Shown: positions 1-64,000 of the stretch, in pieces
Layout: every line of letters begins with the position of its first letter
Numbering within the stretch: position 1 is the stretch's first letter
Assembly: GCA_002269645.1 (NCBI GenBank)
Contig: NIVC01000293.1
Location: 124,001-188,000 of the forward strand
Direction of reading: 5' to 3'
Origin: Macrostomum lignano
Taxonomy: Eukaryota
DNA length: 64,000 nucleotides
Position numbers and translations under genes: made by a program
Notes under the pieces: generated by a model
What the model saw: only the letters and a program-made list of their open reading frames with translations
What the model was told of the DNA's origin: nothing
Database searches by the model: none

Positions 1-1836
1 AGAAAAAGTAATAACTTAGATGTACAGCTCGTCAAAAATCAAACTGAACTGCAAACAAGCAAACTCTAAAGTGCAAATAAAACGGAAGATTTTTAACTTA
101 TTTTATAAATTTTTTGCATAAACATAAATTTGACTAAGCAAACATAAACTTTAGTAGACTTGCAGATACAGAAATAACTTCATATTTTACTTTCAAGACC
201 ATACTATCACTAAAAACCAGCCAAAGCAATACAGTGAGTGACATCTCCGGTGGATATTAGTGACTGCTTTTCAGAAAATACTCGTACAAAAAAATACGGA
301 AAAACTGCTTTGAGTTTTGAGTTTTTAGTAAAATACACTGAACTTCAGATTATTTATGATCGATGGGCACGTCAAAAAAAGTCGAAGGTTGAAACCGCTT
401 AACCACAGCTATGGATAATACTATATTAAAACAGCCAACAAACAAAAACTGTCTGTTCATATAAACTTAAATTATGCTCTTTCTTTCCGATAGATTTTAA
501 ACATTGTCATTAATCTTGCTATGAGTAGCAGTATCTGAAACGAGGTAATAGCTCAATATTCACCAACAGAAACGCGCCCAAGGAGTCGGTAACAAAATGG
601 CATCTGCACAATAACAACGAAACAGCTTCTGGAATTTAAATAGGCTCCGCAGCCGATAATATAGTAGGCGACAGTATTCGTACTACACTGTGCACCAGCT
701 TGACTATTGTGATTCAATTTAAAACCAGAGTTTGACAGAGTGAAACTTTTTAACTGCTGCCCTGAGACATTCTCGGCTGGTCTGCCCATGAGGTTTGCTT
801 ATTATGTAAGCTTGATACGAAAAATCGGACATATTTGCAACAGAATGTTCATAGTCACTTGGTGTAACCTGTTGAAGGTGCCGACGGCGTCCGGGTGTTG
901 ACGGAATGCTCAACAGACTAGCTGAGGATGTCCAGCAGTTGATTCTTGCCCGCTGTCGAGGCTTGATCAGTGAATCTAGAGAAATTCTAATCAGGCTGTC
1001 CATAGTCACCTGGTGTCATCTGTTGAAGGTCCAGAAGCTCCGCCTGGGTGAAGGCTAGTGACCAACAAAGACAGAGCTAATGCAGACACATGTGGTCGAC
1101 GTGCTGTTGAAATTTGGAGACTTGGCAAGGCTGCACTGAGGCGCAGTGCTGATTGGCGCACAGGGGTGTACCGAATACACTAGCGCTAATGGGAAAAATC
1201 CGACCTTCAGGTAGAATCGTCGAATATCTCGACGGTCCGGAGGGCTGGCGACTTGATTCTTGTTTGAGAATGTGCGCAACAAAAAGTTAGTCCGTGTTCT
1301 TGAATTTCGTGTGCCTGCGTTGCTTCGTTCGGCGCAGCAAAAAAATTGTCTTTGATTTCCCCCCCCCCTCTTGGTAGTTCTACTGTTAATTGGTCTTCAG
1401 TTCACTTTAGAATCAATCAATGCAATACAGTAGCCATTGGCGAAAGTCTGCTGGCGTAGTGACAACTTACATTATGTTAAAACGCATTTCCGATAAATAC
1501 ATTTAAATGGTTTAAATCCTGACCAATTTAAAAAATATACCGGGCTTGATGACCAACATATCAAAAAGAAGACGCCGTTTGAGAACAAATGACCGGAAAA
1601 GATCTTAAGATCTTAAAAATCTCAAAACATCTAAAAAATTGCAAGCAAAATTGTGGGGTTTTGTTGTACGCTCGTAGATGTTGCAGTTAGCTTCATCGAT
1701 AAAGCTACTTGTCTTCGATAAATTTTAAACTGTGTCGTTAGTTAGCTTTTTCGAAATGATACCTTACTAGAGTAAAGTAAAAGTCTGAACAAAACTGCAT
1801 AACAGCGACTGGATTAACCAATAGAAACGCGCCAAA
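1..1836. repeat. Segmental duplication, near-identical to ~19900-21640
   Basis: Colinear match by eye, e.g. gatgtacagctcgtc(a/c)aaaatcaaactgaactgcaaacaagc at both starts and ggattaaccaatagaaacgcgccaaa at both ends; one ~100-bp indel near 440-535. Confidence 0.95.
553..772 (-). pseudogene. 3' fragment of array family gene (copy P0), fused to unrelated upstream sequence
   Basis: Translation SGQQLKSFTLSNSGF...IIGCGAYLNSRSCFVVIVQMPFCYRLLGRVSVGEY* aligns with the C-terminus of 12748-14331 (SGQRLRSLSLSTSGF...LLGRVSIG). No similarity seen upstream of ~775. Confidence 0.85.
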
Positions 1837-2204
1837 CAGTGGTGGGACTGAGAGGCAACCATTTTTTCGCGCCATTAAAAAATATTCGCGCCGTCCGAAA
1901 TTTCCTGCCCAGTGCCCCGCACTACTAAATTTCCTTTTATGCAGCCTTGGGGTCCCTTGTTACGAGCGTATAGTTAATTAATGGTCTATTATAAATATTT
2001 TTTTAATATCGTAAATTACGATCTTACGAATTTACTCTAATGAATGAAGTGGACACTTTTAACGAAGTTTTGACAGAGCGTCACGTTTATTTGTCATTGT
2101 CGCAAAGTAGATATACTTTTTTCGTGAAACACAAGTCCTCTCACTCACTTTCAGAAGTTTCAGTATTCGTGGTTCAGGCTCGTAGCAAAAGAAGCAGAAT
2201 AAGA

Positions 2205-2474
2205 GGTTGTATGTAAAAGACGAAGCAGATCAGATCGGTATGGAATACGGATCCATCCGTACATTGAAAGTAATGGGACCACGGATCAGTCAAAAGTATA
2301 ATAACAAATATTTAAAAACATTCTTAGTATTGGCACTTGACAGTTCTTTACATAAAATGGCATCTGCTTTCTTGCTTATTTGACTTTTGAGAAAAAAAAT
2401 CGACTTTAACACTAAATTTCGCTTATCCGTAGATCCGATGTAGATTCGATCCGCTCCGTCTTTTACATACCACC
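2205..2474. mobile_element. 270-bp MITE nested in the hAT element
   Basis: 27-bp TIRs GGTTGTATGTAAAAGACGAAGCAGATC vs GGTGGTATGTAAAAGACGGAGCGGATC (reverse complement of right end). Perfect 8-bp TSD GAATAAGA at 2197-2204 and 2475-2482. Confidence 0.9.
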
Positions 2475-2590
2475 GAATAAGATGATAAGAAATTTTATTC
2501 CTACTTATATGCGCATTAAATTCACTGTGATAACCAGTTCTAAACACAGTAGCATGGAGTCACATGGAGCATGATTGCATGAAGCGCACA

Positions 2591-4095
2591 TCAATTGTGT
2601 CTGAACTTTTTCTGCATAATACCTGCAGGCAGAGGAGTTGACACCGACTGCTCAACAGCCCGTCGCTTGAGAATGCTTTGCGCCAGTTTCTCAGACTCCT
2701 TCATCTTCTTTCGTTGCAGCTTCTCTTGTTGCTGCCGTAGTTCTTCGAGCTCCTGGTCCCTTGCTTCCTTGACCTTTGAAGACTCCGACAACAGCCGCTG
2801 AGCATCATCTCGCTGTTTCTGCTTCTGCTTGATCGCATCTGCCGTCGCATTGATAGACTTTTCCAAGTCACCATACACCTTGCTGGCACTCTTCTCACTT
2901 TGCAGCTCCATCAAAACTCGCTTCTCGAGCTCCTCTCGCTTCCGCTGTTCGTCCGCAGCCTTCTCCTCTTCCAGTCGTCGCCGATATGCAGCATCAGCAC
3001 TGGCGCACAAATTCTTCAGCCTCAAGGAGACTGGCAGTGTAGCAGCTGACCAATGCTTTGTCTGTAGGCAGGACCGCGAAACAACGAGTGCCTTGATGGT
3101 CTGCGTCCCCAGGCTGGAGCGTTTTTTCGTCACAACATCGTTTAAGTTACTAAAAATACGCTCAACTTCAGCATTGCCATGAGGCAAGACAGCTAACACT
3201 CGTGCTTTGCGCATCAGTAGAGGGCGGTTGCCAGCAGTGGCGACTTTGCTCCAGAAGTCAGTCACTGTCTCATTTGCGACTTCAGCATCACCATTGAGCA
3301 GATCGTGCTGATGAAGGCGAGCCTCGACCCGCAGGCTGTCAATATCGGCTTCTGGTACAATTGTAGGCAGCTGACTGGCTACAGTGGTAGCCCAGTGAAC
3401 GAAATGACTGTTAGATTTCTTTTTGGGGTCCAGAAGTTGGCATGCACGGAGGACTGGACTGCCAAGCGGCAAATATTCGAACAGCTTCTCGGTCCCCTTC
3501 TTAAAGAATGCCTTCACTGACTTCAAGCAAACCTGCTGGTCAGTCGCAGACATGTCTGCGAAGAGGCGCCTGGCAGGCTCACCGATGGCAATGCGAAGAG
3601 GCAGCCAGACAGTCATCCTTGACATCAAGCTTCCAGAATTTGACTGGCAGCTTTTCAGGAGCCACAAAGCACAAAAGCCAGCGGCGCGTCAGATCATTTA
3701 GTTGTGGGTAAAGGCGATGGATCTGGGTTCCTTCCTGCTGAAACAGCAACTCAAACTGCTGAAAGGGTTGCAGTACTTCAGCAAGAAAGTGCAGAAAGAA
3801 TTGCACTTTTGGATCTTGCACGTCAGCCTTCATGCTGGCAAAGTTTTCACCATGAGGTCGCGACTCGGAGAAGTACCGAATGAGCGGTTGAAGAAGTTGT
3901 AGCACGCGCTGCACAACAGACAGGAGCTGAAGCCATCTAGTTTCAACAGGCCGAAGGAAGACAAGCTTTTTAATTTCGTCAAACTCAGTGGCGATAGCAT
4001 GCAGCTTATCGCAGTCCGTGGTGGAGAATTTGAAATGGCAGTAAACATTGCGGACCAAAGTTTCCACGCGGAGACCCAACTCAGAAGCGTCGCAA
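2591..4095 (-). pseudogene. hAT transposase, N-terminally truncated, one frameshift near 3610
   Basis: Frames 3579-4079 and 2591-3667 join into a hAT-like protein: FLRPVETRWLQL (TRW motif) and VLPHGNAEVERIFS...KKRSSL (C-terminal dimerization region with catalytic E), then a charged coiled-coil tail. No N-terminal part or ATG. Confidence 0.85.
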
Positions 4096-4430
4096 GCGTC
4101 GCAAGCGTCACAAATGCCTACCTACCTACCTACCTACCTCGTAGTTACCTCCTAGCGAGTCACCACACTATATTTTGTGCAAAAAAACAGAGCTAGTGGA
4201 GTTATATTTATGTTCTGTAGGGAAGCTAAGAATGCAACCGTTCATACATCTTGCTCGATACAAGCCCAGAGCCACACTTGAAAGAAAATGAAGTTGCAGC
4301 ATAAACCGCACACACTAAATATAAATCCGCGCCATTCACACCTCAAAATCCGCACCACACCTGAAAAATCGCGTATTCGCGCCATCTTTACTGAAATTCG
4401 CGCCAGGCGCGAATTCGCGCCTCAGTCCCA

Positions 4431-5924
4431 TTACTGGCGCCAAAGGAGTCGGTGACTGCATGACCTGTGCACAAGAAGAACGAAACAGCTTGTGGAATCT
4501 AGGTAGGCACCGCTGCAGATTATAGATTGGCAGGTGGTATTGTAATTGCCCTGTCGACAAGTTTGGCAATAGTTTACGTAGTTGAAACCCGAGTTTGTCA
4601 GACTGAAACTTTTCAACCGCTGCCCTGAGCTGCTCACAATAACAGCATTTCCATTAGTTTCGAACACTGCAATCAATCCAGAGTCAATGACAGCGACACA
4701 AAAGTTCTGACTGTCCATCAGCTTCTTCACACCACCGGTGCTGATGTTTAATCGGTGTACAGCTGATGGGGTGGACAGTATTAAGCCGCGTCCTGAAACT
4801 GCTACACTCCGAGCGTCCTTCACATGATCGGGCAGCGTCAAGCTCTGCTGCAGCTCAAGCGACTCCAGAGAGAGACAGTTTACGCAACCGTTGCTGAGAA
4901 TGTACAGCTTCTCCATGTCATGAGTGAGACTTATTGGAGCTTGGCACTGCATATTCTGGACACTTCGCAACTGGGTGCCAGTCAGATCAGTCACAAATAG
5001 GGACTGATTGGTTCCAAGAAGAAATATCTGCTGAAGATGATCAACAAGTGTGCCTGAAGCTAACTGCACTCCGTTGTTACCAACGTTCCACTGGCTGATA
5101 ATTTGCATGTCTGAATTATAGACCTTGAAAAAACAATCCTGCGAATTATTACCCACACAAAAAGTGCTTCTGCTAGGGAGAGCTTCAAATCCGTTTTGCT
5201 TTGTCTTCGTGACTGCTTGAGCTGAGAAATAGTATCCAGCAGTATTGGTGCAAACAGCAGCGAGAATATAGGAACGGTTGGCCAATTTAGGCGCAATTTT
5301 TACAGTGGGCACGGCAGAGTCAAGTCTAGCTTTTAGTTTCTTATCCTCTGGATCCTCTGCCTCATCTGCAAAAGTCCTAACAGCTTGTTGCAATCTCAGT
5401 ACCTGGTGCACACTGTTGTCTACCGGATCGACAAACTCTTCTGATATCGGGACATCCTCAAGCGAGATCTGGACCTCTTGATGCAGCCTGAATCCTTTAG
5501 TTGAAACACCTTTGGCTTCCTCCTCGCCGATCTCGACCGAAAGTTTCTCTATGAAACTGAGAGCTTTCAAGTTTCGTTCCACATTGTCTATTTTGGAGTC
5601 CAATCTGCTCATCACATTTTCTCTGCACTGCTGCAATCTCTGAAAGATGGCGTCAAACAGATCAGCGGCCTCAGCTTTGTCGCTGGTCAGTTCAAACAGA
5701 GCTCCCTGGTTTGCTTTCAAGAGTTTATCTGTTTTCGATAATACCTCAGTGTTCTCTGATTTAATATCGGCGTATCTCTTTGCGAAAATCTTTTCATCTT
5801 TAGCGAGATGTCGCTTGCAGAGTTGCCCGTTCCAGTATGTTCCAAGACCTGACGAAGGCTCTGTGCAATGCGTCATGGTGCACGTCTGTGCATCTTATTC
5901 TGCATCGACGCTTTCAGTTGCCAT
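4431..5924 (-). CDS. Array family copy A1 (Zn-motif/coiled-coil/predicted beta-propeller), damaged at both ends
   Basis: Homologous ATG at 5924, but codon 10 is TAA (5895-5897); next in-frame ATG at 5876 opens 481 codons. The C-terminal VSIG is replaced by Q* by the hAT insertion; the displaced tail codons lie at ~1816-1836. Confidence 0.8.
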
Positions 5925-7997
5925 AGCTGCAAAGAGAAAACGTTAGGTATTGAACATACGAGTAATACTAATAATAACAATACTAAATGCTAATCGCTGC
6001 TGAAGTTGTTATAGGATTGATTGTTTATAAAGAAAGAATTTTTATACATGCAAGGGCTTGGGCTTGCTACCATACCATGCTGTACTGCATCGGAACCTCT
6101 CATTGCTTAATGCTTTCGGTTGGTATTGAGGTTGTACATATTTTTGCATCTAAGAATGCAAAAAATTGTCATGATTTGATGGGAAGCATTGATTCGGTGT
6201 TGAGACACTTAAGCTCCTCGGAAAGGGCTCAGTATTTCACTAAAATCCAGAGAGTTTTAATAAATTTGATGCTTATAAATGAAAACTATCTAAGAATTTA
6301 GAAAGTCATTAGCCTGACAGTTTTCATATCGTATAATCATGATAATAATTACAAAAAGTGAAAATGGGTTACCTAGTACATGTACCTAACTAAAATGAGC
6401 CCACATTTAAACTATAATGGTTACTAATTATTCAAATAACTAAGAAATGGCGATAAAAACGTTTGAAAAGAGAATTTTTTGTTACGCTATCTGCCAGTTT
6501 ATATATTGTGATTCAGAAAATACAAACTTGAAAACATATAGCAATAATTATAGTAAGGACAATAATATACCAACGGTAGATACAATCGAAGGGCGACATT
6601 TTTCATGAAAAAATAGACGAGCAAGACTGTGGAATCATAGCAAAACTTGCGAGTACTGGAACAAAAACAGAAATGCGTTAAGGTTCAAGAACAGTAAAGC
6701 AAGCTATAAAACATTATTTTAATTGTCGCTTAATTTCAGCACTAGATATTACAAAGTCGGTAAACATCAGAGTTTACTACCATCGAACTTCGAAATCTGA
6801 AGTTTTTTGAAGAAGGCTTCCTCACTCACAACCAAAAGCCCCCTGCTGCTTGCGCAAAAAAATTTCTGCCAACGCAAGGACCAAAATTTTCGAATATACG
6901 CGCACTTTCTATAGAGATTGGGATTGGTTGCTTGCACAAATTTATGTCAAGTGAGATTTTGTTAATATGAAGTTTATGAGATCATAAATTTTGACATCGT
7001 TAAGTCAGGCGATTTAACAAGTTGAAAAGTTATGGAGTGTGAAACCAACAACCTTCAGACAAGAGAGGTAAATACCTACGGCACATAGGTAGGTAGCAAC
7101 CTAACAAAACTTTCCTCATGACCTTTCTGTTATTTGAGTACCTTAACAGGTCGTTATCGAAAGTGATATATGGAATTAATAAGAATCATATGGCCACAAA
7201 ATTCTGGATTAACTGCTCAAAACTAGAAAAATAACTATTAAAATAATTTTCTAACTTCTAGACCAAAGCTATATATTTATGCATATCTATACGCTTGTAT
7301 AATGGAAAACGATTCTAAACAACAATTGGGTACTTAAAAAATAATAGCATAAACGTTAAATAGTTTCCGACAGTAGTAAAGTAGAAAAAGCTGTAGCATG
7401 TCTTAGTGAATACTTTCGGAAAATTTTGGGAATGCCAACACCACATTCCTAGCATAAAAGTATGTTTTCACATTGGTAACACTAAGATAGCACCGGACAT
7501 CGTGTTGGCTTATTTATCAATTAGAGTGAGCAAACAAAAGTACATATTAAAAATCCCAAACACCAATCGTCTTCTGTTCTAAATTGGACAGCTTAATTTA
7601 AAAAAGCATAAGAGCTATGCAGAAAGGTTGAAATGCTGAAATAAGATGGAATCTAAGGTTTATACTCATGCACACAGCCAGTAGCGTAGCCAAGGTCAAG
7701 AGGGGCTTAGAGTCCTGACAGAAAAGCTGATAGGAACATGAATTTCTAATAGCCAATGAATAACGCAAGTTTTTATAAGGTACAAAAACACTAAAGTTGT
7801 ATGGACTATAGAAATTCCTATTAATCTTATTTGTACCGCCATTCAGCTATATCGGCTGTCTCAACACAAAGCCAAGAGATCAAACTAGAAATGTATTGAC
7901 ACTCCCTATCATCAAATAAGTTTAAAACTCGGTAGCCCAGTTGAAAAAAACTTTCACTGTTTACAAAGTTTTAGTACTAGTAGGGCTGACTGACTTC
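5925..7997. repeat. Duplicated intergenic block, homologous to ~26570-29338
   Basis: Shared segments such as gcttgctaccataccatgctgtactgcatcg, agtcctgacagaaaagctgataggaacatg and gacactccctatca; the second copy carries extra SINE and MITE insertions. Confidence 0.9.
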
Positions 7998-8059
7998 TGA
8001 TATCAACCGAAAGTTTCTCTGCACAGCTGAGAGACCTCTGGATCTGCTCCATATCTGCA

Positions 8060-8416
8060 ATATTCGAGTCTAATCTACCAAGCAAGCACTTTCTCCCTGC
8101 ACTCATTCACTCTTTCAAGGACATCATCAAACAGGTCAGCCGCCTCAGCCCGGTCAGTCGTCAGCTCGAATTAAGCAGCTTTAGCGCGGTTTGTGAGCTG
8201 CAAAACACTAGCGAGTATCGAATTAGTTTCCTTCTTAATGCTGGCGAACCGACTTTTAAACTGATGTTTGTCACTCTCCAGATGCTCAGCGCAGAGGCCG
8301 GCCCAATAGTGTCCGCGGCCCGAAGCCGGGCTCTGGCAGTGGCTGAGGCTGCACAGTCGGCTTGCTGGTCGATCCTGCTCGTCGCTTGTTGCGCTTGATT
8401 TACGTTTTGTTGCCAT
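8060..8416 (-). pseudogene. Array family copy B1, 5' fragment with in-frame stop
   Basis: MATKRKSS...LCSLSHCQSPASGRGHYWAGLCAEHL...NRAKAA*FELTTDRAEAADLFDDVLE matches the family N-terminus; TAA at 8171-8173; similarity lost near 8060. Confidence 0.85.
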
Positions 8417-9750
8417 CGCTGTAACGTTTATCTGCATAGTTTTTACAAAAAATTGAATTTTATGGTGTTAATCGAAAAGTAATTTACCGAAAACAGCTAA
8501 AAAATTAAACAATATTTCTCCAATTTTAGCCATATCATCAGTTAGCACCAAAATTCACATTTTTTCTACACACCAATAGTTAATATCATATGTATCACAC
8601 TGGGGACAATTCAGACTAGGGACAATTTTGTCTATGGCTAAAACTTGCTTCGGTTGCATAATGTTTTGAACTGGGGTTTGTTGTCCCAGTCTGAATTGTC
8701 TGAATTGAATTTTCGCTAGTTTTTTTAGAACTGGACTTTGTTCAAAATTGAACGTGAAAAGTGTTTTACTTCCGTCACAAGTTGTCGTTATATGTTAAAT
8801 TTGTTATTTCTAGGAAAACACTAAATCCAGAATCTTAGTCTAGGACTCCTTGAATTATGCAAGTAGTCCTGGTAGCAGTGTCGAGTGGCAAACACTGGTC
8901 TACATGTACTTTAATTTATTGATTATTACTAAATTTCTATACTTATTTATCCAGTCCTAAGTACAGGCTGTCCTGGGAAGGAGTTGCCCGACTAATCGAC
9001 CGCTTGTTTGCTTCTTACAGCTTTTCTCTCTTTCTGCTTTCTAGATACTGAGCCAACACGATTTGCTTTCTTAAAAACCGAATCAGAGAAACGGCGAACG
9101 AAGGAAAAACTGCCCGAAAACGCTTGTATTTATAGTCTTGATAACGGAGGATGGGTGCGAGGGTCGTGAATAAACAATTTTCTTTAAACTATTATAACAA
9201 AAATAACTTCCCCGAATATAAAAATCGAACTATTCAAACAAATATCCTATTTAAACAAATTTGTAACTAAGCATAATTTGGCGGGAATTTAAAAGATAGA
9301 TGTGCGCTAATATTAAAATAACGAGCCTGCCTCAGCTGAAATGCATAATTCGACAGACTGCCACTAATTGTCACTCAATAGATTGGTCACCTTTTAACTG
9401 GAGTTACATACAAGTGTAATAGCTGATAACAATGTATTAACGAAATGAGGTGAAAATAAACCAGCTTTAAAGGAAATCCGGTCAGTACTGTCTGTTTTTG
9501 AGACGGTTGACAGCTAGAGTACTGTGTATTTTAGCTAAGTAAAATTCAAAAAAGGTTTTGTGAAGAAAGCTGCACCAAAATAAATACAAGCGTAAAAGTA
9601 AACGATACATGTAACATTAAAGACTGACTAGATTAAAAGCGAAAAATGTCACAACTACCAACAAAAAATCAAATAATAATTAGCTCAAATTTTGCAAAAA
9701 AACAAGGTGTACCACAAATCTATTATTACTGCAAGTGCAGGTAACTAATA

Positions 9751-10365
9751 CTTTTTTTATTAGAGGCAGGGGGGTTGTGTGCACCCTGGCGCACTTTAAG
9801 CGACATAGGCACACAACCGGCGAGAGGCATTACTGCCCATTCCGCCGACTCCCCTGAGCAGGCATACAAGCGCGCGGATACGTACGCAGACACACACTCA
9901 CACAGAAGTGTACAGCGGCCCTAACTTTATTTTATTGTTAGGCATGTACACTTCACTGCGCCTTGGGTAGGGGTGTAGCCAGGAATTTTGATTGGGGGGG
10001 GGCCGTGAGTTAGGGGGCGCCAGTTTCTTTTAGGGGGGGGGGGGCGCCAGTTTCTTTTAGGGGGGGGGCGCCAGTTTCTTATAGGGGGGGGGGTCGCCAG
10101 TTTCTTTTAGGGGGGGGGGGCGCCAAGGCCAGAGTTGGTGATTGGGGGGGGGGCCACGGCCCCCCTTGCCCCCTCTGGCTACGCCCCTGGCCTTGGGGGG
10201 TTGGCTCTCAAGGCCGTTAATTGCACGAGCAGAGCCATGCTGAGATTCCAATTCAGCCCAAATTAATGTGACTGCACTTGGAATCGAGCCTGGGTCGCTG
10301 GCACACCAGAGCAGCTGCGCTACCGCTGGGCTACGCTGGGCTACCGCTGGGCCACCCCCCCCCCC
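9751..10365 (-). mobile_element. tRNA-derived SINE (family 1), interrupted by a MITE
   Basis: Reverse complement of 27820-28175. Head with A-box-like TGGCCCAGCGG and B-box-like GGCTCGATTCC; A-tail appears as the T-run at 9752-9758; flanking direct repeat CAGGTAACTA at 9738-9747 and 10366-10375. Confidence 0.8.
9968..10189. mobile_element. 222-bp hAT-type MITE inside SINE
   Basis: TIRs TAGGGGTGTAGCCAG / CAGGGGCGTAGCCAG (reverse complement), 8-bp TSD GCCTTGGG at 9960-9967 and 10190-10197, internal tandem GnCGCCAGTTTCTT units. Absent from the second SINE copy. Confidence 0.9.
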
Positions 10366-10851
10366 CAGGTAACTACTAGCTAATGCAGTACACTTTCTCG
10401 ATAAATAGAAACCAAGCAAGCAAACACCACAAAGCTAATCTAAAACCAAGCTGAAAAAATTAATACAGACGTTAAAGACCAAGCACAACTAATCGTAGTT
10501 CAAAAAGCTAGGTTTAGCTATTTTGACTGGCAATAATTGGCGTAACGAGGATTTTAATGTAAAGGCAGAAATAAATGGAACCCAGACCAAACCGGTTAGA
10601 TTCGATAGCTGGTCGGACCAGTTGACTATAAACGCCGTAACATCCCGTCTGGGTCCCTCAACTTCAGGTCTCTAGCAGCAGAGTGACCCTGATGCATTTA
10701 AATCGGACTGGAATGGACGGTCAAAAGCATGCACGTCTTCTGGTGAAGCCGAGAACGTAGCATCCCCAGCTTGGGATGTCCAATATTTCACGTGTCTCAC
10801 TACAGCAGTATGCAGTTGGGAAGGCAGCTACTCATCTTGTGTCCTAAAATA

Positions 10852-11415
10852 GGGACGCTTTCATAAGACCTAAATTTCACAACGCCTAAAACCACCACAC
10901 TTCACAACGCCTAAAACCACCACACTTCACAACGCCTAAAACCACCACACTTCACAACGCCTAAAACCACCACACTTCACAACGCCTAAAATATTTGCAC
11001 GCTCTTTCACATCGCCTAAATTTCATATCGACTAAATTTCACAACGCCTAAAATCAAAAGTGCAGCCCCCTTCACATCGCCTAAATTTCACATCGCCTAA
11101 ATTTCACATCGCCTAAATTTCATATCGCCTAAATTTCACAACGCCTAAAATCTTTGCTTCTCTCCTTCACATTCAGTTTTAGGTGTTGTGAAATTTAGGC
11201 GATATGAAATTTAGGCGTTGTGAAGGAGGCTGCATTTTCGATTTTAGGCGATATGAAATTTAGGCGATTTGAAGTAGGATGCATTTTCGGTTTTAGGCGT
11301 TATGAAATTTAGGCGATGTGAAGGAGCGTGCAGAAATTTTAGGCGTTATGAAATTTAGGTGATGTGAAGTCATGTGCTTTAGGCGTTGTGAAATTTAGGT
11401 CTTATGAAGTGCCCC
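10852..11415. mobile_element. Foldback-type MITE built of inverted tandem arrays, 9-bp TSD (Mutator-like by TSD length)
   Basis: Left half repeats TTCACAACGCCTAAA, right half its reverse complement. Termini GGGACGCTTTCATAAGACCTAAATTTCAC / GGGGCACTTCATAAGACCTAAATTTCAC; CCTAAAATA duplicated at 10843-10851 and 11416-11424. Confidence 0.8.
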
Positions 11416-12747
11416 CCTAAAATATGGAGTATGGAGCAAGCTAAATGACAAAAGAGTTCAAAGGAATTTATTGGTTTATGAGCAATTAATAATAACATTA
11501 GTAGCCCTGTTTTAGAAGTAGAGGCCTATGGAATTATCTGCGAGCATGTTTACTAACCATCATCAAAGCCAAGTAATCTAAAAAACACCATTGCGCTTTA
11601 TCATTAAGATAATAATTGCACGCATAATATTTAAATTAAATGAATCAAACACAAAAATTCAATTGTGATTTGCTATACAGGCTGCAGATTGTTAAGCAGA
11701 CTTGCTGATCATAAAAAGGACACGGGGATGGGATATACCGGCGTTTCTATGGGGCGTTTGGTGCATTTAAGTTTCACCCCAGCATATAATTTGACATCCG
11801 CTCCTTTATTCAAATTCCTTTATGCGAAAATTGTCCATATGGTAAATGGAAATAGTATACGAGTACACCAAAAGCATAAAGGCGGGTGAACGGAAAAAGA
11901 TGTGGGAATTGTAAAAAATATTTTACCATTTAATATTGCCGAATAAATATGTATAGGAATGTTACCAGTTAAAACACTTGAGATTACTAAAATCACAGTT
12001 TTGAAAATCTATTACAACCTGTTCTGTCAATATAAACACGATGGCTTCGCCGCAACGGGAAATATGGTTAGAAGCAATGACAGCACAATTAAGCACCCGC
12101 TTAACTCATTGCCTAAAGCAAACAGACAGCATGTAGATAGCATACATCTCTCACTGGATAATGCCAAGAAACAAGTTTAACATAGATGTTTAGTTCGTCA
12201 GAAATCAAATTGGCCAACAAACTCAAACGCAAGAATAAAGCGAAAGCTTTGCGACTCGTCTTGAAAAATTTGCATGAACAAATCTAAGTAAGAAACATAA
12301 ATTTCAATATATGCAAGCTCGTAGCAACCAAGTTATGTTATTAGTAAAATAACGACAGAAGAATGGCAAATAAATTGAGAACTTACTGTGTTACTTTTAG
12401 GATCTCAAATTAACTCAGAACCAGCATGGGCCAATGAAATGCAGTGGTAACTATAGGGAGTCTCGGGGCGTAGTAATACACTATGTCAAAAAGCCTTTTT
12501 AATGAATATATAAATATAATTTAATTCAAGGACAGAACTGCTGACAGTTTTTAAAGGGAATAAACCTTTGATCATTTATGAGTATGACGAACATAAAAAA
12601 TTGGACACATGCTTTAAAACTTAATAACCGCAAAACATACGGTTCATGTGTCCGATAAATTTTAGACAGGGTCCTTAGTCACAATACTCGAAATCATACA
12701 TTTCTAGAGTAAAAGAATCTGAAAAAAACCAGCTAGCAGCTACATAA

Positions 12748-14331
12748 TTAACCAATAGAAACGCGGCCAAGGAGTTGGTGATCGCATGACATGTACGCAA
12801 GAATAACGAAACAACTTGTGGAACCAAAGTAACCATCACCGCAGATGATAGATTCGCAGGTACTACCAGCGACATTGAACCCACACAATCGGCATTTTTG
12901 TTGCAGATTGTCAGCACTCTGTCTCATACAATTTGGGCAGATATAGCTAGATCGACAAGTTTGGCAATAGCTCACGTAGTTGAAACCAGAGGTTGACAGA
13001 CTCAAGCTTCTCAACCGCTGCCCTGAGCTGCTCACAAAAACCACATTTCCATTAGTTTCGCAGACTGCAATAAATATAGAGCCAATAACAGCGATACAAA
13101 AGTTCTGACTGTCTATCAGCTTCTTCACACCACCGGTGCCGATGTTTAATCGATGCACAGTTGATGGAGTAGCCAGAATTAAGCTGCGTCCTGAAGCTGT
13201 TACACTGCGAGCGTCCTTCACATGATCAGGCAGCTTCAAGCTCTGCTGCAGCTCAAGCGACTCCAGAGAGAGGCAGTTCACACAACCGTAGCTAAGAATG
13301 TACAGCTTCTCCATGTCATGAGTGAGGCTTATTGCAGCTTCGCACTGCACATTCTGGACACTTCGCAACTGGGTGCCAGTCAGGTCAGTCACAAATAGGG
13401 ACTGATTGGTTCCAAGAAGAAATATCTGCTGAAGGTGATCTACAAGAGTACCTGCAGCTAGCTGCACACCGTCGTTATTAACGTTCCACTGACTGATTAT
13501 TTGCATGTCTGAATTAAAAACCGAGAAAAACCAATGCTGGAAACTATTATTGTTAGCCACACAAAAAGTGCTTCCGCTAGGGAGAGCTTGAAATCCGTTT
13601 TGGTTTGTCTTCGTGACTGCTTGAGCTGAGAAATAGTATCCAGCAGTATTGCAGCAAACAGCAGCCATACGATAGCGTACATTGTTGGCCAAATTAAGCG
13701 CCACGTTAACATTGGGCACAGCAGACTTAAATCTACTTTCTCGCTTCTTATCCTCAGGATCCTCAGCCTCGACGGCCACAGTTTCAACAGCCTGTTGCAA
13801 TCTCAGTACCTGGTGCACGCTGTTGTCTACCGGATCGACAAACTCTTCTGATATCGGGGCATCCTCAAGAGAGATCTGGACCTCTTGATGCAGCCTGAAT
13901 CCTTTAGTTGAAACACCTTTGGCTTCCTCCTCGCCGATCTCGACAGAAAGTTTTTCTATGAAACTGAGAGCTCTCAAATTCTGCTCCACATGGTCTATTT
14001 TAGAGTCCAATCTGCTCATCACATTTTCTCTGCACTGCTGCAATCTCTGAAAGATTGCGTCAAACAGGTCAGCGGCCTCAGCTCTGTCGCTGGTCAGTTC
14101 AAACAGAGCTCCCCGGTTTGCTTTTAAGAGCTCGTTCGTCTTTGATAATGGTTCAGTGTTCTTTGATTTTATATCGGCGTATCTCTCCTCGAAAATCTTT
14201 TCATCTTTACCGAGATGCCGCTCGCAGAGTTGCCCGCTCCAGAATTTGCCAAGACCTGACGACGGCTCCGTGCAATGCGTCATGGTGCACGTCCGTGCGT
14301 CGGTATCTGCATCGACGCTTTCAGTTTGCAT
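12748..14331 (-). CDS. Array family copy A2, intact 527 aa
   Basis: Uninterrupted ORF with C-x4-C-x15-C-x2-H near the N-terminus, helical/coiled-coil middle and beta-rich C-terminal half; carries an extra CPNC...CRLC insertion; a polypyrimidine-AG precedes the ATG by 2 nt. Confidence 0.92.
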   Translation of the reverse strand: MQTESVDADTDARTCTMTHCTEPSSGLGKFWSGQLCERHLGKDEKIFEERYADIKSKNTEPLSKTNELLKANRGALFELTSDRAEAADLFDAIFQRLQQCRENVMSRLDSKIDHVEQNLRALSFIEKLSVEIGEEEAKGVSTKGFRLHQEVQISLEDAPISEEFVDPVDNSVHQVLRLQQAVETVAVEAEDPEDKKRESRFKSAVPNVNVALNLANNVRYRMAAVCCNTAGYYFSAQAVTKTNQNGFQALPSGSTFCVANNNSFQHWFFSVFNSDMQIISQWNVNNDGVQLAAGTLVDHLQQIFLLGTNQSLFVTDLTGTQLRSVQNVQCEAAISLTHDMEKLYILSYGCVNCLSLESLELQQSLKLPDHVKDARSVTASGRSLILATPSTVHRLNIGTGGVKKLIDSQNFCIAVIGSIFIAVCETNGNVVFVSSSGQRLRSLSLSTSGFNYVSYCQTCRSSYICPNCMRQSADNLQQKCRLCGFNVAGSTCESIICGDGYFGSTSCFVILAYMSCDHQLLGRVSIG

Positions 14332-14695
14332 AGCTGAAAAGAGAAAATATTAGCTAGTAAATATACGAGCAATACTAAATATGTATAAATAATGAATTCT
14401 AGGCGCCGCTGAATCTGTGTTATGGCCCTGATTTTATAAAAAACTAGTCAACATATTTTTAATCCAAATGGCGATAGTAGAATACGGTTAATGCATAGAC
14501 ACATTCGAGAAATTGTTGAAGCTTAGGCGTTTAAATATGATGCCCTAATTTTGAGTCATAAAAGTTATTAGTTAAAATGCATTGCAGCATTACTGAAAAT
14601 CAGGTGACTAGCTACTTTCGTGTTCTAATTTATCAACGGTTCCGTTTTGTAGCTCGTAAAACTAAAACTTGTGTAAACTTATTCAAGCTGGTAAG

Positions 14696-16247
14696 TAGGG
14701 GGCGACCCAGTCCCGGGCCCGGGCCCGAAAAGTCGGGAATCCCGACCAAAATCGTGGCCCGACCCGGGCCCGGGCCCGACCCTAAAAAAGTCGGGAAATC
14801 GGGACAAGTCTTTTTTCCCTAAAGGCACTAACCGCGTGCGAATAAGAATAAAATTATTTTTATTCACAGCACAGCACAACACTCAGTTAAGCATCGCATC
14901 AGCACTCAAGACTCAAGCACTGCACGACTGCAGTAATAGTAATAGATGATATGATGTGAAGTAGCAATATCATTGATTTGTAGTATGCTCTTAGCGTGAG
15001 CGTCTGTGACTGTGACCGTGAGCGTCAGCCACAGCCAGTTTCCACTTTCCAGGAAGATCGGATTTTTTCCAGGAAGATAAAATTAAAACATAGTTTTGCA
15101 ATACTTTTTTGCAATATTGATTCCACTTTACACGCTGCAGGCTGCAGCCTAAAAGCAAAAATATGATTCTTAAAAAAGTTGATTTGTCAATTTTAAGCTT
15201 TTGTAAATAACATTCCTATTTACATTCCAAGAAGTACCTATTAAGGGCCAAGGCTACCATTTTTCCAAGAAGTTTGCTATCTGTCAGAGTTTGTAATCGT
15301 GTTCATATTTGTATTGTATTCGTAGGTAGTTGTAGTCGTAGACTCATAGTATCATATTCGTAATCATATTCGTTTAGGTAGGTAGGTGAGCAGGTAGGCA
15401 GGTATCAGCTAATTACTTGTATTTCCATTGTCTGTTTGCCTGTTCTGTTGAGACAGTTGAGTGTTGTGTTGTGTTGTCACTTCACTTGTGTTCTGTTCTG
15501 TTGTCTTGTCTTGTTGTCTTATTGAATACTGACTGTGTACATGGCTCTTTACATTGAAGCTATGTAAAGGAACTAAAAATTCAAATAAAAGAATCAATCA
15601 ATTGATTTGGTTCTTACTTCCTTATTGCTTCCAATGCCAAGTGCCTTACACTTAATGCTTCAGCTTTTCTTCTTTTTGCTTACTGCCACTGCCAGTGCCA
15701 GCCGCACTACCGCAGTGCCTGCTTGCCTACCTCACTGCCTATTAGTGTCACTGTCACTGGCACACACACAGTACTTGTGCCACACAGTGACATTGAATTT
15801 GAACTATTGGGTATATTGATATTTGAGTATTAAGTCTTTTAATGTAACTCTTATCTATTCTGAAGTCTTAACTAATATAATGTATTAAATAAAAATAATA
15901 TTTATTATATTATATATTTAATATATATTTAATTTAATATATTATATTTATTATATTTATATATTATTATATATTCAATATATTTATATATTATAATGTA
16001 TTTAATGTTTATCATATATTTATTATACATTTAATATATTAAATTAGATTTAATATATCTATATATTTATTATATATTTAATAGTAATCCGCATATGCTA
16101 AAAGTATTAAGATTTATTATGATTTTTTTTCCAATTATTGAGCTGTCCTAAAGATCTTGTCCCGAATTCCCGAGGCCCGACCCGGGCCCGAGTCCTCATT
16201 CCCGGGCCCGACCCGGGCCCGACTTTGGCTGTCCCGGTCGCCCCCTA
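14696..16247. mobile_element. Non-autonomous hAT-type element, 1552 bp
   Basis: Perfect 12-bp TIR TAGGGGGCGACC, 8-bp TSD CTGGTAAG at 14688-14695 and 16248-16255, subterminal CCCGGGCCCGA repeats at both ends, AT-rich interior. Confidence 0.93.
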
Positions 16248-16259
16248 CTGGTAAGCAAT

Positions 16260-16620
16260 AGCAGACAGTGCTTCCAGTTTCTCACGCAGTCTCTCAATAA
16301 AAAAGGCTACTGTCCACTGGATCGACCCGTTATTTAAAACCAGTGCACCTCGAACCGATATCTCATGCTTCAACCTAGTTTGGAGACTGGAGGCTGCCAA
16401 CAAGATTTCTTTGTGACTCCGTAACTCTAGTTTCAGCTAAAATATTTTCTAGAAAAACTGTCTGACCCTCATATGCTCAGTATGAATTTACAAATCCACT
16501 CTACTCATAACCTACTCTGCAGTGCTGCACACTTTCAAGATTAGCGTTAAACAGGTCAGCTGCTTCAGCATTGTCACTTATTAGCCCGAGCTGAGCAATA
16601 TTGGCATGTTTAATAGTAAG
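16260..16620 (-). pseudogene. Highly decayed array family copy
   Basis: LISDNAEAADLFNANLESVQHCR matches LTSDRAEAADLFDAIFQRLQQCR; further downstream RLKHEISV and VDPVDSS occur in shifted frames. Confidence 0.75.
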
Positions 16621-16799
16621 ACTCATTTTATTTGCACCTCGGTGCAAGTAAATGCTGCGACCTCCCTGTGGTGAAGTTGAAGAGCTGCGGTGGCCAACAG
16701 AGGCAGAACAAAGCGACGGCAGTGGAGCGAACGTCGGCGTATTGAGCGGACGTGCAGGCAGCCGGTCTAGCAGGATGACCTCAGCAAGCGAGGGCAGAG

Positions 16800-17100
16800 C
16801 TGGAGAGGCTCCGTAAGAGCAGACGGCCAACTTAAGAGGCGGAGGAGGCGCTGGAAGCTGTCTACCTGCAGCGGCAACAGACAGCTGTTGACGACGCCAT
16901 CCCGGCCGCCACCGGCGCTGGACACAAAGCCAAAGGGCGTGTTACCTGGTCCGCCATCAACGCTCTGACTGGGGCGAAAGCGGCGCATCCCGCTCAACCT
17001 GGCTGGCGACACTCCAGATAAGCGCAGAAATGAGCTGCGCGAGTTCTTCGCTATCATCATCAAGGCGCCCCCGCTGCCTAACAATCTGAGGCTGCTTAGC
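16800..17100 (+). mobile_element. Probable decayed non-LTR retrotransposon ORF2 fragment
   Basis: Broken reading EAEEALEAVYLQRQQTAVDDAI...GRVTWSAINALTG(R)KRRIPLNLAGDTPDKRRNELREFF resembles the endonuclease-RT linker region of LINEs. Recognition from memory; not searched. Confidence 0.45.
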
Positions 17101-19899
17101 TGCTACCCGGGACGCTGTTGCCCTCAGTGAAAGGCTTCGAATAGCAGTATAAGTTGGAGCTGAATTAATGCCACGCCACAAAAACCCGGTTGGCAAAGCA
17201 AAAATTGATAGTAATCGAGCAAGAACGGAAACGCAAGAGGAACAGCTCAAACAAAGGCATAAAACCCTCAGTAGGCATGGGGGCGCTGCACACAAGGGGG
17301 TAGAAAGGACACAACCGCGCCAACCCCACGCGCACACACAAAGCACTAAGTTAAAGGGTGCTACTAAAGGGCACGCCTCACTACACACCAAGGCAACCGT
17401 TGAGTTTTAAACTTATCCGATTCGGGTGTCACAAAATACATATATTTTGACATTTTTATTGAGAAACCGAGCCTAGGAGCGTATACGTCTTGAGAGTTTA
17501 TTAGTAAAAACAGCTCTAAAGTAGACAGGTGTTGACAAAATTAGCTATTTTTATTGTCTAAGCCAACAGTCAACTCCAAGCAAAACTCATAAAAGGCTTA
17601 GGGCAAAAAGAGCAAAATAGAGCAGCTAACAGCTATCGATTTTGCTAGCTGAGATGACACTATAGCGAGCAACTATTTGAAAGCCTTTCTGAAGTTGAAT
17701 CTGAGTCAAATTCAAAGGTTTTCATGCTTTTCGGCACCCCAGTTTATGGGTAATCTAAATTTTAAATTTGGGGGAATCCCAGAAAAAAATACCCACTAAT
17801 CCGGGCTTGTGTACAAACCCTAATGCTGCAGTCAACGCAACCTACTACTCAAGTGATTCCCGATTGTCTCTCCAAATCCCAGCTAGATCCTAAAACAGTC
17901 TAATCCAAAAACACGCGGTGGACAGCGGCTTACGTGGCGTTTTTCAGCAGCGGAGAATAGTCGCTCGTATATTGGCAGATTACGATGGGGGCGCTGACGA
18001 ACAGAGCAGGTGTACGCGATCGAAAAAGGGGCAGCTGGGGACCGCCAATTAAACACAGTTTAAGCCCAAACGGGAGGACAGGAAAGCAGTCCGGAGAGGG
18101 CCGAGAAAGTGGCCTGTAAGGGATCTCAATAAATAGAGCTGCCAGGCCGGGCGCATGGGGAGGGGAGAAAGAACTTGGGAAAAGAAAACCGGGAGTTAAG
18201 TAGACACAACAAAGGCCCAGCCAATCAATTAGAGAAAGATGACTTAACCCTGGGCATCCAATCACACGCGAGACGGAAGTAAAACCACCACAACTAGACT
18301 ACATTAGCAGAAGGTATAAAAATGGGTGACTATTTGGGGGCGGGGGGTGACTAAGCAGCCAGACGGCTACAAGGGTGGGTTGGGGCTGACAATACACTAA
18401 AATCAAGCAAGGCTGGCTAGGTGGAGAACTACACGTGTAGCCCATTCACTACATAAAAATAAATGCTCTACAACACCTAAAAATAATTAACTATAGTATT
18501 ATTCATTTTGATAAGCTGATGTGCTTGTTACCGACATTGCAGAGTCTCTCATTAAGAAATTCATTAGCTGTACCAAAAAACTGTAGAGAAACTGCGTGTT
18601 AAGAAGGCTTAGTGGCCAAATGATGAAGTCTATATACAATGCTATGTACAATCAAAAGAACGAATACAAAAATATATTTTTTTCTCATTGCTCTGTTTTG
18701 GAATCACTCAATTCGCTAGAAAATCGAAACAAAACAAGTTCTACTTTTGTAGCATTCAAGAGAAGTAAAGCAGAAGCCTAAAAGGCTCAGTATACAAAAA
18801 TGTCAAAATTGAAAACAAATCAATCCAATCAAACTGTCAAGAAATTGACAGGAAAAATAAAGTAAGTACAACGAATATATAAAATTGCACGCAATGTTGC
18901 TAAAACATAAAATTGATCAGAAGTTAAATTTTGCAATTGGTAAGGCACACAAATAGGTGCACAAAACTACTATTACTGAAATCACAGGTAAATAATGGCT
19001 ATTCTGGATATACAATTTCACCATAAATCTAAGCAAAAGACCACAAGCTTGTGTAAAACCAAGCTGAGGGAGGTAAGTAAAATCAAAACAGACATTAAAG
19101 AGAAAGCTTAGCTAATCTTAGTTCTAATTTTAAATTCCAATAATTTCTACAAGGATGTCACCATAAAGCTCTACAATGGAACCCAAAGCTAGGTCCCGCA
19201 CCAAACCGACTGGAGTGCATAACTGCTCGGAACAGTTGCCTAAAATCGCCCAGATCCCGTCGCGGTCTCTCCCTTGATGTCTTAGAGAATAAAGTGCATA
19301 AAATGGGGATATAACGTCAATTTAGGACATTAAAGAACCCAAAACGAAGCCTTAAAGCTACTAGAATCGGTAGCTGGTCGGACCAATTGATTAGAAACGC
19401 GAACATGTCAATCAGGTCTCCTCTTAGAAACATCAGGTTTGCTCAACAAATTGTACAAGTAGCAAATCACGAATTGCATCATTTTATTTTTTCTTTCATT
19501 CCAGTACTTAGTTAGACCTCCCATATGTAAATATAAAAAACACATGGAAATAGACGAAAACGGCCCATATGCTATGTGGCAATGATTCGAGTACATAAAA
19601 AGCAATAAAAATCGGGTTGATGGAAAATAAGAATTGGAATTCAGCATTGAAAAAAGTATTTTTTTACTTTTTTAACGTTGACTGAAAATAAATTCTAATT
19701 CTTATTTAGAGCAATTCAAATTACTCAAATCACTGTTTTGAAAGTATATCACGGCATGTTCTATATCATACGATAGCTTGGCCACAGCGGGAAATATGGT
19801 TTAGAATCAATAGCACCACAATTAAACGCCAACTAACTTATCACGCAAATTTTCTTAGACACAATACTGAAGGGGCCACAAACACACAAGCTAATTTCA

Positions 19900-21640
19900 A
19901 GAAAAAGTAATAACTAAGATGTACAGCTCGTCCAAAATCAAACTGAACTGCAAACAAGCAAACTCTAAAGTGCAAATAAAACGGAAGATTTTTAACTTAT
20001 TCTATAAATTTTTGCATAAACATAAATTTGACTAAGCAAACATAAACTTTAGTAGGCTTGCAAATACAAAAATAACTTCATATTTTACTTTCAAGACCAT
20101 ACTATAACTTAAAAACCAGCCAAAGCAATACAGTGAGTGACATCTCCGGTGGATATTAGTGACTACTTTTCAGATAATAATCGTACAAAAAAATACGGAA
20201 AAACTGCTTTGAGTTTTGAGTTTTTAGTAAAATATTGTACACTGAACTTAGATTATTTATGATCATGGGCACGTCAAAAAAAGTCGAAGGTTGAAACCGC
20301 TTAACCACAGCTATGTATATTACTATATTAAAACAGCGAACATCTGAAACGAGGTAACAGCTCAATATTCACCAACAGTAACGCACCCAAGGAGTCGGTG
20401 ACAAAATGGCATCTGCACAATAATAACGAAACAGCTTCTGGAATTTAAATAGGCTCCGCAGCCGATAATATAGTAGGTGACAGTATTCGTACTACGCTGT
20501 GCACTAGCTTGACTATTGTGATTCAATTTAAAACCAGAGTTTGACAGAGTGAAACTTTTTAACTGCTGCCCTGAGACATTCTCAGCTAGTCTGCCCATGA
20601 GGTTTGCCCATTATGTAAGCTTGATACGAAAAATCGGACATATTTGCAACAGAATGTTCATAGTCACTTGGTGTAACCTGTTGAAGGTGCCGACGGCGTC
20701 CGGGTGTTGACGGAATGCTCAAGAGACTAGCTGAGGATGTCCAGCAGTTGATTCTTGCCCGCTGTCGAGGCTTGATCAGTGAATCTAGAGAAATTCTAAT
20801 CAGGCTGTCCATAGTCACCTGGTGTCATCTGTTGAAGGTCCAGAAGCTCCGCCTGGGTGAAGGCTAGTGACCAACGAAGACAGAGCTGATGCAGACACAT
20901 GTGGTCGACGTGCTGTTTAAATTTGGAGACTTGGCAAGGCTGCACTGAGGCGCAGTGCTGATTGGCGCACAGGGGTGTACTGAATACACTAGCGCTTATG
21001 GGAAAAATCCGACCTTCAGGTAGAATCGTCGAATATCTCGACGGTCCGGAGGGCTGGCGACTTGATTCTTGTTTGAGAATGTGCGCAACAAAAAGTTAGT
21101 CCGTGTTCTTGAATTTCGTGTGCCTGCGTTGCTTCGTTCGGCGCAGCAAAAAAATTGTCTTTGATTCCCCCCCCCCTCTTGGTAGTTCTACCGTTAAGGT
21201 CTTCAGTTCACTTTAGAATCAATCAATGCAATGCAGTAGCCATTGGCGAAAGTCTGCTGGCGTAGTGACAACTTACATTATGTTAAAACGCATTTCCGAT
21301 AAATACATTTATATGATTTAAATCCTGACCAATTTAAAAAATATACCGGGCTTGATGACCAACATATCAAAAAGAAGACGCGGTTTGAGAACAAATGACC
21401 GGAAAACATCTTAAGATCTTAAAAATCTCAAAACATCTCAAAAATTGCAAGCAAAATTGTGGGGTTTTGTTGTACGCTCGTAGATGTTGCAGTTAGCTTC
21501 ATCTATAAAGCTACTTGTCTTCGATAAATTTTAAACTGTGTCGTTAGTTAGCTTTTTCGAAATGATACCTTACTAGAGTAAAGTAAAAGTCTGAACAAAA
21601 CTGCATAACAGCGACTGGATTAACCAATAGAAACGCGCCA
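19900..21640. repeat. Second copy of the 1-1836 block; its left flank (~18850-19900) is also homologous to ~9600-12350
   Basis: See 1-1836. Further shared motifs: gatagctggtcggacca at ~10605 vs ggtagctggtcggacca at ~19370, and gggaaatatggtt at ~12058 and ~19790. Confidence 0.9.
20362..20581 (-). pseudogene. 3' fragment of array family gene (copy P0'), duplicate of 553-772
   Basis: SGQQLKSFTLSNSGF...PFCHRLLGCVTVGEY*. Confidence 0.85.
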
Positions 21641-23130
21641 AAGGAGTCGGTGACTGCATGACCTGTGCACAAGAAGAACGAAACAGCTTGTGGAATCTAG
21701 GTAGGCACCGCTGCAGATTATAGATTGGCAGGTGGTATTGTAATTGCCCTGTCGACAAGTTTGGCAATAGTTTACGTAGTTGAAACCCGAGTTTGTCAGA
21801 CTGAAACTTTTCAACCGCTGCCCTGAGCTGCTTAAAAAAACAGCATTTCCATTAGTTTCGAACACTGCAATTAATCCAGAGTCAATGACAGCGACACAAA
21901 AGTTTTGACTGTCCATCAGCTTTATCACACCACCGGTGCAGATGTTTAATCGATGTACAGCTGATGGGGTGGACAGTATTAAGCCGCGTCTTGAAACTGC
22001 TACACTCCGAGCGTCCTTCAAATGATCAGGCAGCTTCAAGCTCTGCTGCAGCACAAGCGACCCCAGAGAGAGGCAGTTCACGCAACCGTTGCTAAGAATG
22101 TACAGCTTCTCCATGTCATGAGTGAGGCGTAGTGGAGGTTGGAACTGCACATTATGGACACTTCGCAACTGGGCGCCACTCAGGTCAGTCACAATTAGGG
22201 ACCGATTGGTTCCAAGAAGGAATATCTGCTGAAGATGATCGACAAGAGTACCTGAAGCTAGCTGCACTCCGTTGTTCTTAACGTTCCACTGGCTGATAAT
22301 TTGCATGTCTGAATTACAGACCATGAAAAACCAATACGGCGAATCATTAGCCACACAAAAAGTGCTTCCGCTAGGGAGAGCTTGAAATCCGTATTGGTAT
22401 GTCTTCGAGACTGCTTGCGATGAGAAATAGTATCCAGCAGTATTGTTACAAACAGCAGCGAAAATATATTGATACGAAACATTGGCTAAATTAGACACAT
22501 TTACTTTGGGCACGGCAGACTCTATTCTAGCTTTTAGATTCTTGTCCTGGACTTCAGGATTCTCGGCCTCAGCGGCCATAGTCTCAACAGCCTGTTGCAA
22601 TCTCAGTACCTGCTGCACACTGTTGTCTACCGGATCGACAAACTCTTCTGATATCGGGGCATCCTCAAGCGAGATCCGGACCTCTTGATGCAGCCTGAAT
22701 CCTTTAGTTGAAACACCTTTGGCTTCCTCCTCGCCGATCTCGACCGAAAGTTTCTCTATGAAGCCGAGAGCTCTCAAGTTCTGCTCCACATTGTCTATTT
22801 TAGAGTCCAATCTGCTCATCACATTTTCTCTGCACTGCTGCAATCTCTGAAATATTGCGTCAAACAGGTCAGCGGCCTCAGCTCTGTCGCTGGTCAGATC
22901 AAACAGAGCTTCCCTGTTTGCTTTTAACAGTTCATCAGTCTTCGACAATACCTCAGTGTTTTTTTTTTTATATCGGCGTATCTCTTTGTAAAAATCTTGT
23001 CATCTTTAACGAGATGTCGATCGCAGAGTAGCCCGCTCCAGAATTTGCCGAGACCGGACGAGGGTTCCGTGCAACGCGTCATGGTGCACGTCTGTGCATC
23101 GGATTCTGCATCGACACTTTCAGTTGCCAT
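21620..23130 (-). CDS. Array family copy A3, full length except a 1-nt frameshift in a T-run at 22959-22969
   Basis: MATESVDAESDAQTCTMTRC...RYADIKK (from 23130) continues in another frame as ...SKTDELLKANREALF...LLWRVSIG*. The run has 11 T where paralogs have 12 nt. Confidence 0.85.
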
Positions 23131-23299
23131 AGCTAAAAAGAGAAATAACAAACATAGTATTAGCTATTAAACATATAAGAAATACAATATTGTCTTGATA
23201 GTAAGATACACCGGTTGTGCCAACAGAAAACTCTGTATATTATTTGCAGATAGCTGCTCTTCGTAGCAGTACAATGTTGCATTAGAAACAGAGAGAAGG

Positions 23300-24911
23300 C
23301 TAGAAGGAAGATAGCTTACAGAGGCAATACAGCAATTGGACTTTATTGGCTCGCGAAGGCGTATTCAGCATACCAGTGAGGTATGAGACAAGCTAGGTCT
23401 GTGGGCTAAGGTTAGCGATGCTTTACGCCCATCCCTATTTTTAGCTGGTACAGGCCGGTTGGAGATCCGCAGCACTCCTCAGAGCCGCAGACTCCCCTAC
23501 GCTGTCTCGGAAGTCCATCCAGGGGTACTTGTCCCCGTGAGTGTTCAAAGCAGATCCTAGGGCTGCTGAACAGACTGGGCTCCAACGCTAGTTACCCCAT
23601 CCAGTGGCTTTAGCCGAACTTGGGTATGCTGGTCTGGCTCGCCAGTCCACCGGCCGTGGTACTGCTTAACGTACCCTCTAATGCCTAAGGTGTTGACAGG
23701 GCAGATGGGCTGGAAGGCCGGGGAGTAGTCCGGTCGCTAGCGGTCTTTTTTGTCAAACCGGCTGGCTTAGGAGAGTCGGCTACTCGGGTACTCAACTTGC
23801 GTAACGAGTAGCCGTCCTCCCACTTTTCAGCTATAGCCACAACGCCAATCTTAAAGAAACGGACCCGATCGCCCCTGGCCCACCGCGATCAGCTGCTTTG
23901 GCAGCTACTCCTCTTAGCTTTAACCCGACGTGAGGGTTTTCGACAGGGACAGCGACCTGACGCCTGAGCAACCCGACATCGCGTCGACCATTGACGAGGG
24001 CCTATTAAATGGTGCCTTCGTGGACATCGCGAAGTACACCAAGACAAACGGGTGCATCCTCCTGTGGTGCATATCCGAGGAGAGCCCCCAACTCCTGCGG
24101 GTCGCGGGATAAGCTGCAAAAGTTCGGCTGGCACAGCGACCCGGGTCAGCTGACTTTCCCCTTGGAGAGGGAGCGGCCCTAAATCATCCATCATCGGATT
24201 TGGATCCCGGACGCCAGCGCGATTAAGTCCAGGCAGCTTCTGCTCACGCGGCACCCGGATCCTGACGCCAGTGGTCTTGTATACTACAACACGGTCCGCA
24301 AGGGCACGACCAAGGCCACCGTCATCTTCGGACCAAATGGCTCGACCCTCAACTTGGTCTCCATCAACTGATCATCCTTTGCTGAGGAGGACAAGATGGA
24401 AGTCAAGAATGTCAGGAAGCGCACTGCAACCGCAAGGGGAGCTGGGGCTCAGGCTTCGCCGGCCAAGCAACATCAACCAGACCCAGAGCCTAATAGGGCA
24501 ATCCGCGCTGCTGAGTCTGCCTCGGGTGAACGTAGACCTGCCCGTAGAAGCCGACGGTCCGGGCTAATTCAGCGCGTCCTTATCAAAGCTTAGTCCCCGA
24601 GACTTCACCTCGAGCGGACTCGTGCCGCTCGTCAAACTGCTCAAAGCCAGCCAAAGGAACTGGACGATGGCACGGCACGGCTCGGCCATCCAACTAGTGG
24701 GATTGCCACCAGGATGCTGCCGACCGAGTCTAGACTCCTGACGGTGGGGCGCAAGGCGAGGGCAGCAGCCATACTTCAGTCGCTGGAGAGTAAGGCGGTG
24801 CAGAGCGGCCAGGTCTCACCTGCCGCGGGCGCCGCGTACACCACGGCGGCTGGGGAGGCGGCTGAGCCCAAGCCAATGGAAATAGGCAACTCAACCTTTA
24901 ACGATGTGTAG
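23300..24911 (+). mobile_element. Possible decayed 5' UTR and ORF1 (gag-like) of a non-LTR retrotransposon
   Basis: GC-rich insert with broken coding-like frames (RVFDRDSDLTPEQ..., RIWIPDASAIKSRQLL...TVIFGPNG) ending AEPKPMEIG, similar in style to the ORF1 tail at 38701-38892. No diagnostic motif. Confidence 0.4.
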
Positions 24912-25309
24912 TATCACACCCGCCTTATAAAGTGTTCGATGGAAAATAAAGTCCGAGGATGCGTTTTCATCAGGCCAAGGCTTCACCATTCTACGAGTAC
25001 TTTCTACCATAGAACATTTTATGTGCAGGTGATGAAATTAATTCTCCAGTTTTTATATCGAGGGTGTAGAGACAGGGCTATAAATAATATTTTTCTTATC
25101 TTCGCCATAGAAAAAATCTCTAGAGAACTTATAATGGGTACATATAGATTAAGCTGTTTATTAGACCAACTAGGACAGGAGACAAAGAGATGGATTTGCC
25201 TGAACTTGGATTTAAGTTGATCGATGCTTTGTTTGCATCCACCACTACTGCATCTACGATTACAGTTATTCTAGCTGTTGCTGACTCTGACGACACTGTT
25301 CGGGCATCA

Positions 25310-25985
25310 GCATCTAGACGTTTTGCAGTCGTGTCTTTTGACGACATCCTACGAAAGTTAAATGCTTCTATTCCCGACACGCAAGACGCAAAAAGGAACT
25401 GGCGCTCAATCTATTCAACCGATGACGAGACGAGGGACAAACAAGCATTCCCTCTGATGAGAGGAATGACCTGATGGTGACAAAGCCTATGAAGAATTGG
25501 AGGTCCTGGAGGCTGGAATTTTTTTGTTAAGTCTTCGTCTTTGAAGTTCGTAAGAAAGACGGCAGCCAAAACAACGTTTCAACACTGAAGGACTGTGTTT
25601 GCAATGCTTCAACACCACTGCGCATCAGCTGAAAATAAATGTTTCGTTATGGAAGGACCCGCAATTTGTGAAGACAAGACGGACCTAGGATTGCTTCCAT
25701 GAAGACCGTCTGCGAAGGAAACATACCCGGAATGCATGCCAGCGAGCCTATCCCAGCTGCTTTGGAACACGAATTGTGGCAACGAGGACAGTTAGGGACT
25801 GAAAATCCAAAATAGCTTTTGAACACGCTAGTGTTTACATTGGCAAGTGCTTCGCCCTCCGGTTTGTACAGCTTACACTACGATAAAGACATTGTAGTTG
25901 AAATTGACGCGAATGGAGAAGCGCTCGTTTTCAAGGGAAACAAATTCAACAAGACTAATAATCGAGGAATGAAGGCTAAGAAAAG
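25310..25985 (+). pseudogene. Decayed Crypton-type (DUF3504-like) tyrosine recombinase fragment
   Basis: Across frameshifts and stops: IPD(N)TRRKKELALNLFNR*R, FVFEVRKKDGS, EPIPAALEHELWQRGQLGTENPK*LLNTLVF, GKCFALR, LVFKGNKFNKTNNRG. These match the motif order of CryptonA/ZMYM/KCTD1-type DUF3504 proteins. Confidence 0.75.
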
Positions 25986-26469
25986 CTTTCCACCACGAGA
26001 AAGCTTTTCTAAAGGCTTTATTCCAAAGGCTTTATTTGGCTGTATTCTTGTTACTTGTAGAGAACAGAGATTCTATCCAGATGTCCCCCATCGTGGGGCG
26101 AAGATTGCTAGTCTCGTACTAATATGCTAAATTCTAAATGCTAAGCGCTAATGAAGCTGCGCTATGGACCAGATATAATTAAGTAACAAATTAACTACTT
26201 TTTTAAATTCAACTACAAGACTGCTTAATGCATAAAATTTTAAGTTCATCAAGTACGAGCGTAAATATTTTAAAGTATTGGCGTTTATAGCGACGTCTTG
26301 AAAATTAGATTTTTCTAGTCATTAAGTCAGTGCCAATAAATAATTTATTACTTTAAATGAAAAGTAACTAGTTAGTATAAAAAGAGTATAACGATTGAAA
26401 TAACACACCTAAGTATGGAGAGAATGCACCAAAAATATGCACAATATAGTACATGATTATTGCTTTGAA

Positions 26470-26568
26470 CTCGCTCCAAAATTTGCCGAGAACGGATGAA
26501 GGCTCTGTGCAACGCGTCATGGTGCACGTCTGTGCATCGGATTCTGCATCGACGCTTTTATTTGCCAT
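26470..26568 (-). pseudogene. Array family copy A4, 5' stub
   Basis: MANKSVDAESDAQTCTMTRCTEPSSVLGKFWS then abrupt loss of similarity; the upstream acceptor and flank are retained. Confidence 0.85.
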
Positions 26569-27819
26569 AGCTGAAAAGAGAAAATATTAGCTAGTAAATA
26601 CACGAGTAATACCAAAAGTATATATTAATTCGTACTAAATGCTAATTGCTACTAAAGCTGTCATAGGACTGATCGTTTATAAAAAGCGAATTTTATATAT
26701 ATGCAATAATGGCTTGCTACCATACCATGCTGTACTGCATCGAAACTTCTCATTGTTCAGTGCCTTAGGTTGGTATTGAGGTTGTACATAGTTTTGCGTC
26801 TAAAGCAAAAAAATTAGTCATGATTTGATGGAAATCATTGATTTTGTGTTAAGACGTTTAAGCTCCTCAGGAAGGGCTCGGTATTTCACTAAAATCCAGA
26901 AAAAGTTTTAACAAATTAGATGCTTATAAATGGAAAATATAAAAAATTTAGGAAGTCATTATCGGACAGTTCTATTTTTGTATAATCATGATAATAAGCA
27001 TAAAAAGTGAAAATCAGTTACCTAGTAGCTACCCAGAGCTGAGATACAAAATAATATGCTTATAATTATTCGAATAACTAAAAACTGGCGTCAAAAACAT
27101 TTGAAAAATGAGAAACTTTATTTGTGACGCAATCCGCCAGTTTATGTTGTGGTTTAGAAAAACCAACTTAAAAAACTTCGGCAAAAATTATAGTAAGTAA
27201 CATAAAATAACAAAAAGATACATGCGGTGAATACGATCGAAAGGCAACATTTTTTATGACAAATATACAAGCTAGACTGGGGAATCATAACTTTCGAGTA
27301 CTGGAACAAAAAAACAACAAAAATTAGGCTAGCTAAAAAAATTACGAGCGCGTAATTTTAATCCTATATACTAAAAATCGGTGCTAAATTTCAGCCCTGG
27401 ATATTACAAATTTACGCTCGTAGGGTAAGCGAGATTTCAGTAATATGAATTTTATGAGATCATAAATTTGACATCGGTAAGTCAGGCGATTTTACAAGTT
27501 GAAAAGTTATGGAGTGTAAAGGCAACAACCTTTAGACAAAAAAGGTACCTACTTGCATTGTTTAGGAATCTAACGAAACTTTCCCCATGACTTATCACTT
27601 AGTTGAGTACTTTAACAGGTCTTTATTGAGAGATATGAAATTGACAAAAATTACAAGTTATATGGCTCAAAACTCTGGGTTTACTCGTACTGCTCAAAAG
27701 TAGCCAATAACTATTACAATTATTTTTTATAAAAAAATAACTATGGAAAAAATAACTAAAATAACATAAAGATGTGAAGACTTCTAGAACAAAGCTATAT
27801 ATTTATGCATATCTATACG

Positions 27820-28175
27820 CCCTAGAGGGGGCCGTAGCCCAGCGGCTCTGGTGTGCCAGCGACCCAGGCTCGATTCCAAGTCACATTAATTTGGGGCTGA
27901 ATTGGAATTTCGGCTGGACTCGCTCGTACAATTAACGGCCTTGACTCCCTTGAGAGCCAACCCCCCAATGCGCAGTGAAGTGTACATGCCTAACGATAAA
28001 ATAAAGTTAGGGCCGCTGTACACTCCTGTGTGAGTGTGTGCCTGCGTACGTATCCGCGCGCTTGTATGCCTGCTCAGGGGAGTCGGCGGAATGGGCAGCA
28101 ATGCCTCTCGCCGGTTGTGTGACAATGTCGCTTAAAGTGCGCCAGGGTGCACACAACCCTGCCTCTAATAAAAAA
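27820..28175 (+). mobile_element. tRNA-derived SINE (family 1)
   Basis: Head GGCCGTAGCCCAGCGG...CCAGGCTCGATTCC, tail CTAATAAAAAAA, TSD ATCTATACG at 27811-27819 and 28176-28184. Empty site gcatatctatacgcttg at ~7281-7297. Confidence 0.88.
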
Positions 28176-28537
28176 ATCTATACGGCCGTATAGAAAACGA
28201 TTCTAGACAACTGGGTACTTAAAACATTGGCATAAACATAAAAAAGTTTCCGACAGTAGTAAAGTAGAAAATTTCCCGGAAAATTTCGGGAATGACAACA
28301 CCATGCACATTGCTAGTATAAAAGTACGTTTCACATTCGTAACACTAAGATGGCAGCGGACATTGGGTTAGCTGATTTATCGTAAATAAGAGCGGGAAAC
28401 AAAAATACGATTGTACATATTAAAAAACCCAAACACCAATCGTCTTCTTGTTTTAAATTGGACAGCACAATTTAAAAAAGCAAATTAGCGCTATACAGAA
28501 AGGCTAGCTACAATGAGATGGAATCTAATTTTTATAC

Positions 28538-28967
28538 CAGGGTTTTTTACCACAATTAGTACCCCATGAGGTATTAGTCAACTGATTTGGGGTACTATTT
28601 TGCCCATTAATCCCCAGAAAAGGGTACTAATTTTTATCGAGTTCAATTGAAAAAAGTTAAGCTTTTTTTAAATTAGCAATTTAATTAAAATTCTGGCTGG
28701 CCCGGTATGGGTCTTGTATATCCAGGCACTTGTGTGGTGAGTCAGACTGTCAGGCTAAAAGGAAGAGAGGGTTGGAAACTTGGAATATATTTGTCAGTCT
28801 CGCTCAACCCAACTCTCAGCCCCTAGGACTGGCTCAGCCTTTGGGTGGGTGGGCCCAAGGCCCTGCAGAATTAGAAATTTCGTGGGGTATTACTCCTCCA
28901 AAATGGGGTACTACTTAGAGGCTTGATACCCCAATTCGGGTACTAATCAGCAGTGAAAAAAGCACTG
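28538..28967. mobile_element. 430-bp hAT-type MITE
   Basis: Ends CAGGGTTTTTT / CAGTGCTTTTTT (reverse complement); TSD TTTTATAC / GTTTATAC; repeated GGGTACTA subterminal motifs. Empty site ggtttatactc at ~7657-7667. Confidence 0.8.
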
Positions 28968-29411
28968 GTTTATACTAAGTAGTATAAGCTTTATACTCAT
29001 GCACAGTCAGTAAAGTGGCCAAGGTCATGAGGGACTTAGAGTCCTGACAGGGTCCTGACAGAAAAGCTGATAGGAACATGACTTTCGAATAGTCAGTGAA
29101 CAACGCAAGTTTTTATAAGCTTATAGAAACACTGGAGTTGTATGGACTATAGAAATTCCTATTAATTTTATTTATCCCGCCATTCAGCTACGAGTATACC
29201 GACTGTCTCAACACAAAGCAAAGACGTCAAACTAGAAATGTATTATGACACTCCCTATCATGTAATAAGTTCAAAACTCGGTAGCTCAGTTTTAAAAACT
29301 CACTTTAAAGTTTGAGTCTTAGTAGAGCTGAGTGACTTCGTTAACAGGGAAAAGATGTGCTGTATTGAATAGAAAGATATACTTCTAAATAAATCGGTTT
29401 CGGTTATAGCA

Positions 29412-30935
29412 CTAGCAGATAGACACTCGCACTAAAACGCGATCGTTGCACGACAAGCTGCATATCAGCAGAAAGGAGCTCGAAGATTCTCGGCTGGCGC
29501 CACAGCAGCTAATTGACTGCAGAACATACGATACACCACAGTTAGCACACGTCTTGAGATAGTTTACGCCTAGTGGCACCAGATCAATCACTTTAATCAG
29601 TTGTCTGTTGCTGCTAAGAAGTGCAACGCGGCCATTATTTTCGCAGGCAGCCAGAAATCCAGATCCAATGTCTGCAACGCACAGCACATTTTGACTATTG
29701 CTCTGCCAGACTTTTACGCATCTTTTCGTGCTGAGACTCATTCGATACACTGCTGACTGGGTGGCCAGTATTAAACTACGACCAGAAACTGTCATATGAC
29801 GAACATTCGCAGTGTCTTTCGAGAGTTTCATGCTATCCTGAAGTTCGCAAGTGTCCAGCGACAGGCAGTTTATGCAGCCATCACCGAGAATGTACAGCTT
29901 CTCCATATCGTTGACTATGATCGGCATTTCAGCTTGAAACTGGACATTGTCAATAGTTCGAAGCTGTGTACCAGCTAGGTCCGTCACAATCAAAGAATTG
30001 TTATTACCAAGCATATAGATTTGCTGCTGGTGATGCACAAGAGCTGCAGACACTAATACAACATTGTTCGATGGCTGATTTCTTTGGCTAAGTACCACGA
30101 GTTCGTTGCTATAGAAAGCGATATGCCAGTTCGCACCATAGTTACCTACTGCAAGTACGCAGGAGCTTGGCAAAGCCTGAAAGCCATTCTGTTGCGTCTT
30201 GGAAACCAGCTGAGCGGAGTAAAAAAATCCATCCGTACGATTGCAGTTGAAAACGAATTGGATGTAGTTTGTAAGAAGAACATTGGCAGTTGGCACAGCT
30301 GACTCCAGCAAAGATCGCATTGCTGCCCCGTCTGCATCCTCGGCAATTGCAGCTCGAGTCTTTGTCTCCTGCAGCAGCTTCTGGACCAGTTCAACGCTGC
30401 TGTCAACTGGATCAGTCCAAGCATCGGAAATGGGAGCATCCTCAAGTGCGAGTTGCATCTTCTTGCTCAACTGGAAACTTTTAACAAGATCGCCAGACAT
30501 TTCAGTCCCGTTGATATCTGCTCGAAGCTTTTCAAAGAAGTGCAACGACTTCAGACTGGCGTCCATGCTGTCGATCTTGGCGTCCAGCCTGCCAATGACG
30601 GTACTGCGGCAGCGCTGGACAATCTCGAGAATCTCTTCAAACATGTCTGACGCATTGGCTCGGTCGCTGGTCAGCTCGAACAGAGCGCCGCGCGTCAAGT
30701 CCATCTGCTCGGCAACGCGGCGCATTGCACCATCGATGTTCGCCTGACGATAAGAGTAGTAGCTCTCTCGGAATCGATCGGCGTCTCGCTTCAGATGGGC
30801 GGCGCACAAGGGCCCGTCCCAGTGGCTGCCCTGACCAGCAGCGTCTTGGCCACAGTTAGGCAGACTGCAAACATCGTGCTGCTGCTTGTTGTCGCCTTGC
30901 TGCTTTCCTGACGTTGCTTTTTTGGCAGAAGACAT
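29412..30935 (-). CDS. Array family copy B2, intact divergent paralog, 507 aa
   Basis: Uninterrupted ORF. Shares C-x4-C-x15-C-x2-H, ALFELTSDRA, LEDAPIS..DPVD, QNGFQALPS, LIVTDLAGTQLR, DMEKLYIL and the terminal RVSI with the A copies. Confidence 0.92.
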   Translation of the reverse strand: MSSAKKATSGKQQGDNKQQHDVCSLPNCGQDAAGQGSHWDGPLCAAHLKRDADRFRESYYSYRQANIDGAMRRVAEQMDLTRGALFELTSDRANASDMFEEILEIVQRCRSTVIGRLDAKIDSMDASLKSLHFFEKLRADINGTEMSGDLVKSFQLSKKMQLALEDAPISDAWTDPVDSSVELVQKLLQETKTRAAIAEDADGAAMRSLLESAVPTANVLLTNYIQFVFNCNRTDGFFYSAQLVSKTQQNGFQALPSSCVLAVGNYGANWHIAFYSNELVVLSQRNQPSNNVVLVSAALVHHQQQIYMLGNNNSLIVTDLAGTQLRTIDNVQFQAEMPIIVNDMEKLYILGDGCINCLSLDTCELQDSMKLSKDTANVRHMTVSGRSLILATQSAVYRMSLSTKRCVKVWQSNSQNVLCVADIGSGFLAACENNGRVALLSSNRQLIKVIDLVPLGVNYLKTCANCGVSYVLQSISCCGASRESSSSFLLICSLSCNDRVLVRVSIC

Positions 30936-31607
30936 TGTTTTCGGCTCGTAATCTTAAAAAGAAATGTTTATAGTATTTCTAATATTAATAAAGCGACTCT
31001 GAAGAAAAGATATTAACTCTGAGTTGCTGTGAAAACACAGGGTGGAAGTAAGGACTACTCAAGTAGGACGGGAAACTAAGTTTCTTGGAAAAATAGATTC
31101 AAAAAACTCATGAGCCGAGCCGTGCCATTTTTATGGTTTTTTAGACACAGCACATGTACTATTCATGAATCCTAATTTTATAAACAAAAATCTCTATAAA
31201 TATCAATAGAGATATAAGAAAGGCAAGGCATATAAAGATAAACATTAGATTTGCCTCTTATCAAAAGCAATAACAATTTTTGTGCTGAAAAATGAAACCT
31301 ACTATCTCCGTAATGTATTTTTTCGGATAAACATGCGTCAAAAAATTTCCTGAAAGCGTGGTTTCCCGTTCTGGGTGGGAGTTGCGGCCTCCACAAACAG
31401 TGAACAAGCATTTCAAAATCTACAAAACAGATGCAGCCGTTGCCACAAGGGGAGTGCCGATGAGATACCCAGGCCAAAGGAGAAATTACTGAGATGTCAA
31501 TGCTCAGGGAATTGTTAAGATGTCATATTTAATTACAAAAATGCATAGGCTGTTCTGCCTATACTTTTCTGCTTTAAACACATCAATTTTTAATAAGAAA
31601 ATTACAG

Positions 31608-31916
31608 GGGGTTGTAGCCTAGTGGTCAGAGCGTCGGACTCACGACTTGAAGGTCTGGGGTTCGATTCCCGATCCCACAGGAACAATTTGCGTCCTGGAG
31701 CAAGACACTTAACTCTGCATTGCTTCAGTTCACCCAGCTGTAAAATGGGTGCCAGCATTAGCTGGGGTAATTGAGGCTGTGTGTGTGGCGACCCCCCCCC
31801 CCAGTCCTTGGACTGAACAGCCGTACGCAGCCTTCAGATGCACCGCGCAATAGCTGCGGCTGAGCTGTGCCATTGGGGCAGGTGCAATCCAGCTCGTATT
31901 ATTACTATGATTTATT
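31608..31916 (+). mobile_element. tRNA-derived SINE with CORE/Deu-like central domain (family 2)
   Basis: A box TAGCCTAGTGG, B box GGTTCGATTCC, central GCAAGACACTTAACTCT...CACCCAGCTGTAAAATGGG, (ATT)n-like tail, possible TSD ATTACAG. Confidence 0.85.
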
Positions 31917-32406
31917 ATTACAGTTGCAAGTTGCAGGGCTTTCTAGAAAAATCCTATTACTTACTTTTTTGCCTATACAATGAAGCCTGGAGTCAAAAAG
32001 CCATCATAGACTTTCACTAAAAAATCTAAATGATTTTAAATTAAAGAAAATAAAGTAAAACCAAAGCTCCAAAGCTACGACAACTATTGATGTTTAACAA
32101 CTACCAGTTTATTATCATTATATACACATGCACAACACAAAAGACAAGGGAAAAACGCAAAATTGATATCAAATGCAAAGAAATAAATACGAAATCTAAG
32201 CAGACAAAAGTTGAATATTAAATGATTAAAGTTTCAGGACATTTAATCCTCAGTTACTTACCAACAGCAGATTTTTCATATTAATAGATTATTATACACC
32301 ACAGTTTTCCAAAATCACATTACACTCGTATCAGCGTATAAGAACATTTCAGTCATTCAACACACAAGACACATTTCTACGGTAACTAACTACTCGAACT
32401 AGCATC

Positions 32407-35400
32407 CTAGGTATCCTCTACAGCAGCGCCAGCCAGCGGCATCTCCTGGCGTCTCCGCTTGAGCAGACTTCGCCGCAGGCGGGCCTCTCGTTTCTCCAAC
32501 TCTTTGCGTCGACGTTCCTCGCGAAGTCGTCGAAATAATTCCGACAACAGTCGGATGCTCTCCAGCTTGCGTTGAGCGGCCACAATGCGACGCTCCTCGG
32601 CGGCAATTCGCGCCGCCAGAGCCGCCTCCTCGGCTCGACGTTGCCTCTCGGCAGCGCGCTCAGCGGCGCGCTCCAAACGGCGCCGTTCCCGATCGCGCCG
32701 ACGACGCTCAAGTTCGGCGGCCGCCTCGGCCCGACGTCGGGCGGCTTCTCGACGACGAATGGAGCGAAGGGAGAGGCGGCCGGTTCGGTCGAAGTCGAGA
32801 GTTGGCAGAACCGACAGCGCCGCGGGGGCGGATGACGAACCGTCGGACTGCGTTATTATAAATAAATTATAAAACACATTAATTCGTTAAGGTTACATCA
32901 AACAAACTATGTAACCTTAGATCCTAAAACTAAAAAGATGCCTAAAAGGTTTAAAATGCCGCCACGTGCAACTGACTATTGAAATGAAAATGAAAATTGA
33001 CCAGGTTTTCGTGTTATTTACACACAAGAGCCAGCATCCCCCCACAAGTGTGACGATTTGAAAGTCAAAGTCAAAGTGCCGCTTTATACCATTGTATGAG
33101 TACGTGTCTGTTATCCACATATTGACGTATTTCACACTTGTATACCCGATCCCGATGAAAACGGTACCTATAGGCCAAGAAGCCGTTTGAGAGTCGTTGA
33201 AGGTAACACAGGTATAAAATAGGAATAGGACTTGAGACGACTCTATACAGACGATATGTCACGGTACAAGTCGCCAAAAAGTCGTCAAAGTGTCAATTTC
33301 AGGCTTTGCTTTTCTTGTCTGCGACTCGGAAACGACTCTGCAAGAGATAACAATAGGGCGCTTCTACAATGACTTTGGGGCCGTAGAATTGTATCCAAAG
33401 CGTGCAAGAGTCGCTGAGTTGCGTCCGACGTGCATATGTGCAGCTGTATGAAATAAACGTATTTCGCATTGATATTTATAACAACTCTATTTAGTCTACT
33501 TAAGTTAAGTAGACAGTTAAGCGCTATACACAACGACTCTTAACAGCTTTTTTTGTAACTCTAAAGATTTTGCAGTTCACATCATGCATTCAGGACTCAA
33601 CAGTTGCCTCTCTGTCGCATTGCAGTCGCTTGAGTCTTTAAAGAGTCGCATTAGAGTCACTACAGTCATTAGTGAGGTGTGTGCAATGGCTCTAGCGATT
33701 CTTGCATACATGCGCAACTGCTGGCCGACCTGGCCGATCTGGCCATTGTAAATTGCGGTGGACCAGGGGTAAGTCACAAAAATGCCCAGCCTAAAAAATA
33801 GACGTAGTACTAATTAGATGACGAAGCATTTAGCCCTTATAAGACAGTCATAGTTACTCCTGCCGTTTACCCGAAATTGCGTTAGGTTTCTTTTACAGGT
33901 AACTTGGTAAGTCGCATGGCCAGTGTAAATCAGGGGGGTTGCGCATGTATGGATTCTTGTCACGGTAACGTTGTTCTGTATGCTTTGCAGGCTTAAGAGA
34001 CAATCTTTGCTTTTAACTTAGTAATTCGCTTCAACAAGCAAAAGCTGAGGACACGACCCCAGCCTCAGTAATGATAAGTAAACCTGTACCATCTAAATCA
34101 TTATTACTCAATGCGAAAGACAAAAGAATAATGTATAAATCCTTGTTTCAACCAAGCAAATATCTTCCTGGCTCGAACATTTGCCTCTTTCACTCTCGCT
34201 ATTCTTTGATTCGAATAGATTGTCCGAACCTAACTAAACCACCCAGATTAAAAAAATAGATACTTCAAACCCCATGAAAGGATAACCGATCCTCTCCTTA
34301 GAACAGATCAAACTATCGGTTCACCCCAAACAACAGAAACTTATAACAAACTTAAGCTAATTGAAACTTCGTACTTGGAATATCATAAATATAATCTTGT
34401 GATTGCATCATCAGAACAAGGGACACAGTAGTGAGAATGTCCAGAAGACCAAGGAAGGAAACCCAAACATAACATAACAAAATATTTCGCTACTCAGAAA
34501 AGCCCTCACCGAACCGAGCTGTGCCGGCATCAGCAGCAGCAGCAGTTTGGCACCACGAAGCGCGGTCATGCACCGCTCGAATCCGGCGCAATCGACAAAC
34601 TGGACGAAAGCTTCGAACCGGCCCAGAGGACCCGGAGCAGCGGCAGCAGTAGAAGCAGCAGAAGCAACAGAAGCCGAACCAGATTCCGAATTCAACAATG
34701 GAATATCAATTCGTCGAACAGCGCCAAACGATTCGAAAGCCGATCGAACAGCCGATTCAGTTGGCAGATCGACTGAAGCACCACTCGGCTCAGCAATTTG
34801 TTGCGATTGACCTGCTGAGAGGCCTGGGACATCGTCTGAGAACCATGAGCAGGGCAATTGGCCAATACGAACTGTGTCCGGTCGTTCGCCTGGCTCCATG
34901 GCGTCCAGACCCTGTTGACGTATTTGGAAAGCAAAGTAAACATTGACCATACTTATATAGTTTATCCTTTGCGAGTTGGGGATGGGAGCTTCAGAAACCT
35001 GAGACCCGAAAAATCACAACATCAAAAGCCACTTACCATCATAAACCAGAAATATCATAACATAGAAAATCATCTTTTGCTAGAATTTTCGGCGCTATGT
35101 TATTTCGGGTTTATGATAACGACCTCTTGCGACAGACGCAGGCACAGTTCACATAATGGCCCTGATCGAATTTTGCATCGTCAAGAATGTACACTTTCTG
35201 TGCTATGGGGGTTGGACCTCATGTGCAAGAATCGCATCAAGCAATATCCACGCCAATGTTTCGTAAGCCTTGAATGGCAGAGAATCGAATCCGGGACATC
35301 TTTGGCGAATTTGACTCGCAATTTACGGTCTCAATGCTACCAAAGCGTTCATAAAAAGGGTTCATCAGAACAGCTCAACTCGGGCGAAGACAAATGACGA

Positions 35401-36956
35401 AATTCAAGGCTTTTATTTTCAAGTTCCTTATTATCTGTAGTTTGTACTCGTATTTTATGAAACATTAATATAATTTCGTGATTGCTTGGGATTCTTAGGT
35501 TGAGGCTTACAAATGTCAAGCGTAAGGACTTTTATACAATGTGACATCCAGCAGGTTTTCACTTTTTTGAATCCTAAATTCAGACCCAGGATACAACAAA
35601 AAGACAGTGTAATTCTGATTCATGAAAAGATCCAGCCGACACAAACTTTGAATCAGAGACCGAGATAAAGGAGCTCAATTGAACGCTTGACTACCGCCTG
35701 GTACGAGATATGGCGATAAGAATTAGCCGAGTTTAAGAGAAAACACATGGAGAGAGAGCTCTACGAAAAAGACACCTAAAGTCGACTGACCGATAAGGCA
35801 GTGGCGCTACAGCGAGTGCTGCTTCTAGACCAGATACGGCTGTATGATACCCAGTCTTGCTGATAATGGCTGAAAGAAAGCCCCAAAGCAATGCGTTTTA
35901 ACTTTTAATCTCTAGGCATAAGGGATCCAAGGGGTCCAGTAACTTTAGCGCTTTATGTTATGGTTAAGTTTGACACCCATGTTTTTTGGCCCATCCTCAC
36001 ATGACAATAATAGGTTGTGGTCAAGTGGTTAGAAGAGCGTCGACTGAAGAAGTCTGAAGAAGACTGAAGAAGAAGAAGTCTCACGATTGAAAGGTCCGAG
36101 GTTCGATTCCCGATCCCACTGGAACAATTTGTGTCCTTGAGCAAGACACTTAACTCTGCATTGCTTCAGTTCACCTAGCTGTAAAATGGGTGCCAGCATT
36201 AGCTGGGGGGTGTGTGTGGCGACCCCCCAGTCCTTGGACTGAACACAGCCGTACGCAGCCTTCAGATGCGCCGCGCAATAGCTGCGGCTGAGCTGTCGGT
36301 TGCAAATCTGCCCATTAGGGCAGGCGTAATCAATTGTTATTATTGATTGTAAAACATTGCAGCGACTCAAAAAGACAAAACTTTTCAAGGGCCTTGACCT
36401 CACAGATTAACGCTGCTTCTCGTCCATATCATAGAAACCCTTTGGAGTCACTTTTGGATTACATTTTCCTATATGAATGGCTATTGCCCACTAAAAATAA
36501 ATTAATTAAAGCCATAATTACATGCCCAAATACTCACCTCCGCGTCCCTAAAGAACGCTTCCCAATCGTATTTGGTAGGGCACGGCGGCTTTAATTGCAC
36601 AGCCCGCACTCTCAAGAAGTCAGAAAATCCGGCCAGTTTAATTCGGCCTCCGTCCAGCTGTTTGACAGCTCCGGCCAGAGCTCGGCGATTGGGCAATTCG
36701 CAGTCGAGTCGAATCACGGACAGACTGGATGTCTGGACGCGCAGATGGCTGAGCTGATGAGGCTTAGCCATCGATCGCAGCTGCTCCATCACCTCCCAGT
36801 TGGAGATAGAGCGGCACTTGTCGGTGAGCTGGGGCAGGTCCACTGCGATGCCTAAACAGGCGGCTGGCTTCAGGCAGAGCCGCAGCTCCGGGCACAGAGG
36901 CACAGCCTCAGTAGCGTCATCGCAACGGGTCACTACGCCAGCGCGGGGCGGTTGAA
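32407..36956 (-). CDS. AKAP17A: A-kinase anchor protein 17A (SFRS17A/XE7) orthologue; exons 36956-36538, 34911-34510, 32847-32407
   Basis: EAVPLCP, RSISNWEVMEQL, IKLAGFSDFLRVRA, DWEAFFRDAE|GLDAMEPGERPDT, IDIPLL, FEAFVQF, ALRGAKL, LDFDRTGRLS plus an R/E-rich coil match known AKAP17A motifs. GT/AG junctions keep the frame. Start codon not certain. Confidence 0.9.
33810..33873 (-). other. Dispersed degenerate 28S rRNA fragment (helix 69-71 region) in an AKAP17A intron
   Basis: Reverse complement CGGGTAAACGGCAGGAGTAACTATGACTGTCTTATAAGGGCTAAATGCTTCGTCATCTAATTAGT vs conserved 28S CGGGTAAACGGCGGGAGTAACTATGACTCTCTTAAGGTAGCCAAATGCCTCGTCATCTAATTAGT. Confidence 0.88.
36012..36345 (+). mobile_element. 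SINE family 2, second copy; head interrupted by a GAA-rich repeat
   Basis: Body nearly identical to 31650-31870 (ggttcgattcccgatccca...gcaagacacttaactctgcattgcttcagttcac...). Confidence 0.85.
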
Positions 36957-37084
36957 CTGTGCAGGGGATTTGAAGGAGGGATCATTGTCAGTGATGGGAA
37001 GTCGATGTTAGTCACCCATAGGTAAAGTAACTGATTGAGTTACCTCATTATCTAGAAAAGAAACATTCTTAATTGAATTTAGTG

Positions 37085-37500
37085 GAAGACAAGACGCATG
37101 ATTAAGTTTACCTGGAAGAGGCACCTGATAGAGTTTACCTGGAAGAGGCACCTGATTGAGTTTACCCGAAAGAGACATCTCATTGAGCTTTCCTGGAATA
37201 GAGCCACTTGATTGAGTTTACCTGGAAGAGACACCTGTTTGAATTTACCTGGAAAAGAGACACCTCATTGAGTTTACCAGGACAAGAAACATCTCATTGA
37301 GTTTACCAGGAAAAGTAAAACCTGTTTGAGTTTACCTGGAAAAGAGACACCTGTTTGAGTTTACCTGGAAAAGAGACACCTGTTCGAGTTTACCTGGAAA
37401 AGAGACACCTGTTTGAGTTCACCTGGAAGAGACTCCTGTTTGAGTTTACCTAGAAGAGACACCTGTTTGAGTTTACCTAGAAGAGACACCTGATTGGGTT
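37085..37500. repeat. Minisatellite, ~27-29-bp unit TGAGTTTACCTGGAA(A)AGAGACACCTGTT, roughly 14 copies
   Basis: Direct tandem periodicity; period 29 at 37321/37350/37379. Confidence 0.95.
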
Positions 37501-38453
37501 CACTACTAGACACTTAATGAGTTACTAGAAAAGGGAAACATAAATTGAGTTAAGTGGGGATAAAAAATTAATTGAATTTGCTTTCAGCAATTGTTTTCAT
37601 CAAATACAAGTATACACAGTAATAATTAAATAACTATCAGATATAGTTATTATATATTATATAGTAATAAGATTATCTTTTGTATAATAGTCTACAAAAG
37701 TAAATTTAAGTTAAAAAGTTAAGTTTTTGATATTTTATTTTAGTTAACTTAATAATAATCAACCTAGACCCAGAAACCAAAAATACTTCATATATTTAAA
37801 TGTGATGTTGATTTAAGGAAAGGTTACTAAACAAGATATTCAAAGAAAAGGACAGAGATTTACCTAAACAAAAAATGGGGAAATATATAAACATATAGAG
37901 ATTAGTGATTTGATCCTCAAATCTTTGTAATACCAAAAATTAGAAAGAAAAGATTTATTCTACTATTAATGTTCTTCTTAGGCTAGACTTACAATAAAAT
38001 TCTTTAAAATATTAGATACTACTAATAAAAACTTAAATGCTATTTATAATTCTAATAGTATTTCTCTCAATAAACATAAAAACCCCTACACAACCTTGGC
38101 GGCATAATAACACTATTAAAACATTGGTATTAGCAGTTAGAAAGAGACTAACTTCTTTATAAATAGCCATGACAGGTTTTTAGGTGCCAAATGTATACAT
38201 ACTATTGAGTGTTTACTTGCTATTTTTAAAGTTCATAAATAACAATTTATTATTGTTTCTTTATTGTATCCTATATAGTGTATTCCTGTTTATTATATTG
38301 TCTATAGCAGAGGTATGGATATATAGAAACTTATATGCTATTGTCAAAGCTACCCCATATTTCTAAAGCTAACTAGCCCATCATTAATGTTTTATTTTTT
38401 TGCTTTAAATTTGTGATTTATCTTTATGTTTTACAATAATCAAAGCTTATTTA

Positions 38454-41400
38454 GCGCGCTGCTGAGGGCGGAGGCGACCGACGCCCGGCGCGTAGCACCA
38501 AGCGGTGCGGCCTGTACCAGCGTGCAGCTGAGGCAGTCCGTACTGCCAAAATCTCCCAGCTGAGGCGAGAGGTCGCCGGGACGCCTAGGCGCACCAGTTC
38601 GTCCAGGGAGGGTGGGGACGTCCCAGCTGGGCCCAACCCCTCGGGGCAGGGCCGACTGGAGACGGACCCGCCTGCCCAGGCGGCTGGCTGCTCCAGGGCA
38701 TTGGGCCAATCTGAGGCGGAGGACCCCATGGATGGTGGGCAAAGGGCGGCGAACGCTGCCTACTGCCTTCCGGCCAATCGGGGGCCTTTTGCTGAAGAAG
38801 AGCCCATGGACACCGGCGACCCCGACCCGAAGCCGGTGAGCGCCGAGGAGGAGGAGGAACTCCTGGCGGCTGCAACATCCGATCTGCAATGATGCCAACG
38901 ACTACCTGGTGTCTGCAGATCAACACCCAGCACTGCGTGGCGGCGTCGGTCAACCTGATGCGCACGGCAGAGCAACAGCTTCCGGGCCTGGTCTTCGTAC
39001 AGGAGCCCTGGATGACTAAAGGTAAGCCAAATAATGTGCCATCTGGCTACCACTGTTTTTGCATGGCGGGCTCTCAGCCTCGCCCAAGATCTCTGGTCTT
39101 TGCTGCAAAAGCTTTTGAGGCATGGATGAGACCTGATCTCTCGACTGGGGACATCTGTGTTGTTCAAATCAATAACCTCATTCCCAATAAACCTGTGCTG
39201 GTAGCTTCTGCCTATTTCCCGGGCGATGCCCCAGTTGTCTGCGACGCGTTAGTCAACCTTACTGACTATGCTGCGTCCCATCGGTTCGAGCTGCTCATTG
39301 CAGGGGATGTGAACGCACACCACCTGCATTGGGGCAGCAAGAACATCAATAGCAGAGGCGAGGAGCTGCTGGCCTATGTCAGCAGCACTAACCTCAACTT
39401 CTGTAACGTGGGCAATGCACCAACGTTCAATAATGGGCGGTGGGCCGAAGTCATCGACACCACCATCGCCTCACCCGGACTGCTTTCCGCAGTTACGGGC
39501 TGGCGAGTGTGGGACGAGGACTCGCTCTCGGACCACCGCTTTATCCGCTTTTGCATTGGGCCGACCAAGCAAAAGCCTAAGGTCACTTGGAGTCGGAACG
39601 TCAGAAACACCGATTGGGCCGCCTTTGGCTCGAAGCTGAGCCGCGGCCTTCGGGATCTTGACCCCCCAGTGACCTCTCTGACTGCCAGGTGGTGGACGAT
39701 CTCGCCTCCTCCCTGGGCGGGGCGATCACCACTGCCTTTGAAGCAGCCTGCCCCCTAAAGGCCTATAAAGGCAAGAAATCTGCTCCCTGGTGGAACCCAG
39801 AGCTCGGGGCCCTTCGGCGCCGAGCCAGGACCCTCCAAAGGCGAGCGCTCAAAACCAAAGACCCATCTGACAGAGAGGCCTATACCCGTGCGATCCACGA
39901 GTTTAAGGGCCAAGTCAGAAGGGCCAAGACGGCCAAGTGGCGCCAATATTGCGAAGGGCTTGAGGGCTCTCGCCCCGTAGCCCGCATGGTTAAGGCACTC
40001 ACTAATGACCGTTTTTCTAAACTCTCTGTTGTGAAGAGACCTGACGGCTCGGTCACAGAGAGTTCGGAAGAGACTCTAGAGCTCATGCTCAACAGTTTTT
40101 TCCCTAAATCTCCGACTCAGCAGGGCCCGCCCGACCACACAGTGGGAGGGCAAGGCCTAGCAAAGTCTATGATCACCAAAGACCGCATTATTAGAGCGGC
40201 AAGGTCCTTTAACCCGTTCAAGGCGCCTGGGCCCGACGGCATCTACCCAGCGTTCTTGCACGAGGCGGTGAAAAACCACCGCTTCCTGGACCTGCTCTGT
40301 CGTCTCCTTCGAGCTTGTATGGAGCTGGGCTATGTACCAGTTGCATGGAGAGAGGCCCGGGTGGTCTTTATCCCCAAGCCTGGAAAGAGCGACTACCAAT
40401 CGGTGAAGGCCTTCAGGCCTATCAGCCTCACTTCTTTCTGCCTCAAGCTCCTCGAGAGACTGGTGCTTTGGCGCCTACTTTCGGTCGAGCTGAAGCGCTT
40501 CCCACTCTCGCAGAACCAGCACGCCTTCCGCGCGGGCAGGTCAACCGAGAGTGCTCTCCATGTCATTGTTGACTTCCTGGAGAGGGCCGTTCTTGGCAGC
40601 GGCTTTGCCCTCTCGCTTTTCCTGGACATTGAGGGGGGCTTCGACAACGTCATCTTCGAGGCCTTTTGCAGAGCCCTGGAATCCAGGGCCACGCACCCTC
40701 ACCTTGTCTGGTGGATCATGTTCATGATCCGAAACCGCACTGTTGTGGCCCACCTGAGCGGCAGCTCTCTTTCGGTGCCTGTCCTGAAAGGGGGCCCCAG
40801 GGCGGCGTTCTCACCCCCGTTCTCTGGAACATGGTCATGGATGAGTTGCTTTGCAGTGATCTCCACGACCCCATTCTCAAGGTGGGCTATGCCGATGATG
40901 TGACCGCGATATGCGCGGGCCCCTCAGTTGATACCATCAGAGACCTTCTGCAGGGCTTTCTGGGACGAGCGGAGCGTTGGGCAGACCAATGTGGCCTTAG
41001 ACTCTCAGAGTCGAAAACCACAGCAGTCATGTTCACCAACAAACTGCTCTGGACCATTAAGCCCCTCACCCTCTATGGAAAGAATATTTCCATGGAGAAG
41101 CAGGTCCGCTGCCTGGGCCTCACTCTGGACCACAGGCTTAACTGGACTCCGCACATTCAAACTAAAGCCAAAAAAGCCCTGGCTGTACTGGCTCAGATCA
41201 GGCGCGCCGTGGGCACCACCTGGGGGCTCACCCCCAGGAAGCTGTGGTGGATTTACACTGCCATCATCCGCCCCTCGATCAGTTACGCCAGCCTCGTGTG
41301 GGCTAGCGGCCTGAGCGTCAAGAGCAACCTCGACGCTCTCTACAAAATCCAGGGCAGAGCCTGCCGCATGACTATGGGCGCTCTACCCTTTACTCCTTTT

Positions 41401-42704
41401 GAAGGCATGAATGCCTTCCTCTGCGCCCCTCCTTTGGATATTTATATCAAAGGAGAGGCGGCGAAGAGCACCCGGCGTCTTCTGGATGCTGGGGTGGCCT
41501 TCAAGAAAGTGCGGGCCTTTAAGAAGCGGTCGCTTATCCCGCACTCTGACCTCTGCCTCAAGGCTCTCGAGGAGTGTGGCGGGCTCAACATCCTCACGGA
41601 CTCGATCCCAGCCACCCTTCTCCTGAGCCAAAGGTATAAGGTCACCATTCAGCCTCGACACGAGGCGAGTGACAGCTGGAGCGACTCTGAAGTCCACTGT
41701 TACACTGACGGCTCTATGAGGCATGGTCTTTCAGGCTTCGGAGCTTGCGTCTTCTTCAAGGGAGAAGTGGTGTGGAGCTACTCCCAGCACACTGGGCTCA
41801 ACTCCAGTGTTTTTCAGAGCGAGGTGCTTGCCATCAGCTCCTGCGCGGCAGAGCTGCGCCGAAGGCAGCTTAGCGGCCGGAAATTTATTTTTCACTCTGA
41901 CAGCCAAGCAGCCCTTCGGGCCCTCTGCCGCAGCACCGCCAGCTCCAGGTCCGTCCTGGACTGCAACACCCAGCTCAACGGGCTTGCGCTAGGCAACCAG
42001 GTGGAGCTCAGATGGATCCCGGGCCACGCTGGCTTCCTCGGCAACGAGCGCGCTGACCTGCTGGCCAAGGCTGGCTCCGCCGGCGCGCTATTAGGGCCGG
42101 GCCCGGGTGCCCCCATCCCCGCCTCGGTGATCAATTCCCGCGTTAAGCGCTGGGCTGACTCCGAGCATCTCCGCAGGAGGCACGACACCCGGAATTGTAG
42201 GCAATCCCGTGCTGCCGTCCCCTGTCCCTCTCCTCTCCTGCGTAGAGCCCTCCTCAGGCTCAACCGCAGAGACCTCAGAGCAGTTAGCATGGCCCTCTCC
42301 GGGCATGGCTGCTTCTCTCGCCACCGCTTCCTTCAGGGCCAAGTACCCGAGGAGCGGTGCCCCTTCTGCCGCTCAGGCAGTGAAAACGCCGAGCATTTTA
42401 TCTGCCACTGCCCGGTTTTCACCAGGGCCAGGCTTACTCACCTCGGGCCAAACCCGGTTCTCTCCGACGTTTGCAGGCCCGAGAGCATCCCACTGCTCGC
42501 CCGGTACCTCAGGGACACCGGACGAGCTGATTTCTTCCCCACCGTCGGTGAGGAGGACCGCGCTGCAGGCGAGACCGACGGGTCCCCCTGAGCGACACCA
42601 CTTCAACGGAAGTCGTTGGTCGCCAGGGGCTAGCGGAATGGGCGGTCTCCTCCGCCTCCTCGCTGCATCCGCCGGACGCCCCCTGCAGCTAAGTCAAGTA
42701 AGTC
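38454..42704 (+). mobile_element. 5'-truncated LOA/R1-group LINE: ORF1 tail plus APE-RT-RNase H-CCHC ORF2 with two frameshifts (~39680, ~40790)
   Basis: APE (LQIN, VQEPW, GDVNAH, SDH); RT (KAPGPDGI, FRPISL, FLDIEGGFD, PQGGVL, YADD); RNase H (YTDGS, SDSQAAL, WIPGH, GNERAD); CPFC...H...HC. 3' TAAGTCAAG repeats; TSD AAGCTTATTTA at 38443-38453 and 42705-42715. Confidence 0.95.
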
Positions 42705-42768
42705 AAGCTTATTTAACTTTCCCAAAATTTAGAATCACACAAATTAAGAATCATATATAAGCTATATA

Positions 42769-43358
42769 CCCTATTGGAATAAATGTTAAAAACCCGCGGA
42801 CGTGCACTTTAGAAAAGAGTCAAACTATTTTACCGTGCTTTAGGATTCTTAGAGATGTTTCAAAAGATCTGCAGTTTTGTCGAAATCAAAATTTGCTAAC
42901 TTTCCAAAATCAAAATTGAAATTTCCCGAAATCATAATTCAGAAAAACAAAGTTTAGTATGATCAACACTCACTTTTTTACTTTCAATTTACTGCTTAAG
43001 CAAAAAGTAATACATGTATATGTAGTAGAAAATAGTTTTTTTTTAGTGACTTTTTAGACACTACCAAAATTTTCACTTCTAATTTTTTTTCAAAATTGAA
43101 ATTTGCTCTAAAAATTTCAAATTTTGGAAAATTGAAATTGAATTTTCGGAACATCTCTAAGCTTAATAAATTGCGAGTGTATAAGCCCCTTCAACAAAGG
43201 TATTATACCCATTTACATGTATATGTATTTGCTAGAGCAGCAGCCAGTAAGAAAGGGCAGCACGCGCAGGTGCTGCGCCTGTGTGCGCACTGCACTTTAG
43301 AAAAATTTCAAAAGTGCGCCGGACACTGTCCGCAGTTTTACAACTTTTTCCTATAGGG
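42769..43358. mobile_element. 590-bp TIR element with CCCTA termini
   Basis: Left CCCTATTGGAATAAATGTTAAAAACCCGCGGAC, right (reverse complement) CCCTATAGGAAAAAGTTGTAAAACTGCGGAC; perfect 8-bp TSD GCTATATA at 42761-42768 and 43359-43366. Confidence 0.85.
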
Positions 43359-44199
43359 GCTATATATGCACTTACAATCAAAAGCCTTTATATACATTTG
43401 GCACTACAAAGGCTATCACTGAAATGGATGGCCTTGAAATGAATATCACTAAAGAAACTATAACTCCTAGAAATTTATAAAAGACAAGGGTTTTTGATTG
43501 TAGCATAAAGGCATTTTGGTACTAGGCATTTTGGACAATATCTAGTGCAAATCAATCTTGCAATGTTTATGATGATATAATGCAAGGAGGGAATGTAGGA
43601 TTACATGAAAAAGGGAGTGTGGGATACTTATAAGAGAGATATGAGAAACAGATTACAAAGAAAAATGTAGGATACACAGCAAGAGATGCAAATCATATAT
43701 AGAGGAAGGGAATAAGGTACATATGGGGAAATAGAAATACAAGAAAAGGGGATCTAATGCAGATCTAACCTATGCAATAGTCAACAGAGATAGATTTAGG
43801 CATATAAGTACAGTAGTCTTTGGTACAATTATTCTAAAAAAGCTAAAAGCCTTATTGCAACATTAGTAGCAATGACCAAGGTTTAAATTTAGGTTAGCTC
43901 TATAAACAATACAATGGAGGTTGGTAAATGTATTAGAATTTATTATAATAAGCTTTTTTCATTAAAAATAAAAATAGCCCTAAAAAAGCATTGATCAAAT
44001 ATTATGTTTGATAAGCCAAGGATTTTTGCACCTGGATAAACAAAGATTATTACACTAGCTCAGAAAGGGACTATTGCATTCGCTGACATCAATTTTTGCA
44101 CTTGATGAATAAAAGATTATTGCGCTAGCCAAGACATGGATTATTTCATTAGGCCTACTTCATTAATGCAATTATTGCATTAGTGGAAGAAATATTTGC

Positions 44200-44490
44200 A
44201 CTAGCAACTTGCTGTCTAGTGGATACTTGCTATCTGGGAGATGCTTGCTGTTGTATCTGGGGTTGCTTACTTTTATATTTGCTGGGAAGATGCTTACTAT
44301 TAGAAGGATGCTTGCTCCCTAAGACAAGCACTTTCTATTTGAGAGAGAAGGATACTAGCTATATGTATTTATATGCATGAGATTCTTTCTATCTATGGAT
44401 GCTTGCTATTTATAAGAAAGATGCTTGCTATCTGGGAGGGGATACTTGCTATCTAGGAGGATATTTGCTATCTAAGGGATACTTGCTATC
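44200..44490. repeat. Degenerate tandem repeat of GAT(G/A)CTTGCTATCT-like units
   Basis: Motif recurs many times and resumes after the insertion at 45377. Confidence 0.7.
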
Positions 44491-44496
44491 TGCAAG

Positions 44497-45368
44497 CCCT
44501 ATTGGAATAAGCTGACAAATCGTGGACACATGTCTATTGTGTTTAAAAATTTTTCTGTGTTTTGCATCCCGGTGGAGTCTTCAGCGGGTGGTGTCACATT
44601 GCAGAGAAGTCATCAAGCAGCTGGTGTCGCGTCACAGTCGCGGAGTCCATGGTTTTGATTAGTAGTGTTGCAACACTATTGCAGTTGTCAGTTGCCACAA
44701 TTAATAAACATATAGTCAGAAACCATATTTGGGTCTTCATTTTCCGGGTTTTTGTTAACATAAATATTGTTTTGTCAAGAGATGAGCTTCTTGTAATTTT
44801 TTGTTTTATCTTGTTCTTTTTCATTTCAACTTACTTTTACGTCATTTACAATATAACATGTGAATAGACAATATTTGCTGTTGCGGACTTGAAGTTAAAG
44901 TTTCTTGTTCTCTAGTTTTGATTATGACATTTTTTTTGCTAATGACAAACATTAAGAATTGAGTGAACTGAACTCAGATGAAATGACTGCTGGGCCAGCT
45001 GCTAGCCTGCTATGAATTATTAAAAACAAATAACAAGTAATACTTGTTAGTTGCAATGCATACGCTGTTTTTTAACTGCTATACCTTGTTGTTTTACTTT
45101 TTATTGTTTTTAAATTTCATTTCTTTTTCTATGAAATTGAATGGAATACTTTTGTCTCTCGCTCCATGGTCTTAGGAGTGAATGGCAGAATGGGAATTGT
45201 CATTTTAAGTGAATGCTCTCCCCTCTCACCCCCCCTGGTCATTTGGTCAACAAACATTGGTGTTGCGTCACCAAGTTGCATCATACTCCCAGTCAACAAA
45301 ATTTTGAAGGCACAATTTTGGCACCCATTTTGTGTGTCCATGGGTTTTTGAAACTTATTCCAATAGGG
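44497..45368. mobile_element. 872-bp TIR element with CCCTA termini, related to 42769-43358
   Basis: Perfect 15-bp TIR CCCTATTGGAATAAG; TSD TCTGCAAG / TCTGTAAG (7/8). Confidence 0.85.
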
Positions 45369-46129
45369 TCTGTAAGATACTTGCTATTTGCAATTGTTTA
45401 CTATTTGTTTACTATAATTGTATAAATATGTTACAATACAATAGTGTTCTGCTGTAGCCATGGCTATGGCTACAGGATCCTACAGCAAATATGGTAAAAT
45501 AGGTGCCTATGGCAGCTATGGATACACCTATGGTAGCTAGCTGCTCTTATGGCTACGACTACTGAAATAAGGTAGTTGCTGTCACATTCCGTAGATTCCC
45601 ATAGCCATAGTTATTATTGTTAAAATTTGAAAAAATATTAGAAACAGGTAAAGTAAAACAAATATACTTTTAGTAAACTGTATTATCAACCTAGAAACTT
45701 ATAAAATATACCTAAAAAAGTACAATAAAACACTAGCAAACTCTTATTTTTATTAATGTGAAAAAGTTTAGCATTATTACTTTCAATAATGACTAAGTAT
45801 TGTTGCTTTGAAAAAAGATGAAATATAATCTTACAAAGACAATTAGGCCTGTGTTTCTTTTATTTTCTAATTTAATATGCAGTTGTTTAAGCACTAGGTT
45901 ATCTTCTTGATTCAAAATATTTTGTTTTTTAGACTTGTTAAAACTACGGCTACAGGAACTACAAGAATATTGTAATTTCGGGGTCCCTACAACTACGGAA
46001 TATGGAGAATAGGAGTTAGCCCTAGTTTTGCTTACGGCTACGGCTACGGTATATGGACCCTCCTTATGGTGGAACACTACAATACAAAAGTAAAAAAATC
46101 ATTAAAAATAGCCAATTCTTATTCTAATT

Positions 46130-47697
46130 TAGTGATGGACCGAATGTCAATTTTGCAAGTTTCTTAAACTGAATCTAAATGTACAAAAAAATTCTGAATC
46201 CAAATTTAAATATTGAAATGTGTTTTCTACTATAAATAAAAGTAAAAGGTAAACAGCAGGAGTAACTATGATACCTTTCTGTGATGAAAATGCCTTATCA
46301 TCTAATTATTAATCCTATTAGTGCTATACATTAATGATTGACAACATTCAATCTAATCTCAGGCTCTATCTAGTATCTGAATTGAATTAAACTTAGAATT
46401 GAACTCAATTCTTTTAATTTAATCTAACTAATTCCAATTACTAATACTAACTGATATTACATTTGTGCAATTTGATAACTTTACCGTGTATAATGCATGT
46501 TAAAGACCATTGGATTTGCATTTTGAAAAAAAGTGATGATTAAACTTAAACAATAATTTCCACAATTAAATGTTTTTACAACTTTAGGTTGAATGCCTCA
46601 AAGGTCCTAAAGTTAAATAACTTTACTTATTAACACTTTTTAATAATATATGTTGCTGCAAAAAAGACAATTGTAAAAACAAACAATATTACATTAAATT
46701 TGTGTTCTTATTTTATAGTAGTGCTTCAATACTGTACGAATTTTTAACAATAAAGGTATGATTTCTTAGAAACCAAACTTGCACTTTTAATACATTGAAT
46801 GTATTTGTTTTACCATAGTGAATATTTTGTTTTATGGCATGAAATAAGTCAGGGAATTATTTTTTGTTTTAATTGTATGGGGAGGAACCACTATATATAG
46901 TGAGCTGTTTGAGTCAAAATATAACTAACTGTCTGTGACTTGTGAGCAAAACATTGCAAACAAAATAGCAGTGCAACCTATATATTTCAAAGTCTTTTGA
47001 GTTTAATAGTGACTTATTCATTTACAAAAGCTGAGAGCAGTACCAAAAAACTTGCTAAGAGAGGGAATTGGGACTAATTCTTGGAGATATACTAAGAGAG
47101 ATGCTGTGACCCTCTAGTCTTGATAAATGCCCAATTAGGACAATTTACTAATACATATACTAAATTAATACTAGACTGCTCAGGCCATAAGCTACTAGAA
47201 CGTTATCAGAAAGGCCATAAGCTACCAGTAGAACACTACCAGAAACACTACTAAGAATGCTACCCAGAAATATTCAAATGAAATTCTAAGAAGATTTAGA
47301 AGGCAAGATTTAGTGTCAACAATAAAAATATAATAGAGGAAATTATAAACCTGTAACAACTTTGGTAGCAGCTTGTAGGATATTTAATAAACACTGGCAT
47401 CAATAGTTAGGAGTTTAGAAAGATAGAGCCAAAAGGCCTGTCACAGCTAATGGCATTTAGTGGGATTAAAATTGACAAAATAGGGGGCAAAAAGCCTGTC
47501 ACAATTTTTCTAATTGACCTTTTTAAAAGTTGTATTTTTTTACAATAGCATAATTTTGTTTAGGTTTTTTTTATATTTGGAAGCACATTTGGAACTTTGG
47601 AAATAAAATTTCCAAATCCAAAACATTTGGACTTCTAAAAAAGTGACACTCTTTTTTAGATTCGGAATCTGAATCCAAATATTTAGATCTATCACTA
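46130..47697. mobile_element. Non-autonomous hAT-type element, 1568 bp
   Basis: Ends TAGTGATGGACC / TAGTGATAGATC (reverse complement); perfect 8-bp TSD TTCTAATT at 46122-46129 and 47698-47705; subterminal GAATC(T/C) motifs. Confidence 0.8.
46248..46308 (+). other. Second dispersed degenerate 28S rRNA fragment, same segment as 33810-33873
   Basis: GGTAAACAGCAGGAGTAACTATGA-[16 nt replaced]-AAATGCCTTATCATCTAATTA; spacing identical to 28S. Confidence 0.75.
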
Positions 47698-49289
47698 TTC
47701 TAATTTAATTTTAATCTAAGACCAAATTGTATTAAAAAGATGTTTTAAAAGCTTTTTAACAAAATCTGTATCTTATTAAAATCTTAATTAAAATAACTTA
47801 ATTCTAAAAATAATTTAATAAATAAACATGATTTTTAAGCTTAATATATACAAAAGGTTTATTTTATAATGCAGATTTAATACTTGATACTCACATTCCT
47901 TCATAGTTATTCTGGTAGCTTCTGTGTCTTTTCTTTGGTTAGCCATAACTAGTAGTATAATTATAATAGCCTTATCTTATAAATATAATTATTTTTTTTA
48001 ATTTCTTGCCTCAAAGTAAGCCTTTAACTTGATCACACAGTGATACTCAAAAACATAATAAATATATTTGCCTTACCATAGTCTATAAAAAATATTGCAC
48101 TTAGTAGCTACCTTTTAGGCCTACACACACAAGCAATTCAATTTTAAATTATCTACTAAGCCATACACTATCTATACAATTAAAAATTATAATTAATATT
48201 ACAATTAATTAAAATTTAAAAAATGCAGCGATCTTTCGACGTTCAGATTAGTCCAGTGATGTTAGTTTACTGTTTCGTAAGTGACCTAGGCACTCCAGCC
48301 CTAGCTATAAGGATGGTCAGGTTAATATAGGCCTATTGAAGATCTATTAAAAAACTTGACCTTAGGTTTTGTCAAAAAGCTAAATATTAAATAGTTCTAA
48401 AGTCTGCTTTCTTTCAGCAAATTAACTACGCTTAGATTAAATAATATAGGGCTAGACGCATATATATTTTTAATAGTTCTTTGTACCCTCGAGAATGGCA
48501 ATTAGATCGTTTTCACGAGCGGTGCGTTTGAATTGGAACCAAAACCCTGATTTTTCGGTTTGCAGCGTTATTTATATTTTTGATAAAAATAAAACCCGTC
48601 GGATTCTGCACTTGCATATGAAAGGGGAGAGGGATTTTACCTTGAACGTATAATGAAGCAAAGTAAATTTCTTTATCTAACTAACTAATATTAACAGTTA
48701 GTCGCAGAAGTCGTCGAGCAACGCTGAAATAGCCTAGCTACTCTAATAAGTCCCTCTCTTGAACTCCAAATTTCATTAAAGGTAGACTTTCTCTGTCATG
48801 ATGTTTTATTATAATTATAACTATATACATGTATTTGGACTGGAATAGTTGTTTCAAGTTATACATTTTTTAATTAATTCATATTCGTTGTGCTTTCATT
48901 TTTTCAGCAATAAACCTCAAATGCAAATTCCTCCCTTTCTTTTATTTGTTTATATCTTCATTTTAGTAGGGGTTTTCCGGTCTACAGTTGCAGTTTTCCT
49001 GTTGACAATATTCAATTCTGATATCCACGAGGCCTCAATTGATTTTTACAGGTAATAAAATTCCGTAATATAATACTTTCTGTGCCATTAGTTTTGAATG
49101 AATGACCTAAAATAATATTTTTTAGCTTAATTGGTCTCTGTCTACCTGTCGTGTACTGTATAGTAGAAGCGTAAAAATTTCTGGAAACGTAGCGACACGA
49201 CACTGTGAACATTATTTATTTTTACTGGTTAATTCAAGCAATATGTAATATATATGTTGTTAATTCTCACTGCTAAAAATCCGCAGTGA

Positions 49290-49470
49290 GAAATGCCCCT
49301 TCTGCCTCCTCCGGTGTCGAGAATGCGGAGCAATCTGTGAATGCCCCGCCTTTACTCAGGACAGGCTAACCTACCTCGGCCCAAATCCGGACCTCTTCGA
49401 CGTTTTCAGGCCCGAGAATCTCTGCCATCGCCGCACTGCTGCACCATCCGACGGGCAAGGGCGTCCCTAG
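49290..49470 (+). mobile_element. Short decayed 3' fragment of a LINE related to 38454-42704
   Basis: gagaaatgccccttctgc...cctcggcccaaatccggacctcttcgacgttttcaggcccgag aligns with 42352-42484. Confidence 0.7.
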
Positions 49471-52188
49471 TTGACAATGACTTGCCAAATCTTACAAAAT
49501 CTGACTTACCAATTCCTTCAATAATTCCAAAGAAATTATAAGATAATATCTTAAGGTATCCTGTAAGATTTGACAAGAGTTGGGTAAGATCTGGCAAGAA
49601 ATCGCAGGAAATTTTGCATATGTTTATCTATGCAGAATTCAATGGTCAGCATTTTTGGTTCTTTGATTCTCGAATATTAATAAAAGGAAAAAGAATATAA
49701 ACAATTAATTGCTTAAAAAGCTTTATATTTGTGTTTATGTACAGCAATAAAGAATTTTATATAAGGTTGGATTTATTAGAAAAAAGCATTTATTATTGTC
49801 ATTTAATTATATTCAAGACAGACTGTAGGCATTAGAAAACCAAAAATCAACTTTGGCAATTTATTTAGGACAGAAAAATTGGCACAAAGAAACATGCAAA
49901 CAAAATTCATCTGCAAATGCAGTCACAACTAAACCAAAAAGCAAGGTCTTTTAAGCACTGCATAACAATTTAATAACAAGTAAAAGATGTTTAACTCACT
50001 ATTATACCAGTACTTCTATTTAACTATTTAGCACTAAAACCAACAGCAAAAATTGTTTTAATTGACGTCTTTATGAAGGAAACTTTTAAAATTCCTTCAA
50101 GTTTTACCTGCAATTAGTTAATTAATCAATCAAAAAGTTAAAAGCAACTGTAATTTTTTACCTTACTTTTTTAATTTTGTGTCTTAAGTGCATTACATAA
50201 AAAACAAACAAATCCGAAACTTTGAAGTTAAAGAAGAATTTTATAAAAACTGACACACCAAGTCAAGCACCATTCATAGTGCCATCTGCTGCAGCCATTG
50301 GCAGATTGGCCTGCTGACACCTGTGCTTCTTGACACTTGTCCTGGCACAATATCTAGATGCTTGGTTGAGCAACAGCCAAGTAGCTCTCCAGTGTCTGTC
50401 CATAGCAAGCCCGAAAAGCATCTTGAAAAAAAAATAAAGTGGAGTATACATATACAATAATTGAAATAATGATAATGAAATACACTAGTACTTTTCAGAG
50501 AAATATGCACAATACTTACTCAAGTTGCAGGTAGGTTAAAATCAATATTTTGCATGATTTCTTGAAAGCATTTGTTTGCTTCTTTCTAAAATCTGATGAT
50601 TTACCATATCAATCAAACTTGACAGCAGATTTGTTGGCTCTGTGGCTGCGGGTATAAAAGAATTAATGGCTTGGACACTGGACAATGCCTTTATACACTA
50701 CACATTTGGTTTAAAATATCTGTCCCAATGATTAAAAAGCATAAAGGTTTTGCCTTAATGTTTTTAAATATGCAAATTATACTTCACTGCTATATTTTTA
50801 GCCCAAATACTTTTAAAAAAATAGGTCTAGGTCAAAATTAGAAAAAAATGTGAAAACCAAACTAGGATAGAATGACAATGGAAGGGCAACATGGCTTAGT
50901 GATACATGTAGGGTGTAAAACCAAGTCCAAGATGGCTACAGCATAGAATTTTTTAATCTCTGTATTATCAACTTTTTAATATTAATTCATAACTTAGCCC
51001 CCCCCCCTAGTGCCATCATTATGTAAATTATGAAGTTTAATTATAATTGAATATATAAATATCATGCAATAACAGATTTTTAGACTTTATTCACAATACA
51101 AAATTGTTTTTTCAAGTTTTTGTTTGGTTAGGTCTAATCTAATTCCATTTTATATCTATTCCATCCTAGTATTTATCTCCCTTACTTATCTCCATTATAC
51201 TAATAATAGGAAATGAGGAAATATATAGACCTAGGCCTATGATCTATTTAGATATTTAGAGCTGTGGCCATCTTCATCATGTGCCTAGGGCTTGGCTTAG
51301 GCTAGGTAGGCTAGGGCTAGGCCAATGCTTATCTTATCATCATTTTTTCTCTAATTAACAATGTAGAGCTCCATACTTACAAAATCTCAACGCAGGCGTG
51401 CTTCTAAAGAACATGATGAAAATCGAGTGTCTGTTAGCTTGAAGATTTGTAAAAAATTCTTAGTACTGCTACCACAGCACAGAATGCAGTACAAAGACAC
51501 AAAGACTTTAGCTTCATTTCCTGGACTCGGGCCATTAATGGCTGCTCTTGTCACTTGCATTGCAAATAAAGTATTTACTGAAAAATTAAAATAGAAAGTA
51601 GCAAAAAACTTTTCATAGGCTTAGGCCTACAAATTAGCAGACGCGTTGGTAAATTTGTAAGCCTAGATGAATATCCGATAAATCGATCTACGAAAGTAGT
51701 AGTAGTAAGAGAATTTGGCTCAGGCAATTAGCCTGTTTGGCCAATATATTATAGAGCTATGTATTTGGAATTTTCGAATATAGAAGTTTATAAAGACGAT
51801 TTGACGACGATTTGCTGAGTTATTGTAAAAGATAAAGTATTTGAAAGCGCGCCAGAATTTTTACGGTATTTTTAGACGAAAAGTGACGACTAACAACTAA
51901 CGAGTATAAATATTAATACAAAAATGAGTACAAATTACGAGGTATAGCTTTAATTGCGAGATTACTTTGGTAAGCGAGTTTGTAAAAAAAAAAGATGTAG
52001 TATTTTTGAAAGCGCGTGATATTTCAAAGCGTGAAAAACGAACATAAACAATACTTCGAAAGAATTTTACTTTTAACGAATAACGACGATTTAAATATAG
52101 GAAATTAAAAAAGACAGTAAATGAATAAACAACTGAAAAGCGGATTTGTTACACTGCTGATGTATCTGATTCAGTTTGTTTAACTGTT

Positions 52189-55100
52189 TTAGCTATTCAT
52201 GACTTCATATATTTTAGCTACACCAGTGAGCTCTTTTCTGACTCTTTTTTCATTTGTAGCATATCCTATCTTGTGTATTTGATTGCTATTTAAGAGGTAT
52301 TGACAGAAGTATTTTTTCCTGATCTCTTCAGTTTGTGGACATTCGGTCAAGTAGTGTAGAATGTCAGAACCATTTCGCGCTCCACACATTTTACATGGTT
52401 CTTGAGAAAAAAAGTTGGGTGTAATCTCGCATTTCAGTTTTAGGAGGGTTGTTAAGAATTTTTTGTTTCTAAATGTACATGGAAAGAAATCTGAAAGGTC
52501 GGGCCTGCAGATTTTTTTGTAGAGATAGGCGTTTTTGTAGAGTTTAATATGTTGCTGATTCTCTAGCTTTTGGCTAAGTTCTCTTTCTCTGTGTATCTTG
52601 AGGTGCTTTTTCACTAGGTATTTCTCGTTATTAAAGCTTTGGGAAAGTTTATCTTCAGTTAGTGCTTTTAGGTCTATACTTTCTAGTTTCTTTAGTACAT
52701 TCATTTTCCATGGATTTTTTTGGCCGGTGTTTGAGTAGAAAATTTCTAGAGTCGTTTGGCAGAGTTTTTTGTGTCTAATCTTCAGCCAGTAGATGAGGTA
52801 GGTTTTAGCGATTCGTTGAGAGATTGGAGTAAGCTCAAGTTCTGATGATACCACACTGTTGCTAGCAAATTTTGGTAGATTGAGGAGATATTTGTAGAAT
52901 TTCAGCTGAATATTATCAATAGCTTTTGTATCAGACATGGTAGCCAGAGGGCCCCAGAGCTCACAACCGTAAGTGATAACGGGGGTAACAAGCGCGTCAA
53001 ATAGTCTGCGAATGAGTGTGATGTCTAGGGACGTATTCTTTACCCTATGGAGTAGGGAAAACATGGCTGTATATCCCTGCTTAGTTTGGTGTTCAATACA
53101 TTTTTTAAAGCTGTTTTTTGGTTCAAAAATAATTCCCAGGTATTTAAATTCATTTACTTCCTCTATTTCTTGGTTGTCGTAGTATATTTTTGTAGCAATG
53201 CTTTCTGTGTCGTTTTTTTGTCTGGTATTGCCCTGCATGAACTTTGTTTTGCTTGCGTTTACTTTCAAGTAATTTTGTTTGCAGTAATTTTCCATAGTCG
53301 TAAATGTGTCTTGAAGTTCGTCTTTGTTTTTAGCTAGAATGGCTTGATCGTCTGCAAAGAGTAGGATGAGTGGGAAAGCAGATCTCGTAAGAGAGCGCCT
53401 AGCGCTAGAGAGTTCAAGATATTCAACAATGTCGTCAATATATAGTTCAAAAAGGATGGTAGAGAGAGGGTTGCCTTGAAGAACACCTTTAGATATTGGG
53501 ATTGGCTGGGTTTCATCATCATCATCATCATCATTTTTTAGAATGAAGCAGGCATTTTTATGCATGTTCTTGATAAGTTCCGTCATTTGACCTTTAATAC
53601 CCTGGTTATCCGTTTTGTGCCAAAGGGTTGGTTGATTTAAGCTATCGAAGGCTTTTTCATAGTCAACAAATCCAATAAAGAGTTCTTCTTTGTTGTAGAT
53701 GGATTGGTTTATAATGTTGTAAAGATTAAAACATTGGTCAATTGTGCTGTGATTGGGCTTGAAACCGTATTGGTATTTTGATATAAGATTGTTTGCGTAT
53801 GCTAGGTTTTCGAGTCTGGATTTAATAATTTGGCAAAAGAGCTTGCCAAGAATTGGTTGAATGCAGATTCCTCTGTAATTGTTGGGGTCGGCACTGCTGC
53901 CTTTGTTTTTATAAATCGGATGAAGTGTATTTGTTATCCAACTAGTTGGGAAGGTTCCTTGTTTGAGTGCTTCGTTGAAAAGTGAGCATAGGAGGTCAGC
54001 AAGTTCGTTCTCGAGGTATTTGAGTGTTTCTACATATACTTTATCGTGCCCAGGTGCTTTGTCGGTTTTGAGCTTTTTAATATGTTTTATAACTTCTTCT
54101 TTGGTGAATGGGGCATTGAAATCCTCTAAATCAGCCAGAATAGGGTTGTCAAGGTGAAGATTGTATGATAGTCTAATGCTGCTGTCTTGTTCAGTTACAA
54201 GATTTTGAAAGTGTATGATAAATTTTTCATCAATTGTTACTCTGTTGTTTGAGGGATTTGGTGTTTTTAATAAGTTCCAAAGTTGTTTTGTATCGTTTTG
54301 AATAAAGGCTTGGTTGATCATGTTGTCTGCACAGAGAGTTGTTTCAAATTTCCATGAAGTGAGCTTTTTTTCGTATGCTTTTTTGAGTTGTACTTTGCTT
54401 GAGAGGTTGTTGGGAGTAGGGAAGGTTTTATATCTTCTGCAGGCATGTCTAGCAGCGTTTCTTAAATCTTTAAGGAAGCGAGGCAGTGTTGAGCATAGTG
54501 GGTTCTTTATCTCTACTGTGATGTTGTTTTGAATTTGTCTAACTTTTCTACTTAATTCATTTATAAAAGCTGGGTTTTGTATGTCTAGATTTGTGATTTT
54601 GTCATTCATGTTTTTCAGGTCATTTGCGAAGTTATTGATATGTTTTTCTTGTTGCAGGTTGGGTTTATGTGACTTTTTTAGGACTCTATATCTCGTTTTC
54701 GAGTTATTGGTTGCTTGTTTAGTTTCTGTGATTTCCTCTGTGAATTCACTTGATAGGGAGAGCACTATTTGGTTGTGGTCGCTAAAGTAGGTGTGGTTCT
54801 TTACTTTAAAGTCTTCGAGGTGTTGGAGTAAGCTGGTAGAGACGAAACAGAGATCTATAACAGAGGAACCAGATTTTGAGAGAAAGGTGAATTCACCATT
54901 TGTGTCTGATAATGATCTACCATTGATTAGATGCAGGTTGTATGAGTCAGTAATCTGGTTAAGTAGTCTACCATTTTTGCAGGTTTTCTTGTCTTGGCTT
55001 TGTCTAGTAAGTGAGATGTTTTTTGCTCTGGTGGTATATATTGAATTTAAATCTATGTATGAGGTATTGTTTATATGAGCATTGAAGTCTCCAATAAGGA

Positions 55101-55590
55101 AGATGTTTTCTTCGGAGTGGTAAGCATCCAGGAGAATTGTTAACTGTTCCCAATTTTCTTCTTCATAATATTTTGAAGACAGTGGGGGTATATAGGAGTT
55201 TATTAAGGTAAAGCTTTTGTTTTTATCCTTTTTGTGTTTAAAATTTAGTGTCAAGAAGTTTTTATAATGTTTGAATGATTCTGTAACATTGTATTGTGTA
55301 TCTAGTGACTTTTTGTAAGCTGTTAATAATCCACCAGAAGCTCTGCCAATGAATTTACAGCCTTTTTTGTTTGCAGGCTTTTGGTATGTCATGTAGTTTT
55401 CAGACAGGTTGTTGATTTTGAGTCGCTTGTTTTCATTTTTTGTGTCTATTATCCAAGTTTCTTGAAGGCAGAGAATATTATTCTTAAAAATTGATTCAGT
55501 TTCCAGTAGTTCAAGTTTGGGAATCATCACAGAGTCTTTTATTGTGTAAAGTCCATTGATATTCCAGCTGCTAATAGTAAATCTAAAAGT
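52189..55590 (-). mobile_element. Non-LTR retrotransposon ORF2 (APE + RT + C-terminal Cys/His motif), uninterrupted; clade not resolved
   Basis: Frame is open from FTISSWNING (~55585). LQETW, GDFNA, SVIDL, SDH; APGHD, YRGI, FVDYEKAFD, GVLQGNPLS, LFADD, YLG; CKMC...H..C. AT-rich, no ORF1 seen. Confidence 0.93.
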
Positions 55591-56174
55591 AAATACAGCA
55601 GAAGCTTATTTAAAAGAAAACATAGTTAAAACAAACAGGGCACATTTTTTATTTATAAACTTGCCCATTTGCCCATTTAGATAAGTAAATACAACTATTA
55701 TATATTACTTAAGTGTACAAATACGTTTTTATAGTTTCTTATACATTTAGCAAATATTTTACGACAGTGTAAAAATGACTACATATGTGTACACATGTAC
55801 ATAGGAATATCAGTTTAAGATTACTAAACTGTAAAAATGAAACACATCATGCTGAAATTTTATATGTAATACAATTCTGCTGTGCAGTACTCCTTTTACC
55901 TATTATAAATTTTCCCTTCGATACATATGCAATCGCAACTTGCATTATCACCTTGCGAAATCTGTTAGATCAACTAAACTGTGAATTAGTGAATTAAATT
56001 ATCACATTATAAAAGCTTTTTCGACTTTCAAAGCAGGAAAATATTGTTTGCATACAAAACATACTAATCATAGATTTTTATCTGTCACTTACATTTTCTG
56101 AACAGATCTGAGAAGATTTAATAAGACTATTCAAGAGAAATCAGATCTGACAAGTCAGTTTGTAAGATTGTCAA

Positions 56175-57450
56175 CTAGGGGTCCCATTTGACTGGACTTC
56201 GGAATGCCAGACGGCTCGACGAGCTCAAAAAGGTGCCTAATTAGTCCTCCGATCCTGGTGAACCCGGATTTCACCAAGGAGTTCTCAGTCTTCACGGATG
56301 CCAGTGGCAGCGGAGTCGGTGCAATTCTGATTAATCAAGGCGAGGCGGTGATCGAGTTCTCAAGCCGCGCGTTCAATTCAGCTGAGAAGAAATACTCTGC
56401 AACAGAAAAGGAGTGCCTGTCCATTCTGCACGCATTCAAAGTTTTTCGCCACTATCTTCTCGGCAAGCATTTCACGGTGCACACGGATCACTGCCCGCTA
56501 ACCTACATCGATTCACAGAGAGTTGACAGCTACGGCAGGCTAGAACGATGGCGTCTGCTGCTTTAAGAGTTCGACTTCACCGTCAAGTACCAAAGAGGCG
56601 TTGAGAACACAGATGCTGACCCGCTGTCCAGACTGCACGGCCAAGAAGTTGCAGCTACGCAGCCGACTCCGGAAATCGACACTGAAGAGCTCAAAACTGC
56701 GCAGCGACAGGACCTGGAGCTCAGCGAGGTGATTCAGCTGGTGATGGACGAGGACGCAGAAATTGCACCCAGATGGCGGGCAGGACCACTGCAGCAACTT
56801 GACAGAATCTGGAAGAAGCTGAAGCTGGATGATGACGGTGTTCTACTGCGCAAGTTCAATAACCCGGACGGCCTGCGGGAGGTTCCAGTGGTGCCAGCGC
56901 GGCTTCGACAACAGTTTTTGACCAACGCTCACGAAGGTCTGGGAGGTCATTTCGGAGCCGAGAAATGCTACCGCACACTGAAACTGACCGCGTACTGGCC
57001 CGGCATGGCTGAAGACATCGTGCAACACTGCCAGAGTTGTTCCGTCTGTCAGGAGAAGAAAGCGGGTTCGCGGACCAGCGCGCCGCTCGGAGAACTGCCA
57101 ATCGGCTCGCCGTGGGATTCTGTGGCTATCGACATCGTCAAGGTAGTGCCATCATCGTGCGGCAACAAATACCTGCTGGTTGCTCAGGATCAATTTTCCA
57201 AGTACCTGACGGCCGTGGCGATTCCTGACAAGACTGCTGAGACTACTGCTCGCGCCTTTCTCTCCATCTGCTCCCAGACTGGACTTCCCCGAGCCATCCA
57301 CTCCGATCAAGGACCGAATTTCGAGTCTCAGCTTTTTCAAGACACTCTGCGAGGCCTGGGAGTCATGAAGACAAGAACAACGGCTTACAATCCCAAAGAC
57401 AACGGATTAGCAGAGTCGGGCAACAAGTCAGTGCAGTCAGTCGTATCTCT
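56175..57450 (+). mobile_element. Gypsy/Ty3 pol remnant: RT-RNase H linker, RNase H and integrase, with one internal stop
   Basis: FTDASG, YSATEKECL, TDHCPL, RLERWRLLL*EFDF (TAA 56564-56566, same frame continues); HHCC HEGLGGH...CSVC; VAIDI; HSDQG. Truncated at both ends. Confidence 0.92.
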
Positions 57451-59049
57451 CTGCCTTGGTCTACATAAGTACCCGACGTTTAGTAAAAATACGTGAAAAG
57501 GCGAAAGAATTACAAAGCATAATTTTTTTGCGCACCGCATCGCGAAATCTGAGAATAGTGGAGGTAAAAGGTGAAATAGAGCAGCTAGAAAGAATTTAGA
57601 GAGCTCGAACCATCAGGCCGCATTGCGTTTGTGAAGTTTCAAAGGACCTAAGGGCCAGAGAGCCTGGGAGGCTTCGCGAGCAGAAGTTTGCTGTCCCCTG
57701 GTGAACAATTACACCATGTACAAGATAAAATTCCGCGTGCTTTTTATATTTTATTCATAAACCAAAATACAAATTATTATTAATTTCTAAATAATACTTA
57801 TACTACTTACTACCGGCGGGACAGCGCCAACCCAACAGTAGAATCAGGAGGAGGGGTGCAAAGACTGCGGCCATCCTGACCACTAGCCAGCGACAAAACC
57901 CGAGTGTGCACGCGCAAAAAGATACTCCAGCCAGGCATCCAGAGTCCCCATGTCTCGGAAGAGGGCTTCCATGTTGGAGCGAGTCTTGGCAGCTAATTTA
58001 CCAGGGGCGAGTCTCGTATCAAAGAACTTGCAAAGGGCTGCAAGCCACAAGGCTTTTTCACTACCCAGCTCTATTGAGCCCAAGTCAAGGGGTTGGAGAG
58101 GGAGCAGCACAGAGCGGAGACACCGCGGACTCAGCCGGTATTCCCCGATTCGGGACGAACTCTTCCACAGGACACCAATTCACTGTCAGTGATGAGAGCC
58201 AGAGACACAATAATCAGGGAGACAATCAGAAGAGCCAGCAGATGGACCAAGGGAGTAGATGGAATTCTCAGAGGTGAGATCGTAACTCCAAATTTCTGGA
58301 ATGGCTCATGACCAAAAGCTAAAAGCAAGGGATAAAAACATGGAGAAGTATCACACAACCTCTGGGGCTCCGCCTCCCATGGCTGGCATCAACTGGGCTC
58401 TACCGAACACTTTTGTGAATGGTCGTCTTTCCTTTGCAGGGCGGGTGCGACCAGGGGGCTCAAGCCTCGATCTAGTAGCCACTCCACAGTTCAGAGTCAC
58501 AATCACTCCAGGTACACCCCCCCCCCTAAACCAAGGCAGGGCCGAAAAAACAGATGAGGGCACTTAGAGATTAAGCTACCCGAAGGGCAGGTCAATTGGA
58601 TTGCGCACAGCCCGAGAAATGCCGGTGTCACGTCTTAAAAAATTCTGCCTTGTTTTATTCGGCTAGATGAAAGAAGACGACAAACGTATTTGGCCAAATA
58701 CTTTTCAGTTATTCAAACTCATTCGGTCATCTTGAATTCTCTCACAGAGCAGAAACTATCTTAATACCTTATTTTATTTGTCTTAAATTATTCCGACAAC
58801 ATTGCGAGTAGACAATAAATTATTACTGCAAAGTACATTGCAACAAAAAGACAACAACAATCCAGAACTGAATGAAGTACTCGTACACAAAATCAGTCAA
58901 ATGCACTTTATAATATTGTAAGGCTTGATGTAAAAAATAAATTAACCGTAAATAGCTAATTTCCAATTCTCTAATTTTCTAATTAAATTATTTTAATTAG
59001 AAGCCTAAAACTACTGTCAAATAATAGAAATTTAAATTCTTTAAATCAC

Positions 59050-59380
59050 CTATTCGTGGTATTTCTTCAGTTGGCGGCCATTGATCGCTGTAGATCGCCC
59101 CTCGAGTCTGTACAGGTTGCTGCTTAGAACACGTTCGACCATGTAAACCTTGGCGCACCAAGGTGTCTTCAGTTTGCCGCGGACAAAGTTCCGCAGCAGC
59201 ACCTTGTCTCCGACTTTGAAGCTGAGGCTGCTAGCAGACGCCAGACGCTGCTGATGGTACTGCTGCATAGCTTGCTGCGCCCGACGGATGCGTCGACGCA
59301 TCAACTCAATGTTCCGTCCACGTTCTTCTGACTTTCTCTCTACATGACGAATCGTGACGTCACCGACCATGGCAGCGTCT
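59050..59380 (-). mobile_element. Gypsy-type integrase C-terminal fragment
   Basis: FKVGDKVLLRNF..GKLKTPW...Y.VERV....YRL...INGRQLKKY is typical of the integrase C-terminal SH3-like region. Confidence 0.65.
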
Positions 59381-59860
59381 GCTGGTCCGATCTGGGCCCA
59401 GATAAAATAACGCATCCAAAGTTATTCAGCCGAATACTTTTCTGCCTAGGATAATGGTTGGCATAACACCGGGGTAAAAACAGTCAGAGACCGTCTTTAC
59501 GACTCATTACAGCATATAAACTTTTGCACCAAATTTGCCAAATCATTTTTTAAATTATAGTCAGAGCACGTTCATATATAATTTTTCGTGCCCTCTGTCG
59601 ATCAAAATACCGAATTTAAATTTATGAGAATAAATTTATTTGATATCAAAATAATTAAAATACTGACAGAATGTCGATCATACCTATGTATACAATACAT
59701 TTAGCAAATAAGTACACACTTTTATCATTGCTGTTTGGTTGGTTGCAAGTCAAACAAATTATATTAGCAAAAGTAAAATATTTTGGAATTACCGCATGCA
59801 GCGTTGTATGTACAGTCCTGGGTTCATATAGAGTCAGAATATTAAATGTAATTATATTCA

Positions 59861-61890
59861 CTACTGATGAATGTACTTAGGTCGAACAACGAAGTTAACG
59901 AGAGTCTCTTTGTAAGCGTCCCAGTTGTAGTAGGACTGCAGCTTCTCGTTCAGACTCTCCAGAGTAGGGAACATTTGAATCTGCAGAGGAGGAAGTTATT
60001 TGGATATTATGGCTAAGGTGAATAGTGAAGGAATTTGCCTGTCAGGGGAGTGGGGAAGGATCCTTGGGAGGCGTCGGCGCCGGACAACAACGCAGGGCAC
60101 CAGTGCCAGAAGCTGCACCATCGGGGGGGGGGGCGTCATCGGCCGGGGGCACCATAATTCAAAAGGCAGGCTATCAGCTATCACCAAAAAAGGGCGCCAG
60201 CACCAGGGGCGCCAGTGGCGGGGGCAGCAAGCAATCAAAGGGGTCACATCTAATTTTTCTTTGTGGTGGGCACGCCCCCTTTTCCCCATCTGGCTATGAC
60301 GGAACTGCAACTGCAAGTGACAAAATTTAATTTCTCGTTTGAGAATACATCTTGATATATCATTTAGTTCCTATGCTCACCTCGCGTCGAAGCAGCTGAT
60401 AGTACTTCTCAGTCATGTGCTTCAGGAAGAATTCCTTGTTAATGAGGATGCACTCGGCTCCCATGGACACGAGTGTTACTCCCGTGGTGCCGCCGAACAC
60501 GCGAAATGCGATGGGTTCCAGGCCCTGCAGGAGTTTGTTGTAAATTTTGCACAGATTTAAAAAAAAAAGTTTACCGCTTTAAACCGCCACCCAAGTGCTC
60601 AACCGGCCGTTCTTAGCCTTACTCATAGAGTGTGTACAATCTCAGTCAGATTGTGTACAGTCTCAGTCATAGATTGTGTACAGTCTCAGTCATAGATTGT
60701 GTACAGTCTCAGTCATAGATTGTGTACATACTGAGTCATAGATTGTTTACAGTCTCAGTCATAGATTGTGTACAGTCTCAGTCATAGATTGTGTACAGTT
60801 TCAGTCATAGATTGTGTACAGTCTCAGTCATAGATTGTGTACAGTCTCAGTCATAGATTGTTTACAGTCTGAGTATTAGATTGTGTACAGTCTCAGTCAT
60901 AGATTGTTTACAGTCTGAGTCATAGATTGTGTACATTCTGAGTCATAGATTGTGTACAGCCTCAGTCATAGATTGTGTACAGTCTCAGTCATAGATTGTG
61001 TACAATCTCAGTCATGCATTTTTAACAGTCTGAGTCATAGAAATTGTGTACAACAGTCTCAGTCATAGATTGTGTACAACAGTCTCAGTCATAGATTGTG
61101 TAAAACAGTCTCAGTCATAGATTGTGTACAGCCTCAGTCATAGATTGTGTACAGTCTCAGTCATAGATTGTGTACAGTCTGAGTCATAGATTGTGTACAG
61201 TCTCAGTCATAGATTGTGTACAGTCTCAGTCATAGATTGTGTACAGTCTGAGTCATAGATTGTGTACAGTCTGAGTCATAGATTGTGTAAATTCTGAGTC
61301 ATAGATTGTTTACAGTCTCAGTCATAGATTGTGTACATTCTGAGTCATAGATTGTTTACAGTCTCAGTCATAGATTGTATACATTCTGAGTCATAGATTG
61401 TGTACAGTCTCAGTCATAGATTGTGTACAGTCTCAGTCATAGATTGTGTACAGTATTGGCGCGCTTGCATGTGCTTAGGAGTCAGCGCAGTCATTGCCAT
61501 CCTGCAATTATGGTTATTAGTGCCAGCACCAGCGCATGCTTAAAGACAATTCACCGCGAACTCACAAAGGTATCCCGACGTTGCAGCACTTTCAGCTGAA
61601 TGTACAGCTTGCCAGAAGGTCGGGCAACAACCCGCGGCAGTGACTGGCCGACACCACCCCTGTCACCGCTTTTCGGCTCGGGCAGACAGTCCCGTTGCAT
61701 GAACTCCAGGTAGCGCTGATCATCCGTGTCCTGCTCAACTGGGTAGCTGTCGCACATTCTCTGCCTGCTGCGCAGTCGCGGTATTGTTGAAGCGCACGGC
61801 TGCAGGTCCTTCATCACCAGGCAGTGTCCGGATTTCACAATCAGGACGGAATCGGCCGAGTTGCTGTCCCGGCAGAGCACGATGCCTTTT
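59861..61890 (-). CDS. Last three coding exons (61890-61566, 60524-60381, 59980-59861) of a cyclic nucleotide-binding-domain protein (CNBD2-like); gene continues beyond the window
   Basis: GT/AG-bounded, frame-compatible exons give KGIVLCRDSNSADSVLIVKSGHC...LKVLQRRDTF|GLEPI...VTLVSMGAECILINKEFFLKH...|IQMFPT..LNEKLQSYYNWDAYK...*. VKSG and DTFGL fit a CNB domain. Confidence 0.8.
60040..60300. mobile_element. Possible decayed GC-rich MITE related to 9968-10189
   Basis: Begins CAGGGGAG and ends near CCCCATCTGGCTATG (cf. CCCTCTGGCTACG); G-runs with GGCGCCAG motifs; no clean TSD. Confidence 0.35.
60635..61455. repeat. Intronic 23-bp tandem repeat GATTGTGTACAGTCTCAGTCATA, roughly 35 copies
   Basis: Direct periodicity; lies between exons ending 61566 and starting 60524. 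Confidence 0.98.
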
Positions 61891-62149
61891 CTGCGAGTTC
61901 AAATGATAAGCTTTGGGGAATAAACCATGTAGAGTTCTTATCCCCCTGATATTTGCTGCTACTCAGTTTCTTGCTGTGCTCACGACGTCCTTTAGGGGCA
62001 TCTAGTATGGGATACATTTTAGCAAACTAGCAAACATTTTAGCATCTTATGACCTTTGTGAGGGCTTTTAAGAGGTTGTGGATGCATTATCAAGTTTAAT
62101 ATTTATATGCATTCCGGTCTTGATGTGCATCTTTTGCTGAGGTTATTTG

Positions 62150-64000
62150 GGGGCTTTAGCACCAGGGGCTTTAGCACCAGGGACTTTAGCACCAGGGGCT
62201 TTAGCACCAGGGACTTTAGCACCAGGGGCGCGAGCACCAGGGGCGCCAGCACCAGGGGCGCCAGCACCAGGGGCGCCAGCACCAGGGGCTTTAGCACCAG
62301 GGACTTTAGCACCAGGGACTTTAGCACCAGGGGCTTTAGCACAAGGGGCTTTAGCACCAGGGACTTTAGCACCAGGGGCTTTAGCACCAGGGACTTTAGC
62401 ACCAGGGACTTTAGCACCAGGGGCTTTAGCACCAGGGGCTTCAGCACCAGGGACTTTAGCACCAGGGGCTTTAGCACCAGGGGCTTTAGCACCAGAGACT
62501 TTAGCACCAGGGACTTTAGCACCAGGGACTTTAGCACCAGGGACTTTAGCACCAGGGACTTTAGCACCAGGGGCTTTAGCACCAGGGACTTTAGCACCAG
62601 GGGCTTTAGCACCAGGGGCTTTAGCACCAGGGACTTTAGCACCAGGGACTTTAGCACCAGGGGCTTTAGCACCAGGGACTTTAGCACCAGGGGCTTTAGC
62701 ACCAGGGGCTTTAGCACCAGGGACTTTAGCACCAGGGGCTTTAGCACCAGGGACTTTAGCACCAGGGACTTTAGCACCAGGGGCTTTAGCACCAGGGGCT
62801 TTAGCACCAGGGACTTTAGCACCAGGGGCTTTAGCACCAGGGACTTTAGCACCAGGGACTTTAGCACCAGGGCTTTAGCACCAGGGGCTTTAGCACCAGG
62901 GACTTTAGCACCAGGGACTTTAGCACCAGGGGCTTTAGCACCAGGGACTTTAGCACCAGGGACTTTAGCACCAGGGGCTTTAGCACCAGGGACTTTAGCA
63001 CCAGGGACTTTAGCACCAGGGGCTTTAGCACCAGGGGCTTTAGCACCAGGGACTTTAGCACCAGGGGCTTTAGCACCAGGGACTTTAGCACCAGGGGCTT
63101 TAGCACCAGGGGCTTTAGCACCAGGGGCTTTAGCACCAGGGACTTTAGCACCAGGGACTTTAGCACCAGGGACTTTAGCACCAGGGGCTTTAGCACCAGG
63201 GGCTTTAGCACCAGGGGCTTTAGCACCAGGGACTTTAGCACCAGGGACTTTAGCACCAGGGGCTTTAGCACCAGGGACTTTAGCACCAGGGGCGCGAGCA
63301 CCAGGGGCGCCAGCACCAGGGGCGCCAGCACCAGGGGCGCCAGCACCAGGGGCGCCAGCACCAGGGGCGCCAGCACCAGGGGCGCCAGCACCAGGGGCGC
63401 CAGCACCAGGGGCGCCAGCACCAGGGGCGCCAGCACCAGGGGCGCCAGCACCAGGGGCGCCAGCACCAGGGGCGCCAGCACCAGGGGCGCCAGCACCAGG
63501 GGCGCCAGCACCAGGGGCGCCAGCACCAGGGGCGCCAGCACCAGGGGCGCCAGCACCAGGGGCGCCAGCACCAGGGGCGCCAGCACCAGGGGCGCCAGCA
63601 CCAGGGGCGCCAGCACCAGGGACTTTAGCACCAGGGACTTTAGCACCAGGGGCTTTAGCACCAGGGGCTTCAGCACCAGGGACTTTAGCACCAGGGGCTT
63701 TAGCACCAGGGGCTTTAGCACCAGAGACTTTAGCACCAGGGACTTTAGCACCAGGGACTTTAGCACCAGGGACTTTAGCACCAGGGACTTTAGCACCAGG
63801 GGCTTTAGCACCAGGGACTTTAGCACCAGGGGCTTTAGCACCAGGGGCTTTAGCACCAGGGACTTTAGCACCAGGGACTTTAGCACCAGGGGCTTTAGCA
63901 CCAGGGACTTTAGCACCAGGGGCTTTAGCACCAGGGGCTTTAGCACCAGGGACTTTAGCACCAGGGGCTTTAGCACCAGGGACTTTAGCACCAGGGACTT
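62150..64000. repeat. 15-bp satellite TTAGCACCAGGG(A/G)CT with GCGCCAGC variant blocks; runs off the window end
   Basis: Over 120 units; lies upstream of the 61890 acceptor, so probably intronic. Confidence 0.98.

Follow-up and report, generated by a model that had tools for sequence, protein, structure and literature searches.

The stretch of DNA analysed here, referred to as the window, comprises 64 kb of Macrostomum lignano contig NIVC01000293.1 (about 124,001-188,000) and carries nine pieces of a single gene family within 31 kb, all on the minus strand, as located by tblastn and by scanning the six-frame translation with a family HMM (Table 1). Two are intact genes, encoding proteins of 527 and 507 amino acids, two are near-intact and five are relics. 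These pieces belong to a longer tandem array, likewise all on one strand, which continues for at least 16 kb beyond the left edge of the window, and the adjoining locus (L003) holds two further intact 502-aa copies together with relics. A preliminary description of this DNA had counted nine or more same-strand copies and placed the intact, near-intact and fragmentary ones; these are all recovered here, with the lesions of the near-intact pair now located and the limits of the five fragments redrawn.

The copies and their lesions

The array contains subtypes A, B and a truncated C, with D types lying just outside the window. The A copies are ~75-85% identical among themselves and B is ~42% identical to A, and copies of the family are confined to a few tandem loci rather than being dispersed.

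Table 1. Members of the gene family, and the transposon that interrupts one of them, in window coordinates
Feature	Position	Strand	Evidence or lesion
B-type gene, intact 507-aa ORF	29412..30935	-	tblastn, HMM scan
Putative zinc motif of the B-type gene, C24-x4-C29-x15-C45-x2-H48	30795-30869	-	
N-terminal A-type relic, 32 codons with the first two Cys	26473..26568	-	tblastn, HMM
A-type copy A3, full length (putative zinc motif 23014-23088)	21620..23130	-	1-nt deletion in A-run near 22960-22966
C-terminal relic, ~68 codons, last propeller strands	20371..20574	-	tblastn E 6e-4, HMM iE 1.8e-4
Strongly decayed relic of helical segment	16387..16647	-	E 2.8e-4, HMM 0.006
A-type gene A2, intact 527-aa ORF (putative zinc motif 14215-14289)	12748..14331	-	
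C-type N-terminal mini-gene relic, aa 1-141, third subtype (putative zinc motif 8282-8353, x14 spacing)	7984..8416	-	internal stop and frameshift
A-type copy A1 (putative zinc motif 5808-5882)	4431..5924	-	TAA nonsense at codon 10 (5895-5897)
C-terminal relic, duplicate of 20371-20574 in ~20-kb higher-order repeat	562..765	-	
hAT transposon, 2,600 bp, disrupted A1	1837..4436		TIRs, target duplication, empty site

The annotation of the genome was built from transcripts (PMC5730564), and several family members are annotated genes with transcript-derived models. Between 19.4 and 41 kb of the window the 507-aa B-type gene is the only family copy called in it (P0016), and no annotated gene exactly matches the 527-aa product of A2, whose propeller loop carries a 25-aa Cys-rich insertion lacking in all other aligned full-length copies. 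The longest ORF of A3 is 442 aa, and its 1-nt deletion could be a homopolymer assembly error. The single coding exon attributed to each copy in the preliminary description holds for the CDS. The A copies, however, have a branch point and a polypyrimidine tract followed by a CAG acceptor that ends 2 nt before the ATG, and because of these signals their mRNAs are probably spliced or trans-spliced.

The relics retain recognisable ancestry. The 32-codon relic keeps its upstream region to ~27312 (DNA 26472-27312 is 78% identical to 5828-6667), and at the duplicate locus (L002) gene model P0001 has its counterpart for a first exon. Both C-terminal relics have 74% DNA identity to 21619-21827. The relic of the helical segment, which preserves the best motif of the family, LISDNAEAADLF...VQHCR, sits in a window-specific block of 2.75 kb (14695-17444) that is absent from L002 and L003. 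The C-type paralogues in L002 and L003 keep an ORF of 145 aa.

The hAT element has terminal inverted repeats at 1837-1852 and 4421-4436, an 8-bp target duplication, GCGCCAAA, and degraded transposase ORFs (2591-4079, minus strand). Its insertion replaced the last four codons of A1, so that ...RVSIG followed by the stop became ...RQ followed by a stop, and the corresponding empty site is present in a paralogue at 21635-21642.

Predicted architecture and affinities

Searching the six-frame translation of the window and three related loci with the expression C-x4-C-x14-16-C-x2-H gave matches at family loci only. The preliminary description had given the spacing as x14/15, with a conserved W. The motif itself stands, with x15 in every undecayed copy and x14 solely in the decayed C-type relic, and its four putative ligands, like several propeller residues, are invariant between subfamilies at different loci that are only ~20% identical. 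The W is conserved in the local clade only; the distant subfamily lacks it. Just 12-23 residues precede the motif. We agree that this is not a canonical two-zinc B-box, there being four invariant ligands only and no match to zf-B_box at E<=10. The suggested resemblance to zf-C3Hc3H found no support, neither the N-terminal peptides nor the whole proteins matching that model at E<=10, a result which excludes detectable similarity only, since HMMER filters drop most very weak matches. A Pfam match to WRC (E 0.03) was rejected because it spans C-x2-H alone.

The AlphaFold model of the 507-aa protein has a pLDDT of 75.5 (80-86 in the zinc region and near 88 in the propeller) and rests on a shallow alignment of 14 sequences from one species; it supersedes a poor earlier model of the 527-aa protein (pLDDT 58.5, 10-sequence alignment). 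Each protein is predicted to be cytosolic and modular, with a short disordered N-terminus and a Cys3His zinc knuckle (C-x4-C-x15-C-x2-H) that runs directly into a helix of ~100 residues (45-147), the last two ligands being placed at the start of the helix. Three shorter helices follow, and then a propeller that is predicted to be closed by a C-terminal strand and to carry a Cys-rich loop. The 23 long strands would suffice for six blades of four strands each, the blade count being taken from the secondary-structure string and not from coordinates. The heptad (3.5-residue hydrophobic) periodicity of the helical region is modest (p about 0.02-0.03), with register shifts.

Foldseek assigns a probability of 1.0 to the similarity with propellers, and the matches are to generic propellers only. 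The best match normalised to target, in the BFVD viral library, is a 262-aa NHL-repeat protein (TM 0.67), whereas the best 50 PDB structure matches are mostly WD40-type propellers, a few belong to other propeller classes, and none is an NHL-named entry. Likeness to WD40 proteins is generic (TM ~0.5, rmsd 8-9 A). AlphaFold and Foldseek thus support the succession of a zinc motif, a long helix and a propeller that had been read from the sequence. Two outcomes had been named beforehand as speaking against the description, namely a characterised family that matched over the full length and a structure lacking a propeller, and neither occurred.

At the level of sequence the family is unnamed, as had been stated. 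Pfam scans of the long copies, of 14 members and of six N-terminal peptides gave sub-threshold matches only, scattered over Utp8, CNH, RSE1, WDR5, PQQ_2, NHL and WD40, together with coiled-coil noise. Against PDB sequences, neither the 527-aa protein nor the profiles of the family and of the N-terminus gave a significant match, the best being the Vps18/Pep3 propeller (E 0.047). The WD40 signal (1 of 14 members, E 0.075) and the six blades by strand count do not place the family among WD40 proteins. The CNH (citron homology) matches (3 of 14 members; best E 0.0055, 17.0 bits) cover the model partly and lie below its 26-bit gathering score, so that membership is not indicated there either, even though UniProt labels one member (P0007) 'CNH domain-containing'; the N-terminal architecture is unrelated to that of CNH proteins. 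All other database relatives are 'hypothetical protein' entries.

No relative from outside M. lignano was found among 1.84 and 5.8 billion proteins by sequence searches, by profile searches that included the distant subfamily or by an exhaustive search of representatives. The smaller set yielded only 8 representatives, all from M. lignano, and sequence and profile searches of the larger set likewise returned M. lignano proteins only. These results bear out the suggestion of a lineage-specific family, although what is restricted to one species here may prove typical of a genus or clade, because the protein databases may lack other species of Macrostomum.

The tripartite motif comprises a RING (C3HC4, two zinc ions), a B-box (7-8 Cys/His/Asp ligands, two zinc ions) and a long antiparallel dimeric coiled coil, and TRIM families expand in tandem, lineage-specific arrays. 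Our family resembles the TRIM-NHL proteins (TRIM71/LIN-41, Brat, TRIM2/3) in the order of its predicted modules, which are an N-terminal zinc module, a long helical rod with shorter back-folding helices and a C-terminal six-bladed propeller of ~290 residues. It differs from them in having no RING, a single four-ligand zinc site in place of the 7-8 ligands of the B-box and an extra Cys-rich loop inside blade 5. Neither B-box nor NHL models match its sequence significantly, and its PDB structure matches favour generic WD40-type propellers. The parallel with TRIM-NHL proteins drawn in the preliminary description is supported at the level of architecture only.

One could nevertheless suppose, although we think it unlikely, that these proteins are extremely diverged RING-less descendants of a B-box-coiled-coil-NHL ancestor, in which the knuckle is half of a B-box2 with zinc site 1 only and the NHL domain has degenerated into the predicted propeller. 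In that case they would work as TRIM-NHL proteins do, perhaps binding RNA and repressing translation. The shared domain order is consistent with such a descent, as are the long helix and three short helices, which resemble TRIM coiled coils, the six predicted blades with an NHL-repeat protein as the top match in the viral library, and a sub-threshold match to a single NHL repeat in one distant member among the 14 (E 0.0066, 16.9 bits against a cut-off of 20 bits). The x15 between the ligand pairs also equals the spacing of pair 1 to pair 3 in the B-box2 consensus, which offers a lead though not a test. However, zf-B_box, RING and NHL are all below threshold in Pfam scans of the 14 members and six N-terminal peptides (E<=10), with RING families unmatched altogether in the 14 members. 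The absence of NHL-named entries from the best 50 PDB structures and of any PDB sequence match to the N-terminal profile points the same way, and aligning the profile by hhalign with the B-box/coiled-coil sequence of TRIM5alpha yielded a probability of 0.3%, at best a weak negative.

Other proteins offer partial likenesses. COP1, PRP19 and TRAF7 likewise have at the N-terminus a small module that binds metal or is a U-box, followed by a coiled coil that oligomerises, and use a propeller as substrate receptor. Chain C of PDB 9m0y, an entry for a COP1-containing complex, ranks third among the full-length structure matches. Their propellers, however, are seven-bladed WD40 domains and they carry an E3 module, in contrast to the six blades of the family and its lack of such a module.

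Duplication, decay and selection

Birth-and-death evolution by way of a ~20-kb tandem unit is well supported. Positions 1-1836 of the window match 19900-21642 at 95-98%, giving two copies of the unit here, compared with one in the examined ~31 kb of L002. Tandem paralogues of differing age, pseudogenes, fragments and differences in copy content between duplicated loci are all present; dS among A copies is 0.085-0.27, and A versus B is saturated. Among the lesions across the copies are a nonsense codon and a frameshift as well as deletions and the insertion of a transposon. The turnover proposed in the preliminary description is borne out by the ~20-kb duplication, these lesions and the hAT hit with its empty site. 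Tandem segmental duplication enlarges the array, and its copies are lost to nonsense mutation, frameshift, internal deletion and transposon insertion.

The intact A copies are under purifying selection that is significant but relaxed (pN/pS 0.41-0.64; binomial p down to 3e-7), and A2 compared with its paralogues is itself significantly constrained. Relaxation is greatest in the propeller, with pN/pS of 0.41-0.98 against 0.23-0.62 in the coiled coil. Local peaks above 1 occur at aa 196-225, 241-270 and 465-494, but pN/pS is below 1 everywhere outside such short windows and diversifying selection lacks statistical proof. The 145-aa C-type ORFs are neutral and, because pN/pS is about 1, show no sign of constraint; the idea that they encode a functional short isoform was rejected on the same ground.

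High pN/pS and a restricted taxonomic range would also fit fast-evolving intracellular proteins of the germline or sperm, whose turnover reflects sexual selection or conflict and not pathogen recognition. One study reports that reproduction-related genes of Macrostomum evolve rapidly and often have no homologues (PMC7336406). The family's gene ids are nevertheless absent from those of its supplementary tables that the analysis covered, and we judge this reading quite unlikely. It concerns biological role and is compatible with the model of zinc knuckle, rod and propeller. More widely, the gene ids do not occur in the full texts searched or in the supplementary tables covered for M. lignano papers, and no expression or functional data were found there.

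That the ORFs are not functional host genes, and are decaying duplicates or mobile-element cargo kept open by youth, is very improbable: many copies are broken, the region is transposon-rich, the truncated C-type ORFs are neutral and several intact copies are unannotated, but against this stand the purifying selection among A copies, the zinc ligands and propeller residues invariant between distant subfamilies, the restriction to a few undispersed tandem loci and the transcript-derived models. Mobile-element cargo in particular was rejected in view of these few loci and because the hAT, the only clear element to touch a copy, has inserted itself into that copy and left the paralogous site empty.

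Possible role and significance

The reading we favour, and consider reasonably likely as a whole, is that of a tandem birth-and-death array, found in M. lignano only among the databases searched, of modular proteins in which a zinc knuckle, a rod and a propeller would form a dimeric recognition or adaptor scaffold. We infer zinc binding, dimerisation and ligand binding alike. The rod may dimerise as coiled coils of the TRIM type do, and the dimer would then present two propellers as platforms for ligand binding, with paralogues differing mainly in the surface loops of the propeller. Since there is no RING, there would be no E3 ligase module, and the protein would be a non-enzymatic scaffold. 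The role in recognition or defence suggested in the preliminary description is pure conjecture at this stage. A bolder proposal, which we regard as distinctly doubtful, is that these are tripartite-like recognition proteins of an undescribed kind, in which a single-zinc 'half B-box' is joined to a coiled coil that dimerises and to a six-bladed propeller bearing a Cys-rich loop of its own. They would have arisen or diverged beyond recognition within macrostomids and be diversifying by birth-and-death as an intracellular immune or restriction family. If true, they would be to flatworms what the expanded TRIM families are to vertebrates.

Regeneration, stem cells and sexual selection can all be studied in Macrostomum lignano, a model species open to transgenesis and RNAi, in whose genome taxonomically restricted genes make up a large unexplored share. 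The family described here is an uncharacterised, taxonomically restricted one in this model flatworm and provides a compact, testable case. What is new is that a minimal zinc knuckle is combined with both a rod and a propeller. Ongoing duplication and loss are clear, among other things from a dated transposon hit and a relic reused as an alternative first exon. The intact copies, in turn, are under selection. If the propeller is a diversifying recognition surface, the family would be among the few candidate innate-recognition families in free-living flatworms; otherwise, it would still illustrate cleanly how orphan genes come and go in polyploid, repeat-rich genomes.

Family copies within the array

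Searched with tblastn, both intact proteins serving as queries, and with an HMM over its six-frame translation, the window yielded nine pieces of the family, all on the minus strand (see table), in agreement with the preliminary description, which had claimed at least nine same-strand copies made up of two intact genes, two nearly intact ones and fragments. The two intact copies, A2 and B, share approximately 42% identity; A1 and A3 are nearly intact, being disrupted by a nonsense codon and a transposon (A1) and by a frameshift (A3), and the remaining five pieces are relics. Given that this is a long-read assembly, the A3 deletion could be an assembly error, and a near-identical intact counterpart of its protein, the annotated P0002, lies on another contig. 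The sequence still legible in the very decayed relic is the most conserved stretch of the family. When the window and three other loci were translated in all six frames, the motif C-x4-C-x14-16-C-x2-H was matched at family loci only. A 2.75-kb block (14695-17444), missing from the paralogous and homeologous loci (L002, a duplicate locus on contig NIVC01000254.1, and L003, the left continuation of the window), holds this relic, an AT-rich minisatellite (15894-16080) and an ORF of 144 aa for which Pfam gave no match.

The transposon in A1 is a hAT element of 2,600 bp filling positions 1837-4436, with 16-bp terminal inverted repeats (CAGTGGTGGGACTGAG and CTCAGTCCCATTACTG) and an 8-bp target duplication (GCGCCAAA). 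Its transposase ORFs (2591-4079, minus strand), which include a hAT dimerisation domain, are degraded, and the element is non-autonomous or degraded. The insertion changed the last codons of A1 from ...RVSIG* to ...RQ*, the empty site being kept in A3 (21635-21642), and in the AlphaFold model the lost residues would form the final, propeller-closing strand.

C-type copies consist of the zinc motif and the first ~100 helical residues only. The window copy is decayed, and three paralogous units keep a 145-aa ORF open. As pN/pS in these ORFs is ~1, we regard the C type as a probable relic and not a short isoform, although one of the three ORFs is an annotated gene.

At both duplicate loci the upstream end of the array is marked by a conserved neighbour gene encoding an AKAP-17A-like RNA-binding protein. 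The window also contains mobile elements and satellites, among which the AT-rich LINE may still be active.

Coordinates of family copies and neighbouring features (window positions unless a locus is named)
Feature	Position	Strand	Details
A1	4431-5924	-	TAA at codon 10 (5895-5897); last four codons removed by transposon
A2	12748-14331	-	intact, 527 aa; tblastn and HMM scan
A3	21620-23130	-	one nucleotide missing from an A-run near 22960-22966
B	29412-30935	-	intact, 507 aa; tblastn and HMM scan; annotated protein P0016, assembly GCA_002269645.1
C-terminal-strand relic	562-765	-	duplicate of 20371-20574
C-terminal-strand relic	20371-20574	-	duplicate of 562-765
Third-subtype (C) relic	7984-8416	-	aa 1-141, with stop and frameshift
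Very decayed relic	16387-16647	-	still reads LISDNAEAADLF..VQHCR
N-terminal relic	26473-26568	-	32 codons and kept upstream region
Other C-type copies	L002 23820-24257, 30530-30967; L003 7592-8029		
Relic exon and acceptor	L002 10001-10180 and 19470-19540		
AKAP-17A-like exons	32407-36933	-	Pfam RBD_AKAP-17A at 34411-34950 and 36502-36933
GC-rich LINE	38889-42591	+	endonuclease, RT and RNase H over three overlapping frames
AT-rich LINE	52189-55530	-	intact 1113-aa endonuclease and RT ORF
LTR-element fragment	56204-57496	+	RNase H / integrase
Satellite	10860-11408		palindromic block of 25-, 16- and 49-bp units
Satellite	37092-37500		29-bp x 14.6 array
Satellite	60623-61454		23-bp x 36 array
Satellite	62150-64000		15-bp x 123 array (GGGGCTTTAGCACCA), continues past window end

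Extent of the array and taxonomic range

The window is eukaryotic and, by its gene coordinates, lies at about 124,001-188,000 of Macrostomum lignano contig NIVC01000293.1. L003 (contig positions 103,200-124,028, reversed) overlaps window positions 1-28 and extends the window leftward, adding two intact 502-aa A copies, a further C-type piece and two fragments, one from a B/D-like propeller and the other from a D-type N-terminus. Within the window, 1-1836 is repeated at 19900-21642 (95-98%) and 4437-5939 at 21635-23145 (90%). Taken with the L003 copies, these repeats indicate a ~20-kb unit, ordered C-terminal relic, A, C-type, A, that occurs twice in tandem at this locus. The unit is seen once in the 31 kb of L002 compared, which is collinear with the window from 36042 down to 4437 at 87-98%. 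Since the assembly is known to be redundant, owing to a karyotype duplication in the DV1 line (PMC5730564), we consider L002 a homeologous or allelic copy and not an independent locus. Identity between the two loci reaches 96.8-98.6% over the B gene with its flank (dS 0.015), whereas A copies at matching positions have a far higher dS of 0.18, a contrast which suggests that the A block was reshuffled by unequal exchange. The earlier claim of tandem birth-and-death is upheld by the duplicated unit and by the nonsense, frameshift, transposon and relics found in the array.

Eight proteins were found when the 507-aa copy was run against a complete set of 1.84 billion representatives. Among 5.8 billion proteins, searched by sequence and by profile, there were no relatives outside M. 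lignano, a restriction that holds against deposited proteins, other Macrostomum species being apparently absent from the sets searched; the M. lignano relatives are all labelled 'hypothetical' or 'uncharacterized'. A distant subfamily (annotated proteins P0006, P0009 and P0010), at 19-23% identity, has the N-terminal motif and overall layout in common. It too is tandem, with P0006, a 254-aa member and P0009 forming a same-strand trio at another locus (L001, 10001-18477), so that tandem expansion characterises the superfamily as a whole. The trio adjoins a protein kinase gene. As an evolutionary reading, tandem birth-and-death together with taxonomic restriction is well supported.

Predicted architecture

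No Pfam match reached threshold for the family proteins, and no PDB sequence matched significantly. AlphaFold, run on the 507-aa copy with a 14-sequence alignment, gave a mean pLDDT of 75.5. Residues 1-19 are predicted to be disordered, and in residues 20-60 (pLDDT 80-86) the model places C24 and C29 on short strands and starts a helix at C45-x2-H48, a knuckle with ligands at a helix N-terminus that we take to be the arrangement of a treble-clef zinc site. The long helix is modelled as unbroken to residue 147, followed by helices at 150-165, 177-199 and 204-212; its 3.5-residue hydrophobic periodicity shows shifts of register and is of modest significance (p 0.02-0.03). The predicted propeller has 23 long strands, sufficient for six four-stranded blades, with the last strand (499-506) paired with the first two (215-231) and a low-confidence Cys-rich loop (452-485) breaking into blade 5. 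Foldseek gave probability 1.0 to many propellers, including RACK1, WDR5, G-beta and BamB, at TM ~0.5, and the best structure match in the viral library was a 262-aa NHL-repeat protein (TM 0.67).

Four putative ligands, a Gly and an L-C-x2-H-L core are invariant in all subfamilies; the W previously described as conserved is so within the A-D clade and not outside it. The blade-5 loop of every A, B and D type holds a further Cys cluster (C-x2-C-x8-10-C-x4-C or CC). In this region of the 527-aa copy (window 12748-12952, aa 459-500), and in no other copy, there is an insertion of 25 aa, ICPNCMRQSADNLQQKCRLCGFNVAGS, which contributes C-x2-C-x11-C-x2-C and resembles a zinc-ribbon-like knuckle pair.

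The layout had earlier been likened to that of TRIM-NHL proteins, and homology to these is possible. The x15 ligand spacing is the one that separates ligand pairs 1 and 3 in what we take to be the B-box2 consensus, and the six-blade count also fits; however, of the defining TRIM-NHL features testable by sequence, the RING and the B-box gave no match, the coiled-coil periodicity is modest, and the NHL model matched one repeat in one of 14 members, below threshold. On the predicted model, a C-terminal propeller of unassigned class is well supported, as is the predicted modular layout, in which a Cys3His knuckle and a rod precede six propeller blades.

Constraint, transcription and proposed role

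Pairwise Nei-Gojobori comparison of six A copies gave pN/pS of 0.41-0.64, a significant departure below 1 (binomial p between 0.04 and 3e-7), with tighter constraint on the helical part (0.23-0.62) than on the propeller (0.41-0.98). In 30-codon windows pN/pS exceeds 1 in five places. Non-synonymous change is substantial in three of them: at aa 196-225, which covers the linker and first strands, at aa 241-270 and, in the Cys loop, at aa 465-494. Very few substitutions lie behind the remaining peaks, at aa 136-165 and aa 301-330. As a sign of selection these local peaks are suggestive only.

The genome annotation was built from assembled transcripts with trans-splice and poly(A) evidence (PMC5730564), and annotated family members are therefore transcribed. 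B is the sole annotated family copy between 19.4 and 41 kb of the window, and no gene model has exactly the product of the 527-aa ORF. The A copies have in common TACTAGCTAAT-ATTTTCTCTTTTCAG-CT-ATG, read here as a branch point, a polypyrimidine tract and a CAG acceptor that ends 2 nt ahead of the start codon. The 32-codon N-terminal relic of L002 serves, with its promoter, as an alternative first exon in models P0001 and P0002, joined to this acceptor of an intact downstream A copy by a splice that spans ~9.4 kb and skips a pseudogene. The window has counterparts of both relic and acceptor (26473-26650 and 14332-14400).

From the positions at which selection is relaxed, and from the analogous architectures of TRIM, COP1 and PRP19-type proteins, we propose that the rod would dimerise the protein and that the dimer would present two propellers, which may make it a non-enzymatic recognition or adaptor scaffold. 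The defence role suggested in the preliminary description is no better supported than one in reproduction; fast-evolving orphan genes are reported to be common among reproduction genes of Macrostomum (PMC7336406). The family is real, well delimited, uncharacterised and flatworm-restricted, its layout is a new form of the familiar plan of zinc module, coiled coil and propeller, and it is testable in a tractable model organism.

Follow-up and report, generated by a model that had tools for sequence, protein, structure and literature searches.

Elevated divergence at the junction of coiled coil and β-propeller in a tandem family of putative TRIM-NHL relatives from Macrostomum lignano

Genes of the canonical TRIM-NHL type are kept as conserved single copies and act in post-transcriptional regulation. 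TRIM5α and TRIM22, and the finTRIM and bloodthirsty-like genes of fish, form tandem lineage-specific expansions in which a conserved coiled coil is combined with C-terminal recognition patches rich in indels and substitutions. In the fungal STAND proteins with WD40 repeats (NWD, HET-E, HET-D), variation is concentrated at a few fixed positions of highly similar repeats and arises by exchange of repeat units. The A-type family of the flatworm M. lignano described here shares with the TRIM-NHL proteins (Thin/TRIM32, Brat, Mei-P26, TRIM71/LIN-41, TRIM2 and TRIM3) a coiled coil that leads into a putative NHL-type propeller, and two M. lignano relatives, P0037 with a RING and P0036 annotated as having a B-box, have the same core of zinc knuckle, coiled coil and propeller. 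Unlike TRIM-NHL proteins, A-type copies have neither a RING nor a recognizable B-box, and Pfam does not recognize their diverged NHL repeats; their genes are intronless, tandemly amplified, apparently restricted to Macrostomum and fast evolving (gene-wide ω of ∼0.57). The family resembles TRIM5α and finTRIM in its tandem expansion, its coiled-coil scaffold and the variable patches of its C-terminal domain, but that domain is a propeller rather than B30.2/SPRY, the RING is absent and the hallmark of a region-wide ω above 1 is not seen. As in HET-E and HET-D, variable positions of a propeller are reshuffled among paralogues while scaffold residues are kept, although here the variation lies in the first strand, its entry segment and one loop, and the blades are mutually dissimilar. 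The peptide-binding exons of the MHC offer a further likeness, namely short segments of raised dN and raised dS within a homogenized background at a recurring structural position, although the present comparison is among paralogues and duplicated genome copies and not among alleles.

The window analysed comprises 64,000 nucleotides of contig NIVC01000293.1 (assembly GCA_002269645.1). It contains the tandem, intronless paralogues A1, A2 and A3, all on the minus strand. A2 (12748–14331, minus strand) encodes 527 residues with a zinc knuckle, a coiled coil and a β-propeller, as judged from the open reading frame and the AF2 model, and is the sole fully intact copy in the window. A1 (4431–5924, minus strand) retains 481 open codons (4431–5876); its ancestral ATG (5922–5924) is followed by a TAA at codon 10 (5895–5897), and its last four codons have been replaced by the end of a transposon. 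In A3 (21620–23130, minus strand; ancestral ATG at 23128–23130), a one-nucleotide deletion in a poly-A run (within 22951–22977) cuts the first 58 codons off the 442-residue open frame (21620–22948). The counterpart of A3 in contig NIVC01000829 (P0002) is intact, and the frameshift may be a homopolymer sequencing error. A fourth copy, A4 (29412–30935, minus strand), is a divergent paralogue (∼43% identical) that is conserved between genome copies (pS of 0.0145, pN of 0.0059). Between A1 and A2, tblastn located an N-terminal fragment of a B-type paralogue (7984–8437, minus strand), an intact B-type copy of which (517 residues) is present at L003 13754–15304. A candidate TTTTAG acceptor precedes the ATG of each copy.

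Four copies and a number of fragments lie inside 31 kb of the window, a lineage-specific tandem expansion, and at least 12 A-type copies are distributed over four related loci, the fourth of which emerged when a second word-indexed homologue search with the 19-member profile returned one extra protein, P0053. The window is syntenic, at 93–97% identity, with three contigs of GCA_002269645.1, which fits the reported redundancy of the M. lignano assemblies; the species is a hidden polyploid (PMC5730564; PMC10468722). Mlig_3_7 gene models, which derive from RNA-seq-based transcripts (PMC5730564), exist for five or six family members near the A1–A4 locus. In homologue searches the best matches of A2 were exclusively M. 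lignano hypothetical proteins. The family comprises ∼38 clusters at 50% identity; the ten looked up were all from M. lignano except P0038, a generic WD40 protein with a marginal match (E value of 4e-5). Literature searches on the gene identifiers, on Macrostomum with NHL and on TRIM-NHL expansion with positive selection found no paper. From these sequence comparisons, the A1–A3 family appears to be an uncharacterized, RING-less relative of the TRIM-NHL proteins that is confined to Macrostomum.

The AF2 model of A2 has a pLDDT of 72.7 overall and of 80–93 in the propeller. Near the N-terminus, a zinc-knuckle motif C-x4-C-x15-C-x2-H (Cys15, Cys20, Cys36 and His39; 14215–14289, minus strand) occupies the position of a TRIM B-box and aligns to the region that follows the RING of P0037; across 19 diverse family members its four ligands show little or no change. 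The helical region (13726–14223, minus strand; pLDDT of 76–89 for residues 11–160 and 56–65 for residues 161–200) consists of a 102-residue helix (37–138) and three shorter helices (141–157, 170–189 and 195–202, assigned by DSSP), a layout like that of a TRIM coiled coil. The C-terminal half is a β-propeller, as the sequence-only reading had supposed, with ∼25 predicted strands that would fit six blades. The last 80 residues were modelled poorly (pLDDT below 50 for residues 446–507). This low-confidence segment holds a Cys-rich insertion of 24 residues (CPNC...CRLC; 12868–12939, minus strand), which occurs only in A2 and in its closest counterpart (L002 20721–22319) and is missing from L005_3109, the positional counterpart of A2.

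A profile of 19 family members relates this propeller to NHL domains (E values of 1.3e-20 for Thin and 1.2e-17 for TRIM71, with TRIM2, TRIM3 and Brat also matched, over a range of 1e-20 to 1e-6), and distant family members fall just under the Pfam NHL cut-off. By hhalign, the match to the RING-containing P0037 begins directly downstream of the RING, with a probability of 98.9%, and that to the 'B box-type' protein P0036 has a probability of 100%. A Pfam scan of A1–A4 gave nothing above threshold for RING, B-box or NHL, only sub-threshold propeller matches such as CNH and Utp8, and A2 alone retrieved no meaningful match and no NHL structure from the PDB sequences with phmmer. Foldseek with both AF2 models returned generic propellers only (Gβ, BamB, Atg18, CNH and WD40, with TM scores of at most 0.47), so the fold gives no family assignment. 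No RING is present, as A2 has just 14 residues ahead of the zinc knuckle. Nor is there a B-box; at its position, as defined relative to P0037 and P0036, a single four-ligand CCCH motif is kept, compared with the 7–8 ligands expected. A long coiled coil of the TRIM type is predicted to follow from the AF2 helices. By analogy with TRIM-NHL proteins, A1–A3 are most likely to be coiled-coil dimers that would offer a pair of propellers for binding RNA or protein, and they most likely lack E3 ligase activity of their own.

The coiled coil is strongly conserved. Through the stretch FQRLQQ...FVDPVDNSV (residues 94–172 of A2; 13816–14052, minus strand), A1, A2 and A3 differ from one another at 3–4 of 79 residues, confirming the near-identity noted in the sequence-only reading. 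Among these copies dN in the coiled coil is 0.025–0.042 and dS is 0.20–0.26; across 10–12 copies ω is 0.21–0.22 (LRT p of ∼1e-12 to 1e-14), with a synonymous rate of 1.1–1.16 relative to the gene. Since synonymous divergence is normal, the conservation is selective and does not reflect recent homogenization: the coiled coil is kept by strong purifying selection.

The interval 13520–13760 flagged by the sequence-only reading takes in the end of the helical linker, a first variable block, a conserved spacer and a second variable block; all six peptide strings that it quoted for the blocks occur exactly in A1, A2 and A3. Block 1 (13648–13710, minus strand; residues 208–228 of A2, VNVALNLANNVRYRMAAVCCN) covers a low-confidence entry segment and the first propeller strand (218–226). 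Block 2 (13516–13563, minus strand; residues 257–272, CVANNNSFQHWFFSVF) is a hairpin whose loop (262–265) sits between propeller strands 254–261 and 266–272 in the DSSP assignment of the AF2 model. Both blocks carry in-frame indels, and their dN among A1, A2 and A3 (0.23–0.33 in block 1 and 0.22–0.26 in block 2) stands far above that of the coiled coil. Variability is strongly clustered: in the main subfamily alignment of ten copies (three from the window and seven from GCA_002269645.1; other analyses used 10–12 copies, among which are several near-identical pairs), no stretch of 12 columns in the protein is more variable than block 1, whose mean entropy of 1.22 bits compares with 0.30 overall and was not reached in any of 5000 column permutations. 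Block 2 comes fifth (0.63 bits), and patches as variable as block 2 occur in the linker just upstream and at three places in the C-terminal 80 residues, including the Cys-rich insertion. The sequence-only reading had missed these linker and C-terminal patches. The residue choices in block 1 (R/S/I/F/L, V/R/F and Q/E/Y) and block 2 (D/H/Y, C/W and K/S/M) bear out the supposed richness in aromatic and charged side chains in a loose sense only.

Much of the divergence of block 1 is shared by silent sites. Its synonymous rate is 2.1 times that of the gene (p = 0.004), and synonymous divergence is unusually low in the spacer between the blocks (TAGYYFSAQAV...STFC; residues 229–257; 13561–13647, minus strand), at 0.23 times the gene rate (p = 0.001). 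When A2 is compared with L005_3109, pS is 0.32–0.49 and pN 0.21–0.23 in the linker and blocks, and both are 0 in the spacer. The doubled synonymous divergence implies that most of the hypervariability of block 1 stems from a gene tree that is deeper at this place, or from mutation acting locally, and not from selection on the protein alone. Gene conversion has left a mosaic: trees from four partitions of the gene disagree, with A2 pairing with L002_20721 in three partitions and with L004_4169 in the third. Upstream of block 1, the last linker helix (residues 196–202; 13726–13746, minus strand) exists in two forms, LKA..D/E and RES..K, that are shuffled among copies; W_4434 and L003_9671 are sisters in the local tree and yet differ in form, a conflict for which recombination is the likely cause. 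On this comparative evidence, block 1 would mainly be an island of old sequence left unhomogenized by gene conversion. The island has an independent replicate in a distant subfamily: between P0008 and P0041, which are ∼17% identical to A2, the homologous 43 codons show a pS of 0.33 compared with 0.056 (p = 1.5e-4) and a pN of 0.14 compared with 0.016 (p = 5e-8), with a similar ratio of non-synonymous to synonymous change. Within block 1, the scaffold codons Val208, Asn217, Cys226 and Asn228 have accumulated many synonymous changes and zero replacements (p = 0.003–0.049), which indicates that selection acted on the segment during its divergence.

Block 2 behaves differently from block 1 in the selection tests, to whose M2a signal it contributes nothing. 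Its indels are explained by slippage of AAT/AGT triplets, visible in the codons of the NNNSF run at 13540–13554, and its loop varies in length from 0 to 20 residues over the wider family. We regard it as a surface hairpin that tolerates changes of length, mostly by slippage, and evolves about neutrally.

Positive selection was assessed with codon-model code of our own, with relative branch lengths fixed, on a manual codon alignment that replaced a first MAFFT alignment and improved lnL by ∼50. The MAFFT alignment had inflated the block 1 differences of A3-type copies, and a seemingly selected serine at column 205 was discarded as a misalignment of AGT with TCG. M2a was significantly better than M1a only in the partition that holds the blocks (LRT of 18.3 with ten sequences and 19.4 with 11; 10.3 and 13.5, respectively, without the linker), with 9–13% of codons in a class of ω ∼3.8–4.1. 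The result was robust to re-alignment and to dropping gap-adjacent columns. When the M1a null was simulated 68 times on three trees in conflict with one another, the 95% quantile of the LRT was 9.2 and the maximum 10.7, and 17% exceeded 5.99; these simulations represent one mosaic design, and the two linker forms make recombination evident inside the tested partition itself. Linker columns 138, 140 and 143 supply about half of the signal, and the LRT drops to 1.04 once block 1 and linker columns 137–146 are removed. The best candidate codons are Ala215, Val218 and Arg219 (13675–13689, minus strand; M2a posteriors of 0.92–0.99), Arg219 being S, R, I, F or L among copies, together with Asn285 at a strand end (13477–13479, minus strand; G, N, K or Y; posterior of 0.88–0.97). 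No block 1 codon passed 0.05 in per-site FEL tests (p = 0.11–0.16 for Ala215, Val218 and Arg219).

A dN/dS above 1 across the blocks, on which the sequence-only reading had staked its case for diversifying selection, was not found: ω is 0.75–1.03 in block 1 (95% profile interval of ∼0.5–1.95) and 1.2–1.4 in block 2, and no region-wide test of ω above 1 was significant for the blocks. Values of ∼1 are also seen in the linker and the C-terminus. In four independent sister pairs pN/pS was 0.73 in the blocks compared with 0.53 elsewhere (p = 0.48). A3 and L002_13405 differ in the blocks by seven non-synonymous and zero synonymous changes, a contrast without significance, given that non-synonymous sites make up 79% of the total. 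As two of the three window copies are disabled, relaxed constraint could account for part of the signal. The evidence for positive selection at a few codons (Ala215, Val218 and Arg219 in block 1, and Asn285 further on) is only suggestive. The variability first noted is real, and its interpretation as diversifying selection is partly supported: the best sites of the class with ω above 1 lie in or next to block 1, and the slippage-prone block 2 shows no such signal.

The account that we consider probable, though far from secure, combines a junction island that escapes gene conversion with selection on a few of its codons, the coiled coil being under purifying selection and block 2 varying by nearly neutral slippage. 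RING-less members would have descended from TRIM-NHL-type proteins, with a zinc knuckle, a TRIM-like coiled coil and an NHL-type propeller, and the family would turn over by birth and death through duplications, transposon hits, stops and frameshifts. Frequent gene conversion between paralogues would homogenize large parts of the gene. The segment that joins coiled coil and propeller (the last linker helix, the entry segment and the first strand, an area that includes block 1) would evade this process and, at synonymous and non-synonymous sites alike, carry differences raised several-fold. The excess of replacements at Ala215, Val218, Arg219 and Asn285 may indicate selection for diversity at a contact point, and block 2 would vary mainly through slippage of its AAT/AGT runs. 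The island may be upheld either by selection or by a simple mismatch barrier to conversion.

A competing account, which we think unlikely, is neutral decay, in which the blocks are the least constrained loops of a partly dying, turning-over family, altered by drift and slippage, and the class with ω above 1 is an artefact of recombination or misalignment. The near-unity ω of the blocks, linker and C-terminus, the unremarkable sister pairs, the disabled A1 and A3, a stop within block 2 of copy L003_2875 and a deletion spanning linker and block 1 in the L001 counterpart of A3 all fit such decay, as do the inflation of the LRT under the mosaic null, the misaligned serine and the coincidence of both blocks with places that tolerate indels family-wide. 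However, the LRT of 18.3–19.4 (13.5 without the linker) lies above every one of the simulations and survives without gap-adjacent columns, the scaffold codons of block 1 changed silently only, and open frames of 440–530 codons persist; nor does drift alone explain a doubled synonymous divergence in block 1 against a four-fold cut in the spacer, or the island of the second subfamily. The original proposal, that both blocks form one ligand-binding propeller face under diversifying selection, which would resemble the variable loops of TRIM5α and fish finTRIM, draws on the clustering of variability beside a strongly conserved coiled coil, on the tandem, lineage-specific expansion, on the centring of the selected class on block 1 and on the seven replacements between A3 and L002_13405. 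We find it doubtful: block 2 is without a selection signal and varies by slippage, the regional ω is not above 1 and the seven-to-zero contrast is not significant. In addition, strand parity in the better of the two AF2 models suggests that Ala215–Arg219, at the start of strand 218–226, lie on one propeller face and that the 262–265 loop, five strands later, lies with Asn285 on the opposite face.

Directed diversification, whether by local hypermutation or by templated replacement of cassettes from donor fragments, would account for the joint rise of synonymous and non-synonymous rates in the island, and the window does contain paralogue fragments and retroelements bearing reverse transcriptase. 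It is nevertheless very improbable, as these fragments are N- or C-terminal and none spans residues 200–280, the substitutions in block 1 use all four bases without adenine bias, the retroelements belong to ordinary LINE and LTR types and in part carry frameshifts, and ordinary gene conversion among full paralogues accounts for the mosaic; a DGR-like mechanism with donor cassettes was rejected on the first two of these grounds. An artefact of alignment, or of mis-assembly of collapsed genome copies, is extremely improbable. The redundancy and hidden polyploidy noted above, the homopolymer position of the A3 frameshift and the poor MAFFT alignment of block 1 in A3-type copies would speak for it; but the A2 blocks recur identically in L002_20721 and those of A3 near-identically in L002_13405, the reading frame is kept through every indel, and the results are stable when the alternative alignment is used or gap-adjacent columns are dropped.

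The significance of the family depends on how the island is maintained. If the island is neutral, this is an ordinary fast-turnover orphan family in a duplicated, transposon-rich genome, and the main use of the present analysis would be to annotate ∼40 clusters of 'hypothetical protein' as TRIM-NHL derivatives. If the island is selected, an expanded TRIM-like family would use an NHL-type propeller as its variable recognition module in place of a B30.2/SPRY, LRR or Ig domain, and would do so in a regenerating flatworm that is tractable by RNAi and transgenesis; because the junction is hot in two subfamilies that are less than 20% identical, it would provide a clean case of gene conversion and selection acting together on a short specificity determinant. 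More speculatively, and with a probability that we put on the low side, the proteins may constitute a flatworm-specific recognition family, active in immunity, self/non-self discrimination or reproduction, in which the junction is a swappable specificity module diversified by selection and exchanged by gene conversion. Were this true, the family would be a propeller-based counterpart of the B30.2 variable loops of TRIM5 and finTRIM.

The six peptide strings in which the sequence-only reading had seen hypervariable patches in A1, A2 and A3 are exact. Block 1 corresponds to residues 208–228 of A2 (13648–13710, minus strand) and block 2 to residues 257–272 (13516–13563, minus strand), with the conserved stretch at residues 94–172 (13816–14052, minus strand). 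The interval 13520–13760 therefore runs from the end of the helical linker through block 1 and a conserved spacer into block 2. In a codon alignment of the A subfamily (10, later 12 copies, from the window and the related loci L001–L005 elsewhere in the assembly), the most variable 12-column window is block 1, with 1.22 bits compared with 0.30 overall, a value that none of the 5000 permutations equalled. Block 2 comes in fifth place, with similar variability in the linker and in three C-terminal patches.

The window is eukaryotic, with few long ORFs, and holds LINE and LTR retroelements, an hAT transposon and satellites. A1 (4431–5876), A2 (12748–14331) and A3 (21620–22948) are long intronless ORFs in a tandem array on the minus strand, as is the intronless ORF of the divergent paralog A4 (29412–30935), which is ~43% identical to A1–A3. 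N- or C-terminal pieces of family members lie between the full copies (562–765, 7984–8437, 16387–16830, 20371–20598 and 26473–26568), none of which covers the variable blocks; one fragment type belongs to a further, 'B-type' paralog, which is intact at L003 13754–15304. The window aligns with three contigs of GCA_002269645.1 at 93–97% identity with a shared order of AKAP17A-like gene, A4, A3-type and A2-type copies, consistent with the redundancy and hidden polyploidy documented for the M. lignano genome in two reports (PMC5730564; PMC10468722). The exons of the flanking AKAP-17A-like gene are at 32407–34950 (minus strand) and encode an RNA-binding domain (Pfam PF25015, E 2.6e-13); the same flanking arrangement is present in contigs NIVC01000254 and NIVC01000829.

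Among A1–A3, only A2 is intact; no recorded protein is identical to it. A1 carries a TAA at codon 10 (5895–5897), and its last four codons are replaced by a 2.6-kb hAT-type element (1837–4436), the end of which supplies a new 'Q-stop'. An 8-bp target-site duplication GCGCCAAA (1829–1836 and 4437–4444) flanks the element, its inverted ends are CAGTGGTGGGACTGAG / CTCAGTCCCATTACTG and its ORFs encode the hAT dimerisation domain; A3 retains the site in its empty form (~21635–21642). A3 has lost 1 nt from a poly-A run (within 22951–22977), which puts the first 58 of its codons in another frame and may be a homopolymer sequencing error; its counterpart on another contig, P0002, is intact. Elsewhere, the copy at L003 2875–4290 has a stop within block 2 and L001 (~13.7 kb) has a deletion spanning the linker and block 1. 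The lesions are recent, since long downstream ORFs remain open, and the copy set shows birth-and-death evolution.

Several other repeats occupy the window. The non-LTR retrotransposon at 38889–42591 (plus strand) has its endonuclease, reverse transcriptase and RNase H distributed among three overlapping frames and is thus decayed, and another at 52189–55530 (minus strand) retains an intact 1113-residue endonuclease–reverse transcriptase ORF in an AT-rich stretch (~33–36% GC) with a strong GC skew of ~+0.21. An LTR-retrotransposon integrase fragment (Integrase_H2C2 and rve domains) lies at 56729–57496 (plus strand). Satellites are present at 37092–37500 (29-bp unit, ~15 copies), 60623–61454 (23-bp unit, ~36 copies) and 62150–64000 (15-bp unit GGGGCTTTAGCACCA, ~123 copies, continuing past the window end), the last of which yields spurious long ORFs on both strands.

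The A copies have sequence relatives only in the free-living flatworm Macrostomum lignano, all of them named 'hypothetical protein'. When 1.84 billion representative proteins were searched exhaustively with a profile, 38 clusters at 50% identity were returned, and the 10 that were looked up are all from M. lignano apart from one nameless marginal match (P0038, E 4e-5), which Pfam identifies as a generic WD40 protein. In a Pfam scan of A1–A4 no domain reached threshold, A2 alone matched no NHL structure in a search of PDB sequences, and Foldseek confirmed a generic propeller and no more. A profile of 19 diverse members hits NHL domains in Thin of Drosophila (E 1.3e-20), TRIM71 (1.2e-17), TRIM2, TRIM3 and Brat, and hhalign aligns the whole core with two other M. 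lignano proteins: P0037 (98.9% probability), which has a RING upstream, and P0036 (100%), named 'B box-type domain-containing' in UniProt. On these matches, the family is predicted to be a RING-less offshoot of TRIM-NHL type with a degenerate B-box. The only near-invariant N-terminal residues in the 19 members are Cys15, Cys20, Cys36 and His39 (C-x4-C-x15-C-x2-H).

An AF2 model of A2 built with 33 family sequences has a mean pLDDT of 72.7, with 80–93 over most of the propeller. It consists of a small knuckle at the N-terminus, a helix of 102 residues (37–138), three shorter helices up to residue 202 and ~25 β-strands (residues 218–526), of which the segment 446–507 is modelled poorly. A 24-residue insertion (residues 465–488, 12868–12939; pLDDT < 50) is shared only with the closest counterpart of A2, L002 20721–22319, and is missing from A1, A3 and the L005 positional counterpart; with its flanks it reads C-x2-C-x5-C-x2-C-x11-C-x2-C and resembles a zinc knuckle.

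Rates were estimated with a self-written codon likelihood of the Goldman–Yang type, which implements M0 and the site models M1a and M2a and also fits synonymous (alpha) and non-synonymous (beta) rates by region and by site. Gene-wide omega is 0.56–0.58. In the coiled coil it falls to 0.21–0.22 (p about 1e-12 to 1e-14) at a synonymous rate of 1.1–1.16 relative to the gene; its near-invariance is therefore maintained by purifying selection rather than by recent homogenisation. Block 1 has an omega of 0.75–1.03 (profile interval about 0.5–1.95) and an elevated synonymous rate of 2.0–2.1 (p = 0.004), and block 2 an omega of 1.2–1.4, which is not significant, at a rate of about 0.75. The rest of the propeller (omega 0.53, rate about 0.8) and the C-terminus (about 0.95 and 1.1) complete the series. 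The dN/dS above 1 that the sequence-only reading required of the blocks is not supported at the level of regions, and in four independent sister pairs pN/pS was 0.73 in the blocks versus 0.53 elsewhere (p = 0.48). The spacer (13561–13647, A2 residues 229–257, 29 codons) has an omega of about 1 and a four-fold deficit of synonymous divergence (0.23 of the gene rate, p = 0.001), which could reflect either a recent conversion tract common to many copies or nucleotide-level constraint.

For the whole gene, M2a was favored over M1a with a likelihood-ratio statistic (LRT) of 28.6 in the first alignment, in which one 'selected' column of block 2 proved to be an AGT/TCG misalignment, and 16.7 in a better manual alignment. 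The trees of four partitions conflict, showing that genes of the paralog set have undergone conversion. With partition-specific trees only columns 121–260 (linker and blocks) are significant (LRT 18.3 for n = 10 and 19.4 for n = 11), and a class of omega about 3.8 takes in ~13% of their codons. For comparison, 68 data sets were simulated under M1a on three trees that conflict and analysed in an identical way; the nominal 5% cut-off was passed by 17% of them, with a 95% quantile of 9.2 and a maximum of 10.7, and all lie below the observed values. One part of the signal comes from the last linker helix, which exists in two forms (LKA..D/E or RES..K) and is probably recombinational, being at odds with the local tree. 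The other is block 1, which gives 10.3 (n = 10) and 13.5 (n = 11) without the linker. With both removed the statistic drops to 1.04, so block 2 adds nothing. The top candidate codons are Ala215, Val218, Arg219 (S/R/I/F/L among copies) and Asn285, for which per-site tests reached p = 0.08–0.16 at best. Variable positions in block 1 interleave with the scaffold codons Val208, Asn217, Cys226 and Asn228, in which synonymous changes are numerous and replacements absent. The evidence for positive selection at a few block 1 codons is suggestive, block 2 looks neutral, and the proposal of one diversifying face is unsupported.

The length variation of block 2 appears in the DNA as GCT AAT (AAT)(AAT/AGT) TCG, which reflects slippage in an asparagine/serine triplet run, and a few substitutions add to it. 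In the AF2 model the block is a loop between strands 254–261 and 266–272, and its length varies by 0–20 residues in the wider family. In this model, the better of the two built, residues 201–213 are of low confidence, the first propeller strand (218–226) is opened by Val218 and Arg219, and four further strands precede the block 2 loop. The parity of the hairpin count would place residues 215–219 on the opposite face from the block 2 loop and Asn285.

Between A2 and its positional counterpart L005_3109, the spacer has no synonymous or non-synonymous differences, and the linker and two blocks have pS 0.32–0.49 and pN 0.21–0.23. P0008 and P0041, which are 94% identical to each other and belong to a subfamily ~17% identical to A2, show the same pattern over 43 homologous codons (residues 191–233; L006 3571–3699 and L007 3571–3699, on two other contigs), with 82% nucleotide identity versus 96% overall. 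Here, pS is 0.33 versus 0.056 in the rest (p = 1.5e-4) and pN 0.14 versus 0.016 (p = 5e-8), with a similar N:S ratio (p = 0.29). Deep divergence thus recurs as an island at the coiled coil–propeller junction, within a background that has been homogenised. One possible cause is selection that opposes the homogenisation of a specificity determinant; a barrier to conversion in which mismatches and indels reinforce themselves is another.

Directly 5′ of the ATG, each copy has a pyrimidine-rich TTTTAG acceptor-like motif. The stretch upstream of each ATG (~14332–14350, 5925–5940 and 23131–23150, minus strand) reads TTTCTCTTT(T/G)(T/C)AGCTATG in all copies, a polypyrimidine tract and AG abutting the start codon that resembles a splice or spliced-leader acceptor. 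Trans-splicing is common in M. lignano. Expression of the copies is plausible given this motif and the Mlig_3_7 gene models, which were cut from RNA-seq transcripts (PMC5730564). The observed variability is confirmed and its interpretation partly supported. If the analogy with TRIM-NHL proteins holds, the coiled coil would pair into an antiparallel dimer whose two propellers bind RNA or protein, and such proteins, having no RING, would act as adaptors or sequestering factors and not as ligases. The variable junction may then tune the bound partner or the orientation of the propeller.
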